Shown piece by piece: positions 1 to 45,532 of a stretch of DNA of 45,532 bases. Numbering within the stretch: the stretch's first letter is position 1; each line of letters opens with the position of its first letter. The position numbers were made by a program, and so were the translations under genes. The stretch comes from a virus (Duplodnaviria; Caudoviricetes). The notes beneath the pieces were generated by a model that saw only the letters and a list, made by a program, of their open reading frames with translations, was not told the origin of the DNA and searched no databases. The stretch lies in IMG/VR virus record IMGVR_UViG_3300044455_000078, positions 1 through 45,532 of that record, one strand, 5' to 3'.

Positions 1-185
1 TCGCGCCGGCCACATTGGCAAAGACGAGACTCCCGTTGCTCGACGCATCATTTTCAATGGCCTGAATCCACAAGCCAAACTGCGATGTTTTGGAGAAATC
101 GAGGCGCACGCCGATATTGCTTTGGGCCGCCACTTGCACGCCGAGCGTATTCACCCGCGTGAGTCCCCCCAACCGTGCTGGCACA
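1..185. repeat. Terminal direct repeat / assembly overlap (left copy)
   Basis: Identical to 45348-45532 except T58 vs C45405; lies inside a continuous reading frame, consistent with a circular or permuted assembly. Confidence 0.95.
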
Positions 186-1525
186 AACACCTCGAAGCCC
201 GTCGTGGGGGTGCCCCCGATGCCGACGTTGCCGCCACTCTGGGTGATCGGTCCCACCACCGTTAAGTCCAGGGTCGCGAGCGAGGCCAGACCAGCAATCG
301 TCCCCCCCGTAATCGCCACCGCGTTCGCGTTCTGCGTTGCTATAGTACCGAGTCCAAGCGTTGTTCTCTGTGCTGCTGCATCAGCATCATCAAGCAACGC
401 GAGCCCAGCACTCGTCACGACGACTTCTGAAGTTAAGCCAGTATGTGCAGACGCAACTAAATACTGCGCATCATTAGGTGCTCCACCATCTGCAGGAGTT
501 GAAGCACGTGTACCTGCAAGTGATATACCCAAACTTGCAAGTGTTGCGTCAGCGGACGCAGGAGCTGTAAGCGTCATTACATCACCTACATCAAAACTTG
601 TATTAGTTGCCATTGTAAAAGTAGCATTCGTTGCACCAGCAGCAAAGTTAATACTTCCAACACCAGTGCTATTCTTAGCAATTACAATAGCAACAGCTCC
701 AGTTGCTGCTACTGCTGCACGGCCTTGACTGCTTGTTAAGCCAGCAGGAAATATAACTGCACGTGGAAAAGGATATCTAAGTATTACTTGAGATGCTGGT
801 AACGTTCCACTCCAAGTAGTACCTAAATCATATGCAGTACTGCTAGTACCTATTATAGCAGGTGTAGTCCAAGTACCAGTTCCATCGAGATATTGTGCAG
901 CATTATTTGGTGCCTTAGGAACAAGTCCGTGTCGAGCAGTGTTTACATTCTGAGTTGTGATATCACTGAGCACCATTTTCGTCTCAGTAATACTAGCATC
1001 TTTCACATCAGCAGTTATTATATTAGCAGCGTCATTATACGTAAAGTCAATAGTAGTTGTATCTGTTAGAATAGTTCCTACAGCATCTTGCGCTTGCTCA
1101 TTATCATAACTTGTTCCTGTAGGTGGAACAATCCACGTACCATCACCACGTAGATATGTACCAGTATCACCAGAGAGCTTCGGCAACAATCCGTGTGCAG
1201 AAACGCTTGAGTTCTTGGTAGCGTTATCACTGAAGCTAAACATTGGTTCAGTAATACTATTATCCTTGACAAATCCACTAATTGAATTAGTTGCATCATT
1301 ATAGAGAAAGTCAATAGTTGCAGAATCCAAAAGGATTCCACCTACTGCATCTTGTGCTTGTTCATCGGTGTAATTATCAGTACCGCCACCCGTGCTGGAA
1401 ATAGTAAGCACATTTGCCACGTCATCGTAATTCAGTATGACATTTTCGCCAGCATTGAGTACTGTAGCAACACGATCATCTATCACCTCTGGTGAAAGAG
1501 GCATTGGTTGAGATAAAAATTGCAT
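1..1525 (-). CDS. Tail fibre protein, N-terminal part (missed by the ORF track; continues across the junction into 45347-45001; 623 aa in total)
   Basis: ATG at 1525 (MQFLSQPMPLSPEVIDD...) stays open to position 1 and is in frame with 45001..45531. Contains two ~88-aa repeats (Y.[DN]EQAQDAVG.IL.D..TIDF.YND...YL.G.GTW..P) and an RTTLGLGTIATQNANAVAITGG motif typical of fibres. Confidence 0.85.
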   Translation of the reverse strand, partial: MQFLSQPMPLSPEVIDDRVATVLNAGENVILNYDDVANVLTISSTGGGTDNYTDEQAQDAVGGILLDSATIDFLYNDATNSISGFVKDNSITEPMFSFSDNATKNSSVSAHGLLPKLSGDTGTYLRGDGTWIVPPTGTSYDNEQAQDAVGTILTDTTTIDFTYNDAANIITADVKDASITETKMVLSDITTQNVNTARHGLVPKAPNNAAQYLDGTGTWTTPAIIGTSSTAYDLGTTWSGTLPASQVILRYPFPRAVIFPAGLTSSQGRAAVAATGAVAIVIAKNSTGVGSINFAAGATNATFTMATNTSFDVGDVMTLTAPASADATLASLGISLAGTRASTPADGGAPNDAQYLVASAHTGLTSEVVVTSAGLALLDDADAAAQRTTLGLGTIATQNANAVAITGGTIAGLASLATLDLTVVGPITQSGGNVGIGGTPTTGFEVFVPARLGGLTRVNTLGVQVAAQSNIGVRLDFSKTSQFGLWIQAIENDASSNGSLVFANVAGA

Positions 1526-1534
1526 AGTAAATTC

Positions 1535-2431
1535 CTACTGTAAGAAACTAGCACCAAGTCCAAGTACTGCACCTACTCCAGCACCAATTGGGTTACCTCC
1601 ACTTAATGCTAATCCGGCTGCAGCACCACTAACTGCGCCACCTATTGCACTTACAGCTTGTGAGGGCTTATTCTTTTGCTGTGCTGCGGCAGCGCCATTA
1701 AGTGCACCTACCATTGCACGCGGCTCATCAAATAAGTTCATATTCCACATCTTATCGGCAGCTGCATATTCCATCTGTTTAGTGTCTACGTCCAAACGGG
1801 TAGCATAATACAACTTTGTCATTTCTAGGTATATAGAAATTACGCTTTTGTCCCAATCTAAATGCGTACGCCACAATTGTGAACTAAGCTCAATAGCACT
1901 AAGACGCAGTCTTGATTGAAACTCGTTCATTGTTCGTACTTGTCCATCAGCAATTATTGCTTTACCTATTACAAAAGTTGTAGATTGAATAGCGTTAATA
2001 TCACGCATGCCAGCAAGAAATGGAGGTAAGACTTTTGTTTTAACTTCGTTATCAAGTAATTCAGCTTGAGCACTCACTGCAGCAGCAATTTCAGGACCAT
2101 GAACTGCGTCTTCGTATACGTCTGCCCAAAGCACATGCACATCAAGTCCAGCCATGAACTTACCAAACATATCGTACAAAGATGGAAAGTTTCGTATTTC
2201 GTAAGTTTTATCAGGATTACCTGGTACTCTCCCAAAGAATGCGTCATCGATATCGTACTTCTCATAGTCTTTATATGTGCTTTGGTCGAATAAGTCATTT
2301 AATACACGGAATAGACCGTACTTTGGAATTACGCCTCCTGATTCGTCCATTAAACGCTTGTGTGCTTGCTCAATGTGAGGAGCATATCTGATAGTTTGCG
2401 TTCCACTGCCTCCCATTATAGTAATCTCCAT
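1535..2431 (-). CDS. Putative internal virion / DNA ejection protein
   Basis: 298 aa with a C-terminal glycine-zipper-like segment (GGAVSGAAAGLALSGGNPIGAGVGAVLGLG); follows the GNAT-like gene as in podovirus tail modules. Confidence 0.55.
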   Translation of the reverse strand: MEITIMGGSGTQTIRYAPHIEQAHKRLMDESGGVIPKYGLFRVLNDLFDQSTYKDYEKYDIDDAFFGRVPGNPDKTYEIRNFPSLYDMFGKFMAGLDVHVLWADVYEDAVHGPEIAAAVSAQAELLDNEVKTKVLPPFLAGMRDINAIQSTTFVIGKAIIADGQVRTMNEFQSRLRLSAIELSSQLWRTHLDWDKSVISIYLEMTKLYYATRLDVDTKQMEYAAADKMWNMNLFDEPRAMVGALNGAAAAQQKNKPSQAVSAIGGAVSGAAAGLALSGGNPIGAGVGAVLGLGASFLQ

Positions 2432-2460
2432 GTACTTTATAAAATCGTTGTGGTTAGATT

Positions 2461-2892
2461 TTAACCACAGTTCAATAAATACTCAGTTTTGTGAGAAACA
2501 AATCCTACCATCTCTAATAAGCGCACTGCACGCGAGTGATTAGTTAAGGCTCTAATCTGCTTACAGCCACTGGCGATGGCAAAGTGCTTAACATATTCTG
2601 TAGCATCACGTGCAAGTTCCTCACTTAGTGTATCGTAGCTGCAGAACGCGTCCACATGCAAGCATTTTATACCTGTCAAATTCTCCTCTAATATACACGT
2701 TATACCCATAGCACATGGAACATTCTCTTCATTAAAGATGAGCCAGCATTGATGAGTGCCACTTAATAGTGCAGCAAGTAGCGATTGTGTATACTCACCA
2801 GTCAGCCCGTCGATCTCCATAGCTGTAGTTGCACCGTACTTAATTTGCTCCCAATGTTCACTGATTTGGTCCGGTTGTAGTTGTAGTATCAC
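2461..2892 (-). CDS. GNAT-fold-like virion-associated protein
   Basis: 143 aa; VKHFAIASGCKQIRALTNHSRAVRLLEMVGF resembles the C-terminal motif of GNAT acetyltransferases; position after the nozzle-like gene. Confidence 0.55.
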   Translation of the reverse strand: MILQLQPDQISEHWEQIKYGATTAMEIDGLTGEYTQSLLAALLSGTHQCWLIFNEENVPCAMGITCILEENLTGIKCLHVDAFCSYDTLSEELARDATEYVKHFAIASGCKQIRALTNHSRAVRLLEMVGFVSHKTEYLLNCG

Positions 2893-3988
2893 GTGTCACA
2901 CTCCCTGCAAAGGCACTTGTTTCTAAGTTACGTACCAGTGCACTTCTACTAAAGCGCTGGTCAGTTGTTTTGAAGCTTATATTTAAATAGTCAACATCAC
3001 ATGCTGCTATATGACGTGAGCGCACTTTAATGCGAAACTCAATACCCGCACAAGCAAGGTATGCTGTTGCCTCTTTATTCAACCGTACCCAATGAGTGCA
3101 ACGAAAGACTTCCTTGATGTCAAAGCGATAATCATAGGCAATTTCTAGCCACTCTGAAACATCCGTTCCAACTTGAACGTTAGTTATTGTCTTCTGTGAG
3201 CGCCGACCAAAATCAAGTATATCAGTAGTGAATGAAAGTGGCGCGTATTCAATAAGTGATGGAGAACTAATCTGCAACTCGCCACTATTATACACGTACC
3301 CACTAAGCTTTGCATAACCACTTCCTAACTTATCCGCAACAAGAATGAAGCCATTCTCATCATCACTAATTAGTACGTGTTTCGTAAATACATCATAATG
3401 AAGTAAAGGATCCACCAGAATCCTTAAGTGCTCACTGAAGTCGAGATAAGTTAGGCCTTCTGTAGTAAGCTTCCATAATTGATACTTTTTGTCTATTAAG
3501 TAATGAATGTCATCAGTGCCACAAACTGCATCTTTTGAAAGTAATCCAAGAAGTGCCAGGTTATGGAAGCTAAATGTTGCCTGAGCCGGCGCCATTAGTG
3601 TTATTCCATTATCTCCATAAACTACGGCACCACGACCAAGTTGTTTAATTGAGTATACTTGTCCACTCCAATCCATTGGTCTAAAACCAGCATCGTTGGT
3701 TATATCAAGTACAAAACTTGACTCACCTATCTTGCTCCAACCAACCCAGTTTAATCGCTGCGACTCAATTATGCCTTCGGCTTCTAAGCGAAATAAGAGA
3801 CTAATTATGTTACCGCGTGTAATGTTACCTTCAGCTACGCCGCCACGAAGTACAAGTGGAAGTACTATACGTGCATCCACGACTGTTGTAGAAAGTGAGG
3901 CACCACCTATACGAGGTTCTAATGCAATTATACCGTCTTGATAGAGGCATTCAAACGTTACGTTATTAGCAGGCTGTGTCTCACTCAT
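2858..3988 (-). CDS. Putative tail nozzle / DNA stabilisation protein (C-terminal portion)
   Basis: 376 aa, beta-propeller-like (NWVGWSKIG...AVVYGDNGI), ending with FTTDILDFG.RSQKTITNVQV...GIEFRIKV as in podoviral nozzle proteins; inference from pattern and synteny. Confidence 0.55.
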   Translation of the reverse strand: MSETQPANNVTFECLYQDGIIALEPRIGGASLSTTVVDARIVLPLVLRGGVAEGNITRGNIISLLFRLEAEGIIESQRLNWVGWSKIGESSFVLDITNDAGFRPMDWSGQVYSIKQLGRGAVVYGDNGITLMAPAQATFSFHNLALLGLLSKDAVCGTDDIHYLIDKKYQLWKLTTEGLTYLDFSEHLRILVDPLLHYDVFTKHVLISDDENGFILVADKLGSGYAKLSGYVYNSGELQISSPSLIEYAPLSFTTDILDFGRRSQKTITNVQVGTDVSEWLEIAYDYRFDIKEVFRCTHWVRLNKEATAYLACAGIEFRIKVRSRHIAACDVDYLNISFKTTDQRFSRSALVRNLETSAFAGSVTRDTTTTTGPNQ

Positions 3989-4003
3989 AATTATTCGCTA
4001 TGG

Positions 4004-4423
4004 TTAAAGTTCGACCAAAGGATTTGCAATAGTAAACGTTCCACCACTATAAGTTGTAAGTGCAGCACCAAAGTCAATATAACCTACAACTGGCTTACTT
4101 GCAAGTGTATCGTCATAGATCATAGCTCCTTGTGAAACTATATCGCCAGCAGTAGCTAACCATGACGGATTATTCCATGCAGCTACAGTAATGTTAGCAC
4201 CATCATTACGTGTTACTACACCTCCAGCAAGCGTCTGGCCACCGGCAGTATATCCAGCTCCAGTTGCAAGCTCATCTGCTGATACATCTGAATACGTGTC
4301 GTGTGTAGCTCTACTAAATGCAAATCCAGCTTTCATTAATATTGCTTTGAACACGTCCGAACCAAAGTCAATACCAGCTGTCATGAGCAAATACTTACAG
4401 TTGTTTGATGGCAAAGTTGCCAT
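4004..4423 (-). CDS. Putative structural (tail-associated) protein
   Basis: 139 aa; DFGSDVFKAIL...ELATGAGYTAGGQTL...GYIDFG pattern common in phage virion modules. Confidence 0.55.
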   Translation of the reverse strand: MATLPSNNCKYLLMTAGIDFGSDVFKAILMKAGFAFSRATHDTYSDVSADELATGAGYTAGGQTLAGGVVTRNDGANITVAAWNNPSWLATAGDIVSQGAMIYDDTLASKPVVGYIDFGAALTTYSGGTFTIANPLVEL

Positions 4424-4431
4424 ACGTACTC

Positions 4432-6960
4432 CTATAGTTTAGCATATTGTGGCACGAATGGCCAACGCGGGTCATCATTCAAGTTAAGTAATTCCTCATA
4501 AGTCTCGTAATAATTAAGTGGCGTTTTAATCTCTTGCCAACGCTCACCCAGATTACGTGATAATAAAATAGCAACAATATTACCTTCTGAACCATCGACA
4601 CGAAGTTTAGCTTGTGAATACACTGTCATTTGTCCTACGTTATGAATAGTGCAACGATCAGTAAGCGTCTCTAATTGAGGATTAGGCTCCCAACTTATAA
4701 CTACTTGCTCATAATCTACCGTTCTCCAGTCTTGCGCATCAGCAAGATTGTACAATAGCTTGCCCGTTGCTGCGAAATAGATTGAGTATTCATGCAAGTC
4801 ACGAGCCGTGAAGCTAGAACAATTATCAGTGCTATAATAAAAGCGTGTTGTGCTAGGACTTGGACCACCTACTGTCACAAAGAAGCGTCCATTATCTACG
4901 TGAAATCGTAAGCTATGTGGATTGTCTATTACAAGAGTAGTAGATCGAAGTGACCATCCAGTAACGGTACTTGTTCCTGAGTAAATACGTAGTGCATCTA
5001 CAGCAGCATCAACAACTGCTACATACACGGTTCCATCAATCGGATCAATTATTACTGCAGCATCAGTTACATTTCCAGGAAGCGTATATATTAGAGAAAA
5101 TCCTATACCGTAATCATTTGACCCCTGCACTTGCCAGGCAGTTGATGTACGTACAACACATACGACAGTTCCAGTAGATCTTACTGCAACTTTATTACGC
5201 CCGTGCATTTCAAGGGTGCCTGGCCATTCCTTCTGATGCTCTAAGTTTTGTCCAACTACGTAAGTAATCATTCGTGGATTTGAAGTAATCTCGTTATACT
5301 GTTCACCAGCGATGTCGTATGCGTAATTATGAAAGGCATAAACATTACCTGCAATTGCAGCTCCGCCATCCCAGTTACTATGTAGTACATCTTTACGGAA
5401 TATTAAGGTACTCCAAGTATTAGAAGGAATATTATACAGCAACATGTATAACTGATTTGGCCGGTGGCGTCCAGTAATTACGTAAAGTACAGTTGTTCCA
5501 TCAGTTACAATTGTAGGCTCCCAACAATTAGCATCAAAAGACTCTTTTTCACGTGCAGTGTCGCCGCCACCCTTATGCCAATGGCCGCAGGGATCATGAG
5601 CTGATAGTTGAGGTAGCGGCTCACGTATTCGTATAATCTCTACTCCAATACCCGTTGAGCTTACTTGCGCCTCGTACGCAAGCGTGCCATCATAAAGAGT
5701 TGGATTGTATACTTGCAATGGTGAGCACGAACTATCACCAGGCAAATAATTAACTCCCAATTGCCCCCACAAATCTGAGCCCCAACAAAAGAGTCGACAT
5801 TGAGTATCAATACCGCAGTGCGTTATATTACCTACTGAAAAATAAGCGAATTTATGTTCACCTAAAGTAGGAGATGCAACAAATACGGGTTCTTCTCCAG
5901 GACCGTAAACAGCTATATCACAATACGAATCATCTCTACTAATAAAACCTTTTGCTTGTCCCCAGCCCCAAATATTACCTTGATTATCGAGTGCACCAAC
6001 AGCATTCTCGAATGCACTAATATATGTAAAGAAATGTCCACCCGGTATTTTTGTAAGCGTATCAAAATAGTAATCTGGTCCAGGAGCAAATTGCATCAGA
6101 TCACCACGACAGTAAACATCACCATTACTTAATAAAACTACAATACCAGAGTACGTGGCCAACGCTTGTATTATTGTTACTCCTATTGGAATAGTCAAAG
6201 GAATAAGCGTTGGAGTACTCATGACAGGCCATGCGAACTCTCCCCAAGCATATATTTGATCTGATTCTGTTACAACTAAACTATTATTGCCACCAGCACT
6301 TACTATTTTGAGTGGTGTATCAGGTAGTGTCGTTACTTGAATTGGTACAAGCGATTTGTAGCCAGACGCGTATGCTGGCATACCAAACTCGTAACCCCAG
6401 AAGTTTGTGCCCCATACGTACGCACGATTATCTTCTTCAAGTGCTATTATATGATCGTAACCAAGTGCAAAGTCGAGCCATTTTTGGTTGTTTATTTGAG
6501 TAACAAATATTGCCTCATCGCCTCCAGGCTCAAATCGGTCGCGTGCATCTACAATGCTTATATGAGTGTAGTGATCTGTAAGTCCCCAACCACCGCTGCC
6601 ATTTCTACCTTCTCCCCAAGCGTACAAGTAATTATCTTCAGATTGCGCAACAAAGATACGCTCGTAGATTTGAACTTTTTTCCATCCACCAACATTTCCA
6701 ACTTGATATGGATAGACCACCATATCGCCACTGGCACCAGTATCTACTTTCATTGCGCTGTTTGCCAGGTAATTTAAAGTACTAGGTATTGGCTCGGGTA
6801 TTTGTCCAGTATATGAATGAGCTGCAAGGCCCCATGAGTATATTCGTCCCTGATTATCAATAGCTAGCTGATTATCAGAGCCACTAAAGCAATACACAAA
6901 CTTAAATGGTTCAGGTCCTGGTGGTGGGCAGTTGCCATTGTAGAGCATCTTCCAGCTCAT
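4432..6960 (-). CDS. RCC1-repeat / beta-propeller protein, putative receptor-binding
   Basis: 842 aa. N-half has repeated G.(I/L)Y.WG and ALG..H..AL RCC1-like blades; C-half has Asp-box-like motifs (SNDYG, STDNC, SRNLGERW). Confidence 0.75.
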   Translation of the reverse strand: MSWKMLYNGNCPPPGPEPFKFVYCFSGSDNQLAIDNQGRIYSWGLAAHSYTGQIPEPIPSTLNYLANSAMKVDTGASGDMVVYPYQVGNVGGWKKVQIYERIFVAQSEDNYLYAWGEGRNGSGGWGLTDHYTHISIVDARDRFEPGGDEAIFVTQINNQKWLDFALGYDHIIALEEDNRAYVWGTNFWGYEFGMPAYASGYKSLVPIQVTTLPDTPLKIVSAGGNNSLVVTESDQIYAWGEFAWPVMSTPTLIPLTIPIGVTIIQALATYSGIVVLLSNGDVYCRGDLMQFAPGPDYYFDTLTKIPGGHFFTYISAFENAVGALDNQGNIWGWGQAKGFISRDDSYCDIAVYGPGEEPVFVASPTLGEHKFAYFSVGNITHCGIDTQCRLFCWGSDLWGQLGVNYLPGDSSCSPLQVYNPTLYDGTLAYEAQVSSTGIGVEIIRIREPLPQLSAHDPCGHWHKGGGDTAREKESFDANCWEPTIVTDGTTVLYVITGRHRPNQLYMLLYNIPSNTWSTLIFRKDVLHSNWDGGAAIAGNVYAFHNYAYDIAGEQYNEITSNPRMITYVVGQNLEHQKEWPGTLEMHGRNKVAVRSTGTVVCVVRTSTAWQVQGSNDYGIGFSLIYTLPGNVTDAAVIIDPIDGTVYVAVVDAAVDALRIYSGTSTVTGWSLRSTTLVIDNPHSLRFHVDNGRFFVTVGGPSPSTTRFYYSTDNCSSFTARDLHEYSIYFAATGKLLYNLADAQDWRTVDYEQVVISWEPNPQLETLTDRCTIHNVGQMTVYSQAKLRVDGSEGNIVAILLSRNLGERWQEIKTPLNYYETYEELLNLNDDPRWPFVPQYAKL

Positions 6961-7418
6961 AATATGCCTCCTACCAACAGCTGCGAATTAACTTCGCATA
7001 CGCATAAGCAAGGAGGAATCTTACAATCTAAATACTCAGCAAATACACCAGTTAAAGGATCACGAGTAATTAATGAACTGCCATTCGTCAGAACGATATA
7101 CTCTCCAAAATCGGCAACAGACCAACTATTACTAGGCACTGCATTGCACAAGAGTGTAAGTACGCCGTTCTTAAATTCGTAAATGCCACTTTCAGTTGCA
7201 ACAAGTGTCATTCTCCTCAGGTGAAATAGCTGCGGAAATGGCCACTGAGTGTTAAGAACGCTAATCGGTTCAGGAAGTTCTGCTAATGAACTTAGAACAT
7301 TGTCGTAAGGAATAGCGCCGGCTAGCATAACCAGAAACTGATTATTCCGTGGATTGCGCGTATTTGGCCGCAGTCCATTTGCAAAGCCAGCATTATAGGT
7401 AATTGTATATTCCCTCAT
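6957..7418 (-). CDS. Putative tail nozzle N-terminal portion / hypothetical structural protein
   Basis: 153 aa of beta-propeller-like blades (WSVADFGEYIVLTNG, NSQLLVGG); overlaps neighbours by 4 bp. Confidence 0.45.
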   Translation of the reverse strand: MREYTITYNAGFANGLRPNTRNPRNNQFLVMLAGAIPYDNVLSSLAELPEPISVLNTQWPFPQLFHLRRMTLVATESGIYEFKNGVLTLLCNAVPSNSWSVADFGEYIVLTNGSSLITRDPLTGVFAEYLDCKIPPCLCVCEVNSQLLVGGIL

Positions 7419-7762
7419 TTAAGTACGCTCCTAGCTAAACGTACCTGTCTACGTGCAAGTGGAGCTGCTTCCTTTAGAAGTTGTTCTAAGTCAATTTGCG
7501 GTGACTTAAGTTCGAGGCCCTCAATGACACGTGCGACTACATCCTTGTGAGCAACCAAATCGCTATTATCAGCGTAGAACTTGTCAGTTAGATCACGAAG
7601 CATAACTGTTCTACGCACTAAGTTCTGAATTACACCTGGCAAAATGCGGAGCATTTCCTCCACAGCTTTATACACAAGTAATAGCGATAACTCATGTGCA
7701 AGTTCGTAATCGCAACTGCGCTGCTGCCAGGCGTTAAATTCTTCCTCAGTAAACAGTTTCAT
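7415..7762 (-). CDS. Hypothetical protein
   Basis: 115-aa helical ORF tightly packed in the structural operon; its FYADNSDL motif echoes FYEQNEDL in the scaffold protein. Confidence 0.6.
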   Translation of the reverse strand: MKLFTEEEFNAWQQRSCDYELAHELSLLLVYKAVEEMLRILPGVIQNLVRRTVMLRDLTDKFYADNSDLVAHKDVVARVIEGLELKSPQIDLEQLLKEAAPLARRQVRLARSVLK

Positions 7763-7763
7763 A

Positions 7764-8126
7764 TTACCGCTTCTTCTTTTTCTCTTTTGGTGGACCTACC
7801 CATTTATAAGTAGGTGGCCATTCGTTGGGGTGATACCGCAACAAAACATCACCACTTGGACAAAGCGTCACTCCTATAACTAATCCATCGTGTCCATCCA
7901 ATGAGTAAATCCCATGCTCAGTTAGGCACTCTATATTGTTCTCCCATAACTGCTGCTGTTCTTCAGCAATTTGCACCTTACTAAATGTCGTATCAAGTCG
8001 GTACGCCTTATATTGCTGCCATACAGTTGGCACTGCAGCAGCAATTGATGTTGCGAGCGCAGGATAGAGCAATAACCACTGATACCATTTAGTTGGTGTG
8101 TGCTTAGTGGCATCTTGCGCTTCCAT
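7764..8126 (-). CDS. Membrane-anchored hypothetical protein (possibly lysis-related)
   Basis: 120 aa with an N-terminal hydrophobic helix (WYQWLLLYPALATSIAAAVPTVW) and a basic tail. Confidence 0.55.
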   Translation of the reverse strand: MEAQDATKHTPTKWYQWLLLYPALATSIAAAVPTVWQQYKAYRLDTTFSKVQIAEEQQQLWENNIECLTEHGIYSLDGHDGLVIGVTLCPSGDVLLRYHPNEWPPTYKWVGPPKEKKKKR

Positions 8127-8133
8127 AAATTAC

Positions 8134-8316
8134 TCACATCTTGTTACGCTCTTTATATCGCGTAATACGATCTTCGTCAGGATCATAGCCATGTTCGATA
8201 GCATTGAGTAAACGAATCTGTTTTTCAGCTTTTTTCTTAGTGGTTCGTTTAGCTCTAACACCAGAAGGACTTCGCACCTCATAAACACCGTCTTTCTTAC
8301 GTGCTTTGTAAGTCAC
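8134..8316 (-). CDS. Small basic phage protein
   Basis: 60 aa, GTG start after GGAGG; AKRTTKKKAEKQIRLLNAIEHG motif. Confidence 0.6.
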   Translation of the reverse strand: MTYKARKKDGVYEVRSPSGVRAKRTTKKKAEKQIRLLNAIEHGYDPDEDRITRYKERNKM

Positions 8317-8319
8317 AAG

Positions 8320-9030
8320 TTATCCCTCCATCTGTTTAATTGGAAAGGAGATTTGATCTACGTGATCATACTCCAAGCCGAGCATTTCGCTGCGTATTGC
8401 AGTTTCCCAATCAGCTACTCCTTCACGATTACGCTGAGCAATTTCCATTGCACGCATAGCTGCCAGTACTAATATCCAAGAGTGCTCAACTGACCAGAAG
8501 TTTTGGTCCGTGTCATTTACCAGCTGTGCATTATTGAAGTAGCCAACAACTTGTGCAGAGACCTGTTCACCGACAGGTACATCGAACACTACTGCATTGT
8601 AAGGAAAGTTGTCCTCCATAACAATAGTACTCGGTGGGACCGTTAGTTGCCCAGCAACTTCTGGCTGAGTGCGAATTGAGCACGGTGCATAGAAGTGTGG
8701 ACAGCTATCACTCGTTGTGACTTGAGAAAAGCAATGACGCATACGCTCAAGAGAGAGTTGCTTGAGCATACCGACCACACCGTTAGAATAGCTAATCCAC
8801 ACCCCTCTTATTATACGGCACTCAGGCACAAGTACATACCAGGAACCTTGCGATAAAGTGGCATAATAATTGGCTGATGACTTGAGTACCTCAAATGTAC
8901 GATCAAGCCATCGTTGCCCAGACAGTATAAGAAAGTCTGCTCCAGCATCCTGATAAGATTCCGTATCGGTAATGAGGTCATACCGACCACTCAATTCGAT
9001 AAACTTTGTTCTTATCTCTAGTAATGTCAT
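8320..9030 (-). CDS. Putative head-tail adaptor (tail tubular protein A-like)
   Basis: Directly downstream of the capsid gene; MTLLEIR start with GAGGT Shine-Dalgarno; C-terminal NFWSVEHSWILVLAAM helix pattern typical of adaptors. Confidence 0.6.
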   Translation of the reverse strand: MTLLEIRTKFIELSGRYDLITDTESYQDAGADFLILSGQRWLDRTFEVLKSSANYYATLSQGSWYVLVPECRIIRGVWISYSNGVVGMLKQLSLERMRHCFSQVTTSDSCPHFYAPCSIRTQPEVAGQLTVPPSTIVMEDNFPYNAVVFDVPVGEQVSAQVVGYFNNAQLVNDTDQNFWSVEHSWILVLAAMRAMEIAQRNREGVADWETAIRSEMLGLEYDHVDQISFPIKQMEG

Positions 9031-9045
9031 AGCAGACCTCAATCG

Positions 9046-10335
9046 TTAGGGCTTATCAGTACCAACATTCTGAAGTAAGCCAAACTTCATTGGATGGTGA
9101 TATTCCAAACCACATTCTGTAAGCCATTCTTCTTTCGTACCATCCAAGCGTTCATGCGAGGGCGACACTTTCGTGGGGTCCATACTCATAAATGTAGTGT
9201 CATCAATGTAGCGGTATTTGAGCATACTCGGTTCGAGCACTATCATAACGTTACGTGTTGTTGGATCGTAACTAAATAACGGATGCGTCATCAAGTTCAC
9301 AGTCATAAACGGAGTAATCCACTGCGTAATTTTGAGTCCGTAGGAAGTACTCAGAGGTGTAAGGTTAATTTGACCCGTTGCTTTTGCTAAGCGTTGAATG
9401 CCGAGTAAAGCACCACTCCCACAAAACGCCATTCTATCCATACTACCAAACCGAGCAATTACTTCAAGTGCACTATCGAGCCAAAACTCACCACCTTCTA
9501 TCCATGGAGTACTCGCAGGAACACTTACATCAGTCGTGTAATTGAATACGTTACCTGGAGCACCTGTTTTTATCGCCTGCACTACTCCCATAGTAGTACG
9601 TTCCGGCTTACCATTTGTACCTACACCTTCCGTACGAATTCCCCAGAAGAATGCGTTCTCCATTTCAATAGAGTGTAATTCCAGAGATTCACGCTTTGCT
9701 TCTTTGTACGCATCTTCGGTACGCAGTGTTGTTTTACGCGCAGTACGAGTGATATCAAGTGGAGTGCGAAAGATTTGCGTATAGTTCATCCACTTAACTG
9801 GATCGTACGCAATAGCATCAGGAATTGGTGCACCTTCAGCATTGATGTTACCAATAATAAGTACAGCATTGCAACTTCCCAACGTAGTTGCTCCACCATT
9901 GTCGTCTGCTTCAAGCAGACGTACAGTAAGGTACGAACTGGCACCATTTTTGGTTACGGCAATAACTTTAGCATTCACATCTACGTTAAGGTTAGTGCTC
10001 ACACGCAATAACACTTGATGCCCAGCACGAAATTCACTCGCGGTTGCCAGTGAGAGATTTACATAGAGTGTTGCTCCAGCTGCAGCACCACTTACATATG
10101 GCGTCAGCAATGCAGCATCGGTGAATACGTCTGTAACAGTTCCGCCTTGAGTTGGCAGAACTTTAGTCCACCAATTGAATTCGGGGTCTGTTACTACCTC
10201 TTCACTCATTTTGCTAAGCAAGCCAGTTAATGGCGCACTTCCATTAGGATACAGATATAAGATACTTTGCCGCCAATTTTTAGGTCTTTCATCTGTAGCC
10301 CAATCCCCACTGCCTCGCATGCCTAAAAACGCCAT
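9046..10335 (-). CDS. Major capsid protein (DUF5309/SU10-like)
   Basis: ATG at 10335 after GGAGG. NYTQIFRT..DITRTA, E.EN AFFWG and ERTTMGV motifs plus C-terminal DGTKEEWLTECGLE; position after the scaffold. Confidence 0.85.
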   Translation of the reverse strand: MAFLGMRGSGDWATDERPKNWRQSILYLYPNGSAPLTGLLSKMSEEVVTDPEFNWWTKVLPTQGGTVTDVFTDAALLTPYVSGAAAGATLYVNLSLATASEFRAGHQVLLRVSTNLNVDVNAKVIAVTKNGASSYLTVRLLEADDNGGATTLGSCNAVLIIGNINAEGAPIPDAIAYDPVKWMNYTQIFRTPLDITRTARKTTLRTEDAYKEAKRESLELHSIEMENAFFWGIRTEGVGTNGKPERTTMGVVQAIKTGAPGNVFNYTTDVSVPASTPWIEGGEFWLDSALEVIARFGSMDRMAFCGSGALLGIQRLAKATGQINLTPLSTSYGLKITQWITPFMTVNLMTHPLFSYDPTTRNVMIVLEPSMLKYRYIDDTTFMSMDPTKVSPSHERLDGTKEEWLTECGLEYHHPMKFGLLQNVGTDKP

Positions 10336-10394
10336 AGCATTACCCTCCGTGTAGTTTGCTCTGAAGCCCAGCACTACTTCAGAAGGTTAATTAA

Positions 10395-10571
10395 TTACTC
10401 CGGTGGCTCCTCAGCAGGCACAATAATAAGTGTTTGTCCAACGCGTTCGTACTCCGTGCCATCACTAAGTGTGAATATGTGTCCTTCTTCAATGAGACGC
10501 TCTTCGGTCGAGGTGCCAATTAACTTTTCGAGACAGTGGCGATCATAACGACTTATATACAGCAATTCCAT
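10395..10571 (-). CDS. Small hypothetical protein (58 aa, not in the ORF track)
   Basis: MELLYISRYDRHCLEKLIG...EEPPE fills the scaffold-capsid gap; AAGGGG Shine-Dalgarno upstream. Confidence 0.6.
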   Translation of the reverse strand: MELLYISRYDRHCLEKLIGTSTEERLIEEGHIFTLSDGTEYERVGQTLIIVPAEEPPE

Positions 10572-10583
10572 TACGTGCCCCTT

Positions 10584-11303
10584 TCAGATATCAACCAACT
10601 CCATTATCTCTTTCTCAATACCAGTTAGTTCTGGCTCCAGGCTGACTTTGCGACCGCGTTGAGGTGCGAAACTTTTACTAGGAGTTGCCGGTGGCGAAAT
10701 CTTCTTAAGTTTCAGCGCGGTGCGAACTTTAGTTGCAGTTTGGCTAAACACCTCATAAGGTTTAAGTTCTGGATTCTCACGTGAGATTTCCTTAGCGTAT
10801 GCCGCGACGGTACGTCGTAATGGACGCAGATCTTCATTTTGCTCATAAAACTCCTTTACCATTTCGCTCATTGATAGTTGCTCACGCACGTAGCGTGAAA
10901 CTAACTCACTAACTGAACCGAGTACATTGTCTGAGGCACGACGCATTGACTCACTAACGCCGCGATTATAAACGGCTAAAAGAAGCCGGTTGAGATTCTC
11001 GCTGCTACTAAGTACTTCGTCTAAATCTAGTCCTTCTAGAAAGTCAGGATCAGACTGAGTTTCACGAGTAGATTCTTCAACTGGAATCTCTCGTTCAAGT
11101 TGCAGGCGTCGGCCAGTTTCTTCTTCAAGCCGTGCGAGTAATGCTGATTCATGAGAATCTGTCGATTCAGGTTCTTCTTGTGAAGACTCAAATTCAATAG
11201 GTTCAACTGGTTCCGCAGGAATGTGTTCACTTGTCTCCGCAGGAATCAATTCTGGTTCTGCAGCTGGACCAAAATCAAGTAAATCAAAGTTCTGTTCGGC
11301 CAT
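10584..11303 (-). CDS. Capsid scaffolding protein
   Basis: Acidic low-complexity N-terminus and helical body; located between portal and capsid; ATG at 11303 after AAGGAG. Confidence 0.7.
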   Translation of the reverse strand: MAEQNFDLLDFGPAAEPELIPAETSEHIPAEPVEPIEFESSQEEPESTDSHESALLARLEEETGRRLQLEREIPVEESTRETQSDPDFLEGLDLDEVLSSSENLNRLLLAVYNRGVSESMRRASDNVLGSVSELVSRYVREQLSMSEMVKEFYEQNEDLRPLRRTVAAYAKEISRENPELKPYEVFSQTATKVRTALKLKKISPPATPSKSFAPQRGRKVSLEPELTGIEKEIMELVDI

Positions 11304-11547
11304 CAGTGTTACTCCTTGACTCAAAAGTCTCTATTATTTGCTGTGGAAGTTGCAGGAAATAGCGGCATGCTTCACTTATTCCTTGGAAGCGTCGCATTTC
11401 AGCAAAGTCTTGTACAGCTTCTAACTGGTTACGTGCATCCTGAAGCCACGCATTAACTTCGTTTAAGATATCACGCCAAATGACTGAGTCAAGAAAGTCG
11501 TGATATTGTGAAAGAGTACCATAAATTTCTTGTTTAACTTCACTCAT
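11284..11547 (-). CDS. Small post-portal protein
   Basis: 87 aa; FLDSVIWRDI...RRFQG..EA...LQLP pattern typical of the small gene after podoviral portals. Confidence 0.65.
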   Translation of the reverse strand: MSEVKQEIYGTLSQYHDFLDSVIWRDILNEVNAWLQDARNQLEAVQDFAEMRRFQGISEACRYFLQLPQQIIETFESRSNTDGRTEL

Positions 11548-11551
11548 TTAT

Positions 11552-11793
11552 TAATACCTTTGCGTGATAGATCACGCGATTCCGCATCACGGCACGCAGT
11601 CCATTTAGGAGTTTTAGTTGCTGGAATAAGAAGGATGTACCAAATCCACTGACGAACCAAATACTCAAGCCAAGTGGCTGTGACCAAACCCTTCGGATTT
11701 GCTTGACATGGAAACAAAGTGCGGCACGTAAGCGGGTATGCCTGCAGTACCGGGAGCCATAGCTCGATCGGCGTACTCGTAGAAATCCCAGTG
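11552..11793 (-). ncRNA. Divergent structured element, copy D
   Basis: Follows the palindrome; TGTTTCCATGTCAAGCAAATC resembles copy B's TGTTTCCTTGGTTAGCAATC and TGGTCACAGC resembles TAGTCATAGC. Confidence 0.45.
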
Positions 11794-11818
11794 TGGTTAA
11801 ACTTTAACCATAGTAACA

Positions 11819-14800
11819 TTATCCCTGCTCCAATAAGCTAACCAATTCGCCATTTTGTACCTGATTCATTACCTCTTCATCAGGTCTAGCCATAACTTGT
11901 GCTGCTGGCTGTGAGCGCTCAAATGCGTCAACATTTTTGGCACCTAATGAAGTTGCTATGTATTTGAAGATATTAACCACATCGAAGTGCTGTGCAAGTT
12001 GTTCGTTTGTACCTATTATTTGAAAGAGCTGCGTCCAAACGTCACTGAAATTACCACCTGGTACACTGCCATCGCGCACGATTAAGTCATAGTCTACAAG
12101 GATGTCTAGTGGACTTACGCGGATACGATTGTCTTGTATATTAAACTGTCGTTGAACAGAATCAGGCCAATCTCCTACAGTTTTGACGTAAACGTCCTGA
12201 GACATGAATTGCTGTGCGTGGTGTGCGAACATATATCCAAGGTCTTGAAAGGCCTGAAGGCCGATTACTTTGGCAATTCGTTCAAGTCGATTCACTGCAC
12301 CTTGAGCAGTTCCTTGAAACTCGCGAGCTGAGAGCCTTTCGGGGCCGCCTTTGCGTAAGTTACCCATAACAGCGTTATCGGTGCCAGTCATTGTTTGCAT
12401 GTACTCAATAATGAAAGATACATCCTGTAAGTTCGTACGAGTAATGTCGGTGACAGCTAATTGTTTGACGGCGTTCTCGACGCCACGACCCCAGGCAGGC
12501 CTACGAAGTCGTACTAATCCTCCTGGCTCAGGATCGCGTAAGTCTTCAATGTTGAGTAAATACGGGTCTACCACTAATACGTCATTGATCGCCTTACGCA
12601 CGTTAGCAATATGTGATTGAGAACAGATATAAGCTTTTCCATCACGCCTAAACACTGAAAGGTGTGTTGAATTCTCGAAGCAATATACCTTTCCTATGTA
12701 GCGTACCTTATACGTACCACCAGTACCTCGTGACGGACGCTGTGTTATTGCGGAATCGGGACCGAGCGTGTTAATGTTTAGGTACCAGAATTGCTTACTG
12801 TATGCTGTTGTAGATTCGCGTATAGTACAGCTGTATCCTAGCTTCATACACATCTCTTGCAAATCATCAGCGAGCATCAAACTCTCAGTACCAATACGTA
12901 TTAAGTTAGGATTATTTGGAAAGATGTGTCCATCACCTGCGACAAAAGCATCAAAGAATAACTTTTGCGCAAAGCGTCCAGCATCCTTAATAAATTGAGG
13001 AATTCGTTTGTACTCACCTGTAGTTCCGCCTAAGTAACAATTATTTGCTAACCATGTATAGAATTTTTTGTTAGATATAACCCAACGCTCTGCTTTCTTA
13101 GGCTCATCTCTATACTCGGTAACGTGGAATGGCATAGAAGCTAATATAGAATCTATATTATCCCAGTTCTGATTTTTGGACTGTGTTATTGCAGCAATAT
13201 ATGTACCACTTGCTGAGCTGTGATGAATTCCACCGTCACTTAATAACCAACCTAAATAAGCAGCAAACGTGTTACCACTTATTGTAGTACCAGAATCAAG
13301 AGTTATATCTTGGATGCTTTCTTCATGCCAACTAGCTGTAGTGGGTATCTTGAACTCACTATGTCCAAGCCCATAATTCACGTAAATTGCTTCTACGAAT
13401 TGTCGTTCAGTTAGTTTACCATGACTTGTTCTGTATGCTCCGTACAACTTGTGATTAGGAGTTACTAATATATCATGGCGTGCTGATTTGAAGTATAGTA
13501 AATAGTCATCGTAATCATACTCAAACCATTGCTTCGGAATCTCGTAGCGTATCATACCGGTATCTGGATCAACTGTTGCAACTTCCGCGTTCTGTTTCAT
13601 TGCTTCTGAGATCAGCTGCCACCCATTGCTTGTCAATACTTCCGTATCATCCGAGAAGCAATTGAAGAGCCAATCTATAGTTGTTTGCATGCCACCTAGT
13701 ATTTCGAGTCTTGAGTATGCTAATGGAGAGTAGCCATCGAAATCAGGTGCGGCTATTACTACAGGGAACATGTCGTGGTCAAGATCAAGTGGATTTGCAC
13801 GCACAATAATTGAGTCATTTCCTACTGTAAAAAGCCACTTCTCTGGAATGTCACTGTCTCCAAGTTTCCATTGAGAAGGAATAAGTTTAGCGTATATATG
13901 CAGCTGATCTACAGGAAGTGATATGCTGCGATCAAAATTAGCGGTGTCACTGCGTAATGAATGAGTACGCGAAGTGCGTGAATTACTTCCAAGAATACCA
14001 CTAGCCCTATTAGGAGAGTGACGTAAATACCTAACATTAAACAGTGTAGGATCATCTTGCTCTTCTCCTAATAAGTCCATATAATTAGTGCGATCCAACC
14101 AAGCAACATATTCGCCCTTCTGGACATCGTGTATAGAATAGTTTGGGTCTGGTAAGTAATTATACGGATCTATGTTGGAAATAGCATTACCCTCGAAGAG
14201 TACATTATTGCTTGTGCCGCGGGCGAAACCAGTTTGAGTAAATTGTCCATCACCATCATAAAATCCGCGTTCTTGTCTAGTTTGTTTACGTCCTTTGCGT
14301 ACAAGCCAATAAGGTGAGCACACACCAAAGCCATAGGCGCACGCATCGCGGAATAACGTGTGCAAGTTTAGGCCTACTTTGTTGCGTAGGACTTGAAGCT
14401 GAATAACTTTCTCCATTAATATAGCACCAGCTACGTCCTCTGGTGCAGTGCCTTCATAACGGAACATTGGATCAGGTAGAAAAGCCGCTACGAGATAAGA
14501 GACAAGTGTTTCGAGGATTGCATAGGAGTACGGAAACACAATAGAAACTGGTTTGCGTGGGTCTTTATGCTTGATTAAGCGTTCTTTATCAGATAAGGAA
14601 ATATAAGCGGTTAGCGTTTTGTTTATCTCATCCCAAGCAGGACGGCGTGAGGATTGGACCTTTGCGGCTTCCCACGAGTAACGGAGCAAGCGAGAAAGTA
14701 AACGCTGGTGAAGTTCGCCACCTGGCTTGAGATTCAAATCATCGGGATAGTCGTACTTATAATCGTATCTCTCGGCATCGCCAAGATTTATTAGCGAATC

Positions 14801-14824
14801 TGGATTAGTGACCATGTAAGGCAT
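11819..14824 (-). CDS. Portal protein containing an intein (about 653 aa after splicing)
   Basis: Follows TerL; portal-like motifs (PYSYAILETLVSYL, NIDPYNYLPDP, SAREFQG); interrupted at residues 389-736 by an intein. Confidence 0.85.
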   Translation of the reverse strand: MPYMVTNPDSLINLGDAERYDYKYDYPDDLNLKPGGELHQRLLSRLLRYSWEAAKVQSSRRPAWDEINKTLTAYISLSDKERLIKHKDPRKPVSIVFPYSYAILETLVSYLVAAFLPDPMFRYEGTAPEDVAGAILMEKVIQLQVLRNKVGLNLHTLFRDACAYGFGVCSPYWLVRKGRKQTRQERGFYDGDGQFTQTGFARGTSNNVLFEGNAISNIDPYNYLPDPNYSIHDVQKGEYVAWLDRTNYMDLLGEEQDDPTLFNVRYLRHSPNRASGILGSNSRTSRTHSLRSDTANFDRSISLPVDQLHIYAKLIPSQWKLGDSDIPEKWLFTVGNDSIIVRANPLDLDHDMFPVVIAAPDFDGYSPLAYSRLEILGGMQTTIDWLFNCFSDDTEVLTSNGWQLISEAMKQNAEVATVDPDTGMIRYEIPKQWFEYDYDDYLLYFKSARHDILVTPNHKLYGAYRTSHGKLTERQFVEAIYVNYGLGHSEFKIPTTASWHEESIQDITLDSGTTISGNTFAAYLGWLLSDGGIHHSSASGTYIAAITQSKNQNWDNIDSILASMPFHVTEYRDEPKKAERWVISNKKFYTWLANNCYLGGTTGEYKRIPQFIKDAGRFAQKLFFDAFVAGDGHIFPNNPNLIRIGTESLMLADDLQEMCMKLGYSCTIRESTTAYSKQFWYLNINTLGPDSAITQRPSRGTGGTYKVRYIGKVYCFENSTHLSVFRRDGKAYICSQSHIANVRKAINDVLVVDPYLLNIEDLRDPEPGGLVRLRRPAWGRGVENAVKQLAVTDITRTNLQDVSFIIEYMQTMTGTDNAVMGNLRKGGPERLSAREFQGTAQGAVNRLERIAKVIGLQAFQDLGYMFAHHAQQFMSQDVYVKTVGDWPDSVQRQFNIQDNRIRVSPLDILVDYDLIVRDGSVPGGNFSDVWTQLFQIIGTNEQLAQHFDVVNIFKYIATSLGAKNVDAFERSQPAAQVMARPDEEVMNQVQNGELVSLLEQG
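12617..13660 (-). mobile_element. Intein (348 aa) with LAGLIDADG-type homing endonuclease
   Basis: Block A N/CFSDDTEVLTSNGW; block B LVTPNHK; LAGLIDADG-like AYLGWLLSDGG and FFDAFVAGDGH; block F YIGKVYCF; ends AYICSQ/S. Confidence 0.9.
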
Positions 14825-16350
14825 TAGACAATTCTCCAGTCACCAAGTGGTAATTCATACTCAAGTTCAGCATACTCATCCTCACTAGTAGATTCAGTTA
14901 CGGATTCAGGCACCTCAAAATAGCGACCACCAAGCTCAAGCAGTTCGATAATGTAGGCAGTGGCATCAGCAACATCAACTAGACCCGAGCGAGGAAAGGA
15001 AAGCAGTTGTGCTTCTAACTTTGCACAATTGTTCTTGTTATGATAAAGGTAACCCTGTCGGTAGTATGGAGAGAGTGAGCCAATACGCTTAATTTTACCC
15101 TTCTCACCATCAGGCGATCCGCCACGAGCTTTTAGCCATATCGGTTCAAATGAGTCACCTGGACCGCGCTTTAACATCTCGTTTAGTATTGGTTGCTTAA
15201 TGAATTCGTCGAGGCCAGTAACTTCAACTCCAACACGAAAAGCACGCAAGCGCCGACGCATAGCAAACATTTCATCGTACAATTCATTGGGGAAGAATTT
15301 GCCGCTAACGATATCACGTACGTAAATAGCATTAGTTGCATAATTTACTCCAATTCCTACGATGGCAGAATCAGCGGAATGCATATTAGCTGTTTTGGCC
15401 GGATCAACTATCACGAAGTTTTCTAGTTGCTGATCGGCTATGTCGATTTCTTCGTAGTATTTAAAGTGCTCCTGACGAAAGGAGGCGTCTTCTTTGGAGA
15501 TAGGTAAATTTCTGTACTCCATATAAAAGACATCAAGAATTCCTTTGGCTCGATGCGATTCAGCTTCACGCTTAAGTTCTTCTGAGCTGATTAGGTAAGG
15601 TGCGAGTGAATTGTAGTTATCATCACATAAGTCTAATCTAATTGAGTACCAATCTGGATCCTTTAGAAGTTCCTGCAGAAGTGAGTCGTAGTGTTTGAGT
15701 GTATCAATGTAGATGATCCTCCACTTGTCTGAGTACCGATCTACACACTTCATAAGATCTGAGTGAAACCATTCCTTAAGTTTGCGGCGGTTTTCTGGAT
15801 TCTCAAGCTCTTCCTTCTTCTCTAAGTCGTCAACAATGATAAGTTGTGGACGATAGTGTTTGTAAAGTAGTCCACGAACTTGCTGGCCTGCTCCTCGTGG
15901 CATGACAAGTGTTGAACCAAATGCTACCCATGACTGTTTGCTGAAGGACTCATCGAGTTCGGGATCATCTGAGTTAATTTGGACGTTTCCAAAGATTCTA
16001 CGGATCTCTCTATTCGTTTGAAGTTCTCGCTTAATATTTTCGGTTTGCATTGTAGCAATAGTTTCACTGTTACTGACGTAAGGTATAAACTCGTAGTTGC
16101 GGAAGAGAATGCCCTTTTCAACGAGTGCACGTACAAGTGAGGTCTTGCCTAAGCCACGTGGTGCAGCTATACAAACCTTCTGGTGTCCTGAATCTATTGC
16201 CTGAAGCATTTTTTTGTGCAGCTGCGACCATGGAGTATTGAATGCTTCTGGAAGGAGCGTTTTGCAAAATACTCCTGTGCTAGAGTAGCAAAGTGTGAGT
16301 ACATCAGTTAGGTCAGGAGTAAGTGTTGCTAAAGCCATAAGCAATTCCAT
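14824..16350 (-). CDS. terL: Terminase large subunit
   Basis: Walker A APRGLGKT, Walker B LIIVDDLE, RNase H-like IVDPA...DSAIV and C-terminal DVADA. Confidence 0.93.
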   Translation of the reverse strand: MELLMALATLTPDLTDVLTLCYSSTGVFCKTLLPEAFNTPWSQLHKKMLQAIDSGHQKVCIAAPRGLGKTSLVRALVEKGILFRNYEFIPYVSNSETIATMQTENIKRELQTNREIRRIFGNVQINSDDPELDESFSKQSWVAFGSTLVMPRGAGQQVRGLLYKHYRPQLIIVDDLEKKEELENPENRRKLKEWFHSDLMKCVDRYSDKWRIIYIDTLKHYDSLLQELLKDPDWYSIRLDLCDDNYNSLAPYLISSEELKREAESHRAKGILDVFYMEYRNLPISKEDASFRQEHFKYYEEIDIADQQLENFVIVDPAKTANMHSADSAIVGIGVNYATNAIYVRDIVSGKFFPNELYDEMFAMRRRLRAFRVGVEVTGLDEFIKQPILNEMLKRGPGDSFEPIWLKARGGSPDGEKGKIKRIGSLSPYYRQGYLYHNKNNCAKLEAQLLSFPRSGLVDVADATAYIIELLELGGRYFEVPESVTESTSEDEYAELEYELPLGDWRIV

Positions 16351-16378
16351 AAGTGTGGTTAAAGTTTAACCATAGTAA

Positions 16379-16885
16379 TTAGTCTTCCACTATCAGGCCG
16401 GCCTCACGTGCGCTGTCTATTGCACGCATTTTAATTAGTTCTATATCATCACGTGTTAAGTGAGTGTTAACAGAGGCTATCTTCTTAACCTCACCAAAAC
16501 CGGCTCTACCTAAGTGTACACTTGCATACTTGGCACGAATAGCAATTGGTGCCTCCACTTCTCCGCTAATGACATCCTCAAGTAATTTGAGCGCAAGCGG
16601 TGCAAACTCGTTAATCCTTGCACCAATATCAATCGCTTCGCTATCAAGAGTCTCGCGCAGTGAGTGCAATTTCGTTTTAGCAACGGGCGAGTTACGTAAA
16701 TTGCTGATAGTCTGAGCTGTAACACCATGAGCCTCTGCAATGTCAGCATTTGAATGACCTAGTGCTAGCATTCGCAGCATGCTGTGGTGATTTTCCCACA
16801 GTGATTTTACTTCGTAATTACGCTTCGGAACAAACCTTCGATCGTATAAGTACTTATTATCGGTTGAGTCGTCCATAACTTGCAC
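16379..16885 (-). CDS. Putative terminase small subunit (HTH)
   Basis: 168 aa directly upstream of terL; HTH GHSNADIAEAHGVTAQTISNL. Confidence 0.7.
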   Translation of the reverse strand: MQVMDDSTDNKYLYDRRFVPKRNYEVKSLWENHHSMLRMLALGHSNADIAEAHGVTAQTISNLRNSPVAKTKLHSLRETLDSEAIDIGARINEFAPLALKLLEDVISGEVEAPIAIRAKYASVHLGRAGFGEVKKIASVNTHLTRDDIELIKMRAIDSAREAGLIVED

Positions 16886-16920
16886 TCCTTAGTTTCAGAA
16901 GCTTTTTTAATCATACTGAA

Positions 16921-16949
16921 ATTATATCAGTTTTTAGGCCGTTTGTCAA
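16921..16949 (-). promoter_or_regulatory. Consensus sigma70/sigmaA promoter for the structural arm
   Basis: Minus strand TTGACA-17 bp-TATAAT with an extended -10 TG. Confidence 0.8.
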
Positions 16950-17064
16950 GCACGGATGAGTGATTAGCAGTAAAATTCCCTTAATTTATCTCGCAAATTC
17001 ATTTTCACAAAATTTTCACATTTGAAGTTGAGTTTGTATATACACTTAAAAATGAATTCTATTA

Positions 17065-17093
17065 TTGACAAACGAATTAGAGTGTGTTATAAT
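17065..17093 (+). promoter_or_regulatory. Consensus sigma70/sigmaA promoter (early arm)
   Basis: TTGACA-17 bp-TATAAT with TG extension. Confidence 0.8.
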
Positions 17094-17307
17094 ATTAGGT
17101 AGAAGGTGAGGATGGTTAAATGCTACCTTGAATAAAAGTTGCCGCAGTAGGGAAATTGCTCTCAGCAGCCGCGCAGGAATTTGTACCCCCAGTGCCAGGG
17201 GGCAGCTTGCACACGCATGCGTGCGAATGACAGGCGCATATGTGTGAGCGAAAGACACGAGTGTGCACGAATGTACTTCCTTTTGCCGCTCAAAGTTCAA
17301 ACTGCAT

Positions 17308-17403
17308 TTGACAACCGTGATTTTGTGTGCAACAATATAACTGTCAGCGGCAGTATGGCACTGGCGAATCGGAGTTGACAGATCACTGAATCTGTGCAAC
17401 AAT
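17308..17403 (+). promoter_or_regulatory. Two tandem variant promoters
   Basis: TTGACA-17 bp-AACAAT at 17308-17336 and 17375-17403; both spacers end in TGTGC. Confidence 0.55.
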
Positions 17404-17498
17404 TAGAGTGTGAGCAGCAAGGTGCTGCACACAAAGTTCTTTCAAATAGTATACTCGCTCATGCGAGTGCATAGAGCAAGTATGCAAGGAGCACTACA

Positions 17499-17837
17499 AT
17501 GGCAGAGTACCAAGCATCCGACCTGACAGTGAACATTGACTTTACAGCACATGTTGACGGTGACAAAACTAAGGAGCTTGTGAAGTACCAGGCAACAGTC
17601 CTGTTCTCCTCACTGGAAAAACTCCTTGAGGCAGGTGGCGAATCAGTTACCCGCAAACTGCAAACCAGAGCACGCAATGGCAAGTTTCCTGTAGGCCGGC
17701 GAGTTGTAGTAGATGAGGATGGTAAGTTTACCATTACGCCTGAGGAGCGTATTGCTCAAATGAATGAGGCCGAGGCACAGGCAGAGTACGAATTGCTCAA
17801 AGCTCGCTTTGAAGCAAACAAGGCCAAAAAAATATAA
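17499..17837 (+). CDS. Hypothetical early protein
   Basis: 112 aa, AAGGAG Shine-Dalgarno. Confidence 0.75.
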   Translation: MAEYQASDLTVNIDFTAHVDGDKTKELVKYQATVLFSSLEKLLEAGGESVTRKLQTRARNGKFPVGRRVVVDEDGKFTITPEERIAQMNEAEAQAEYELLKARFEANKAKKI

Positions 17838-17895
17838 GGTGAACAAGAAACTGGGCTAGGATGAGGACTAGCCCTCTCTGCGAGAGGAAAGTATA

Positions 17896-18084
17896 ATGAA
17901 TAACGATGAATTTTATACACTCCAAATATTACGGCCATTCTGTCGTGAATCTATTAAGGCATTAGACGACCTGTCGGAACACGGTATCAAAAATGCCGAT
18001 ATAGAAATGCTCCAATTAATTCGGGATAGATTGCACGAATTGCATATTGAGGTAGCAAAACTGCTCAAATCACGCAAGAAATAA
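17896..18084 (+). CDS. Hypothetical protein
   Basis: 62 aa, GAGGAAA Shine-Dalgarno. Confidence 0.6.
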   Translation: MNNDEFYTLQILRPFCRESIKALDDLSEHGIKNADIEMLQLIRDRLHELHIEVAKLLKSRKK

Positions 18085-18144
18085 ACTGAACGAAGATAAC
18101 TAAACTCTAATACGCCGGGATGAGCACCGGCTTAAGGAAACAGC

Positions 18145-18252
18145 ATGAAATACGACGAAATACCTTGGTGGCTATTGGCAATAGGCTTCTTTTCAGTCCA
18201 AATACTATACGAATTATTGCGGTGTTCAATTAGACCGTGGTCATGTAACTAG
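18145..18252 (+). CDS. Small membrane peptide (35 aa)
   Basis: MKYDEIPWWLLAIGFFSVQILYELLRCSIRPWSCN after TAAGGA. Confidence 0.5.
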   Translation: MKYDEIPWWLLAIGFFSVQILYELLRCSIRPWSCN

Positions 18253-18398
18253 ATAAATAGAGCTAATGTAGAAAAGTTCAACACCAAAGAGCGTGTGATG
18301 CGCTGGCTTTCTTTGCGTGCGTAAACAGTCCTATGGATAGAATTTAACCACAGTACAAAGGATTGAAGCATCTAATATATACGAGCATTCATATTAGT

Positions 18399-18758
18399 TT
18401 ATTTAGCCAGCAACCTCTCTAGCCTATCAATTACTTCTGCATAGGTACTACGTACCTTGAGCTCATTTATACGCGTGAGGATAAACTTTTTCTTTGCAGC
18501 TAAAGTTATAAAGAATCTATTGCCAGCAATACTATTACACTTTGTACAACAAGGTACGAGTTTAAGCAACTCAGACGGAAAGTTGAAGTAAGGCAGCAAT
18601 TTTGCTAAAGACTGTGGTAGGACATGATCAAATGCTTTTGCAGGCGCCAGGCAATAGAAGCACTTAGATATATCTACTAATGCATAGGTGTACTTGTGAA
18701 TATTACTTACGCGCGGGGCCGAGGGGGAAAATTTAGTGAATAAATTACGTAGAAGCAT
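18399..18758 (-). CDS. HNH endonuclease
   Basis: CFYC...FDHVLP...LVPCCTKCN; TAAGGAG Shine-Dalgarno; has its own promoter. Confidence 0.85.
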   Translation of the reverse strand: MLLRNLFTKFSPSAPRVSNIHKYTYALVDISKCFYCLAPAKAFDHVLPQSLAKLLPYFNFPSELLKLVPCCTKCNSIAGNRFFITLAAKKKFILTRINELKVRSTYAEVIDRLERLLAK

Positions 18759-18930
18759 TTAGACAATACTCCTTACTAGTAAGTAGTCAGTAAATACTTG
18801 CATAGTCCTAGTCGAACGTTCAGACTGAACCGATCTATTTGAACCATTTAAGTAGACACTTGTAAGTAACAAGTAGTCACTGGATACTTTCAGGCCGGCC
18901 CGAACATAATTAAGCCTGAAATTTAGGTTA

Positions 18931-18959
18931 ATTATATCAGATTTCAGTGCAAATGTCAA
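18931..18959 (-). promoter_or_regulatory. Consensus promoter for the HNH gene
   Basis: Minus strand TTGACA-17 bp-TATAAT with TG extension. Confidence 0.75.
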
Positions 18960-19067
18960 GAAGAGAATATATGCTATAAGTATGTGTTGTGGTTAGAATT
19001 TAACCACACTTAATTTTGCAAGTTTATAGAAAAATCGTCATTTAGGAGTGAAATTAACTTAATTAGC

Positions 19068-19096
19068 TTGACACGTATGGTTTTTCATGTTATCAT
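19068..19096 (+). promoter_or_regulatory. Promoter overlapping the 8-bp repeat array
   Basis: TTGACA-17 bp-TATCAT with TG extension. Confidence 0.65.
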
Positions 19097-19365
19097 GTAT
19101 TCATGATTTCAGACATTCATGATCTCAGCGGTCTGGGCGATGTGTGCGCTAAGTAGCTAGCAGTTAGTGTTTACTATATACTTAAGCTCTCTATTCTTTC
19201 TCTTAAAAAAAAATATATAATAAAGAAGAAAGAGAATACGGAGTAAATAATAAGGAGTAAGTATTAAGGAGTAAGTATTAAGGAGTAAGTATTAAGGAGA
19301 TACTAACGACACAATGTTTTCTAAAAGCGCTGAATGTATGAAAGACTGAAATCCTGATATCCTGA
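19085..19365. repeat. Inverted 8-bp repeat arrays flanking an AT-rich core and 14-bp tandem repeats (origin candidate)
   Basis: Six TCA-initiated 8-mers at 19085-19132, five inverted ones at 19326-19365, and TAAGGAGTAAGTAT x3 plus two degenerate copies at 19237-19306. Confidence 0.8.
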
Positions 19366-19505
19366 GAAAAGCAAAGTAATAATGGATAGCTACAGATAAA
19401 AAGTAAAAACAAAGTACGCAAAATGAAAGGAGAATAGAGAAGCTAATGGAATAAAACTATACTAGAATTCCTAGTATAATATTTTGGTGATCAATAGAAC
19501 TTAGG

Positions 19506-20201
19506 ATGTATAGAATGGAAAAGAAGTCTGATGCAGTAGTATACACTACAATCGACAGAAAAACACTGGCAAAGATAGCAATACATATACAAGAGAATGG
19601 CAAGCATCTAAAAAGCATGAGTGAAATGCTACGTATAGTTGTAGATATATTTGAAAGCTGGATTGATAGGAATGGAGCTAAGCCTATAACCTCAACTCAC
19701 GAAGCTACAAATATACTACAGAACATGTTTAGAGCCTCATTGAATCCAGGCAATAGACTTAAGCATAAGTTATTAGAGAATCTACAAGAGGACGAGGCAA
19801 AGTGGTTGCCCGAGGCTGATGCATCTTCCGATGCTATTAAAGTTCCAGACCAGCAAATGTTAGCAGTAGCAATGGCTCATGCTAAAAAGCTAGGATTACA
19901 GATAGAAGAACCTAAGAGAATATTACCAGAGAATATAAAAGAAATGGTTGCAGCTAGTATTGCTCAGCAAAATGCTTCTACCAAAGCTGAGCAATTAACT
20001 TCACTCCAAATAGAAAGGAACAAAACAATAAATGCTATATTACAGCACTGGATTGAGCACTACAAAAGTAAAATAGCACAGTATAAAACTGATAAAGCAC
20101 AAGAACCATTTCAGAAAGGATTATTCAAGATAATAAAACTCGCAAAAGAGGCTGAAACGAGTGCTATTGCACTCAAGCAATTAGAAGAATGGAATGAGTA
20201 A
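19506..20201 (+). CDS. Hypothetical protein with possible N-terminal ribbon-helix-helix DNA-binding domain
   Basis: 231 aa; VVYTTIDRKTLAKI...SMSEMLRIVVD pattern; next to the repeat region. Confidence 0.6.
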   Translation: MYRMEKKSDAVVYTTIDRKTLAKIAIHIQENGKHLKSMSEMLRIVVDIFESWIDRNGAKPITSTHEATNILQNMFRASLNPGNRLKHKLLENLQEDEAKWLPEADASSDAIKVPDQQMLAVAMAHAKKLGLQIEEPKRILPENIKEMVAASIAQQNASTKAEQLTSLQIERNKTINAILQHWIEHYKSKIAQYKTDKAQEPFQKGLFKIIKLAKEAETSAIALKQLEEWNE

Positions 20202-20238
20202 TTAACATTACAAAATAATAAAGTAGAAAGGAAATAAA

Positions 20239-20430
20239 GTGGAATTTATGTACGCACTAAGTACTATACTAGTATTAATTATGCTATATAACTGTCGCAT
20301 AGACATACGCAAAAATCAACTATCATTAGAAAGGATAGAACAATCGGCAGAAAGAATAGCTCAAATGGCAACCGAAGTAAGTACTAAGACAGATGAAATA
20401 CTCAATAGGCAACCACGTACACAAAGATGA
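20239..20430 (+). CDS. Small TM + coiled-coil protein
   Basis: 63 aa, hydrophobic N-terminus, AAGGA Shine-Dalgarno. Confidence 0.6.
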   Translation: MEFMYALSTILVLIMLYNCRIDIRKNQLSLERIEQSAERIAQMATEVSTKTDEILNRQPRTQR

Positions 20431-20479
20431 TACGTGCAAAGTTACCGACCCCAAAATTTAAGCAAAAAGGAATAATCTA

Positions 20480-20575
20480 ATGAATCATAGCAATGACGAA
20501 AGGCTGCTGGACCTTCGTGCATTGCCAACTACGTTGGCTAAAGATATAGACCCTCGACTACAGGAGGTATGCTAA
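20480..20575 (+). CDS. 31-aa peptide sharing SNDERLLDLRAL with the next gene
   Basis: MNHSNDERLLDLRALPTTLAKDIDPRLQEVC after AAAGGA; synonymous divergence from the downstream copy. Confidence 0.6.
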   Translation: MNHSNDERLLDLRALPTTLAKDIDPRLQEVC

Positions 20576-20576
20576 C

Positions 20577-20837
20577 GTGGAACGAAGCAATGATGAACGC
20601 TTATTAGATTTACGTGCATTGGTGCGCAAGAGACTAGAACGTGATCTCATTCTACTAAGTGAAATAAGTGCAGAAAGGCCAGAATTAAGCCTACGTGATA
20701 TTTTAGAAGAAGTTCATCACGTATATGTACACTATTTAACTCAGAGTGCACTACTAGACTCAGCAGGAGCTGCAATTCATCGTGATGATAGAAAGCTAAC
20801 AGATGAGCTAAATAGACTACGTAGTATAGACTCGTAA
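20577..20837 (+). CDS. Hypothetical protein
   Basis: 86 aa, GTG start after AGGAGG. Confidence 0.7.
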   Translation: MERSNDERLLDLRALVRKRLERDLILLSEISAERPELSLRDILEEVHHVYVHYLTQSALLDSAGAAIHRDDRKLTDELNRLRSIDS

Positions 20838-20880
20838 TTAAATCACCGACAGCAAATTTAAGTGATAAAGGACTAGCTAA

Positions 20881-21063
20881 ATGTGCAGTCGTACATCACG
20901 AGTAGAAAAAGGAGAGAATAATTTAACACTGATAAGCACAAAGCCTAAAAAAGTGCTAACATTAGAGGAGCTACAGAGTCTACGACTCAATGAGCAAATT
21001 GAAATTGAGGAAGAAATATCTACGATATTAAGAGAGGAATTTATAAGACGTTATAAAAGATAA
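20881..21063 (+). CDS. Hypothetical protein (start uncertain)
   Basis: 60-aa ORF; an internal AAAGGAG suggests a possible later start. Confidence 0.45.
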   Translation: MCSRTSRVEKGENNLTLISTKPKKVLTLEELQSLRLNEQIEIEEEISTILREEFIRRYKR

Positions 21064-21092
21064 AGCAATTTGTATAGGTATATATTTAATTG

Positions 21093-21382
21093 AGTAAGGT
21101 CGGGCACTGAGTGAGTGCCCTCGAGCCTTTTACTGAAAGAAAGAACGTCGGAAACACCTAACCCGCCCTTCGACACAAAAGGGCTTTCAACAAGTGGTAA
21201 GAACCCTTTTACCTTGCCACTAAAGGTGAAACTTAACCGGCCTTGCTAGTGGGGGAACGATTAGCAGACGATATTCACCTAGATTATTAACGGATAATCA
21301 CTGTCGCTGCACCTTTACCGAACAGCGGTCACTAGCACCGAACAGTTTCAGCTCGGTCGTGCTACTCACAAGAATATGAGTG
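21093..21382. ncRNA. Multi-hairpin structured non-coding element E
   Basis: No credible ORF; about eight consecutive inverted repeats; abuts the palindrome at 21383. Confidence 0.5.
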
Positions 21383-21415
21383 TGGTTAAACTTTAACCAA
21401 AGCAGGAAACAGTTA

Positions 21416-21640
21416 GTGGAGCATAACCTCATTATACCACTATAGCTAACAGCGTCATTAATAGGCCTACAATGTGCTACTCTATTATTCATAGCACTTA
21501 TATGGTGGCGAGTGTTCTTAGTATTAAGTGAGAGTCGTGATTACTTCGAGAAGAATTTCAGTGATCAAACTGCTCGTACTCAAGTGATTATTGCACAGAA
21601 CAAAGAAATTCTACGTAAATTAGAGGAAGATAACGAGTAG
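21416..21640 (+). pseudogene. TM + coiled-coil ORF interrupted by an in-frame TAG at codon 10
   Basis: GTG after AGGA; MEHNLIIPL*LTASLIGLQCATLLFIALIWWRVF...; TAG at 21443-21445 could be a TGG>TAG change. Confidence 0.5.
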
Positions 21641-21742
21641 TGTAATAGGTAAAGTACCGCATCCTGCGGACTGCCCGCCATAAGCATTTTAACCATTTAC
21701 TAGCGCGGTCGCGTCTACGCGAAAATAAGCAAGGAGATTACC

Positions 21743-22078
21743 TTGGACCTAAATGAGTATCAAAAACTGGCTCACAAAACATCTGCTTTTGCCAACGATC
21801 TAAATAATCGCACTGCAAACATTACTATGGCAATGCTAGGCCTATGTGGAGAGGCAGGTGAAGTTGCTGATCACTTCAAGAAGTGGAAATTTCACGGGCA
21901 TGCAATAGACATGGATAAGCTTAGTAGTGAAATAGGTGATGTTATGTGGTACGTCGCAGAGCTATGCAGTGCACTTGATTTATCACTGGACGAAGTTGCC
22001 GCCAGCAATATTGCTAAACTAAAGTTACGTTATGGCGAGGCCTTCAGCAGTGAGAAGTCAATAAATAGGAGTGAATAG
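21743..22078 (+). CDS. mazG: MazG-like nucleotide pyrophosphohydrolase
   Basis: LNEYQ...LGLCGEAGEVAD..KK...SEIGDVMWYVAELC...NIAKLKLRY. Confidence 0.9.
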   Translation: MDLNEYQKLAHKTSAFANDLNNRTANITMAMLGLCGEAGEVADHFKKWKFHGHAIDMDKLSSEIGDVMWYVAELCSALDLSLDEVAASNIAKLKLRYGEAFSSEKSINRSE

Positions 22079-22119
22079 TTACTGTGGTTACATTTCATCC
22101 AAATAAGGAGCTAACACAA

Positions 22120-22278
22120 TTGTAGCCTAACGAACGTGACTCAATAATGCGCCAGCTCGTTGACATAGACGTATATCTACTTAGCATTACAGACGATTTG
22201 CGTACTATGATTAGGCAGCAAATAACGCTAATAGTTGATCAGCAAGCAATGGAAGTGTCTAGCACTTGCTACGGTTAA
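22120..22278 (+). pseudogene. Small ORF with TAG at codon 2, or a shorter ORF from a downstream ATG
   Basis: TAAGGAG then TTG TAG CCT AAC...; the frame stays open to a TAA inside the palindrome at 22272. Confidence 0.35.
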
Positions 22279-22288
22279 ATTTCATCCA

Positions 22289-22506
22289 AAGCAAGTACGA
22301 GATGCTTTATGTGGATGGTGCTAACGCACAGCGTTTTCTTTGTCCAGCAATTGTAGGCATCTTGTTAGGTGCCAATGCTGCTCATAGTCATAGCTTGAGG
22401 TTACACAGTGGGTTGTTCCAGTGAAGGTTCTTTAGTTCCCTTGAGTAGTCTCATGAACAACCCAGTTATGGGTTGTGAGTGGGGCTCACCAAGAGGCGGC
22501 ACGCCC
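22289..22506 (+). ncRNA. Conserved structured element, copy A
   Basis: Shares GRTGCTAA, AGCAAT, CTYATAGTCATAGC and TTCYCTTGAG blocks, with matching spacing, with copies B and C. Confidence 0.65.
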
Positions 22507-22555
22507 TTATATTAGAGTGTCTACTTATAATTGCACTATTAAAATGGAGTAATAA

Positions 22556-22762
22556 ATGTTATATCTACAAGTTGTAACCAACAATTTTGCCTGTCTAATA
22601 GAAGTTGATGAATATGGGTATATAAGAAAAGCAGCACCTTTACTAAAAATATTTGAGCAACAATATATACGTAATTTAATTCACTGGCTTCAGAACTCAT
22701 TTATTGAGGCTAAAATAATAGACCTATCTGATCAGCGCGTACTATATGAGAAATTTCTATAA
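22556..22762 (+). CDS. Hypothetical protein
   Basis: 68 aa, GGAG Shine-Dalgarno. Confidence 0.6.
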   Translation: MLYLQVVTNNFACLIEVDEYGYIRKAAPLLKIFEQQYIRNLIHWLQNSFIEAKIIDLSDQRVLYEKFL

Positions 22763-22781
22763 CTTAATCTTCGTCCAGGGC

Positions 22782-22810
22782 TTGACAAACGGTAGAAAGT
22801 GTGTTATAAT
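22782..22810 (+). promoter_or_regulatory. Consensus promoter
   Basis: TTGACA-17 bp-TATAAT with TG extension. Confidence 0.8.
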
Positions 22811-22992
22811 ATCTATAGTTGAAATCAGTTCTGCACTGAACGATTTAGATAAGGAGAATAAGTAATGTCTGCAGAGCGGCTCAAATGAGTATAAATGCTC
22901 TGAGTGTTTTATGCAACTTAAATTACTTGAACTTAATGATTAATACCGACTCCGTCGGACTGCCCGCGCGATAGTAGAAAGGAATTACCTTA

Positions 22993-23151
22993 ATGTCAGA
23001 CGGTCAAGTAATTAGCGAATGGCATCACTCTCACAACTGCTATATATGTAAGAAGCATCACGAATGTAGTTGGATGTTTTGTAAGGATCAAAAACAACGT
23101 AATTGTTCAGAGTGTATTAAGCACTTTCAAGAACAAACTAAAGGAGAATAA
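22993..23151 (+). CDS. Small Cys/His-rich zinc-finger protein (52 aa)
   Basis: HNCYICKKHHECSWMFC...NCSEC; AAAGGA Shine-Dalgarno. Confidence 0.6.
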   Translation: MSDGQVISEWHHSHNCYICKKHHECSWMFCKDQKQRNCSECIKHFQEQTKGE

Positions 23152-23153
23152 GA

Positions 23154-23531
23154 ATGGAATGTCCACACTGTAATCAAGAACTTATTCTACGTGGTGATTT
23201 TTCTGAGGAATGTATTGGGCTAGATGGTTGTTCTATTGTAGATGGGAATATCATATTCGAGATTTCCTGTGAGTCTTGCCTAACTACTATTGGAGAACAA
23301 GAGTTACAAATTGCTCTTGATGTAAGTAGCTTTACTGATGAGCACGAAGAGCATGAAGTATCAGTTGATATAGTAAATGAAACATTCCTAACTACTGTAA
23401 CTCCGAAAGGTACTTTTATTGGTGCATCTGCAACTGTACGCTTAAATTGTTCGTGTGGTGAAGCCACTAATTTTGAGTGGTCAGATGAAGAGCGTCAGAA
23501 TGAGTTAATAGATCGCCTGATGTTAGACTAA
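23154..23531 (+). CDS. Acidic zinc-binding protein
   Basis: 125 aa; CPHC, CESC and CSCG motifs; very Glu/Asp-rich. Confidence 0.7.
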   Translation: MECPHCNQELILRGDFSEECIGLDGCSIVDGNIIFEISCESCLTTIGEQELQIALDVSSFTDEHEEHEVSVDIVNETFLTTVTPKGTFIGASATVRLNCSCGEATNFEWSDEERQNELIDRLMLD

Positions 23532-23609
23532 CATTTATGTTCGGGCCGCGCGGTAGTAGCAAATATTACTGCCGGCTCGACTTAATCTTTATTCTAAGTG
23601 AATAAGGAC

Positions 23610-23638
23610 TTGACATTGTAACCAAAGTATGTTATAAT
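23610..23638 (+). promoter_or_regulatory. Consensus promoter
   Basis: TTGACA-17 bp-TATAAT with TG extension. Confidence 0.8.
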
Positions 23639-23643
23639 TACTC

Positions 23644-24084
23644 ATGATTGTGGATAGGCCAAACTTAAAGGATTTTCTGATGACGCCAGAACAAAAAGCA
23701 GAAATGCTTGCCATGCTAAAACAATTGAGTCCTGCGGATCAGCGCGTAATAAAGTACGAAGCTAACGGAGGACACAGGTGTGAATCAAGTACTAATTTAG
23801 TTACTTGCTGTGAAGCAGTACACTGCCAAGCATGTTATGTGCTACATTTGAAGCAGGTCCATAGCAACGCTATGTTGTACGCCTATCAGAAATTCGTGAA
23901 TGCACGGTCCTTAACATGGCAATCTAAAGAATACAAGCTTCCACTAAAAGATAAGGTTGCAAGAACTTTCACACAACGTGCAAAGAACGAGCATTTTGAC
24001 GACCCTACAAGTATCACGGATGCAATAAGTGATGATAATCTCGAATCAATATTAGAAATGTTGAAGCGGAAATTAGGCAGGTAA
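23644..24084 (+). CDS. Zinc-finger protein (paralogue 1)
   Basis: CCEAVHCQACYVLHLKQVH motif. Confidence 0.7.
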   Translation: MIVDRPNLKDFLMTPEQKAEMLAMLKQLSPADQRVIKYEANGGHRCESSTNLVTCCEAVHCQACYVLHLKQVHSNAMLYAYQKFVNARSLTWQSKEYKLPLKDKVARTFTQRAKNEHFDDPTSITDAISDDNLESILEMLKRKLGR

Positions 24085-24087
24085 GTT

Positions 24088-24420
24088 ATGGAACTACTGC
24101 CATTAGCTAGCAATCATGTATGCTTTGTACATGAGGTATTTATGCACTGTGGCAAATTGTTCTGTCGAACATGCTACGGTTTACACGTATACAATGAGCA
24201 TAATATACTCGCCGATTATGAGACGTGGGAAAGTAAACTCATAACTATTAGCGAGTGGCTGATTCGCTTTGAGCAAGCTGCTCTGGAAAGACTTCGTATA
24301 GAAAGAAAGCGTCATTGGCCTAGTATACAAGAAACTGTTGATTCTATGAGTGATAAACAGCTCATGGAATTAGCTGAGTGTATTGGCTCAAAGTTTCAAA
24401 GTGACGTATTTTTGACTTGA
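24088..24420 (+). CDS. Zinc-finger protein (paralogue 2)
   Basis: HCGKLFCRTCYGLHVYNEH motif. Confidence 0.7.
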   Translation: MELLPLASNHVCFVHEVFMHCGKLFCRTCYGLHVYNEHNILADYETWESKLITISEWLIRFEQAALERLRIERKRHWPSIQETVDSMSDKQLMELAECIGSKFQSDVFLT

Positions 24421-24445
24421 CAAGTGTATTGAAACGTGTTATAAT
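24417..24445 (+). promoter_or_regulatory. Consensus promoter
   Basis: TTGACA-17 bp-TATAAT with TG extension. Confidence 0.8.
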
Positions 24446-24549
24446 ATCTATAATGAAAGGAGGGCTAAACAATAAACTCAATTCCTGAAAGGTGCGAGAA
24501 GAACTCATTACTTTAACTTGTATGCGACATAGTCGCGGAAGGTAACTCA

Positions 24550-25098
24550 ATGAAACCAGAAGCAATTAGTGTAAAGACCCAGGGCAAGCCTGAGATGGAA
24601 TTCACCTATAATTTCTCTGAGACTTTGCCTGAGGCAATTGAGATGTATGGTCCAGAAAATACACATGAGCTGTTTAAGCGTGCACTTACAATTGCTGCTC
24701 AGGCAAATGCGCGTAAGATGCTAGCTGCTGGATTGACCGCTGAGCGTATTCAGAATGATATGAGTCAGTGGAAACCTGGCGTGTCAGTGCGATTGACTTC
24801 TTCTATAAAGACCGTTGATCCTGTTAAGGTTATCAGTGAGAACTTTGATGATTGGACTCCAGAACGCCAGGAAGAAATTCTGCGGCTCATTCAAGAGCGC
24901 TTTGCAAAACGCGGCACGACACCTGCTGAATCACCTGCTGTTAATGGCAGTGAAGGTGAGCCCGAGCCGACAGCAGAAGAAATTGCTACTATCACTGAAG
25001 GCGTGAATGGTGATCCGAGTGTGGTAACAGAAGTTCCTGCTGAGCCTCAGCCTACTGAGTACGATCCAGCAGCTGGACGCAGCCGGCGTAATCGTTAG
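24550..25098 (+). CDS. Hypothetical protein with an acidic, Pro-rich tail
   Basis: 182-aa ORF downstream of the promoter. Confidence 0.75.
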   Translation: MKPEAISVKTQGKPEMEFTYNFSETLPEAIEMYGPENTHELFKRALTIAAQANARKMLAAGLTAERIQNDMSQWKPGVSVRLTSSIKTVDPVKVISENFDDWTPERQEEILRLIQERFAKRGTTPAESPAVNGSEGEPEPTAEEIATITEGVNGDPSVVTEVPAEPQPTEYDPAAGRSRRNR

Positions 25099-25135
25099 GA
25101 GTTATTTCTCCTGCGGTTAAATGTTAACCAAAGTA

Positions 25136-25162
25136 AGGGCTGGTGCTATAATTGCCAGCCCT
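25136..25162 (+). terminator. GC-rich hairpin (possible terminator or processing signal)
   Basis: AGGGCTGG...CCAGCCCT directly after the palindrome at 25114; no clear U-tract. Confidence 0.35.
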
Positions 25163-25173
25163 ATAGGAATTGA

Positions 25174-25356
25174 GTGTTGCAACGCGTATTAGATGTTTTT
25201 CAGTTGCTAATTTATCTATCTATGATAGCAGTTTTATTCTGGGTAGGAAGCGTTACAGTTGCTACTATGAATGATATAAGGAGTGATCTAAAGCAAGGTC
25301 AAATTAAGCATGATCAAATGCTTCGTGATCACCGTAAGTTTATGGAGAAGTACTAA
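25174..25356 (+). CDS. Small TM + coiled-coil protein
   Basis: 60 aa with a hydrophobic helix; stop overlaps the next ATG. Confidence 0.6.
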   Translation: MLQRVLDVFQLLIYLSMIAVLFWVGSVTVATMNDIRSDLKQGQIKHDQMLRDHRKFMEKY

Positions 25357-25715
25357 TGGCGCAATACAAACTCATTTATATAGCTGGACCCTACTCGTCA
25401 GATGACAGCAAGCAGAAACGTGCTAATATAGAAGCCGCAATAAATGCAGCAATTTGGTGTGCACGTAATAAAATTTACTATTTCTGTCCTCATATAAATA
25501 GCGCGTATTTTGACGACTTGGCGCCGGATATTCCTACCGAGTTCTTTTGTGAGATGGATTTGCATATAGCACGATTCTGTAGTGCATTAGTCATGCTTCC
25601 TAATTGGGAGCAAAGTAAAGGAGCAACGAAAGAGTATCATTATTTTACTCGTGCTAACAAGCCCGTATTCTACTATCTAAACGAGAAAGAACTTCTACTC
25701 AAATATTACCACTAA
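25356..25715 (+). CDS. DUF4406 / nucleoside 2-deoxyribosyltransferase-like protein
   Basis: IYIAGPYS...CPH...LPNWEQSKGATKE signature. Confidence 0.8.
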   Translation: MAQYKLIYIAGPYSSDDSKQKRANIEAAINAAIWCARNKIYYFCPHINSAYFDDLAPDIPTEFFCEMDLHIARFCSALVMLPNWEQSKGATKEYHYFTRANKPVFYYLNEKELLLKYYH

Positions 25716-25725
25716 AGGAAAACAA

Positions 25726-26085
25726 GTGAACGAGAAACGTAAGGTTTTTGTAGTAGCAAAAGGCTACCACGATTTTTCAGCGGCTGAACAGCATGGTGAA
25801 TTAGTATTTTTATCAACTGAAATAGTGAATCGTACCGCTGTCAGTAATATGCTACGAGAGTTTTTTCCTAGGATGGAAGGGAGCAATCCTGAGGATTATA
25901 TAGTAATAACAGGACTCTCGGTGATGTGCTCAATAGCATGCGTGATATTCGCACTCAAGCACAAACGCTTAAATCTGTTGCTGTTTGATGCGGCAGGAGA
26001 TAAATACGTAAAGCGTTCCGTGATACTAGACTCAATAGAACAAGTGGAAAGAGAATTAGATGAAGCTGCTAGACTTACTACCTGA
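25726..26085 (+). CDS. Conserved phage protein (alpha/beta fold)
   Basis: HDFSAAEQHGELVFL...DYIVITG pattern; 119 aa. Confidence 0.7.
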   Translation: MNEKRKVFVVAKGYHDFSAAEQHGELVFLSTEIVNRTAVSNMLREFFPRMEGSNPEDYIVITGLSVMCSIACVIFALKHKRLNLLLFDAAGDKYVKRSVILDSIEQVERELDEAARLTT

Positions 26086-27040
26086 GCAGGAAACTTGGAA
26101 CGTAATTGATCCAAGTAAATTAAGTGTCTATATGTCATGCCCACGTAAGTTTTTTTACGAACATGTATTACAGTGGAGGGAAGACTATACAAATAATCAC
26201 TTACATTTTGGTAGTTGCTGGCACCTTGCAGTAGAACACTTATTAAATAATCAGTATTCAAAGGAGTCAATTGAGGAGGCGTGTTATATCTTCTATAATG
26301 CTTATAGGTTAAAATTAAGTAGTGAATCTGATGGTCAGTTTGCTCCTAAAGATCCAGCTAATGCTATGCAAACCTTAGTTCAATATGCGCAGAGGTTTGC
26401 TAGCGACTCAAGAGACTATGTAGTGTTAGGTACAGAGATAGGTGGAACTGTACTTATTGCACCAGACTCGCCAATGTTCTTCAAGCTTGATGCACTACTA
26501 CAACGTAAGCGTGATAATAAAGTAATTTGTTTGGACCACAAAACGAGTCAGCGAAGAATGGGCAACTGGTTTGAACAGTGGCTACTTAGTACTCAAATGC
26601 TCACCTACTTACACGTGCTGTATTGTTTATTCGGCGAATCAGACGAAGTTGGAGGTATACGTGTAAGGTGTAGCTTCTTTTACAAGTCTAAGCCAAGTGA
26701 GTTTGATGAGGCTATTGTAGAGAAGAGCTTAAGTCAGATGCAATCTTGGCTAACAAGTCAAACTAATTGGTATGACTCACTCCAATACGACATGAAATTC
26801 CTACTAGAATCTGAGACTACAGATTCACAAGCAATGCGTTCATTTCCTATGAATGAAAAAGCGTGCTTCAATTACGGTAGAAAATGTGCGTTCTTTGACT
26901 TCTGCAATGCATGGAGTAATCCATTAACTAGGTGTGAGCAAGTACCACTAGGATTTGTAAGAGAGATTTGGGATCCTAGAACTGATAGCGGTGCTAAACA
27001 GTTTATCGACTTAACTAAAGAGCAAGCAGTAAATGAATGA
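26060..27040 (+). CDS. Cas4-like PD-(D/E)XK exonuclease
   Basis: SCPRK, FGSCWH, KLD...DHKT, QMLTY and C-terminal C..C...C cysteines (Fe-S staple). Confidence 0.85.
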   Translation: MKLLDLLPEQETWNVIDPSKLSVYMSCPRKFFYEHVLQWREDYTNNHLHFGSCWHLAVEHLLNNQYSKESIEEACYIFYNAYRLKLSSESDGQFAPKDPANAMQTLVQYAQRFASDSRDYVVLGTEIGGTVLIAPDSPMFFKLDALLQRKRDNKVICLDHKTSQRRMGNWFEQWLLSTQMLTYLHVLYCLFGESDEVGGIRVRCSFFYKSKPSEFDEAIVEKSLSQMQSWLTSQTNWYDSLQYDMKFLLESETTDSQAMRSFPMNEKACFNYGRKCAFFDFCNAWSNPLTRCEQVPLGFVREIWDPRTDSGAKQFIDLTKEQAVNE

Positions 27041-27113
27041 GGATGATAAAGTAGTAAATTTGAATCGCTGTCTTATGTGCCGCACAATCCTAGAAGATAA
27101 AAATGAGGATTAA

Positions 27114-27914
27114 ATGATGCCACTTGATGCACGTATTGAAGCAAGTCGATTACGCGGCTTATACAAGGAAGACCCAAAGCAGAGCAGTTTTAATCTATTG
27201 CTCATGGGGGAAACTGGTACAGGTAAAACTTTTATTGCACGCACTGCTAGAAAGCCAGTGCATATTGACTCGTGGGACCCAGCTGGCACAGTATGCTTAC
27301 GAGAATATATACTCAAAGGAGATATAGTAGTAGATACAAAGTATGAACAAGAGGACCCAACTAAACCTGCTATGTTTGACGTATGGTGTAAGGATTTTGA
27401 GCAACGCGAGAAAGATAAGTATTTTGAAAGCTTCGGGACTTATATGCTAGACAGTTCCACCATGTTTGCGGAAGCAATCATGAACAAGATTCTCAAGGCT
27501 GCTAATATTCCAGGACAAGCACCAAGATTCACTCATGATTACGTGCCTCAAAAAGTGATGATTCATAACTGGTTCAAAAGAATACTGTCTCTTCCGTGCG
27601 ACGTTATAATTACGGGACACATAGAGCCTATAAAAGATGAAGTACTTGGTTCGGTAGAGTGGAGATTTATGACTACAGGGAAAGGCACTACAATCATTCC
27701 GCTGTTGTTCACTGAGAAGTGGATTGCTCACACCAAGCAAACAGCAAGTGGAGTTGAGTACCAAATACTCACTCAACGAACTGGTAAGTATATAGCAAGT
27801 AGCAGTATTGCTGCAGGTAAGCTCGACACTTTCGAGGTGCCAGACATTAAGAAAATACTAACTAAGTGTGGCTGGGATTCTAAGGATAAGCCTAGCTTGT
27901 TTGAGAGAAAGTAA
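27114..27914 (+). CDS. AAA (AAA_24 / Sak4-like) ATPase
   Basis: GETGTGKT Walker A, YMLDSST Walker B, IITGH; sits between a Cas4-like and an SSB-like gene. Confidence 0.8.
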   Translation: MMPLDARIEASRLRGLYKEDPKQSSFNLLLMGETGTGKTFIARTARKPVHIDSWDPAGTVCLREYILKGDIVVDTKYEQEDPTKPAMFDVWCKDFEQREKDKYFESFGTYMLDSSTMFAEAIMNKILKAANIPGQAPRFTHDYVPQKVMIHNWFKRILSLPCDVIITGHIEPIKDEVLGSVEWRFMTTGKGTTIIPLLFTEKWIAHTKQTASGVEYQILTQRTGKYIASSSIAAGKLDTFEVPDIKKILTKCGWDSKDKPSLFERK

Positions 27915-28069
27915 ATAGATCACGACGAACTGTTTAAGAATCTCGTATCATTGCACCTGAAAATGGATGCTAGGTTAGACGAGATAAGATCAATACTATA
28001 TCGAGTCGCTGACAATCTAGAAGTTATTACTGAGCTATTACAACGTCAGCGGAAAGAGGACTGAAAAAA

Positions 28070-28624
28070 GTGGTAGATTTTAACAAGCCACAAAAACGGC
28101 GTAAACGCAGTGCCAAACCAACTGATACTGATTTCCGTGCAGACTTAGGTGAACCTCAACTCATGAAAGGTCCGCAAGTATCTGAAGAACCAAAACCAAG
28201 TGTAATTAACAGGAGCAGCAAGATGCCTATTATAGATTTCACTGAATATGATCTCGACAATTTACCAGAGTTAAAGATCCTACCTGCGGGTACTGAGGCA
28301 AAGTTACGTATACTCGAAGTGAGTGTTAAACCGGATCGTAATAGCGACAACATGCTACAAGTGCGGCTTGACGTTGCTGATGAGCCACTGGTGAAAGAAG
28401 TATATTGGCAGTGTCACTTTCCTAGTGGCAGCATGACTGAAAAGCGAGGGATTATGCTCAAGCGTTTTCTCGCTGAATTCTGTGAGGCATTTGATATAGA
28501 TAAAACTGCATCTAATGACACCAGTGAATGGCTTGGACGTGAGGGCTGGGCTATATTAGGCGTAAGGAGTGATGCAAAGTACGGTGACAGTAATGAGGTA
28601 AATAGGTTCCTAAAGCAACAGTAA
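28070..28624 (+). CDS. Putative ssDNA-binding protein (DUF669-like); true start may be the internal MPIIDF ATG after AGGAG
   Basis: LPAGTEAKLRILEV...YGDSNEVNRF; synteny with the Sak4-like ATPase. Confidence 0.65.
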   Translation: MVDFNKPQKRRKRSAKPTDTDFRADLGEPQLMKGPQVSEEPKPSVINRSSKMPIIDFTEYDLDNLPELKILPAGTEAKLRILEVSVKPDRNSDNMLQVRLDVADEPLVKEVYWQCHFPSGSMTEKRGIMLKRFLAEFCEAFDIDKTASNDTSEWLGREGWAILGVRSDAKYGDSNEVNRFLKQQ

Positions 28625-28954
28625 TTTGCGCGTCGTGGAATACAGCTAAGGTAACTCCTGAAAAGCAAGAACTCCTACTTGCCTGCTGTATTCCACTAGC
28701 TTCTACACACACGAACAAAAAGGAGTAATTAATTGGCACTCATCGAAGCAGGTTCTGCTGAAGCTATTGCTTCTTATGACAACTCTCTAAATGAGATTCG
28801 GCAAGAAGTAAGAGAATTACGTAATGATATGCAACTAATGAAAAGCATCATTGAAAATCACGTATTATTAGAGGAATAATGATTACTCTCATATACTCCT
28901 TCGGCTTTGGTATCTTATGGCGCGTGTGGTAATGCACTGGAGTAGGAACATGCT

Positions 28955-29194
28955 ATGAACAAGCCCTACACACATAGGATTACATTTGAAGTAACAGATG
29001 AGCAATACAACAAACTGAAGTTGCACCTTGAGCATGGTATGCTTAAAAGAGTGTTCTCAGTAATAGTAGATGATGCCATACTAATGCTAGATGAGTTTGG
29101 TCAATACTTTGTACTCGCCATGCTAAGTCGTGAGGTGAGTTATAGACGGATGGTAGAAGACTACACTAGGAGTACTGATGGAGGAGACAAATAA
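28955..29194 (+). CDS. Putative ribbon-helix-helix regulator
   Basis: HRITFEVTDEQYNKLK beta-strand/helix pattern. Confidence 0.55.
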   Translation: MNKPYTHRITFEVTDEQYNKLKLHLEHGMLKRVFSVIVDDAILMLDEFGQYFVLAMLSREVSYRRMVEDYTRSTDGGDK

Positions 29195-29312
29195 TGAAAC
29201 TAATGAAACTAACGAACTTGCTGAGTCCATTGAATTTAGCGAGCAACAGGAGAATGATATACTTGAATTTTTGGCTAAATGGCTTGAAGCACAAAAGAAA
29301 TGCAGTGGTTAG
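29178..29312 (+). CDS. Small acidic protein (44 aa)
   Basis: MEETNNETNETNELAESIEFSEQQENDILEFLAKWLEAQKKCSG after AGGAG; stop codon lies in the palindrome. Confidence 0.5.
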   Translation: MEETNNETNETNELAESIEFSEQQENDILEFLAKWLEAQKKCSG

Positions 29313-29322
29313 ATTTTAACCA

Positions 29323-29590
29323 AAGGAATTATTTGTACTCAGTACATTTCACGGCCCAGATGGTTAGTGATTCTACTATCACTGTTCTTTGCGGTGCTAA
29401 ATGGCCAGATGTTTCCTTGGTTAGCAATCTGGAAGAATCTGCATAAGCGGAGTCGTACTCATAGTCATAGCTTGAGGTTATACAGTAGGTTATATCAGCA
29501 ATCCTGCGCTGATTCTCTTGAGTAGCCGGCAGAGCTGAAATGGTTACGGCGTCCCGAAGGTGACGCCATCTTGGTGACGCGAAGCGCTCT
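29323..29590 (+). ncRNA. Conserved structured element, copy B
   Basis: Same blocks as copies A and C; hairpins CCAGAT/ATCTGG, ATCAGC/GCTGAT and GGCGTC/GACGCC. Confidence 0.65.
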
Positions 29591-29617
29591 AATTAATTTT
29601 AGTTAAGGAGATTAGCT

Positions 29618-29845
29618 ATTGCAACGCTTGATGATTTAGCTATTACACAACTATCTAAACTCTCGCCTGAAGAAGGTATGAAGCTCATACTAGAAATGAG
29701 ACTTCGTAGATGCATGCTACCTGAAAAGACTGCTCATGAAAAGCCTGTTAAATCTCGCAAAGAGATTCCTGCTGAATCTACTATAGAATCACTGAGCGAG
29801 ACTCAACTCGCTGATTTGTACTATACTTTAATGGCCAAGCGTTAA
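29618..29845 (+). CDS. 75-aa protein with probable ATT start
   Basis: TAAGGAG lies 7 nt before ATT; reads (M)ATLDDLAITQLSKLSPEEG...LMAKR. Confidence 0.6.
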   Translation: MATLDDLAITQLSKLSPEEGMKLILEMRLRRCMLPEKTAHEKPVKSRKEIPAESTIESLSETQLADLYYTLMAKR

Positions 29846-29860
29846 GAGGAGCTTCTTTAA

Positions 29861-31207
29861 ATGCCTACAATTAATTTAGGGCTTTTGCGAGTCGTACCAA
29901 TGGAGCACATTTATGCATCTATGGAAACACGTGGCCGTCAAAGCTATGGCGTTTTACAGGATTTAATGACCTCAATTGAAAAGTACGGATTAATTCATCC
30001 TATTGCTGTGTACTCACCAACAGGTGAGCAACCATATAAGCTCGTCGCTGGTGGTAGACGTTATATGGCTTGCACAATGCTTCAGTGGACAGAGATCAGC
30101 TGCCGCATATATGATAAGCCTATGACTGATCTAGAACTTGCAGCCGTGGAATTGTTCGAGAATCTTGATAGGCTTAATTTGAACTATGATGAAGAAGTGA
30201 AGATGAAAGAGCGTCTCCATTTAACGCTTGTACAAATCCACGGTGAGAAAATAGCACGTAGTGCAGATGCTCCTGGACATTCTATTAGAGACACGGCACG
30301 AACATTAGGAGTAAGTCATGCTACTGTGATTCAGGATATGAAACTCGCAGAAGCTATGCGTGTCCTACCTGAACTTGAATTAGATAAGGAGAAAAATAAA
30401 TCAGCGGCAATGAAGAAACTTGCACGATTCGCTAATGTAATGACGAATAAAGTTGCTGTTGCAGAAGCTCGTAAGGATGCCGTGCTTTCTGGTCGCATGA
30501 CAAGTCCTGATGATCCACTCAGTGCATATATAGTAGGAAATTTCTTCGACAATAAACTAGAGCCTGGCCAGTTTGGATTTATAGAATGTGATCCACCGTA
30601 TGGAATTGATCTACAGGATAATAGAGAAGATAATGATAACCAAAGTCTGAAGTATGATTATACGGAAATATCAAACGTGGATTATTTAGCATTCCTTAAT
30701 CGCCTAACCGATGAGTGTTATCGACTTGCTGCAGATAACAGTTATATAATCATCTGGTGTGGACCGGAACATGTTGCACGTGTAATGAGCTCTATGCAAC
30801 GTGCGAAGTTTGAAACGAATAAGATTCCTGCTATTTGGAAGAAGGGACTTGCTGTAGGCCAATCTATGGGTATGAATACTAACTTAGGTAATTCCTATGA
30901 GATGTTCGTGTATGGAAGAAAAGGAAGTGCACAGTTACGTAAACAAGGCCGCTCGAATGTATTCGACTTCAGTGGAGTTCCTTCATCACAACGTATTCAT
31001 CCAACTGAAAGGCCATCAGCACTAATGCAAGAGATATTAAATACTTTTGTTTGGCCAAACTCAAATATACTCGTGCCATTTGCTGGAAGTGGAGTAACAT
31101 TGATTAGTGCATTTGAGCTTGGTCACAAGTGTGTTGGATTTGACTTAAGTCAGAACTTTCATGATGCGTACATAAATAGACTTATTCAGGAGGTTGCTGC
31201 TAAATGA
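29861..31207 (+). CDS. ParB-like domain + HTH + N6A/N4C DNA methyltransferase fusion
   Basis: SIEKYGLIHPI...LVAGGRR...ENLDR (ParB); SIRDTARTLGVSHATV (HTH); DPPY, HPTERP and PFAGSG (amino-MTase, beta order). Confidence 0.88.
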   Translation: MPTINLGLLRVVPMEHIYASMETRGRQSYGVLQDLMTSIEKYGLIHPIAVYSPTGEQPYKLVAGGRRYMACTMLQWTEISCRIYDKPMTDLELAAVELFENLDRLNLNYDEEVKMKERLHLTLVQIHGEKIARSADAPGHSIRDTARTLGVSHATVIQDMKLAEAMRVLPELELDKEKNKSAAMKKLARFANVMTNKVAVAEARKDAVLSGRMTSPDDPLSAYIVGNFFDNKLEPGQFGFIECDPPYGIDLQDNREDNDNQSLKYDYTEISNVDYLAFLNRLTDECYRLAADNSYIIIWCGPEHVARVMSSMQRAKFETNKIPAIWKKGLAVGQSMGMNTNLGNSYEMFVYGRKGSAQLRKQGRSNVFDFSGVPSSQRIHPTERPSALMQEILNTFVWPNSNILVPFAGSGVTLISAFELGHKCVGFDLSQNFHDAYINRLIQEVAAK

Positions 31208-31446
31208 TACGAGCACGTGCAGGTAACATATACATCTTCGGTTTGGCTAAGGAAAATATCAAGCGGCTAACTGAAGGTAATCCAATAATAGCTAGACTTA
31301 ATGAGTATGAATTAAACGAACCTGCTATAAGTATAATGATTTGCTATAGTGAAACTGAGGAGAAATTAGCATTTGAATTACAGGAGCTGATGAATGAGGA
31401 TACAAAAATAACTGATTATCGCACGAATCAAAGGAGAAGGAAATGA
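31204..31446 (+). CDS. Hypothetical protein
   Basis: 80 aa, coupled to neighbours by overlaps. Confidence 0.65.
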   Translation: MIRARAGNIYIFGLAKENIKRLTEGNPIIARLNEYELNEPAISIMICYSETEEKLAFELQELMNEDTKITDYRTNQRRRK

Positions 31447-33926
31447 CTCAATTAGTAGGGCCTGATGGACTGCTTAGTTCCAAGATCGCCTTAGTAGGAG
31501 AGCAGCCCGCAAAATACGAAGTAAAATACAATGCCCCTTTTATGGGTCCTGCAGGTAGAAACTTAAATGAATGCCTACAGAATGCACGCATCGCACGTAG
31601 TGCATGTTACCTCACAAATGTAGTGAAGGATGTTGAGTTCGAGTTAGATCGCTACTTTCAATTGAAAGGAAAGAAAGCAGGCGTAACAGTACTTGGCCAA
31701 AAGTATATAGAGGTGCTTAGAAATGAGCTTATGGAAAGTAAAGCTAACGTTATTGTTGCTCTTGGGAACACTGCTCTGTTTGCTCTTACAGATAGAGTTG
31801 GCATTACTGCATGGCGTGGTAGTGTTCTTGAATCTACTCTCTTACCAGGCAGAAAGATTATCCCTACTTTACACCCGGCAATTTACACTGATGAAAAGGT
31901 ACTCGCAAATCCTGCTGCGTATCTCGCGAAGTATTTAATTACTATAGACTTGAAGAAAATTAAAGCTGAGTCTGAGTTTCCTGATATTCGACTTAGTGAT
32001 CGCAAATTACGCATCCAACCAGATTACTACGATTGTATGAGTTGGTTAGAAGAGTGTAAGATGCGAGCTGATGATGGAGCTATCATCTATTACGATATCG
32101 AATTAACTCCAAAGACACAAGAGCTCAGTTGTATAAGCTTCGCCACTTCACCAAGTGAAGTTCTGTGTATTCCATTCGTGAATGCAAAAGGTGATTATTT
32201 TACTGTAGAACAAGAGTATAAGATAATGCTCAGCATTGAGGACTTGTTATCTAATAGTCAATGGATGAAAGGAGGGCAAAATATAGTATTTGATTCACAC
32301 TTCTTACTAAGAAAGTACGGTATAAGAACACGTAATATTGTTGCGGATACGATGATTGCGCAGCATATACTCTACCCAGACTTCGGAGGTAAAACGTACC
32401 GTGGAAAATCGCTAGAATTTATTACGTCTTTTTGGACTGATATACCTTACTATAAACGAGACGGAAAGTTATGGCTCACAGGTATTGGTGATTACTCCAA
32501 GGGATGGAACTACAACTGCCTCGACAGTATAGTGTGTGCTGATTCATTTCCTAAACAACTCACTGAGCTGGAAGAGCGTGGCAATTTCGATGCATATGAG
32601 CGGCAAGTAAAATTAGTGGCACCTTTGTGCTATATGATGGAGCGAGGTATTCGCATAGATAAAGAAGGAATGGAACATGCTGCGAAAAATGCTCGGCTTG
32701 AAGCGGATGAGTTAACGCAGCAAGTGTACTCATTGACTCAAAGAGTCTTTAATCTAGCCTCGCCGCAACAAGTGTGCGAATACTTTTATGTCAATAGAGG
32801 TATTACGCCGTATTTGAATAAGCAAGGCAAATCTACTGTAGATGAGGAAGCATTAACACGAATAGCAAATAAGGGTTTCAAAGAAGCTAGTTTAATACTT
32901 GAGATTCGTCGCCTTCAAAAGAAGTCATCAACATTTCTCAACATCAATAACGTAGATAATGATGGTAGGATGAGATGCTCATATAATCCAGTAGGCACGA
33001 GATTCTCACGCATCTCAAGTAGTGCTAATATCTTTGGTACAGGTTGTAACTTACAAAATATACCTCATGATGTGTTGAGCTATTTTGTGGCCGATCCTGG
33101 ATACGTTATTTACTCGCTTGATATGTCGCAGATTGAATCACGGATTGTTGCATACGTAGGTAATATTACGCAAATGAAAGAAGTATATGAACAAGGACTT
33201 GACATTCACCGACAGACGGGATCACTTATTTTCAACAAGCATTATAACGAAGTTAGTAATGAGCCAGGATCGTGCGCAATTGGAAATGGAAGTCATAGTG
33301 AACGCGATTGGGCCAAGCGAGCAAATCACGGCTTCAATTACGGGTACGGATATAAAGCATTTAGTCTCAAGTATGAAATCCCTGAACGACAAGCTAAATT
33401 CATCTACGATGGCTATCACTCGGCTTATCCAGGACTTAAAGGAGGTTACTGGGCTTATGTTGAGCAGTCACTTAAAGCTACACGAACACTAACTAATCTC
33501 TACGGTAGAAAGGTTACGTTTCTAGGTAAGTTTGGTGAAAAGCTACTCAACGAAGCTTATTCATGTATACCTCAAGGAACGTGTGGTGACCTGGTAAATG
33601 AGCATGGATTAAATTACGTATATTATAACAGCGATCAATTATTTAAGTATGTTGAGCTTCTAACTCAAGTACATGATAGCATAAACTTCCAAATTCCGTT
33701 GTCATTGCCGCTAATATACCACGCAGGCATTTTGCTAGATATAAAACGATCACTGGAACAGCCACTGACATTTAGGCAGCGAGAATTTGTAGTGCCAGTA
33801 GACCTAGTTGTAAATACTTGCCTCAATAAGAATTTAGGTATTGAGTTGAAAGGAAATAAATTTAGTGATGATCCGAGTACGCTTGAAGCATATTTACAAG
33901 ATGCAATTTTAACCTTAGGACTATAG
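31443..33926 (+). CDS. polA: Family A DNA polymerase with N-terminal uracil-DNA-glycosylase-like and 3'-5' exonuclease domains
   Basis: UDG4-like GEQP...PFMGPAG, TNVVK, TLHPA; Exo DIE, NIVFD, YNCLD; Pol DMSQIESR, RDWAKRANHGFNYG, QVHDSI. Confidence 0.93.
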   Translation: MTQLVGPDGLLSSKIALVGEQPAKYEVKYNAPFMGPAGRNLNECLQNARIARSACYLTNVVKDVEFELDRYFQLKGKKAGVTVLGQKYIEVLRNELMESKANVIVALGNTALFALTDRVGITAWRGSVLESTLLPGRKIIPTLHPAIYTDEKVLANPAAYLAKYLITIDLKKIKAESEFPDIRLSDRKLRIQPDYYDCMSWLEECKMRADDGAIIYYDIELTPKTQELSCISFATSPSEVLCIPFVNAKGDYFTVEQEYKIMLSIEDLLSNSQWMKGGQNIVFDSHFLLRKYGIRTRNIVADTMIAQHILYPDFGGKTYRGKSLEFITSFWTDIPYYKRDGKLWLTGIGDYSKGWNYNCLDSIVCADSFPKQLTELEERGNFDAYERQVKLVAPLCYMMERGIRIDKEGMEHAAKNARLEADELTQQVYSLTQRVFNLASPQQVCEYFYVNRGITPYLNKQGKSTVDEEALTRIANKGFKEASLILEIRRLQKKSSTFLNINNVDNDGRMRCSYNPVGTRFSRISSSANIFGTGCNLQNIPHDVLSYFVADPGYVIYSLDMSQIESRIVAYVGNITQMKEVYEQGLDIHRQTGSLIFNKHYNEVSNEPGSCAIGNGSHSERDWAKRANHGFNYGYGYKAFSLKYEIPERQAKFIYDGYHSAYPGLKGGYWAYVEQSLKATRTLTNLYGRKVTFLGKFGEKLLNEAYSCIPQGTCGDLVNEHGLNYVYYNSDQLFKYVELLTQVHDSINFQIPLSLPLIYHAGILLDIKRSLEQPLTFRQREFVVPVDLVVNTCLNKNLGIELKGNKFSDDPSTLEAYLQDAILTLGL

Positions 33927-33928
33927 CT

Positions 33929-34198
33929 ATGCAAACTGAAGAAGGTTTTCAGCTGGTTCCAGAAAGTAAGTGTCCAACTTGTAACTACACACTAAATGCG
34001 GTAGCAGAAAGAGGAGCGCCTGTATCATCTATGCCACAAGAAGATGATATAACTATGTGTATAGAGTGTTATACACCGCTATTATTTAATAAGGACTTAA
34101 GTATACGGTTATTAAATGAGGAAGAAAAAATAGCATTAAGTAATCTAATTAATGAAATGACTAATAATTTAGTTTTCATGAAAAGAGATCATAAATGA
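33929..34198 (+). CDS. Zinc-ribbon protein
   Basis: CPTC...CIEC. Confidence 0.7.
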   Translation: MQTEEGFQLVPESKCPTCNYTLNAVAERGAPVSSMPQEDDITMCIECYTPLLFNKDLSIRLLNEEEKIALSNLINEMTNNLVFMKRDHK

Positions 34199-35391
34199 GC
34201 AGAAATTTAAGTGATTGGTTAGATGCGTATATGCTATTTACTGAAGAAACAGAACCATGCGAGCTGTATAGGCAATGGGTAGGAGTTAGTGTTATTGCTG
34301 CAGCTCTACAGCGTAAATGCTACTTACATTGGGGCTCACAAGTTTGGTATCCAAATCTCTATATTGTACTAACGGGTCCTCCAGGAGAGCCTCGTAAAGG
34401 TACTGCAATGGCTTCTGGTTATAGTGTATTACGGCCACTCAATCTCAAACTGTCTGCCGACAGACTCACACCTGAGCACTTTATTAAAGAGTTAAGTTCT
34501 TGCCTTATAACAACTCAGTTTGATGCTGGTAAGTTTATGAATCACTGTTCATTAACGGTATTCAGTAAGGAATTAACAGTATTTATTGGGTATAGGAATT
34601 CACAATTTCTTGCAGATTTAACTGATTTGTATGACTGTGCAGATACGTGGTCATATAGAACTAAAGGAAGTGGGCAATTTGAAGTAACAGGTGCATGGCT
34701 AAATATGCTTGCTGCAACTACACCGGAGCAAATACAAGCAGCACTTCCTCCTGAAGCAATAGGTGGTGGATTTGCTAGTAGGGTACTATTTATATATGCG
34801 GAAAAAAGAGGTAAAACTGTTCCAGTTCCAATTGAGAACGTTGAATTAAAGCAGAAATTGATAGCGGATTTAGAAGAGATTTCGTTACTGGCTGGACCAT
34901 TTGGGGCTACGAATGAGTACATAGCCACACGTACCGAATGGTACGTAAGTCAATCGCAAGAGAATCAAGTAATCCAAGATGCTAGATTTGCAGCGTACTA
35001 TAGTAGGAAAGCAAGTACAGCAACTAAACTTAGTATGATATTGAGTGCGTCGCGCAGTGATGAAATGAAACTACGAGAAGTAGACTTTATACGAGCAGTT
35101 GAGATGCTTGACGAGGCTGAGATTCCTATGATGCGAGCACTAAGTGGAGTAGGTAAATCTGATTATGCTGAAATTCTGCCTCAAGTTATGGAGGAGATTC
35201 TAAGGCATAAAGAAGTTACTATGCGATACCTAATGAATAAGTTCTCACATGATACGACACAATTTCACCTCACAAAAATGATAGAAACTCTAGAGCTAAT
35301 GGGAGTACTTTCTTATGCACCACTAACAAGAAAGGTACATGTGAATCCTGATTTCGGTAAGAGCCAACAACAGAACGATCAGGTAAACTAA
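34195..35391 (+). CDS. DUF3987-like P-loop replication protein (putative helicase)
   Basis: NLYIVLTGPPGEPRKGTA, LTDLYDC, LNMLAATTP and GGFASRVLF motifs. Confidence 0.75.
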   Translation: MSRNLSDWLDAYMLFTEETEPCELYRQWVGVSVIAAALQRKCYLHWGSQVWYPNLYIVLTGPPGEPRKGTAMASGYSVLRPLNLKLSADRLTPEHFIKELSSCLITTQFDAGKFMNHCSLTVFSKELTVFIGYRNSQFLADLTDLYDCADTWSYRTKGSGQFEVTGAWLNMLAATTPEQIQAALPPEAIGGGFASRVLFIYAEKRGKTVPVPIENVELKQKLIADLEEISLLAGPFGATNEYIATRTEWYVSQSQENQVIQDARFAAYYSRKASTATKLSMILSASRSDEMKLREVDFIRAVEMLDEAEIPMMRALSGVGKSDYAEILPQVMEEILRHKEVTMRYLMNKFSHDTTQFHLTKMIETLELMGVLSYAPLTRKVHVNPDFGKSQQQNDQVN

Positions 35392-35437
35392 TGGAATAAG
35401 TAGCATTTTCTACGGTTAAAATTTAACCAAAGGAGAA

Positions 35438-38400
35438 TTATCTTCTTCTTTCTCTACGCTCTGGCCGTTCACGTCCCGGCTCTTGAGAGTACCATCCCAT
35501 GAGTGAATCATACGTATTCTCGCCACGCTTTAATCCACGTAGTGTTTTGCTAGTTTGTCTAGTGTAAGGGATACCCAAAAGTGTTGCTGTGGGCTCAAGT
35601 GGATTAGATGCCATTGGATCACCACGATAAGAACGTGCAAGATCACGTGCTATTTCACTTGCGGGCCCAGCAATCCCTCTACCGTATCGCATACTGCCAA
35701 CTCCTGGAATACGCTCCACTTGTCCTACTGCAAGGTCAAAAGCAAGATGTGGTAGGCTATGATCTTCCTTCATACCTTTACGTACATCCTCAACTGGATC
35801 AGGCAGTGGCGGTTGTATATGTAGCAGTTTATATAACTCATTTACTAACTGTGTCTTGATCAGCAATCCCAGAACGTTTTTAATAAACTGTGTTTGAGTA
35901 CGTGGGCCACCAGTCTCCCAACTACCAGTGCCACTAGGTACTCCACCTGGAGGTATATTGCTACCACCTCCACCACCACTCTTACCTTTACTAAGTACTT
36001 CATTTCTAAGGAAATTGAAATCACTTATTATGAACGTCTGGAACTGGGTGATTAATTTACCTAATGCATTACGCTGCGCACCTGATAAGTCACCTGGCAT
36101 TGTACTTCCTTGTGTGCGTACAACTAAGTCATCTGCATAGTGTACTGCATCCTTATGACTGTAGCCCATCTTAGAATTACGAGCAATTTTGTAGGCAGCA
36201 TTCCAACTCATAACTGCCGCTTCCATATCGAACAGCTCAAGTAACTTGAAGCCAGGCTGACCCAGAGCTTGCTGTACACTACCAAAATCACCTACACGTA
36301 TTGCGTGAAAGAAATCACGTGGTCTACGTCCTATTATAGCAGCAGCTGCTTGATTGTACGCGTCAATGAACTTACGTGAACTAAGTATTTCACTGCTCTC
36401 TAATGCAAATTGCCGCCGTTTGCCGCCGGTGAAATGATCTGCTAGGTTTGCAAAGACGGCTTGGACAGTTGCAGATGTACCTAATGCCTGACTCGTGTTG
36501 ACTAATGTACTTAATTGGATTCCAGCTGAACGAAACAAGCCCGATAGTGTAGCATATGCTATATTGCTGTTCAGTGTTTGCAGTACTATACGCTGCGTAG
36601 CTGGAATATCCATGTTTGTTCCAGTTGCAAGATAATCCGTCCATCGTCGTAGCTCAGTATAGAGTCCTGGCTTTTGATCCTTCAATGACCAAGTTTCTTT
36701 ACTGGTAACTGGATCAGGCAAGTTTGTATCAATAAGCTCATTCGTCTTCGCAATAAATGGACTCATATGAATGTCTTTGAGTGCGGCTTGTGCATAGGTA
36801 TCTAATATCTTGAGTGCATTCATTTCTGCTGTATAGAATGCGTGTTTACGTATCACGTATGGAAAGTTCGTAGCTTTGTGGTGAATATATTTAGAGTTTA
36901 TTGCGGCTGGAGTATCACGTGCTAGATCAACCTTTATTCCTATACGATTCAACAAGCTTATTGTACGTGCGAATGTTTGGTAGTCATCGACATGCGGTAG
37001 CGGTTCACGACCTGTTGCCTCACGTACTTCATTTATTCGAGTTTCAAGCGCAGCATAAACGCTATCGAATTTGGCTTGTAATTTTCTCTCAGGAATAGTA
37101 AGTGGTTTTGGTGTTACCTTATTGTAGGTAAGTATTCTTTGACCGTCTGCACCTTGACGCTGATATCCATTTGCACCAATGTTCTCTAGTGATCTCGAAC
37201 TGAAGCCACGGCTGATTTCTTGCATATCTACGTGTAGAGTATTCAACTCAGCATTAAGGTTCTTCTGTGCGGTGCGGTATGCGTAGTAGATAAATTCTGT
37301 GCCTGCTGCTTTGTGCTGTCGTATAGGAAGCTTCAAATCCCACGCCGTTCCACCAGGCTTAATATCACGTGCAGACTGCAAAGCAGTTACTTCACTCTTC
37401 CACAAAGGCGGTGCCTCAAGATGCGAAATTTTACTTATTACTCGATGCTTAACTACACGATCTCCTTTTATTACGTTCTCAGGATCAAAGCGCATATTAC
37501 GTGGATTTGTAGAATCTGGTGGTGCTGGATTATTGATCCTATCTAAATACGTCTCAAACTGAGCTACGTCTTCAGGTCTCGCACCAAACAGGAATTCACG
37601 TACGGTCTTGCCAGCCTTATGCATATCAGCTTGTAATCGCTGTGCAGCCATGCGCATTTCACGAGTGAAGTTTCCACCTATTGCACCTTGCTCGCCAATC
37701 ATAGTGTTTAGATCATCAAGTATATCAATGAATGCTCGACGTTCAGAAGTATCAATTCCTGCCCGATCAGTTTCAAGCATTTGCCTATAGTGTGGTATCA
37801 ATTCGCTGGGCAATCTTTCGCTAATGTCTACGCCTTGCTCTATAGCTTCCATAATCTCTCGAACTGTAGCAGGTCCAATATCACTTGTTTTGCTCTCAAC
37901 ATATGCACCAGCAGTTTCGCTGCTAATTGGCTTAGGAGCCAGGTTATCACCATTATTGAGGCGAGCATCAGTCCTGACGACATCTTTAGGAACGAGTTCA
38001 TAGTTCTTACCTTTCTTTACGTACAAATCAACACCAGTTTCAGCAGCAATACGAATTGCTTCACGCATGAGTTCTTGACCAGTAAATTCTTGTGCACGGT
38101 CAATCGGCAAGCCGGCAATATCAGCCTGACGTTGTAAGCTATCACGTAATACCTGGCCTACATCCGGACTCGTTCGTCCACTTTGAACTTGCCACTCAAT
38201 ATCTGTCAGTGTAGTACGAGAGTTCATACCAGTAGTATCGACAAATAAAGCATTGGGCTTGCCACCTGTAGTACGTACTTGTATAGATGTGCGTATTGGT
38301 TCAGTGTATTGTGATGGAAGTGTAGTAGAACGAGCACTTTCATTCAAGCCAGCAATATTACTTATTTCAACAAATCCTACGCTATCACCTTGTTGTAGCT

Positions 38401-40348
38401 GTATTTCTTCCTCAGCAATAACACGAGTTTCAGATGTAGTTGTTTCAGGTGCTTTCACAACTCTACGTTTACGTTTAGGCTTCTCAATTGCAGGACTTGT
38501 ATCTACTACTGATTCACTAGGTGCAGGAATTTCTACTTCAGTTCCAACTGGTGCAGTGTCGAGTACAGCCTCAGTTGCTGCAGTTTGTATGGCTGGTTTG
38601 TCTGCTACTTGTTGAAGCGTTTCAGTTCCAGCTTTCTTTGCACGTACTTTACGCAGCTGCTCGGCTATACCTCTTATTTCTTCTCGTGGAAATCCAAGAT
38701 CCATTAATCCCTTAAGTATATTTGAGCCATTTGCTGCTTCACGTGCAAGTCCTTTTAGCTCAGCTAATTTACCATCGTTCAAAAAAGCACGTGCTCGTGG
38801 ATCAGCTAGATTAGGACTAGCAGGAAGTGCAGCAGCTACTGTTGGTATCTCTGGTGAAACTGGTGCTGGTACAGTTTCAGGAGCAACAGTAGCTGCCACT
38901 TCAGGAGTAATTGCTGCAGCTGGTGGTAAATCCTCAGTACGAAAAGTTGTAGTGTCGCCACCTACCGTAGGACGTATTAATTCAGTAGGTGGAACTGTAG
39001 TTTCTTGTCTCCCGACATCTTCAGGTGCTAATGGACGATCAGCTGTTGGAGTAGGAGTAGGTATTGGTGCTTCTTGCCTACCAAGCACTGCATCTGCTAC
39101 TTCCATAGTATTTACTGGATGTGTTCCACGAGATTGCGGCTTGGGTATTTTATTTAGCTCAGTTTTAAGTGCTTCTATATTCGACTCAGGACCAAAGAGA
39201 TCAGGACGTTCAGTACGAAGCTGCTCTGTTTTACTGCGCAATGCTGATTCGTATTGTTCAAGCGCTGGATCAATAGCAGCACCTCCACCAGGTGCAGGAC
39301 CTTCGGGCTGCAGTTCACGTGGTGGTCGTCCTGCTTCACGATCAGCTTCATTTATAAACTTACCACGTGCTTCATCTATAGCTCTATCAAGCTGAGGATT
39401 TTTTGAGGCGGCATTTGCTAAGTCCTCAGCTGCACCTGTTGCATCAGCATCAGTTTTTCCTTTAGAGAATCGCTCCTTAAAGTTAGCTATTTTTGCTCTA
39501 AGTTCTGGTGCGGCCTCACGTATTCCACGATCTAATTTATAGAATAGATAAAGTTCTGTGGCAAAACTAAGTACTTTTGCTGTATCCTCATTAAGAATAC
39601 CTGCAGATGTAAGACCTTTTGCCGGTAGTTCAGCTATATCCTTCATAAAACCAGTTACTGTACCAACAGCCCTGTTAACATTCTTTGCAATATCAGATCT
39701 TGGTTCTGGAGTAAGATCATGAATAGTTTTATCCATACGCTGGAAGATATCACGGTAATGTGTTGGACTTTCAGGGCCGCCAGCTAATGGCCCACCGCCA
39801 GCAATACGTGCTAATTGTGTATTAAGAATATCACTAGCAGCTGTTGCAGCACCAAATGCAAATGCTCCCATTCCAGCAAGTGTTTTACCACCAGCTTCAG
39901 CTATATCACGTACAAAACCTGCGTGCTTTTGTAGTGTACTATAAATACTAAAAGGTTCACCCGAACTTGGAGTAGGTTGCAAGCCTAAAGGTTGTACGAG
40001 TTTCGATGAGCCAGGAGAAATAGCATCATTTGCACCTTCACCAATACGCGAAAGAATATTAGGTACATTTACATTCGGCATTGAAACACTTGGTAAAAGT
40101 TCGCGACCTTTTTGAAGTGTTGTTTTGCCAGCCTGAACAGTAGCAGGATCGAGTGGTACTGGAGGTGTAAGTTCAGTACCAGCTGGCTGACCAGTTAGTT
40201 TACTGTAGTGACTACGTAATGCTTCTTCTAAAGGAGGTTTAGTAGGAACATTTCGTGCTTCTATTTTCTTTAGACCAAATATATCTGCTTCACCTGATTC
40301 GCCTTCAAGTAAATAGCGTTCAACGTCGATAGGAGTAGTTGTTGCCAT
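35438..40348 (-). CDS. Large internal virion / ejection protein
   Basis: 1636 aa, last gene of the structural arm; ADDLVVRTQG...LITQFQTF resembles large podoviral core proteins. Confidence 0.65.
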   Translation of the reverse strand: MATTTPIDVERYLLEGESGEADIFGLKKIEARNVPTKPPLEEALRSHYSKLTGQPAGTELTPPVPLDPATVQAGKTTLQKGRELLPSVSMPNVNVPNILSRIGEGANDAISPGSSKLVQPLGLQPTPSSGEPFSIYSTLQKHAGFVRDIAEAGGKTLAGMGAFAFGAATAASDILNTQLARIAGGGPLAGGPESPTHYRDIFQRMDKTIHDLTPEPRSDIAKNVNRAVGTVTGFMKDIAELPAKGLTSAGILNEDTAKVLSFATELYLFYKLDRGIREAAPELRAKIANFKERFSKGKTDADATGAAEDLANAASKNPQLDRAIDEARGKFINEADREAGRPPRELQPEGPAPGGGAAIDPALEQYESALRSKTEQLRTERPDLFGPESNIEALKTELNKIPKPQSRGTHPVNTMEVADAVLGRQEAPIPTPTPTADRPLAPEDVGRQETTVPPTELIRPTVGGDTTTFRTEDLPPAAAITPEVAATVAPETVPAPVSPEIPTVAAALPASPNLADPRARAFLNDGKLAELKGLAREAANGSNILKGLMDLGFPREEIRGIAEQLRKVRAKKAGTETLQQVADKPAIQTAATEAVLDTAPVGTEVEIPAPSESVVDTSPAIEKPKRKRRVVKAPETTTSETRVIAEEEIQLQQGDSVGFVEISNIAGLNESARSTTLPSQYTEPIRTSIQVRTTGGKPNALFVDTTGMNSRTTLTDIEWQVQSGRTSPDVGQVLRDSLQRQADIAGLPIDRAQEFTGQELMREAIRIAAETGVDLYVKKGKNYELVPKDVVRTDARLNNGDNLAPKPISSETAGAYVESKTSDIGPATVREIMEAIEQGVDISERLPSELIPHYRQMLETDRAGIDTSERRAFIDILDDLNTMIGEQGAIGGNFTREMRMAAQRLQADMHKAGKTVREFLFGARPEDVAQFETYLDRINNPAPPDSTNPRNMRFDPENVIKGDRVVKHRVISKISHLEAPPLWKSEVTALQSARDIKPGGTAWDLKLPIRQHKAAGTEFIYYAYRTAQKNLNAELNTLHVDMQEISRGFSSRSLENIGANGYQRQGADGQRILTYNKVTPKPLTIPERKLQAKFDSVYAALETRINEVREATGREPLPHVDDYQTFARTISLLNRIGIKVDLARDTPAAINSKYIHHKATNFPYVIRKHAFYTAEMNALKILDTYAQAALKDIHMSPFIAKTNELIDTNLPDPVTSKETWSLKDQKPGLYTELRRWTDYLATGTNMDIPATQRIVLQTLNSNIAYATLSGLFRSAGIQLSTLVNTSQALGTSATVQAVFANLADHFTGGKRRQFALESSEILSSRKFIDAYNQAAAAIIGRRPRDFFHAIRVGDFGSVQQALGQPGFKLLELFDMEAAVMSWNAAYKIARNSKMGYSHKDAVHYADDLVVRTQGSTMPGDLSGAQRNALGKLITQFQTFIISDFNFLRNEVLSKGKSGGGGGSNIPPGGVPSGTGSWETGGPRTQTQFIKNVLGLLIKTQLVNELYKLLHIQPPLPDPVEDVRKGMKEDHSLPHLAFDLAVGQVERIPGVGSMRYGRGIAGPASEIARDLARSYRGDPMASNPLEPTATLLGIPYTRQTSKTLRGLKRGENTYDSLMGWYSQEPGRERPERRERRR

Positions 40349-40371
40349 TAATTAATCCTCATATAAATAAT

Positions 40372-40584
40372 AGCGCTGCGCGTCCTTACTGACGACGCTG
40401 CGATAAACCACCTGGATTGTTCAGCCACGCGCTCAAGGGAATCAATGCAACTTGTCGGTTCCACCTATCGTATAAGCCATGCTATGACTATAAGATCGAC
40501 TCCGTTCTCGCAGCTTTTTACAGATTGCTTCCAAGAACACATGCTGCGGGTTAGCATCAAGGCGATCAGCAGTACTTGCTGCTT
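40372..40584 (-). ncRNA. Conserved structured element, copy C
   Basis: Minus strand reads GATGCTAA...AGCAATCTG...CGGAGTCG..CTTATAGTCATAGC...TTCCCTTGAG...GACGCGCAGCGCT. Confidence 0.65.
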
Positions 40585-40609
40585 CGGTTAAAATCTAACC
40601 ACACTGAAC

Positions 40610-41644
40610 TCACTGAGGCTTATCCAATGTACTGGTTACTGCAGTATTCCAAGGGACAGGCACTTGCATCCACGGATAAAATACTTGCTCCATATACTGC
40701 TGGACAGTCATACTACGTGCTGCAGCAGAATCATATACTTCCTGCGCTGTATACTGATGTCCATCTACTTTAGGCAAGTCACGCTTATTCATTCGTGGCG
40801 AGCTACCGTAAACTGTACCTGGTTTTGATTCAAGTATATAAACATACGGCTTTTTACTTGTAGCGTGGAACATATCCGCATCAGGCGCCAGTTCATTTTC
40901 AGCGTTAATTATTGCGTAGCCTCCTGGACGCTTATTAGTAAGATTCTGTTCTGCATCGGTGGAAAGTTTAAGTGACGATTGTTCATCCTTACGAGCTGCA
41001 CTTATTTTTTCCTGCCGTTCCTTCTCTAGTTTCGCCATCAGCTGAATATTATCGTTGCGTTCTTTAACTAAATCCATTCCCTTAGCACTAAACCTTTGTC
41101 CTTTTGTAATAAGGTCTACGTACTCTGCATTCTGCTTATCTAACAGCGCAGCACGCTTTGGATACAATGCAAGTGTTTCCTGAGCATTAGCACGTGATGC
41201 TCCAGCAGCTTCAAGACTTTGCTCAATATTCGCCGTTATATTACGCTTCTCATATTCAAGCAATTCATCAACGCGTCTTGTTTGAGCCCGGTATTGAGCT
41301 GTTTGTGCACGCTCCTGCTCAACTTTTACTGGCAGTAGTGTTTCACTACTTACACGACTAGCTCTACTCGCACCAGCTGCTTCCTTAGACTGGTCAATTT
41401 CAGCCAGCATTTTTGCTGCAACATGTGGCAGTTGTTCACGCAAGGATGCAGCTTGTTGCCTATTCAAATCACCTGCTGTTTCACGGTAGGCAATTTCACT
41501 CTGAATATTTCTACCTTGTATTATGTCGTTCACACTACGCTGACGTAATTGCTCACGTTGAGTATCAACTTGTACAATATTCGCAACTTGTTCTGGATTT
41601 AGCCCCGCAAGACTTCCACTCTCAAATCCTCCGGGGCTTAATAG
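40610..41644 (-). CDS. Coiled-coil internal virion protein, probably made as a -1 frameshift extension of 41638..42156
   Basis: The frame is open 37 codons upstream of the annotated GTG, back to the slippery site CCCTTTC. Confidence 0.7.
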   Translation of the reverse strand, partial: LLSPGGFESGSLAGLNPEQVANIVQVDTQREQLRQRSVNDIIQGRNIQSEIAYRETAGDLNRQQAASLREQLPHVAAKMLAEIDQSKEAAGASRASRVSSETLLPVKVEQERAQTAQYRAQTRRVDELLEYEKRNITANIEQSLEAAGASRANAQETLALYPKRAALLDKQNAEYVDLITKGQRFSAKGMDLVKERNDNIQLMAKLEKERQEKISAARKDEQSSLKLSTDAEQNLTNKRPGGYAIINAENELAPDADMFHATSKKPYVYILESKPGTVYGSSPRMNKRDLPKVDGHQYTAQEVYDSAAARSMTVQQYMEQVFYPWMQVPVPWNTAVTSTLDKPQ

Positions 41645-42156
41645 AAAGGGAATATCTCATCTAAACTAGGACGATTTGATGCTAACATTTGTCTAGCTGG
41701 TGCACTGGCAGCTGGACTTGGCGCAGGCATAATTGGAGCTTGTTGTGTTGGCGTAGTTCCAGTGAGTGGTTGTGTACGTACTGGTTGTACTGGTGGTGCA
41801 AGTACAGTTCCAGTACCTTCTGGCTCATTGCCTGAACCTAAATTCAGTTCAAAGTTGAGTGCACCAGAAGGCGTCATTTTCATACTATTTAGGCCAGGCT
41901 TATCTGGAGGCGTAATTCCACCGTGCAAATCAATAAGCTTTTGGATTTGTGCTTTCCTTGCTGCGTCTCGTTTATCTATAGCACCCTGAGCGGCCTTGCT
42001 GCTAATCATATTCGCAGTTGCACCACCTATAACACCTCCTGCCCCATCTGGATCTGCTGATTTTCCCATATTTGCAAGTAATAACTGGAAGTTGGGATCA
42101 GCTAACATTCCTGAGAAGCTCAAACCAGCTGCTGGTGAACCTGTAGTTTCAGCCAT
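41638..42156 (-). CDS. Putative internal virion protein (frameshift N-terminal partner)
   Basis: 172 aa, AAGGAG Shine-Dalgarno, Gly/Ala- then Pro-rich, ends at the slippery site. Confidence 0.75.
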   Translation of the reverse strand: MAETTGSPAAGLSFSGMLADPNFQLLLANMGKSADPDGAGGVIGGATANMISSKAAQGAIDKRDAARKAQIQKLIDLHGGITPPDKPGLNSMKMTPSGALNFELNLGSGNEPEGTGTVLAPPVQPVRTQPLTGTTPTQQAPIMPAPSPAASAPARQMLASNRPSLDEIFPFY

Positions 42157-42185
42157 TTCTATCTCCTTCGGTTAAAGTTTAACCA

Positions 42186-42378
42186 CAACGTTGCGCCACG
42201 AGCTTGCGAGTGCCAGTGATCTGCTTGGTACTACCCAATCGCCAAGACTTTTCCCGCCGGGGCCACCGTCTTACTTCTTGCTGAAGGAGCAGTTTGTCAA
42301 GTTCCGCTGCACCAGCATCTTGACAAGCAGCGCACGGAAGCATCACAATCCGCAGGTGGCCACAAGGGAATTGGCGTG
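42186..42378. ncRNA. Rod-like structured element F
   Basis: Nested inverted repeats CGCCAA/TTGGCG, TTCCC/GGGAA, GGCCACC/GGTGGCC and GTTTGTCAAG/CTTGACAAGC. Confidence 0.5.
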
Positions 42379-42684
42379 CTAAAATAATATATCACCTACA
42401 ACAAAGTGTCCTTTAGAACTGTGATCTTGCCACGGACTAATTACAAAGTATAATTGCCACTTGTATGTTCCAGCTGAATTAACCACGCCTGATTCAACTG
42501 CGTACTCAACACGCCCGTCAGTTCCATCAGTAATATGGACTAGTGGCTTTGTTACGTGCACACCATCAGGCTTTACAAGCTTAACTTGCATCACGCTTGC
42601 ATTTGACACGTCTAGTATTTCGCCCTCATCTACAACAGTCCAACGCAGCTTCGTACCAATTGCGTTCTTGCAAATATCGTACAT
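42379..42684 (-). CDS. BppU-N / Ig-like structural protein
   Basis: LVKPDG...DGTDGRVEY....G.VNSAGTYKWQ pattern. Confidence 0.6.
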   Translation of the reverse strand: MYDICKNAIGTKLRWTVVDEGEILDVSNASVMQVKLVKPDGVHVTKPLVHITDGTDGRVEYAVESGVVNSAGTYKWQLYFVISPWQDHSSKGHFVVGDILF

Positions 42685-42685
42685 A

Positions 42686-42904
42686 TTAACGCTCCACCGT
42701 CACTGAGGGTGATGTAAGTACTTGTGCTATAAGATCTTTTTGCTTACTTAAGTTTGCCCGTGTGGTTAAAATTCTTCCAAAGCGTGCTATGCCAAGTTCT
42801 ATTATTTCAGCCTGGCCAAAGTCCGCATCAAAGAATACGCCAAATCCACGAGTAACAATATGTCGTGGCGACCAAAGTTGAGTAACAATATATTTAGTTG
42901 CCAT
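42686..42904 (-). CDS. Hypothetical structural protein
   Basis: 72 aa, translationally coupled. Confidence 0.55.
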   Translation of the reverse strand: MATKYIVTQLWSPRHIVTRGFGVFFDADFGQAEIIELGIARFGRILTTRANLSKQKDLIAQVLTSPSVTVER

Positions 42905-43461
42905 TAGCTAGTTCTTATACGTTGTGTTGGTGCAGTTGGATCATTCATAGTAAATACCATTGCGTCTGTTGTTCCGTCAAGACGTTTAGCACGAATCAAG
43001 TTTGAGTCAATAACGAATTGTGAGAGTGCAGCCCACGTCATAAACATTAGCTGATCACGTGTAGGTGCAACTCCATCTGCTGCATATGATTCAGTTAATT
43101 GGTTCATAGAGCCAGCATTTACTATAAGTGTGTAGATATCTGAACGGTCGAAATCAAGTAAATTTCTTTGTGGTGCGTCAAAGAACAGCGAACCATCTCC
43201 CCACTCAAATTGTGGATCACTCCAAATAACAAGAATTTTGTCTGCAGCCATTTCACCAGCTGACAATGGAATAGTAATACATCCACTGCCTATTGGCGTC
43301 TCAGTTGGTAGTGTTATTAAGTTCGTTGGTGTACCGTTATCTAAACTTACCTTAAAGTCACCGGCAGCAATTGTAGGTGTTTTCTTAATACGTCCTGGAT
43401 TAAGCGTATCGAGCAAAGTTATTCTAAATGAGTATGCCTTATTACGTTCCGGTAATGGCAT
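42904..43461 (-). CDS. Hypothetical structural protein
   Basis: 185 aa, AAAGGA Shine-Dalgarno. Confidence 0.65.
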   Translation of the reverse strand: MPLPERNKAYSFRITLLDTLNPGRIKKTPTIAAGDFKVSLDNGTPTNLITLPTETPIGSGCITIPLSAGEMAADKILVIWSDPQFEWGDGSLFFDAPQRNLLDFDRSDIYTLIVNAGSMNQLTESYAADGVAPTRDQLMFMTWAALSQFVIDSNLIRAKRLDGTTDAMVFTMNDPTAPTQRIRTS

Positions 43462-43589
43462 GGTTTAATCCTTTAAAGGCGGACAGTGTTTATATGTCAT
43501 CTTAATTGGCCCGCCTTCACGTAAGAAGGGCATTATAGTACCAAGCTACCCTCTGTCATGTCCGGGCTGCATAGAACGTCCTTAAGTTA

Positions 43590-44702
43590 CTACGTACATA
43601 CATTTACGTGTGGTTGTGCAGTAATAATAGATGGTATTGCACTAAGCACTTCAATCACGTGATGTGTCAACCTTACACTATGCGTGCCAACTGTCACGTC
43701 ATCTATGCCAGCTTCTAATGTATCTATTGCACTAATAGTCCATAATGCACCTGCTGGATCACTTGCATACAAAGTACTATAATATCGCCAAGTAGAACTG
43801 AGTGTAAATGCACTTCCTAGCATTATAGTACCAGCAGCATTACGTAATACACTCCGTACTTGAGGCGTAGTGCCAGTTGTAGACCGTGCTGCTAGCATAT
43901 GCTGAACTCCTATTGGTGCGTGTGGACTAAGCAATGGCAAATCCGCCATTTGATGCGTGTCACGTAAGCCATTAGTTGCACTCACTATATAGCTTGTATC
44001 TGCATCGTGCAGTACCTCACTCAATAATGAGTAGTGCGACGTACCGCTGCTTACAGTCCACGAACTATTGCTACCATCAGCATTAGGCATTAAGATGTCA
44101 GCACGGCAATCGCCTAGTAATGAGTTGTTTGTTACTCCTTGCCCATCGCACATATATAAGTCATCTATATTCTGAGTTCCCCAGACGCTTGCAGACGTGC
44201 GACCAACACGAATCATATTCGCAGATGCATTTGCTGTAAATTGCGTGTTTACGTTAATGAGTGATAGCCAATCTGCTTCATTAATACGTATACGACCAGT
44301 ACCTAATGTGGAGTGAATAAACACGCTGAATTCTAAGTAGTATACTGTATTCAGTGCAATTGCTAGCGTTGTATTTGCCAGCAGTGTGTTCTCCCTCCAA
44401 TAGCCAAGCGTTCGATCCGGGTTGATTGTAAGGCTTACCTGTGGACTTGCAGCATCAAGTACAGCAATCATGTTTGCAGCGGTACTTGGTGGAGCTGCTG
44501 TTGTAGAAAAGGAGAAGCCAACGTGCCAAGATTGCTGTGCATCAAGTGTTTGTATAACGTATGTACTTGCTCCTCCTATACGCAAGCACTGTGTACCACG
44601 TCGTCCCATACCAGCAACTATTGTCGCGCTATTGTTTGTCCACTTATATTGCAAGTTGTCACTATCGTAGTGGTCAAAGCTATCCACGAAACGCAGTGCC
44701 AT
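43590..44702 (-). CDS. Concanavalin A / LamG-like virion protein
   Basis: 370 aa, beta-rich; MALRFVDSFDHY...YYLEF...IDDLYMCD pattern. Confidence 0.6.
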   Translation of the reverse strand: MALRFVDSFDHYDSDNLQYKWTNNSATIVAGMGRRGTQCLRIGGASTYVIQTLDAQQSWHVGFSFSTTAAPPSTAANMIAVLDAASPQVSLTINPDRTLGYWRENTLLANTTLAIALNTVYYLEFSVFIHSTLGTGRIRINEADWLSLINVNTQFTANASANMIRVGRTSASVWGTQNIDDLYMCDGQGVTNNSLLGDCRADILMPNADGSNSSWTVSSGTSHYSLLSEVLHDADTSYIVSATNGLRDTHQMADLPLLSPHAPIGVQHMLAARSTTGTTPQVRSVLRNAAGTIMLGSAFTLSSTWRYYSTLYASDPAGALWTISAIDTLEAGIDDVTVGTHSVRLTHHVIEVLSAIPSIITAQPHVNVCT

Positions 44703-44989
44703 TATAGGAATCTCGCTGCTAATTGTGCCAGTGCAGGATATCCATTCTCAATAGCAGGAAGTAATAAAGTAGTTAATACGTAAAGTCCATCATCTACTTG
44801 CGTTTTAGTAAGTCCTGAAAGTTCAGCAAGTTCATCTAGCTCTTCTTGTGTAAGTGTAATCTTCACTCCACCTGCGCTATCATAAATTTGAGCTAAACTT
44901 GCAAGCTTCGGCTGCAGGTCTAATAATACTTGTTTACATACCGCAAAGCTTTTCGCTAATGTATCACGTTCTAATATACTTACTGGCAT
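44702..44989 (-). CDS. Hypothetical protein downstream of the tail fibre (95 aa)
   Basis: ATG at 44989 after AAGGA (MPVSILERD...). Confidence 0.6.
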   Translation of the reverse strand: MPVSILERDTLAKSFAVCKQVLLDLQPKLASLAQIYDSAGGVKITLTQEELDELAELSGLTKTQVDDGLYVLTTLLLPAIENGYPALAQLAARFL

Positions 44990-45000
44990 ATAGATTTCCT

Positions 45001-45347
45001 TTATGCAAAAGTATCTTCTAGTATCTTTAATCGTGCTGCCAGTTCTTGTACTGCACCAACAAGCCATGGAACTAGCTTGCTATGATCCACTTGCTGTGGA
45101 CGTATACTTCCATCCTCATTTATAGCATCTGGTTCACCAGTAACAGACTCAGGAATAATTTGCTGAAGTTCGTGCGCCAAAAATCCGTACCCACGTGAGC
45201 CGTCAGCTTGCCAGCGGTGGCTGACAGGATGCAGCGCACGTACGGTGTCCAGCGCGCCTATGAGTGTTTGAATGGCGTATTTGAGGCGCGCATCGGAGGA
45301 GGTATTGTAGGCGGTCGCCGTCGCCGTCGTCACCACCGTGCCCACGG
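45001..45347 (-). CDS. Tail fibre protein, C-terminal part with intramolecular chaperone (Peptidase S74-like) domain
   Basis: TSSDARLK autocleavage motif, GFLAHELQQIIPESV, and a terminal coiled coil VPWLVGAVQELAARLKILE. Confidence 0.9.
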
Positions 45348-45532
45348 TCGCGCCGGCCACATTGGCAAAGACGAGACTCCCGTTGCTCGACGCATCATTT
45401 TCAACGGCCTGAATCCACAAGCCAAACTGCGATGTTTTGGAGAAATCGAGGCGCACGCCGATATTGCTTTGGGCCGCCACTTGCACGCCGAGCGTATTCA
45501 CCCGCGTGAGTCCCCCCAACCGTGCTGGCACA
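45348..45532. repeat. Terminal direct repeat / assembly overlap (right copy)
   Basis: Same 185 bp as 1-185. Confidence 0.95.

Follow-up and report, generated by a model that had tools for sequence, protein, structure and literature searches.

Palindrome-linked intergenic elements of a soil phage form an exchangeable family of candidate single-stranded-DNA signals

The window analysed here, a stretch of 45,532 nucleotides from a tailed soil phage (Caudoviricetes; IMG/VR record IMGVR_UViG_3300044455_000078), contains three non-coding elements of 200-270 bases, denoted A, B and C, each located beside a repeated palindrome (Table 1). Its replication genes include a family A DNA polymerase and a DUF3987 helicase that is 31% identical to the helicase of phage 119X. 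Apart from the helicase, which is mislabelled, no primase family was matched among 50 proteins in PHROGs or 27 in Pfam, a search that a divergent primase could have escaped among the unannotated ORFs. The same comparisons (50 ORFs against PHROGs, 27 against Pfam) yielded no integrase, HUH transposase, other transposase or reverse transcriptase above cut-off, and no phage RNA polymerase. Phage 119X has been named as primase-less, possibly with non-canonical priming (PMC4889955), and the one tested DUF3987 helicase described in PMC11724360 moves 5′ to 3′.

Table 1. Elements, palindromic sites and genes of the window, with their positions.
Feature	Position	Strand	Remarks
Mixed 'O'-group sister element	11555..11794	-	orthologue in G007
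'O'-group sister element	21094..21383	- (working strand uncertain)	GAGCTGAAA module in common with B
Palindromic site before A, 15-bp core	22273..22287		2 mismatches
Element A	22288..22506	+	4-bp hairpin with GCA loop at its end (22495-22505)
Blocks of A	AGTAC 22294, GTGCTAA 22318, AGCAAT 22346, CTCATAGTCATAGC 22381, TTCCCTTGAG 22436	+
79-aa protein	28955..29194	+	weak likeness to ribbon-helix-helix proteins, under naming bar
Palindromic site before B	29307..29321
Element B	29322..29590	+	cGAAg loops near 29556 and at 29578-29586
Blocks of B	29341, 29394, 29423, 29458, 29513	+	same order as A
Family A DNA polymerase	31443..33926	+	UDG and 3′-5′ exonuclease domains
DUF3987 helicase	34195..35391	+	MCM-like fold, no primase domain; PHROGs label 'DNA primase'
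Element C	40372..40585	-	terminal cGCAg mini-hairpin (40374-40382)
Blocks of C	40576, 40557, 40529, 40494, 40441	-	same order as A
Palindromic site before C	40586..40600
Class X sister element	42185..42380	+	rod; TGTCAAG (42295-42301) paired to CTTGACA (42319-42325); -10-like hexamer 42344-42349; antisense to both flanking genes

Sequence comparison confirmed that A, B and C are a real family of related intergenic elements. B and C are 71% identical over 128 nt, and A and B 69% over 134 nt; the similarities lie at z 17-27 relative to dinucleotide shuffles, and none of 150 shuffles reached the observed score. All conserved blocks listed in a preliminary description of the window were located in the three copies, at the positions given there. 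The near-fixed spacing claimed for them holds from GCTAA to CTYA (61/62/61 in A/B/C, equal to 64/65/64 if counted three bases earlier) and from CTYA to TTCY (55/55/53), but not from AGTAC to GCTAA, where the distance is variable (26/55/21). A covariance-model search found no fourth copy in the window.

The palindrome opens each of the three copies, as had been reported, but it is an independent, family-wide site that mostly stands without an element. At up to two mismatches it has 13 matches in the window, and by our own assignment only 6 sites adjoin an element. The sites have a symmetric sequence whose flanks are conserved and whose cores differ by lineage. Elements A and B can pair with their own palindromes, and in B block 29413-29431 is complementary to the palindrome half (z -4.9); C and most other elements show no such pairing. 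The 79-aa protein is a candidate palindrome binder, which we mention as a lead only.

Two further full-length homologues were found in related phages, bringing the class to five known members. They surfaced through the covariance model proposed at the outset (E 1.4) and through collinear alignment, and a three-copy profile missed both. Each is antisense to its two flanking genes and ends in a GTC loop, not GNA; one of the five members has lost the palindrome. Because two of five members are antisense to both flanking genes, the cis-regulatory leader or riboswitch role considered in the preliminary description is ruled out.

Folding energies compared with shuffles gave z values of -3.3, -1.1 and +0.1 for A, B and C as RNA, and of -3.6, -0.8 and -0.3 as DNA. 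Only A beats its shuffles, and the stems proposed between the blocks are therefore well founded in A, partly so in B and weak in C. The suggested covariation analysis, run on the five members, did not rise above shuffles: three hand-picked helices (n=5) have 82% of cells paired, with competing helices present, and 301 of 500 shuffles reach their covariation. No shared core fold with significant covariation was obtained among the five members. A TGCT/AGCA helix proposed from three copies is absent among the helices kept in at least four of the five sequences. We do not claim a hand model of five helices, because it costs 12-35 kcal/mol relative to the minimum-energy fold.

A, B and C are one class in a larger set of interchangeable, modular cassettes of 180-290 nt that lie just outward of the palindrome. 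Five complete genomes carry 6-12 elements each, spread across both strands, with a class make-up that differs by genome (nine X in G003, three A/B/C in the window, no X in G007). In five close relatives, the 14 slots equivalent to those of A/B/C that were covered hold eight class X elements, the commonest occupant, and four O-group elements, with none adjacent in the remaining two; the other classes in these slots have the 5′ module in common. The 5′ part of A is homologous to the same-slot element of G013 (39517R, z 13.5), the start of the B core resembles G001 12440R (z 5.7), and the 3′ module of B resembles both window 21384R (z 5.7) and G013 45827F (z 5.1). By eye, a similar version of a 5′ module composed of RYRCTW and a pyrimidine tract is seen in all classes. 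A resemblance of O-group words to the c-di-AMP riboswitch was unsupported by Rfam.

Class X forms a rod in which the -35 box is paired and the -10 box lies in a loose or open region (20 of 21 copies anchored), with a -35-like hexamer in 19 of 20 copies; -35 and -10 are thus rebuilt in a long imperfect stem, the layout of Frpo-type promoters. Its pairs (20 copies) comprise 837 Watson-Crick, 94 G.A, 42 G.T, 40 A.C and 42 C.T, and RNA-type wobble is therefore not in excess. Inside A/B/C, there is no sigma-70 promoter on the own strand apart from a weak 9/12 site at the extreme 3′ end of C, no Frpo-type pair of boxes rebuilt in a stem, and no terminator at the ends. Since the corresponding slots of close relatives are occupied by hairpins shaped like promoters, A/B/C are likely to be single-stranded DNA rather than RNA folds.

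The mini-hairpin loops point in the same direction. On the outward strand, class X carries 34 cGNAg hairpins (5.8 expected), and A/B/C carry four (0.7 expected; 1 of 300 shuffles) with none inward, the four lying in related sequences and two of them having only two contiguous pairs. The densities are 7.6 per kb in X and 5.6 in A/B/C versus a background of 0.86. A, B and C each terminate in a GNA-triloop hairpin, and no hairpin of the GNRA or UUCG type on a 3-bp stem was found in them; DNA-type mini-hairpins thus occur on one strand, as in ssi/sso-like signals, at the small count of four. In the O group, cGNAg hairpins favour neither strand (11 outward, 15 inward), and GNRA loops are in excess (18 versus 7.8 expected). 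According to the literature, mini-hairpins of this kind have a much higher stability as DNA than as RNA and mark the initiation sites of G4, RSF1010 ssiA and N4 (PMC13037366). Loop motifs and sister class together point to single-stranded DNA over RNA, and we judge that A/B/C probably fold as DNA.

The elements occur in a single clade only. In distant relatives that share the helicase, the primase-less 119X among them, no X or A/B/C element was detectable: 157 loci (2.45 Mb) gave no hit at E<0.9, and none was found in 92 loci or in 119X and LS06; the family therefore replicates without them. Rfam returned no match for A/B/C in the window, even at E<10, and no ribozyme or intron model gave a hit; in relatives the sole match was int-alpA, located elsewhere. 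Plasmid searches by blastn with B and X (72,556 plasmids, X at E<=1) and a search of annotated phages with C likewise gave no match. Exact-pattern matches to A/B/C in viral contigs (5, 29 and 5 loci) were chance or an already known O element, nine matches to a 9-mer in 45 related records were chance, and a single metagenome-contig locus from an exact pattern lies inside an ABC-transporter gene. No RNA run was listed as carrying the sequence, and two DNA runs, possibly from the source sample, revealed no variants or joints. MAG contigs that encode the helicase reach no more than 50% identity, come from scattered taxa and point to no single host.

The observations comprise slots and 5′/3′ modules in common, both orientations relative to genes, element ends with a GNA triloop, a sister class shaped like Frpo and a helicase lacking a primase domain. 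Building on them, we tentatively suggest that A/B/C may be exchangeable single-stranded-DNA signals, probably for priming, in a phage without a recognisable primase. The palindrome would be bound by protein in duplex DNA, and helicase action or strand displacement would expose the outward-reading strand. The exposed cassette would then fold, resist SSB and recruit a host priming enzyme, namely sigma-70 RNA polymerase for class X and some host factor (DnaG, PriA or other) for A/B/C, with the primer running back towards the palindrome. The mosaicism suggests that recombination within modules held in common carries cassette classes from slot to slot. A broader proposal, which we regard as doubtful, is that a 119X-related clade of dsDNA phages might have swapped its primase gene for a kit of 6-12 exchangeable folded-ssDNA priming cassettes, placed on both strands beside palindromes to which protein is bound. 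Each class would recruit a different host enzyme, and A/B/C would represent a structurally new class of DNA signal served by a protein partner of its own.

It is rather unlikely that A/B/C are instead, as first described, non-coding RNAs with a defined structure whose transcription runs outward from the palindrome and which act as a ribozyme, a processing signal, a sponge for protein or ligand, or a guide scaffold. The conserved, unpaired-looking blocks at near-fixed spacing, the frequent G.T pairs in hand-drawn helices and the GNRA excess of the O group would fit such RNAs, and according to PMC5737381 computation tells ssDNA and RNA motifs apart poorly. Distant relatives also contain unmistakable RNA genes in the form of tRNA scaffolds that carry inserts, in one case directly after the palindrome, but the inserts are dissimilar to A/B/C: two of eight beat shuffles, and did so solely when compared with the opposite strand of a single O element. 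The missing Rfam match, the folding of B and C as RNA no better than shuffles, GNA triloops in place of tetraloops, slots and modules in common with a DNA-type promoter rod, and the antisense copies that rule out a leader all argue against RNA. What endures of the preliminary description is an undescribed, repeated, structure-like non-coding family, now with homologues; its folded-RNA reading is only partly supported, the DNA-type loops and the sister class pointing more to single-stranded DNA.

We also consider it unlikely that the cassettes represent mobile modules for regulation or recombination, comparable to the PeSLs of T4-type phages, or selfish non-autonomous ssDNA elements that land beside the palindrome, with A/B/C having no role in priming. 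PeSLs are recombining cassettes of promoter and stem-loop (PMC2839356, PMC4122927), and the variable class make-up, the restriction to one clade, the shuffling of modules between slots and the widely varying identity, among relatives, of the gene modules between palindromes would all agree with mobility; the non-autonomous, exchangeable element envisaged earlier does fit the slot swapping. A/B/C, however, do not have the strong sigma-70 promoter and terminator stem-loops of PeSLs, the window yielded no family of transposases, integrases or reverse transcriptases, and a pure duplex promoter would need neither a conserved complementary arm nor antisense copies.

An improbable alternative is folded DNA that serves transcription or acts as a decoy, either as ssDNA or cruciform promoters in the style of Frpo or N4 or as traps for host RNA polymerase or ssDNA-sensing defence proteins. 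Counting against it, no route is known that would bring ssDNA at entry for such a phage, the window has no detectable phage RNA polymerase, and the folded X strand would transcribe towards the palindrome, mostly antisense into the upstream gene. In its favour, Frpo drives gene expression in vivo from ssDNA (PMC9849209) and N4 promoters carry the same mini-hairpins (PMC13037366). That the conserved core encodes a short HSHS-motif peptide is highly improbable, and the first description already argued against a shared peptide. In each of the three copies the HSHS frame runs for about 45-67 codons before a stop, but the copies have no start codon in common, C is frameshifted after HSHS while base conservation goes on, and B and C show 10 differences in that stretch, only 2 of them silent; residues between blocks are unrelated and the homologues are antisense to local genes.

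The way in which phages without a primase, 119X for example, begin DNA synthesis has been put forward as an open question (PMC4889955). Few complex folds of natural ssDNA have been documented, and the known Frpo/ssi signals come from plasmids and ssDNA phages; our literature searches found none of the Frpo/ssi type in a dsDNA tailed phage. The elements are defined 200-nt substrates for standard ssi assays that require neither phage nor host. If they are RNA instead, they constitute an uncatalogued multi-copy phage RNA family.

Several known systems resemble the cassettes in part. The plasmid motifs ARRPOF, GEBRO and PAGEV, described in PMC5737381, are likewise structured, measure 220-350 nt and have a suspected ssDNA role in replication; A/B/C match no Rfam model, a comparison made without the supplements of PMC5737381 or the candidate-RNA catalogue of PMC10690425. 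Mycobacteriophage stoperators resemble the palindrome alone, being many protein-binding-like sites dispersed at gene junctions, but are asymmetric (PMC9283540), whereas the sites here are symmetric. PeSLs share with the cassettes the repeated, recombining intergenic combination of promoter and stem-loop, but combine a duplex promoter with adjacent stem-loops that form RNA terminators (PMC2839356, PMC4122927); here the promoter is inside the stem (X) or absent (A/B/C), and antisense copies occur. The G4 complementary-strand origin and RSF1010 ssiA are, like the elements here, multi-hairpin signals of 100-250 nt capped by GNA/GNNA mini-hairpins (PMC13037366, PMC5714925), but here a genome carries several classes that can replace one another, no gene for a cognate primase was found and priming is predicted. 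Unlike the Frpo/ssi signals of F and IncI1 plasmids, to which they have no sequence similarity, the elements occupy both strands of a tailed dsDNA phage and are associated with a palindromic site, and A/B/C have no promoter boxes; class X nevertheless shares with Frpo/ssi the long imperfect ssDNA-type rod rebuilding -35 and -10, the similar size and the several copies per replicon (PMC11541004, PMC9849209).

The three related non-coding elements A, B and C are present in the window with the shared blocks given in the preliminary description, and their near-fixed spacing holds at 61/62/61 nt (counted from GCTAA) and 55/55/53 nt. They are 69–71% similar across ~130 nt, which is far above shuffles, and no Rfam family matches them, either at gathering level or at E<10. 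A, B and C are a real and uncatalogued element family. The argument against a shared peptide, drawn from an indel between B and C, agrees with this analysis: each of the three elements keeps the HSHS frame open, but a start codon common to them is missing, the frame shifts in C and silent changes are not favoured across copies, which makes the peptide reading very unlikely. Folding stronger than in shuffled sequences was obtained for A alone, under both RNA and DNA parameters; B and C do not exceed their shuffles.

A covariance model built from the cores of A, B and C was searched in 485 kb, and its best non-self match was a full-length one in the related locus L011 (E 1.4). Collinear alignment confirmed this homologue (z 6.0) and an orthologue in L117 (z 8.1), the next-best z among 84 comparisons being 3.5; by alignment, both are taken to be true homologues. 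Both lie antisense to the flanking genes, the one in L117 without a palindrome. A five-member profile revealed no further members in 216 sequences (3.4 Mb), and the covariance model had no match in 92 distant loci. Competing helices appear when the five cores are compared; for three helices picked by hand, 82% of cells are paired, with no covariation above shuffles (n = 5). Each of the five members closes with a GC-rich hairpin whose loop is 3 nt long.

The window is a complete phage genome (45.5 kb, terminal repeats of 185 nt), and its sequence is present in two metagenome runs from a single soil sample. Among its products are terminase, a portal with an intein, capsid, proteins of the ejection type, an exonuclease, a Sak4-like annealing protein, a ParB-methylase, a family A polymerase and a DUF3987 protein. 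By the last of these, the phage is nearest, among annotated relatives, to Desulfofustis phage LS06 (39%) and to the PaP2/119X/PaMx41 group (31%); within the close clade the polymerase is 80–86% identical. The ATT that opens the 75-codon ORF after B is possibly a rare start codon. The Rfam int-alpA motif is matched just under threshold in the window and above it in the relative L018, at both sites in intergenic positions where other relatives carry elements.

The palindrome, previously taken as the start of each element, does adjoin A, B and C, yet it is a separate feature with 13 matches in the window at ≤2 mismatches, located at gene junctions including those between convergent genes. Read on the element strand, its mismatches include G·T (17) as well as A·C (6) wobbles, and its two flanks vary independently by eye, suggesting that a protein recognises the site as duplex DNA. 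LS06 has nine sites with a different core and the same flanks in AT-rich surroundings, and 26 of 157 distant loci carry a palindrome of their own in at least three perfect copies (3 rows of N runs dropped); the site is thus old and family-wide, and the elements are confined to the close clade. At ten inspected distant loci, most sites run directly into a gene. Distant relatives also carry tRNA-shaped genes with acceptor, D and T arms, in which 67–169 nt, unrelated from gene to gene, are inserted at the anticodon region.

Coordinates of the elements and of other features in the window and related loci
Feature	Record	Position	Strand	Remark
Element A	window	22288-22506	+	
Element B	window	29322-29590	+	
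Element C	window	40372-40585	-	
Homologue	L011	5357-5511	-	
Homologue	L117	528-725	-	
Class X element	window	42185-42380		antisense to genes
Dispersed palindromes	window	2452, 4002, 16357, 18335, 18991, 22086, 25115, 35414, 42764		15 bp
Dispersed palindromes	L143; L020; L151 and others			15 bp; family-wide, with conserved flanks, lineage-specific cores, syntenic gene junctions
GC-rich non-coding stretch	L222 (distant relative)	4101-4253	+	directly after palindrome; matches no element profile
tRNA-shaped gene	L251	2568-2791		
tRNA-shaped gene	L254	373-587		
tRNA-shaped gene	L263	~2510-2660		
tRNA-shaped gene	L202	622-798		
tRNA-shaped gene	L224	~2120-2290		
tRNA-shaped gene	L229	3654-3811		
tRNA-shaped gene	L230	2385-2546		
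tRNA-shaped gene	L238	~500-619		
Portal gene	window	11819-14824	-	intein-like insertion with LAGLIDADG domain
75-codon ORF after B	window	29618-29845	+	starts ATT, ATG in relatives; good ribosome-binding site ahead
Divergent promoter region	window	19237-19306	+	14-nt tandem repeat with GGAG motif
int-alpA motif	window	28639-28707	+	35.3 bits, just below 35.8 threshold
int-alpA motif	L018	22201-22268	-	above threshold

A set collected by hand from the window and six close records comprises 43–45 outward-facing non-coding stretches of 175–290 nt beside palindromes; each genome has 6–12 elements, spread across both strands. In 14 slots equivalent to those of A, B and C, the rod-shaped, promoter-like class X occupies eight and the mixed group O four, with none adjacent in two; the window itself carries one X and two O elements. 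The 5′ part of A matches the O element occupying the A slot of the related genome G013 (z 13.5), the core start and 3′ part of B match other O elements (z 5.1–5.7), and X tips and arms are common to different slots and genomes. By eye, most members of every class have a comparable 5′ module that terminates with a pyrimidine tract. The element classes are mosaics.

In class X, the −35 hexamer pairs with its own complement across a variable tip, and a −10-like hexamer lies 17–20 nt further on (by eye) in a loose region, which is the layout reported for Frpo, the single-stranded promoter of plasmids (PMC11541004, PMC9849209). Class X mismatches are dominated by G·A (94), with G·T (42) about equal to A·C (40). 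Loops of the type cGNAg occur at class X tips 34 times outward (5.8 expected) and 5 times inward; in A, B and C, they occur 4 times outward (0.7 expected) and never inward, these counts coming from related sequences. A GNA triloop terminates each of A, B and C. According to a review on mini-hairpin DNA, stability drops greatly in the corresponding RNAs, and such motifs mark the initiation sites of G4, RSF1010 ssiA and N4 (PMC13037366). Group O counts against ssDNA, as its cGNAg loops favour neither strand and GNRA loops are in excess; in one O hairpin the loop reads GAA or, depending on the copy, GAAA or GTAA, a variation that fits DNA mini-hairpins and is compatible with RNA too. Computation is said not to separate ssDNA from RNA motifs reliably (PMC5737381). 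On balance, A, B and C probably fold as ssDNA, if by a modest preference, and the main rival, that they are structured RNA, seems to us unlikely. Genome-wide, cGNAg hairpins with stems ≥4 bp are enriched on both strands in the window (16 versus 4.0 expected) and in the related records G003, G013 and G033 (11 versus 1.6 in G033), and not in 119X, LS06, G007 or G028.

Our best reading, put forward tentatively, is that A, B and C represent one of several exchangeable classes of signals that fold as ssDNA and probably serve in priming. The supposed primase of the window, 398 aa long, is an MCM-like helicase without a primase domain. In the literature, DUF3987 proteins are classed as SF6 helicases and 119X is placed among phages without a detectable primase, possibly with non-canonical priming (PMC4889955); one DUF3987 helicase was shown to move 5′ to 3′ (PMC11724360), and the single-strand priming signals ssi and sso are primed by host enzymes in phiX174 and pT181 (PMC5714925). 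A 5′-to-3′ DUF3987-type helicase loaded at a palindrome would leave single-stranded the strand that reads outward, the one predicted to carry the folded elements. The weak point of the priming reading is that no such elements were detected in 119X, LS06 and the 157 distant loci, and they are therefore not required family-wide. Their patchy, mosaic spread is accounted for equally well by a mobile regulatory or selfish cassette resembling PeSL, the promoter and stem-loop cassette of T4-type phages (PMC2839356, PMC4122927); this other main rival leaves the promoter-in-stem design unexplained, and we rank it after structured RNA, as improbable.

A literature search, whose reach ended short of subscription papers and supplements, returned no account of comparable elements from any dsDNA phage, and blastn with B as query found no sequence in common with plasmids. 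A, B and C differ from Frpo in that −35 and −10 boxes are not rebuilt in a stem, the feature by which Frpo membership was judged. If the priming reading holds, they would nevertheless work like ssi and Frpo signals.
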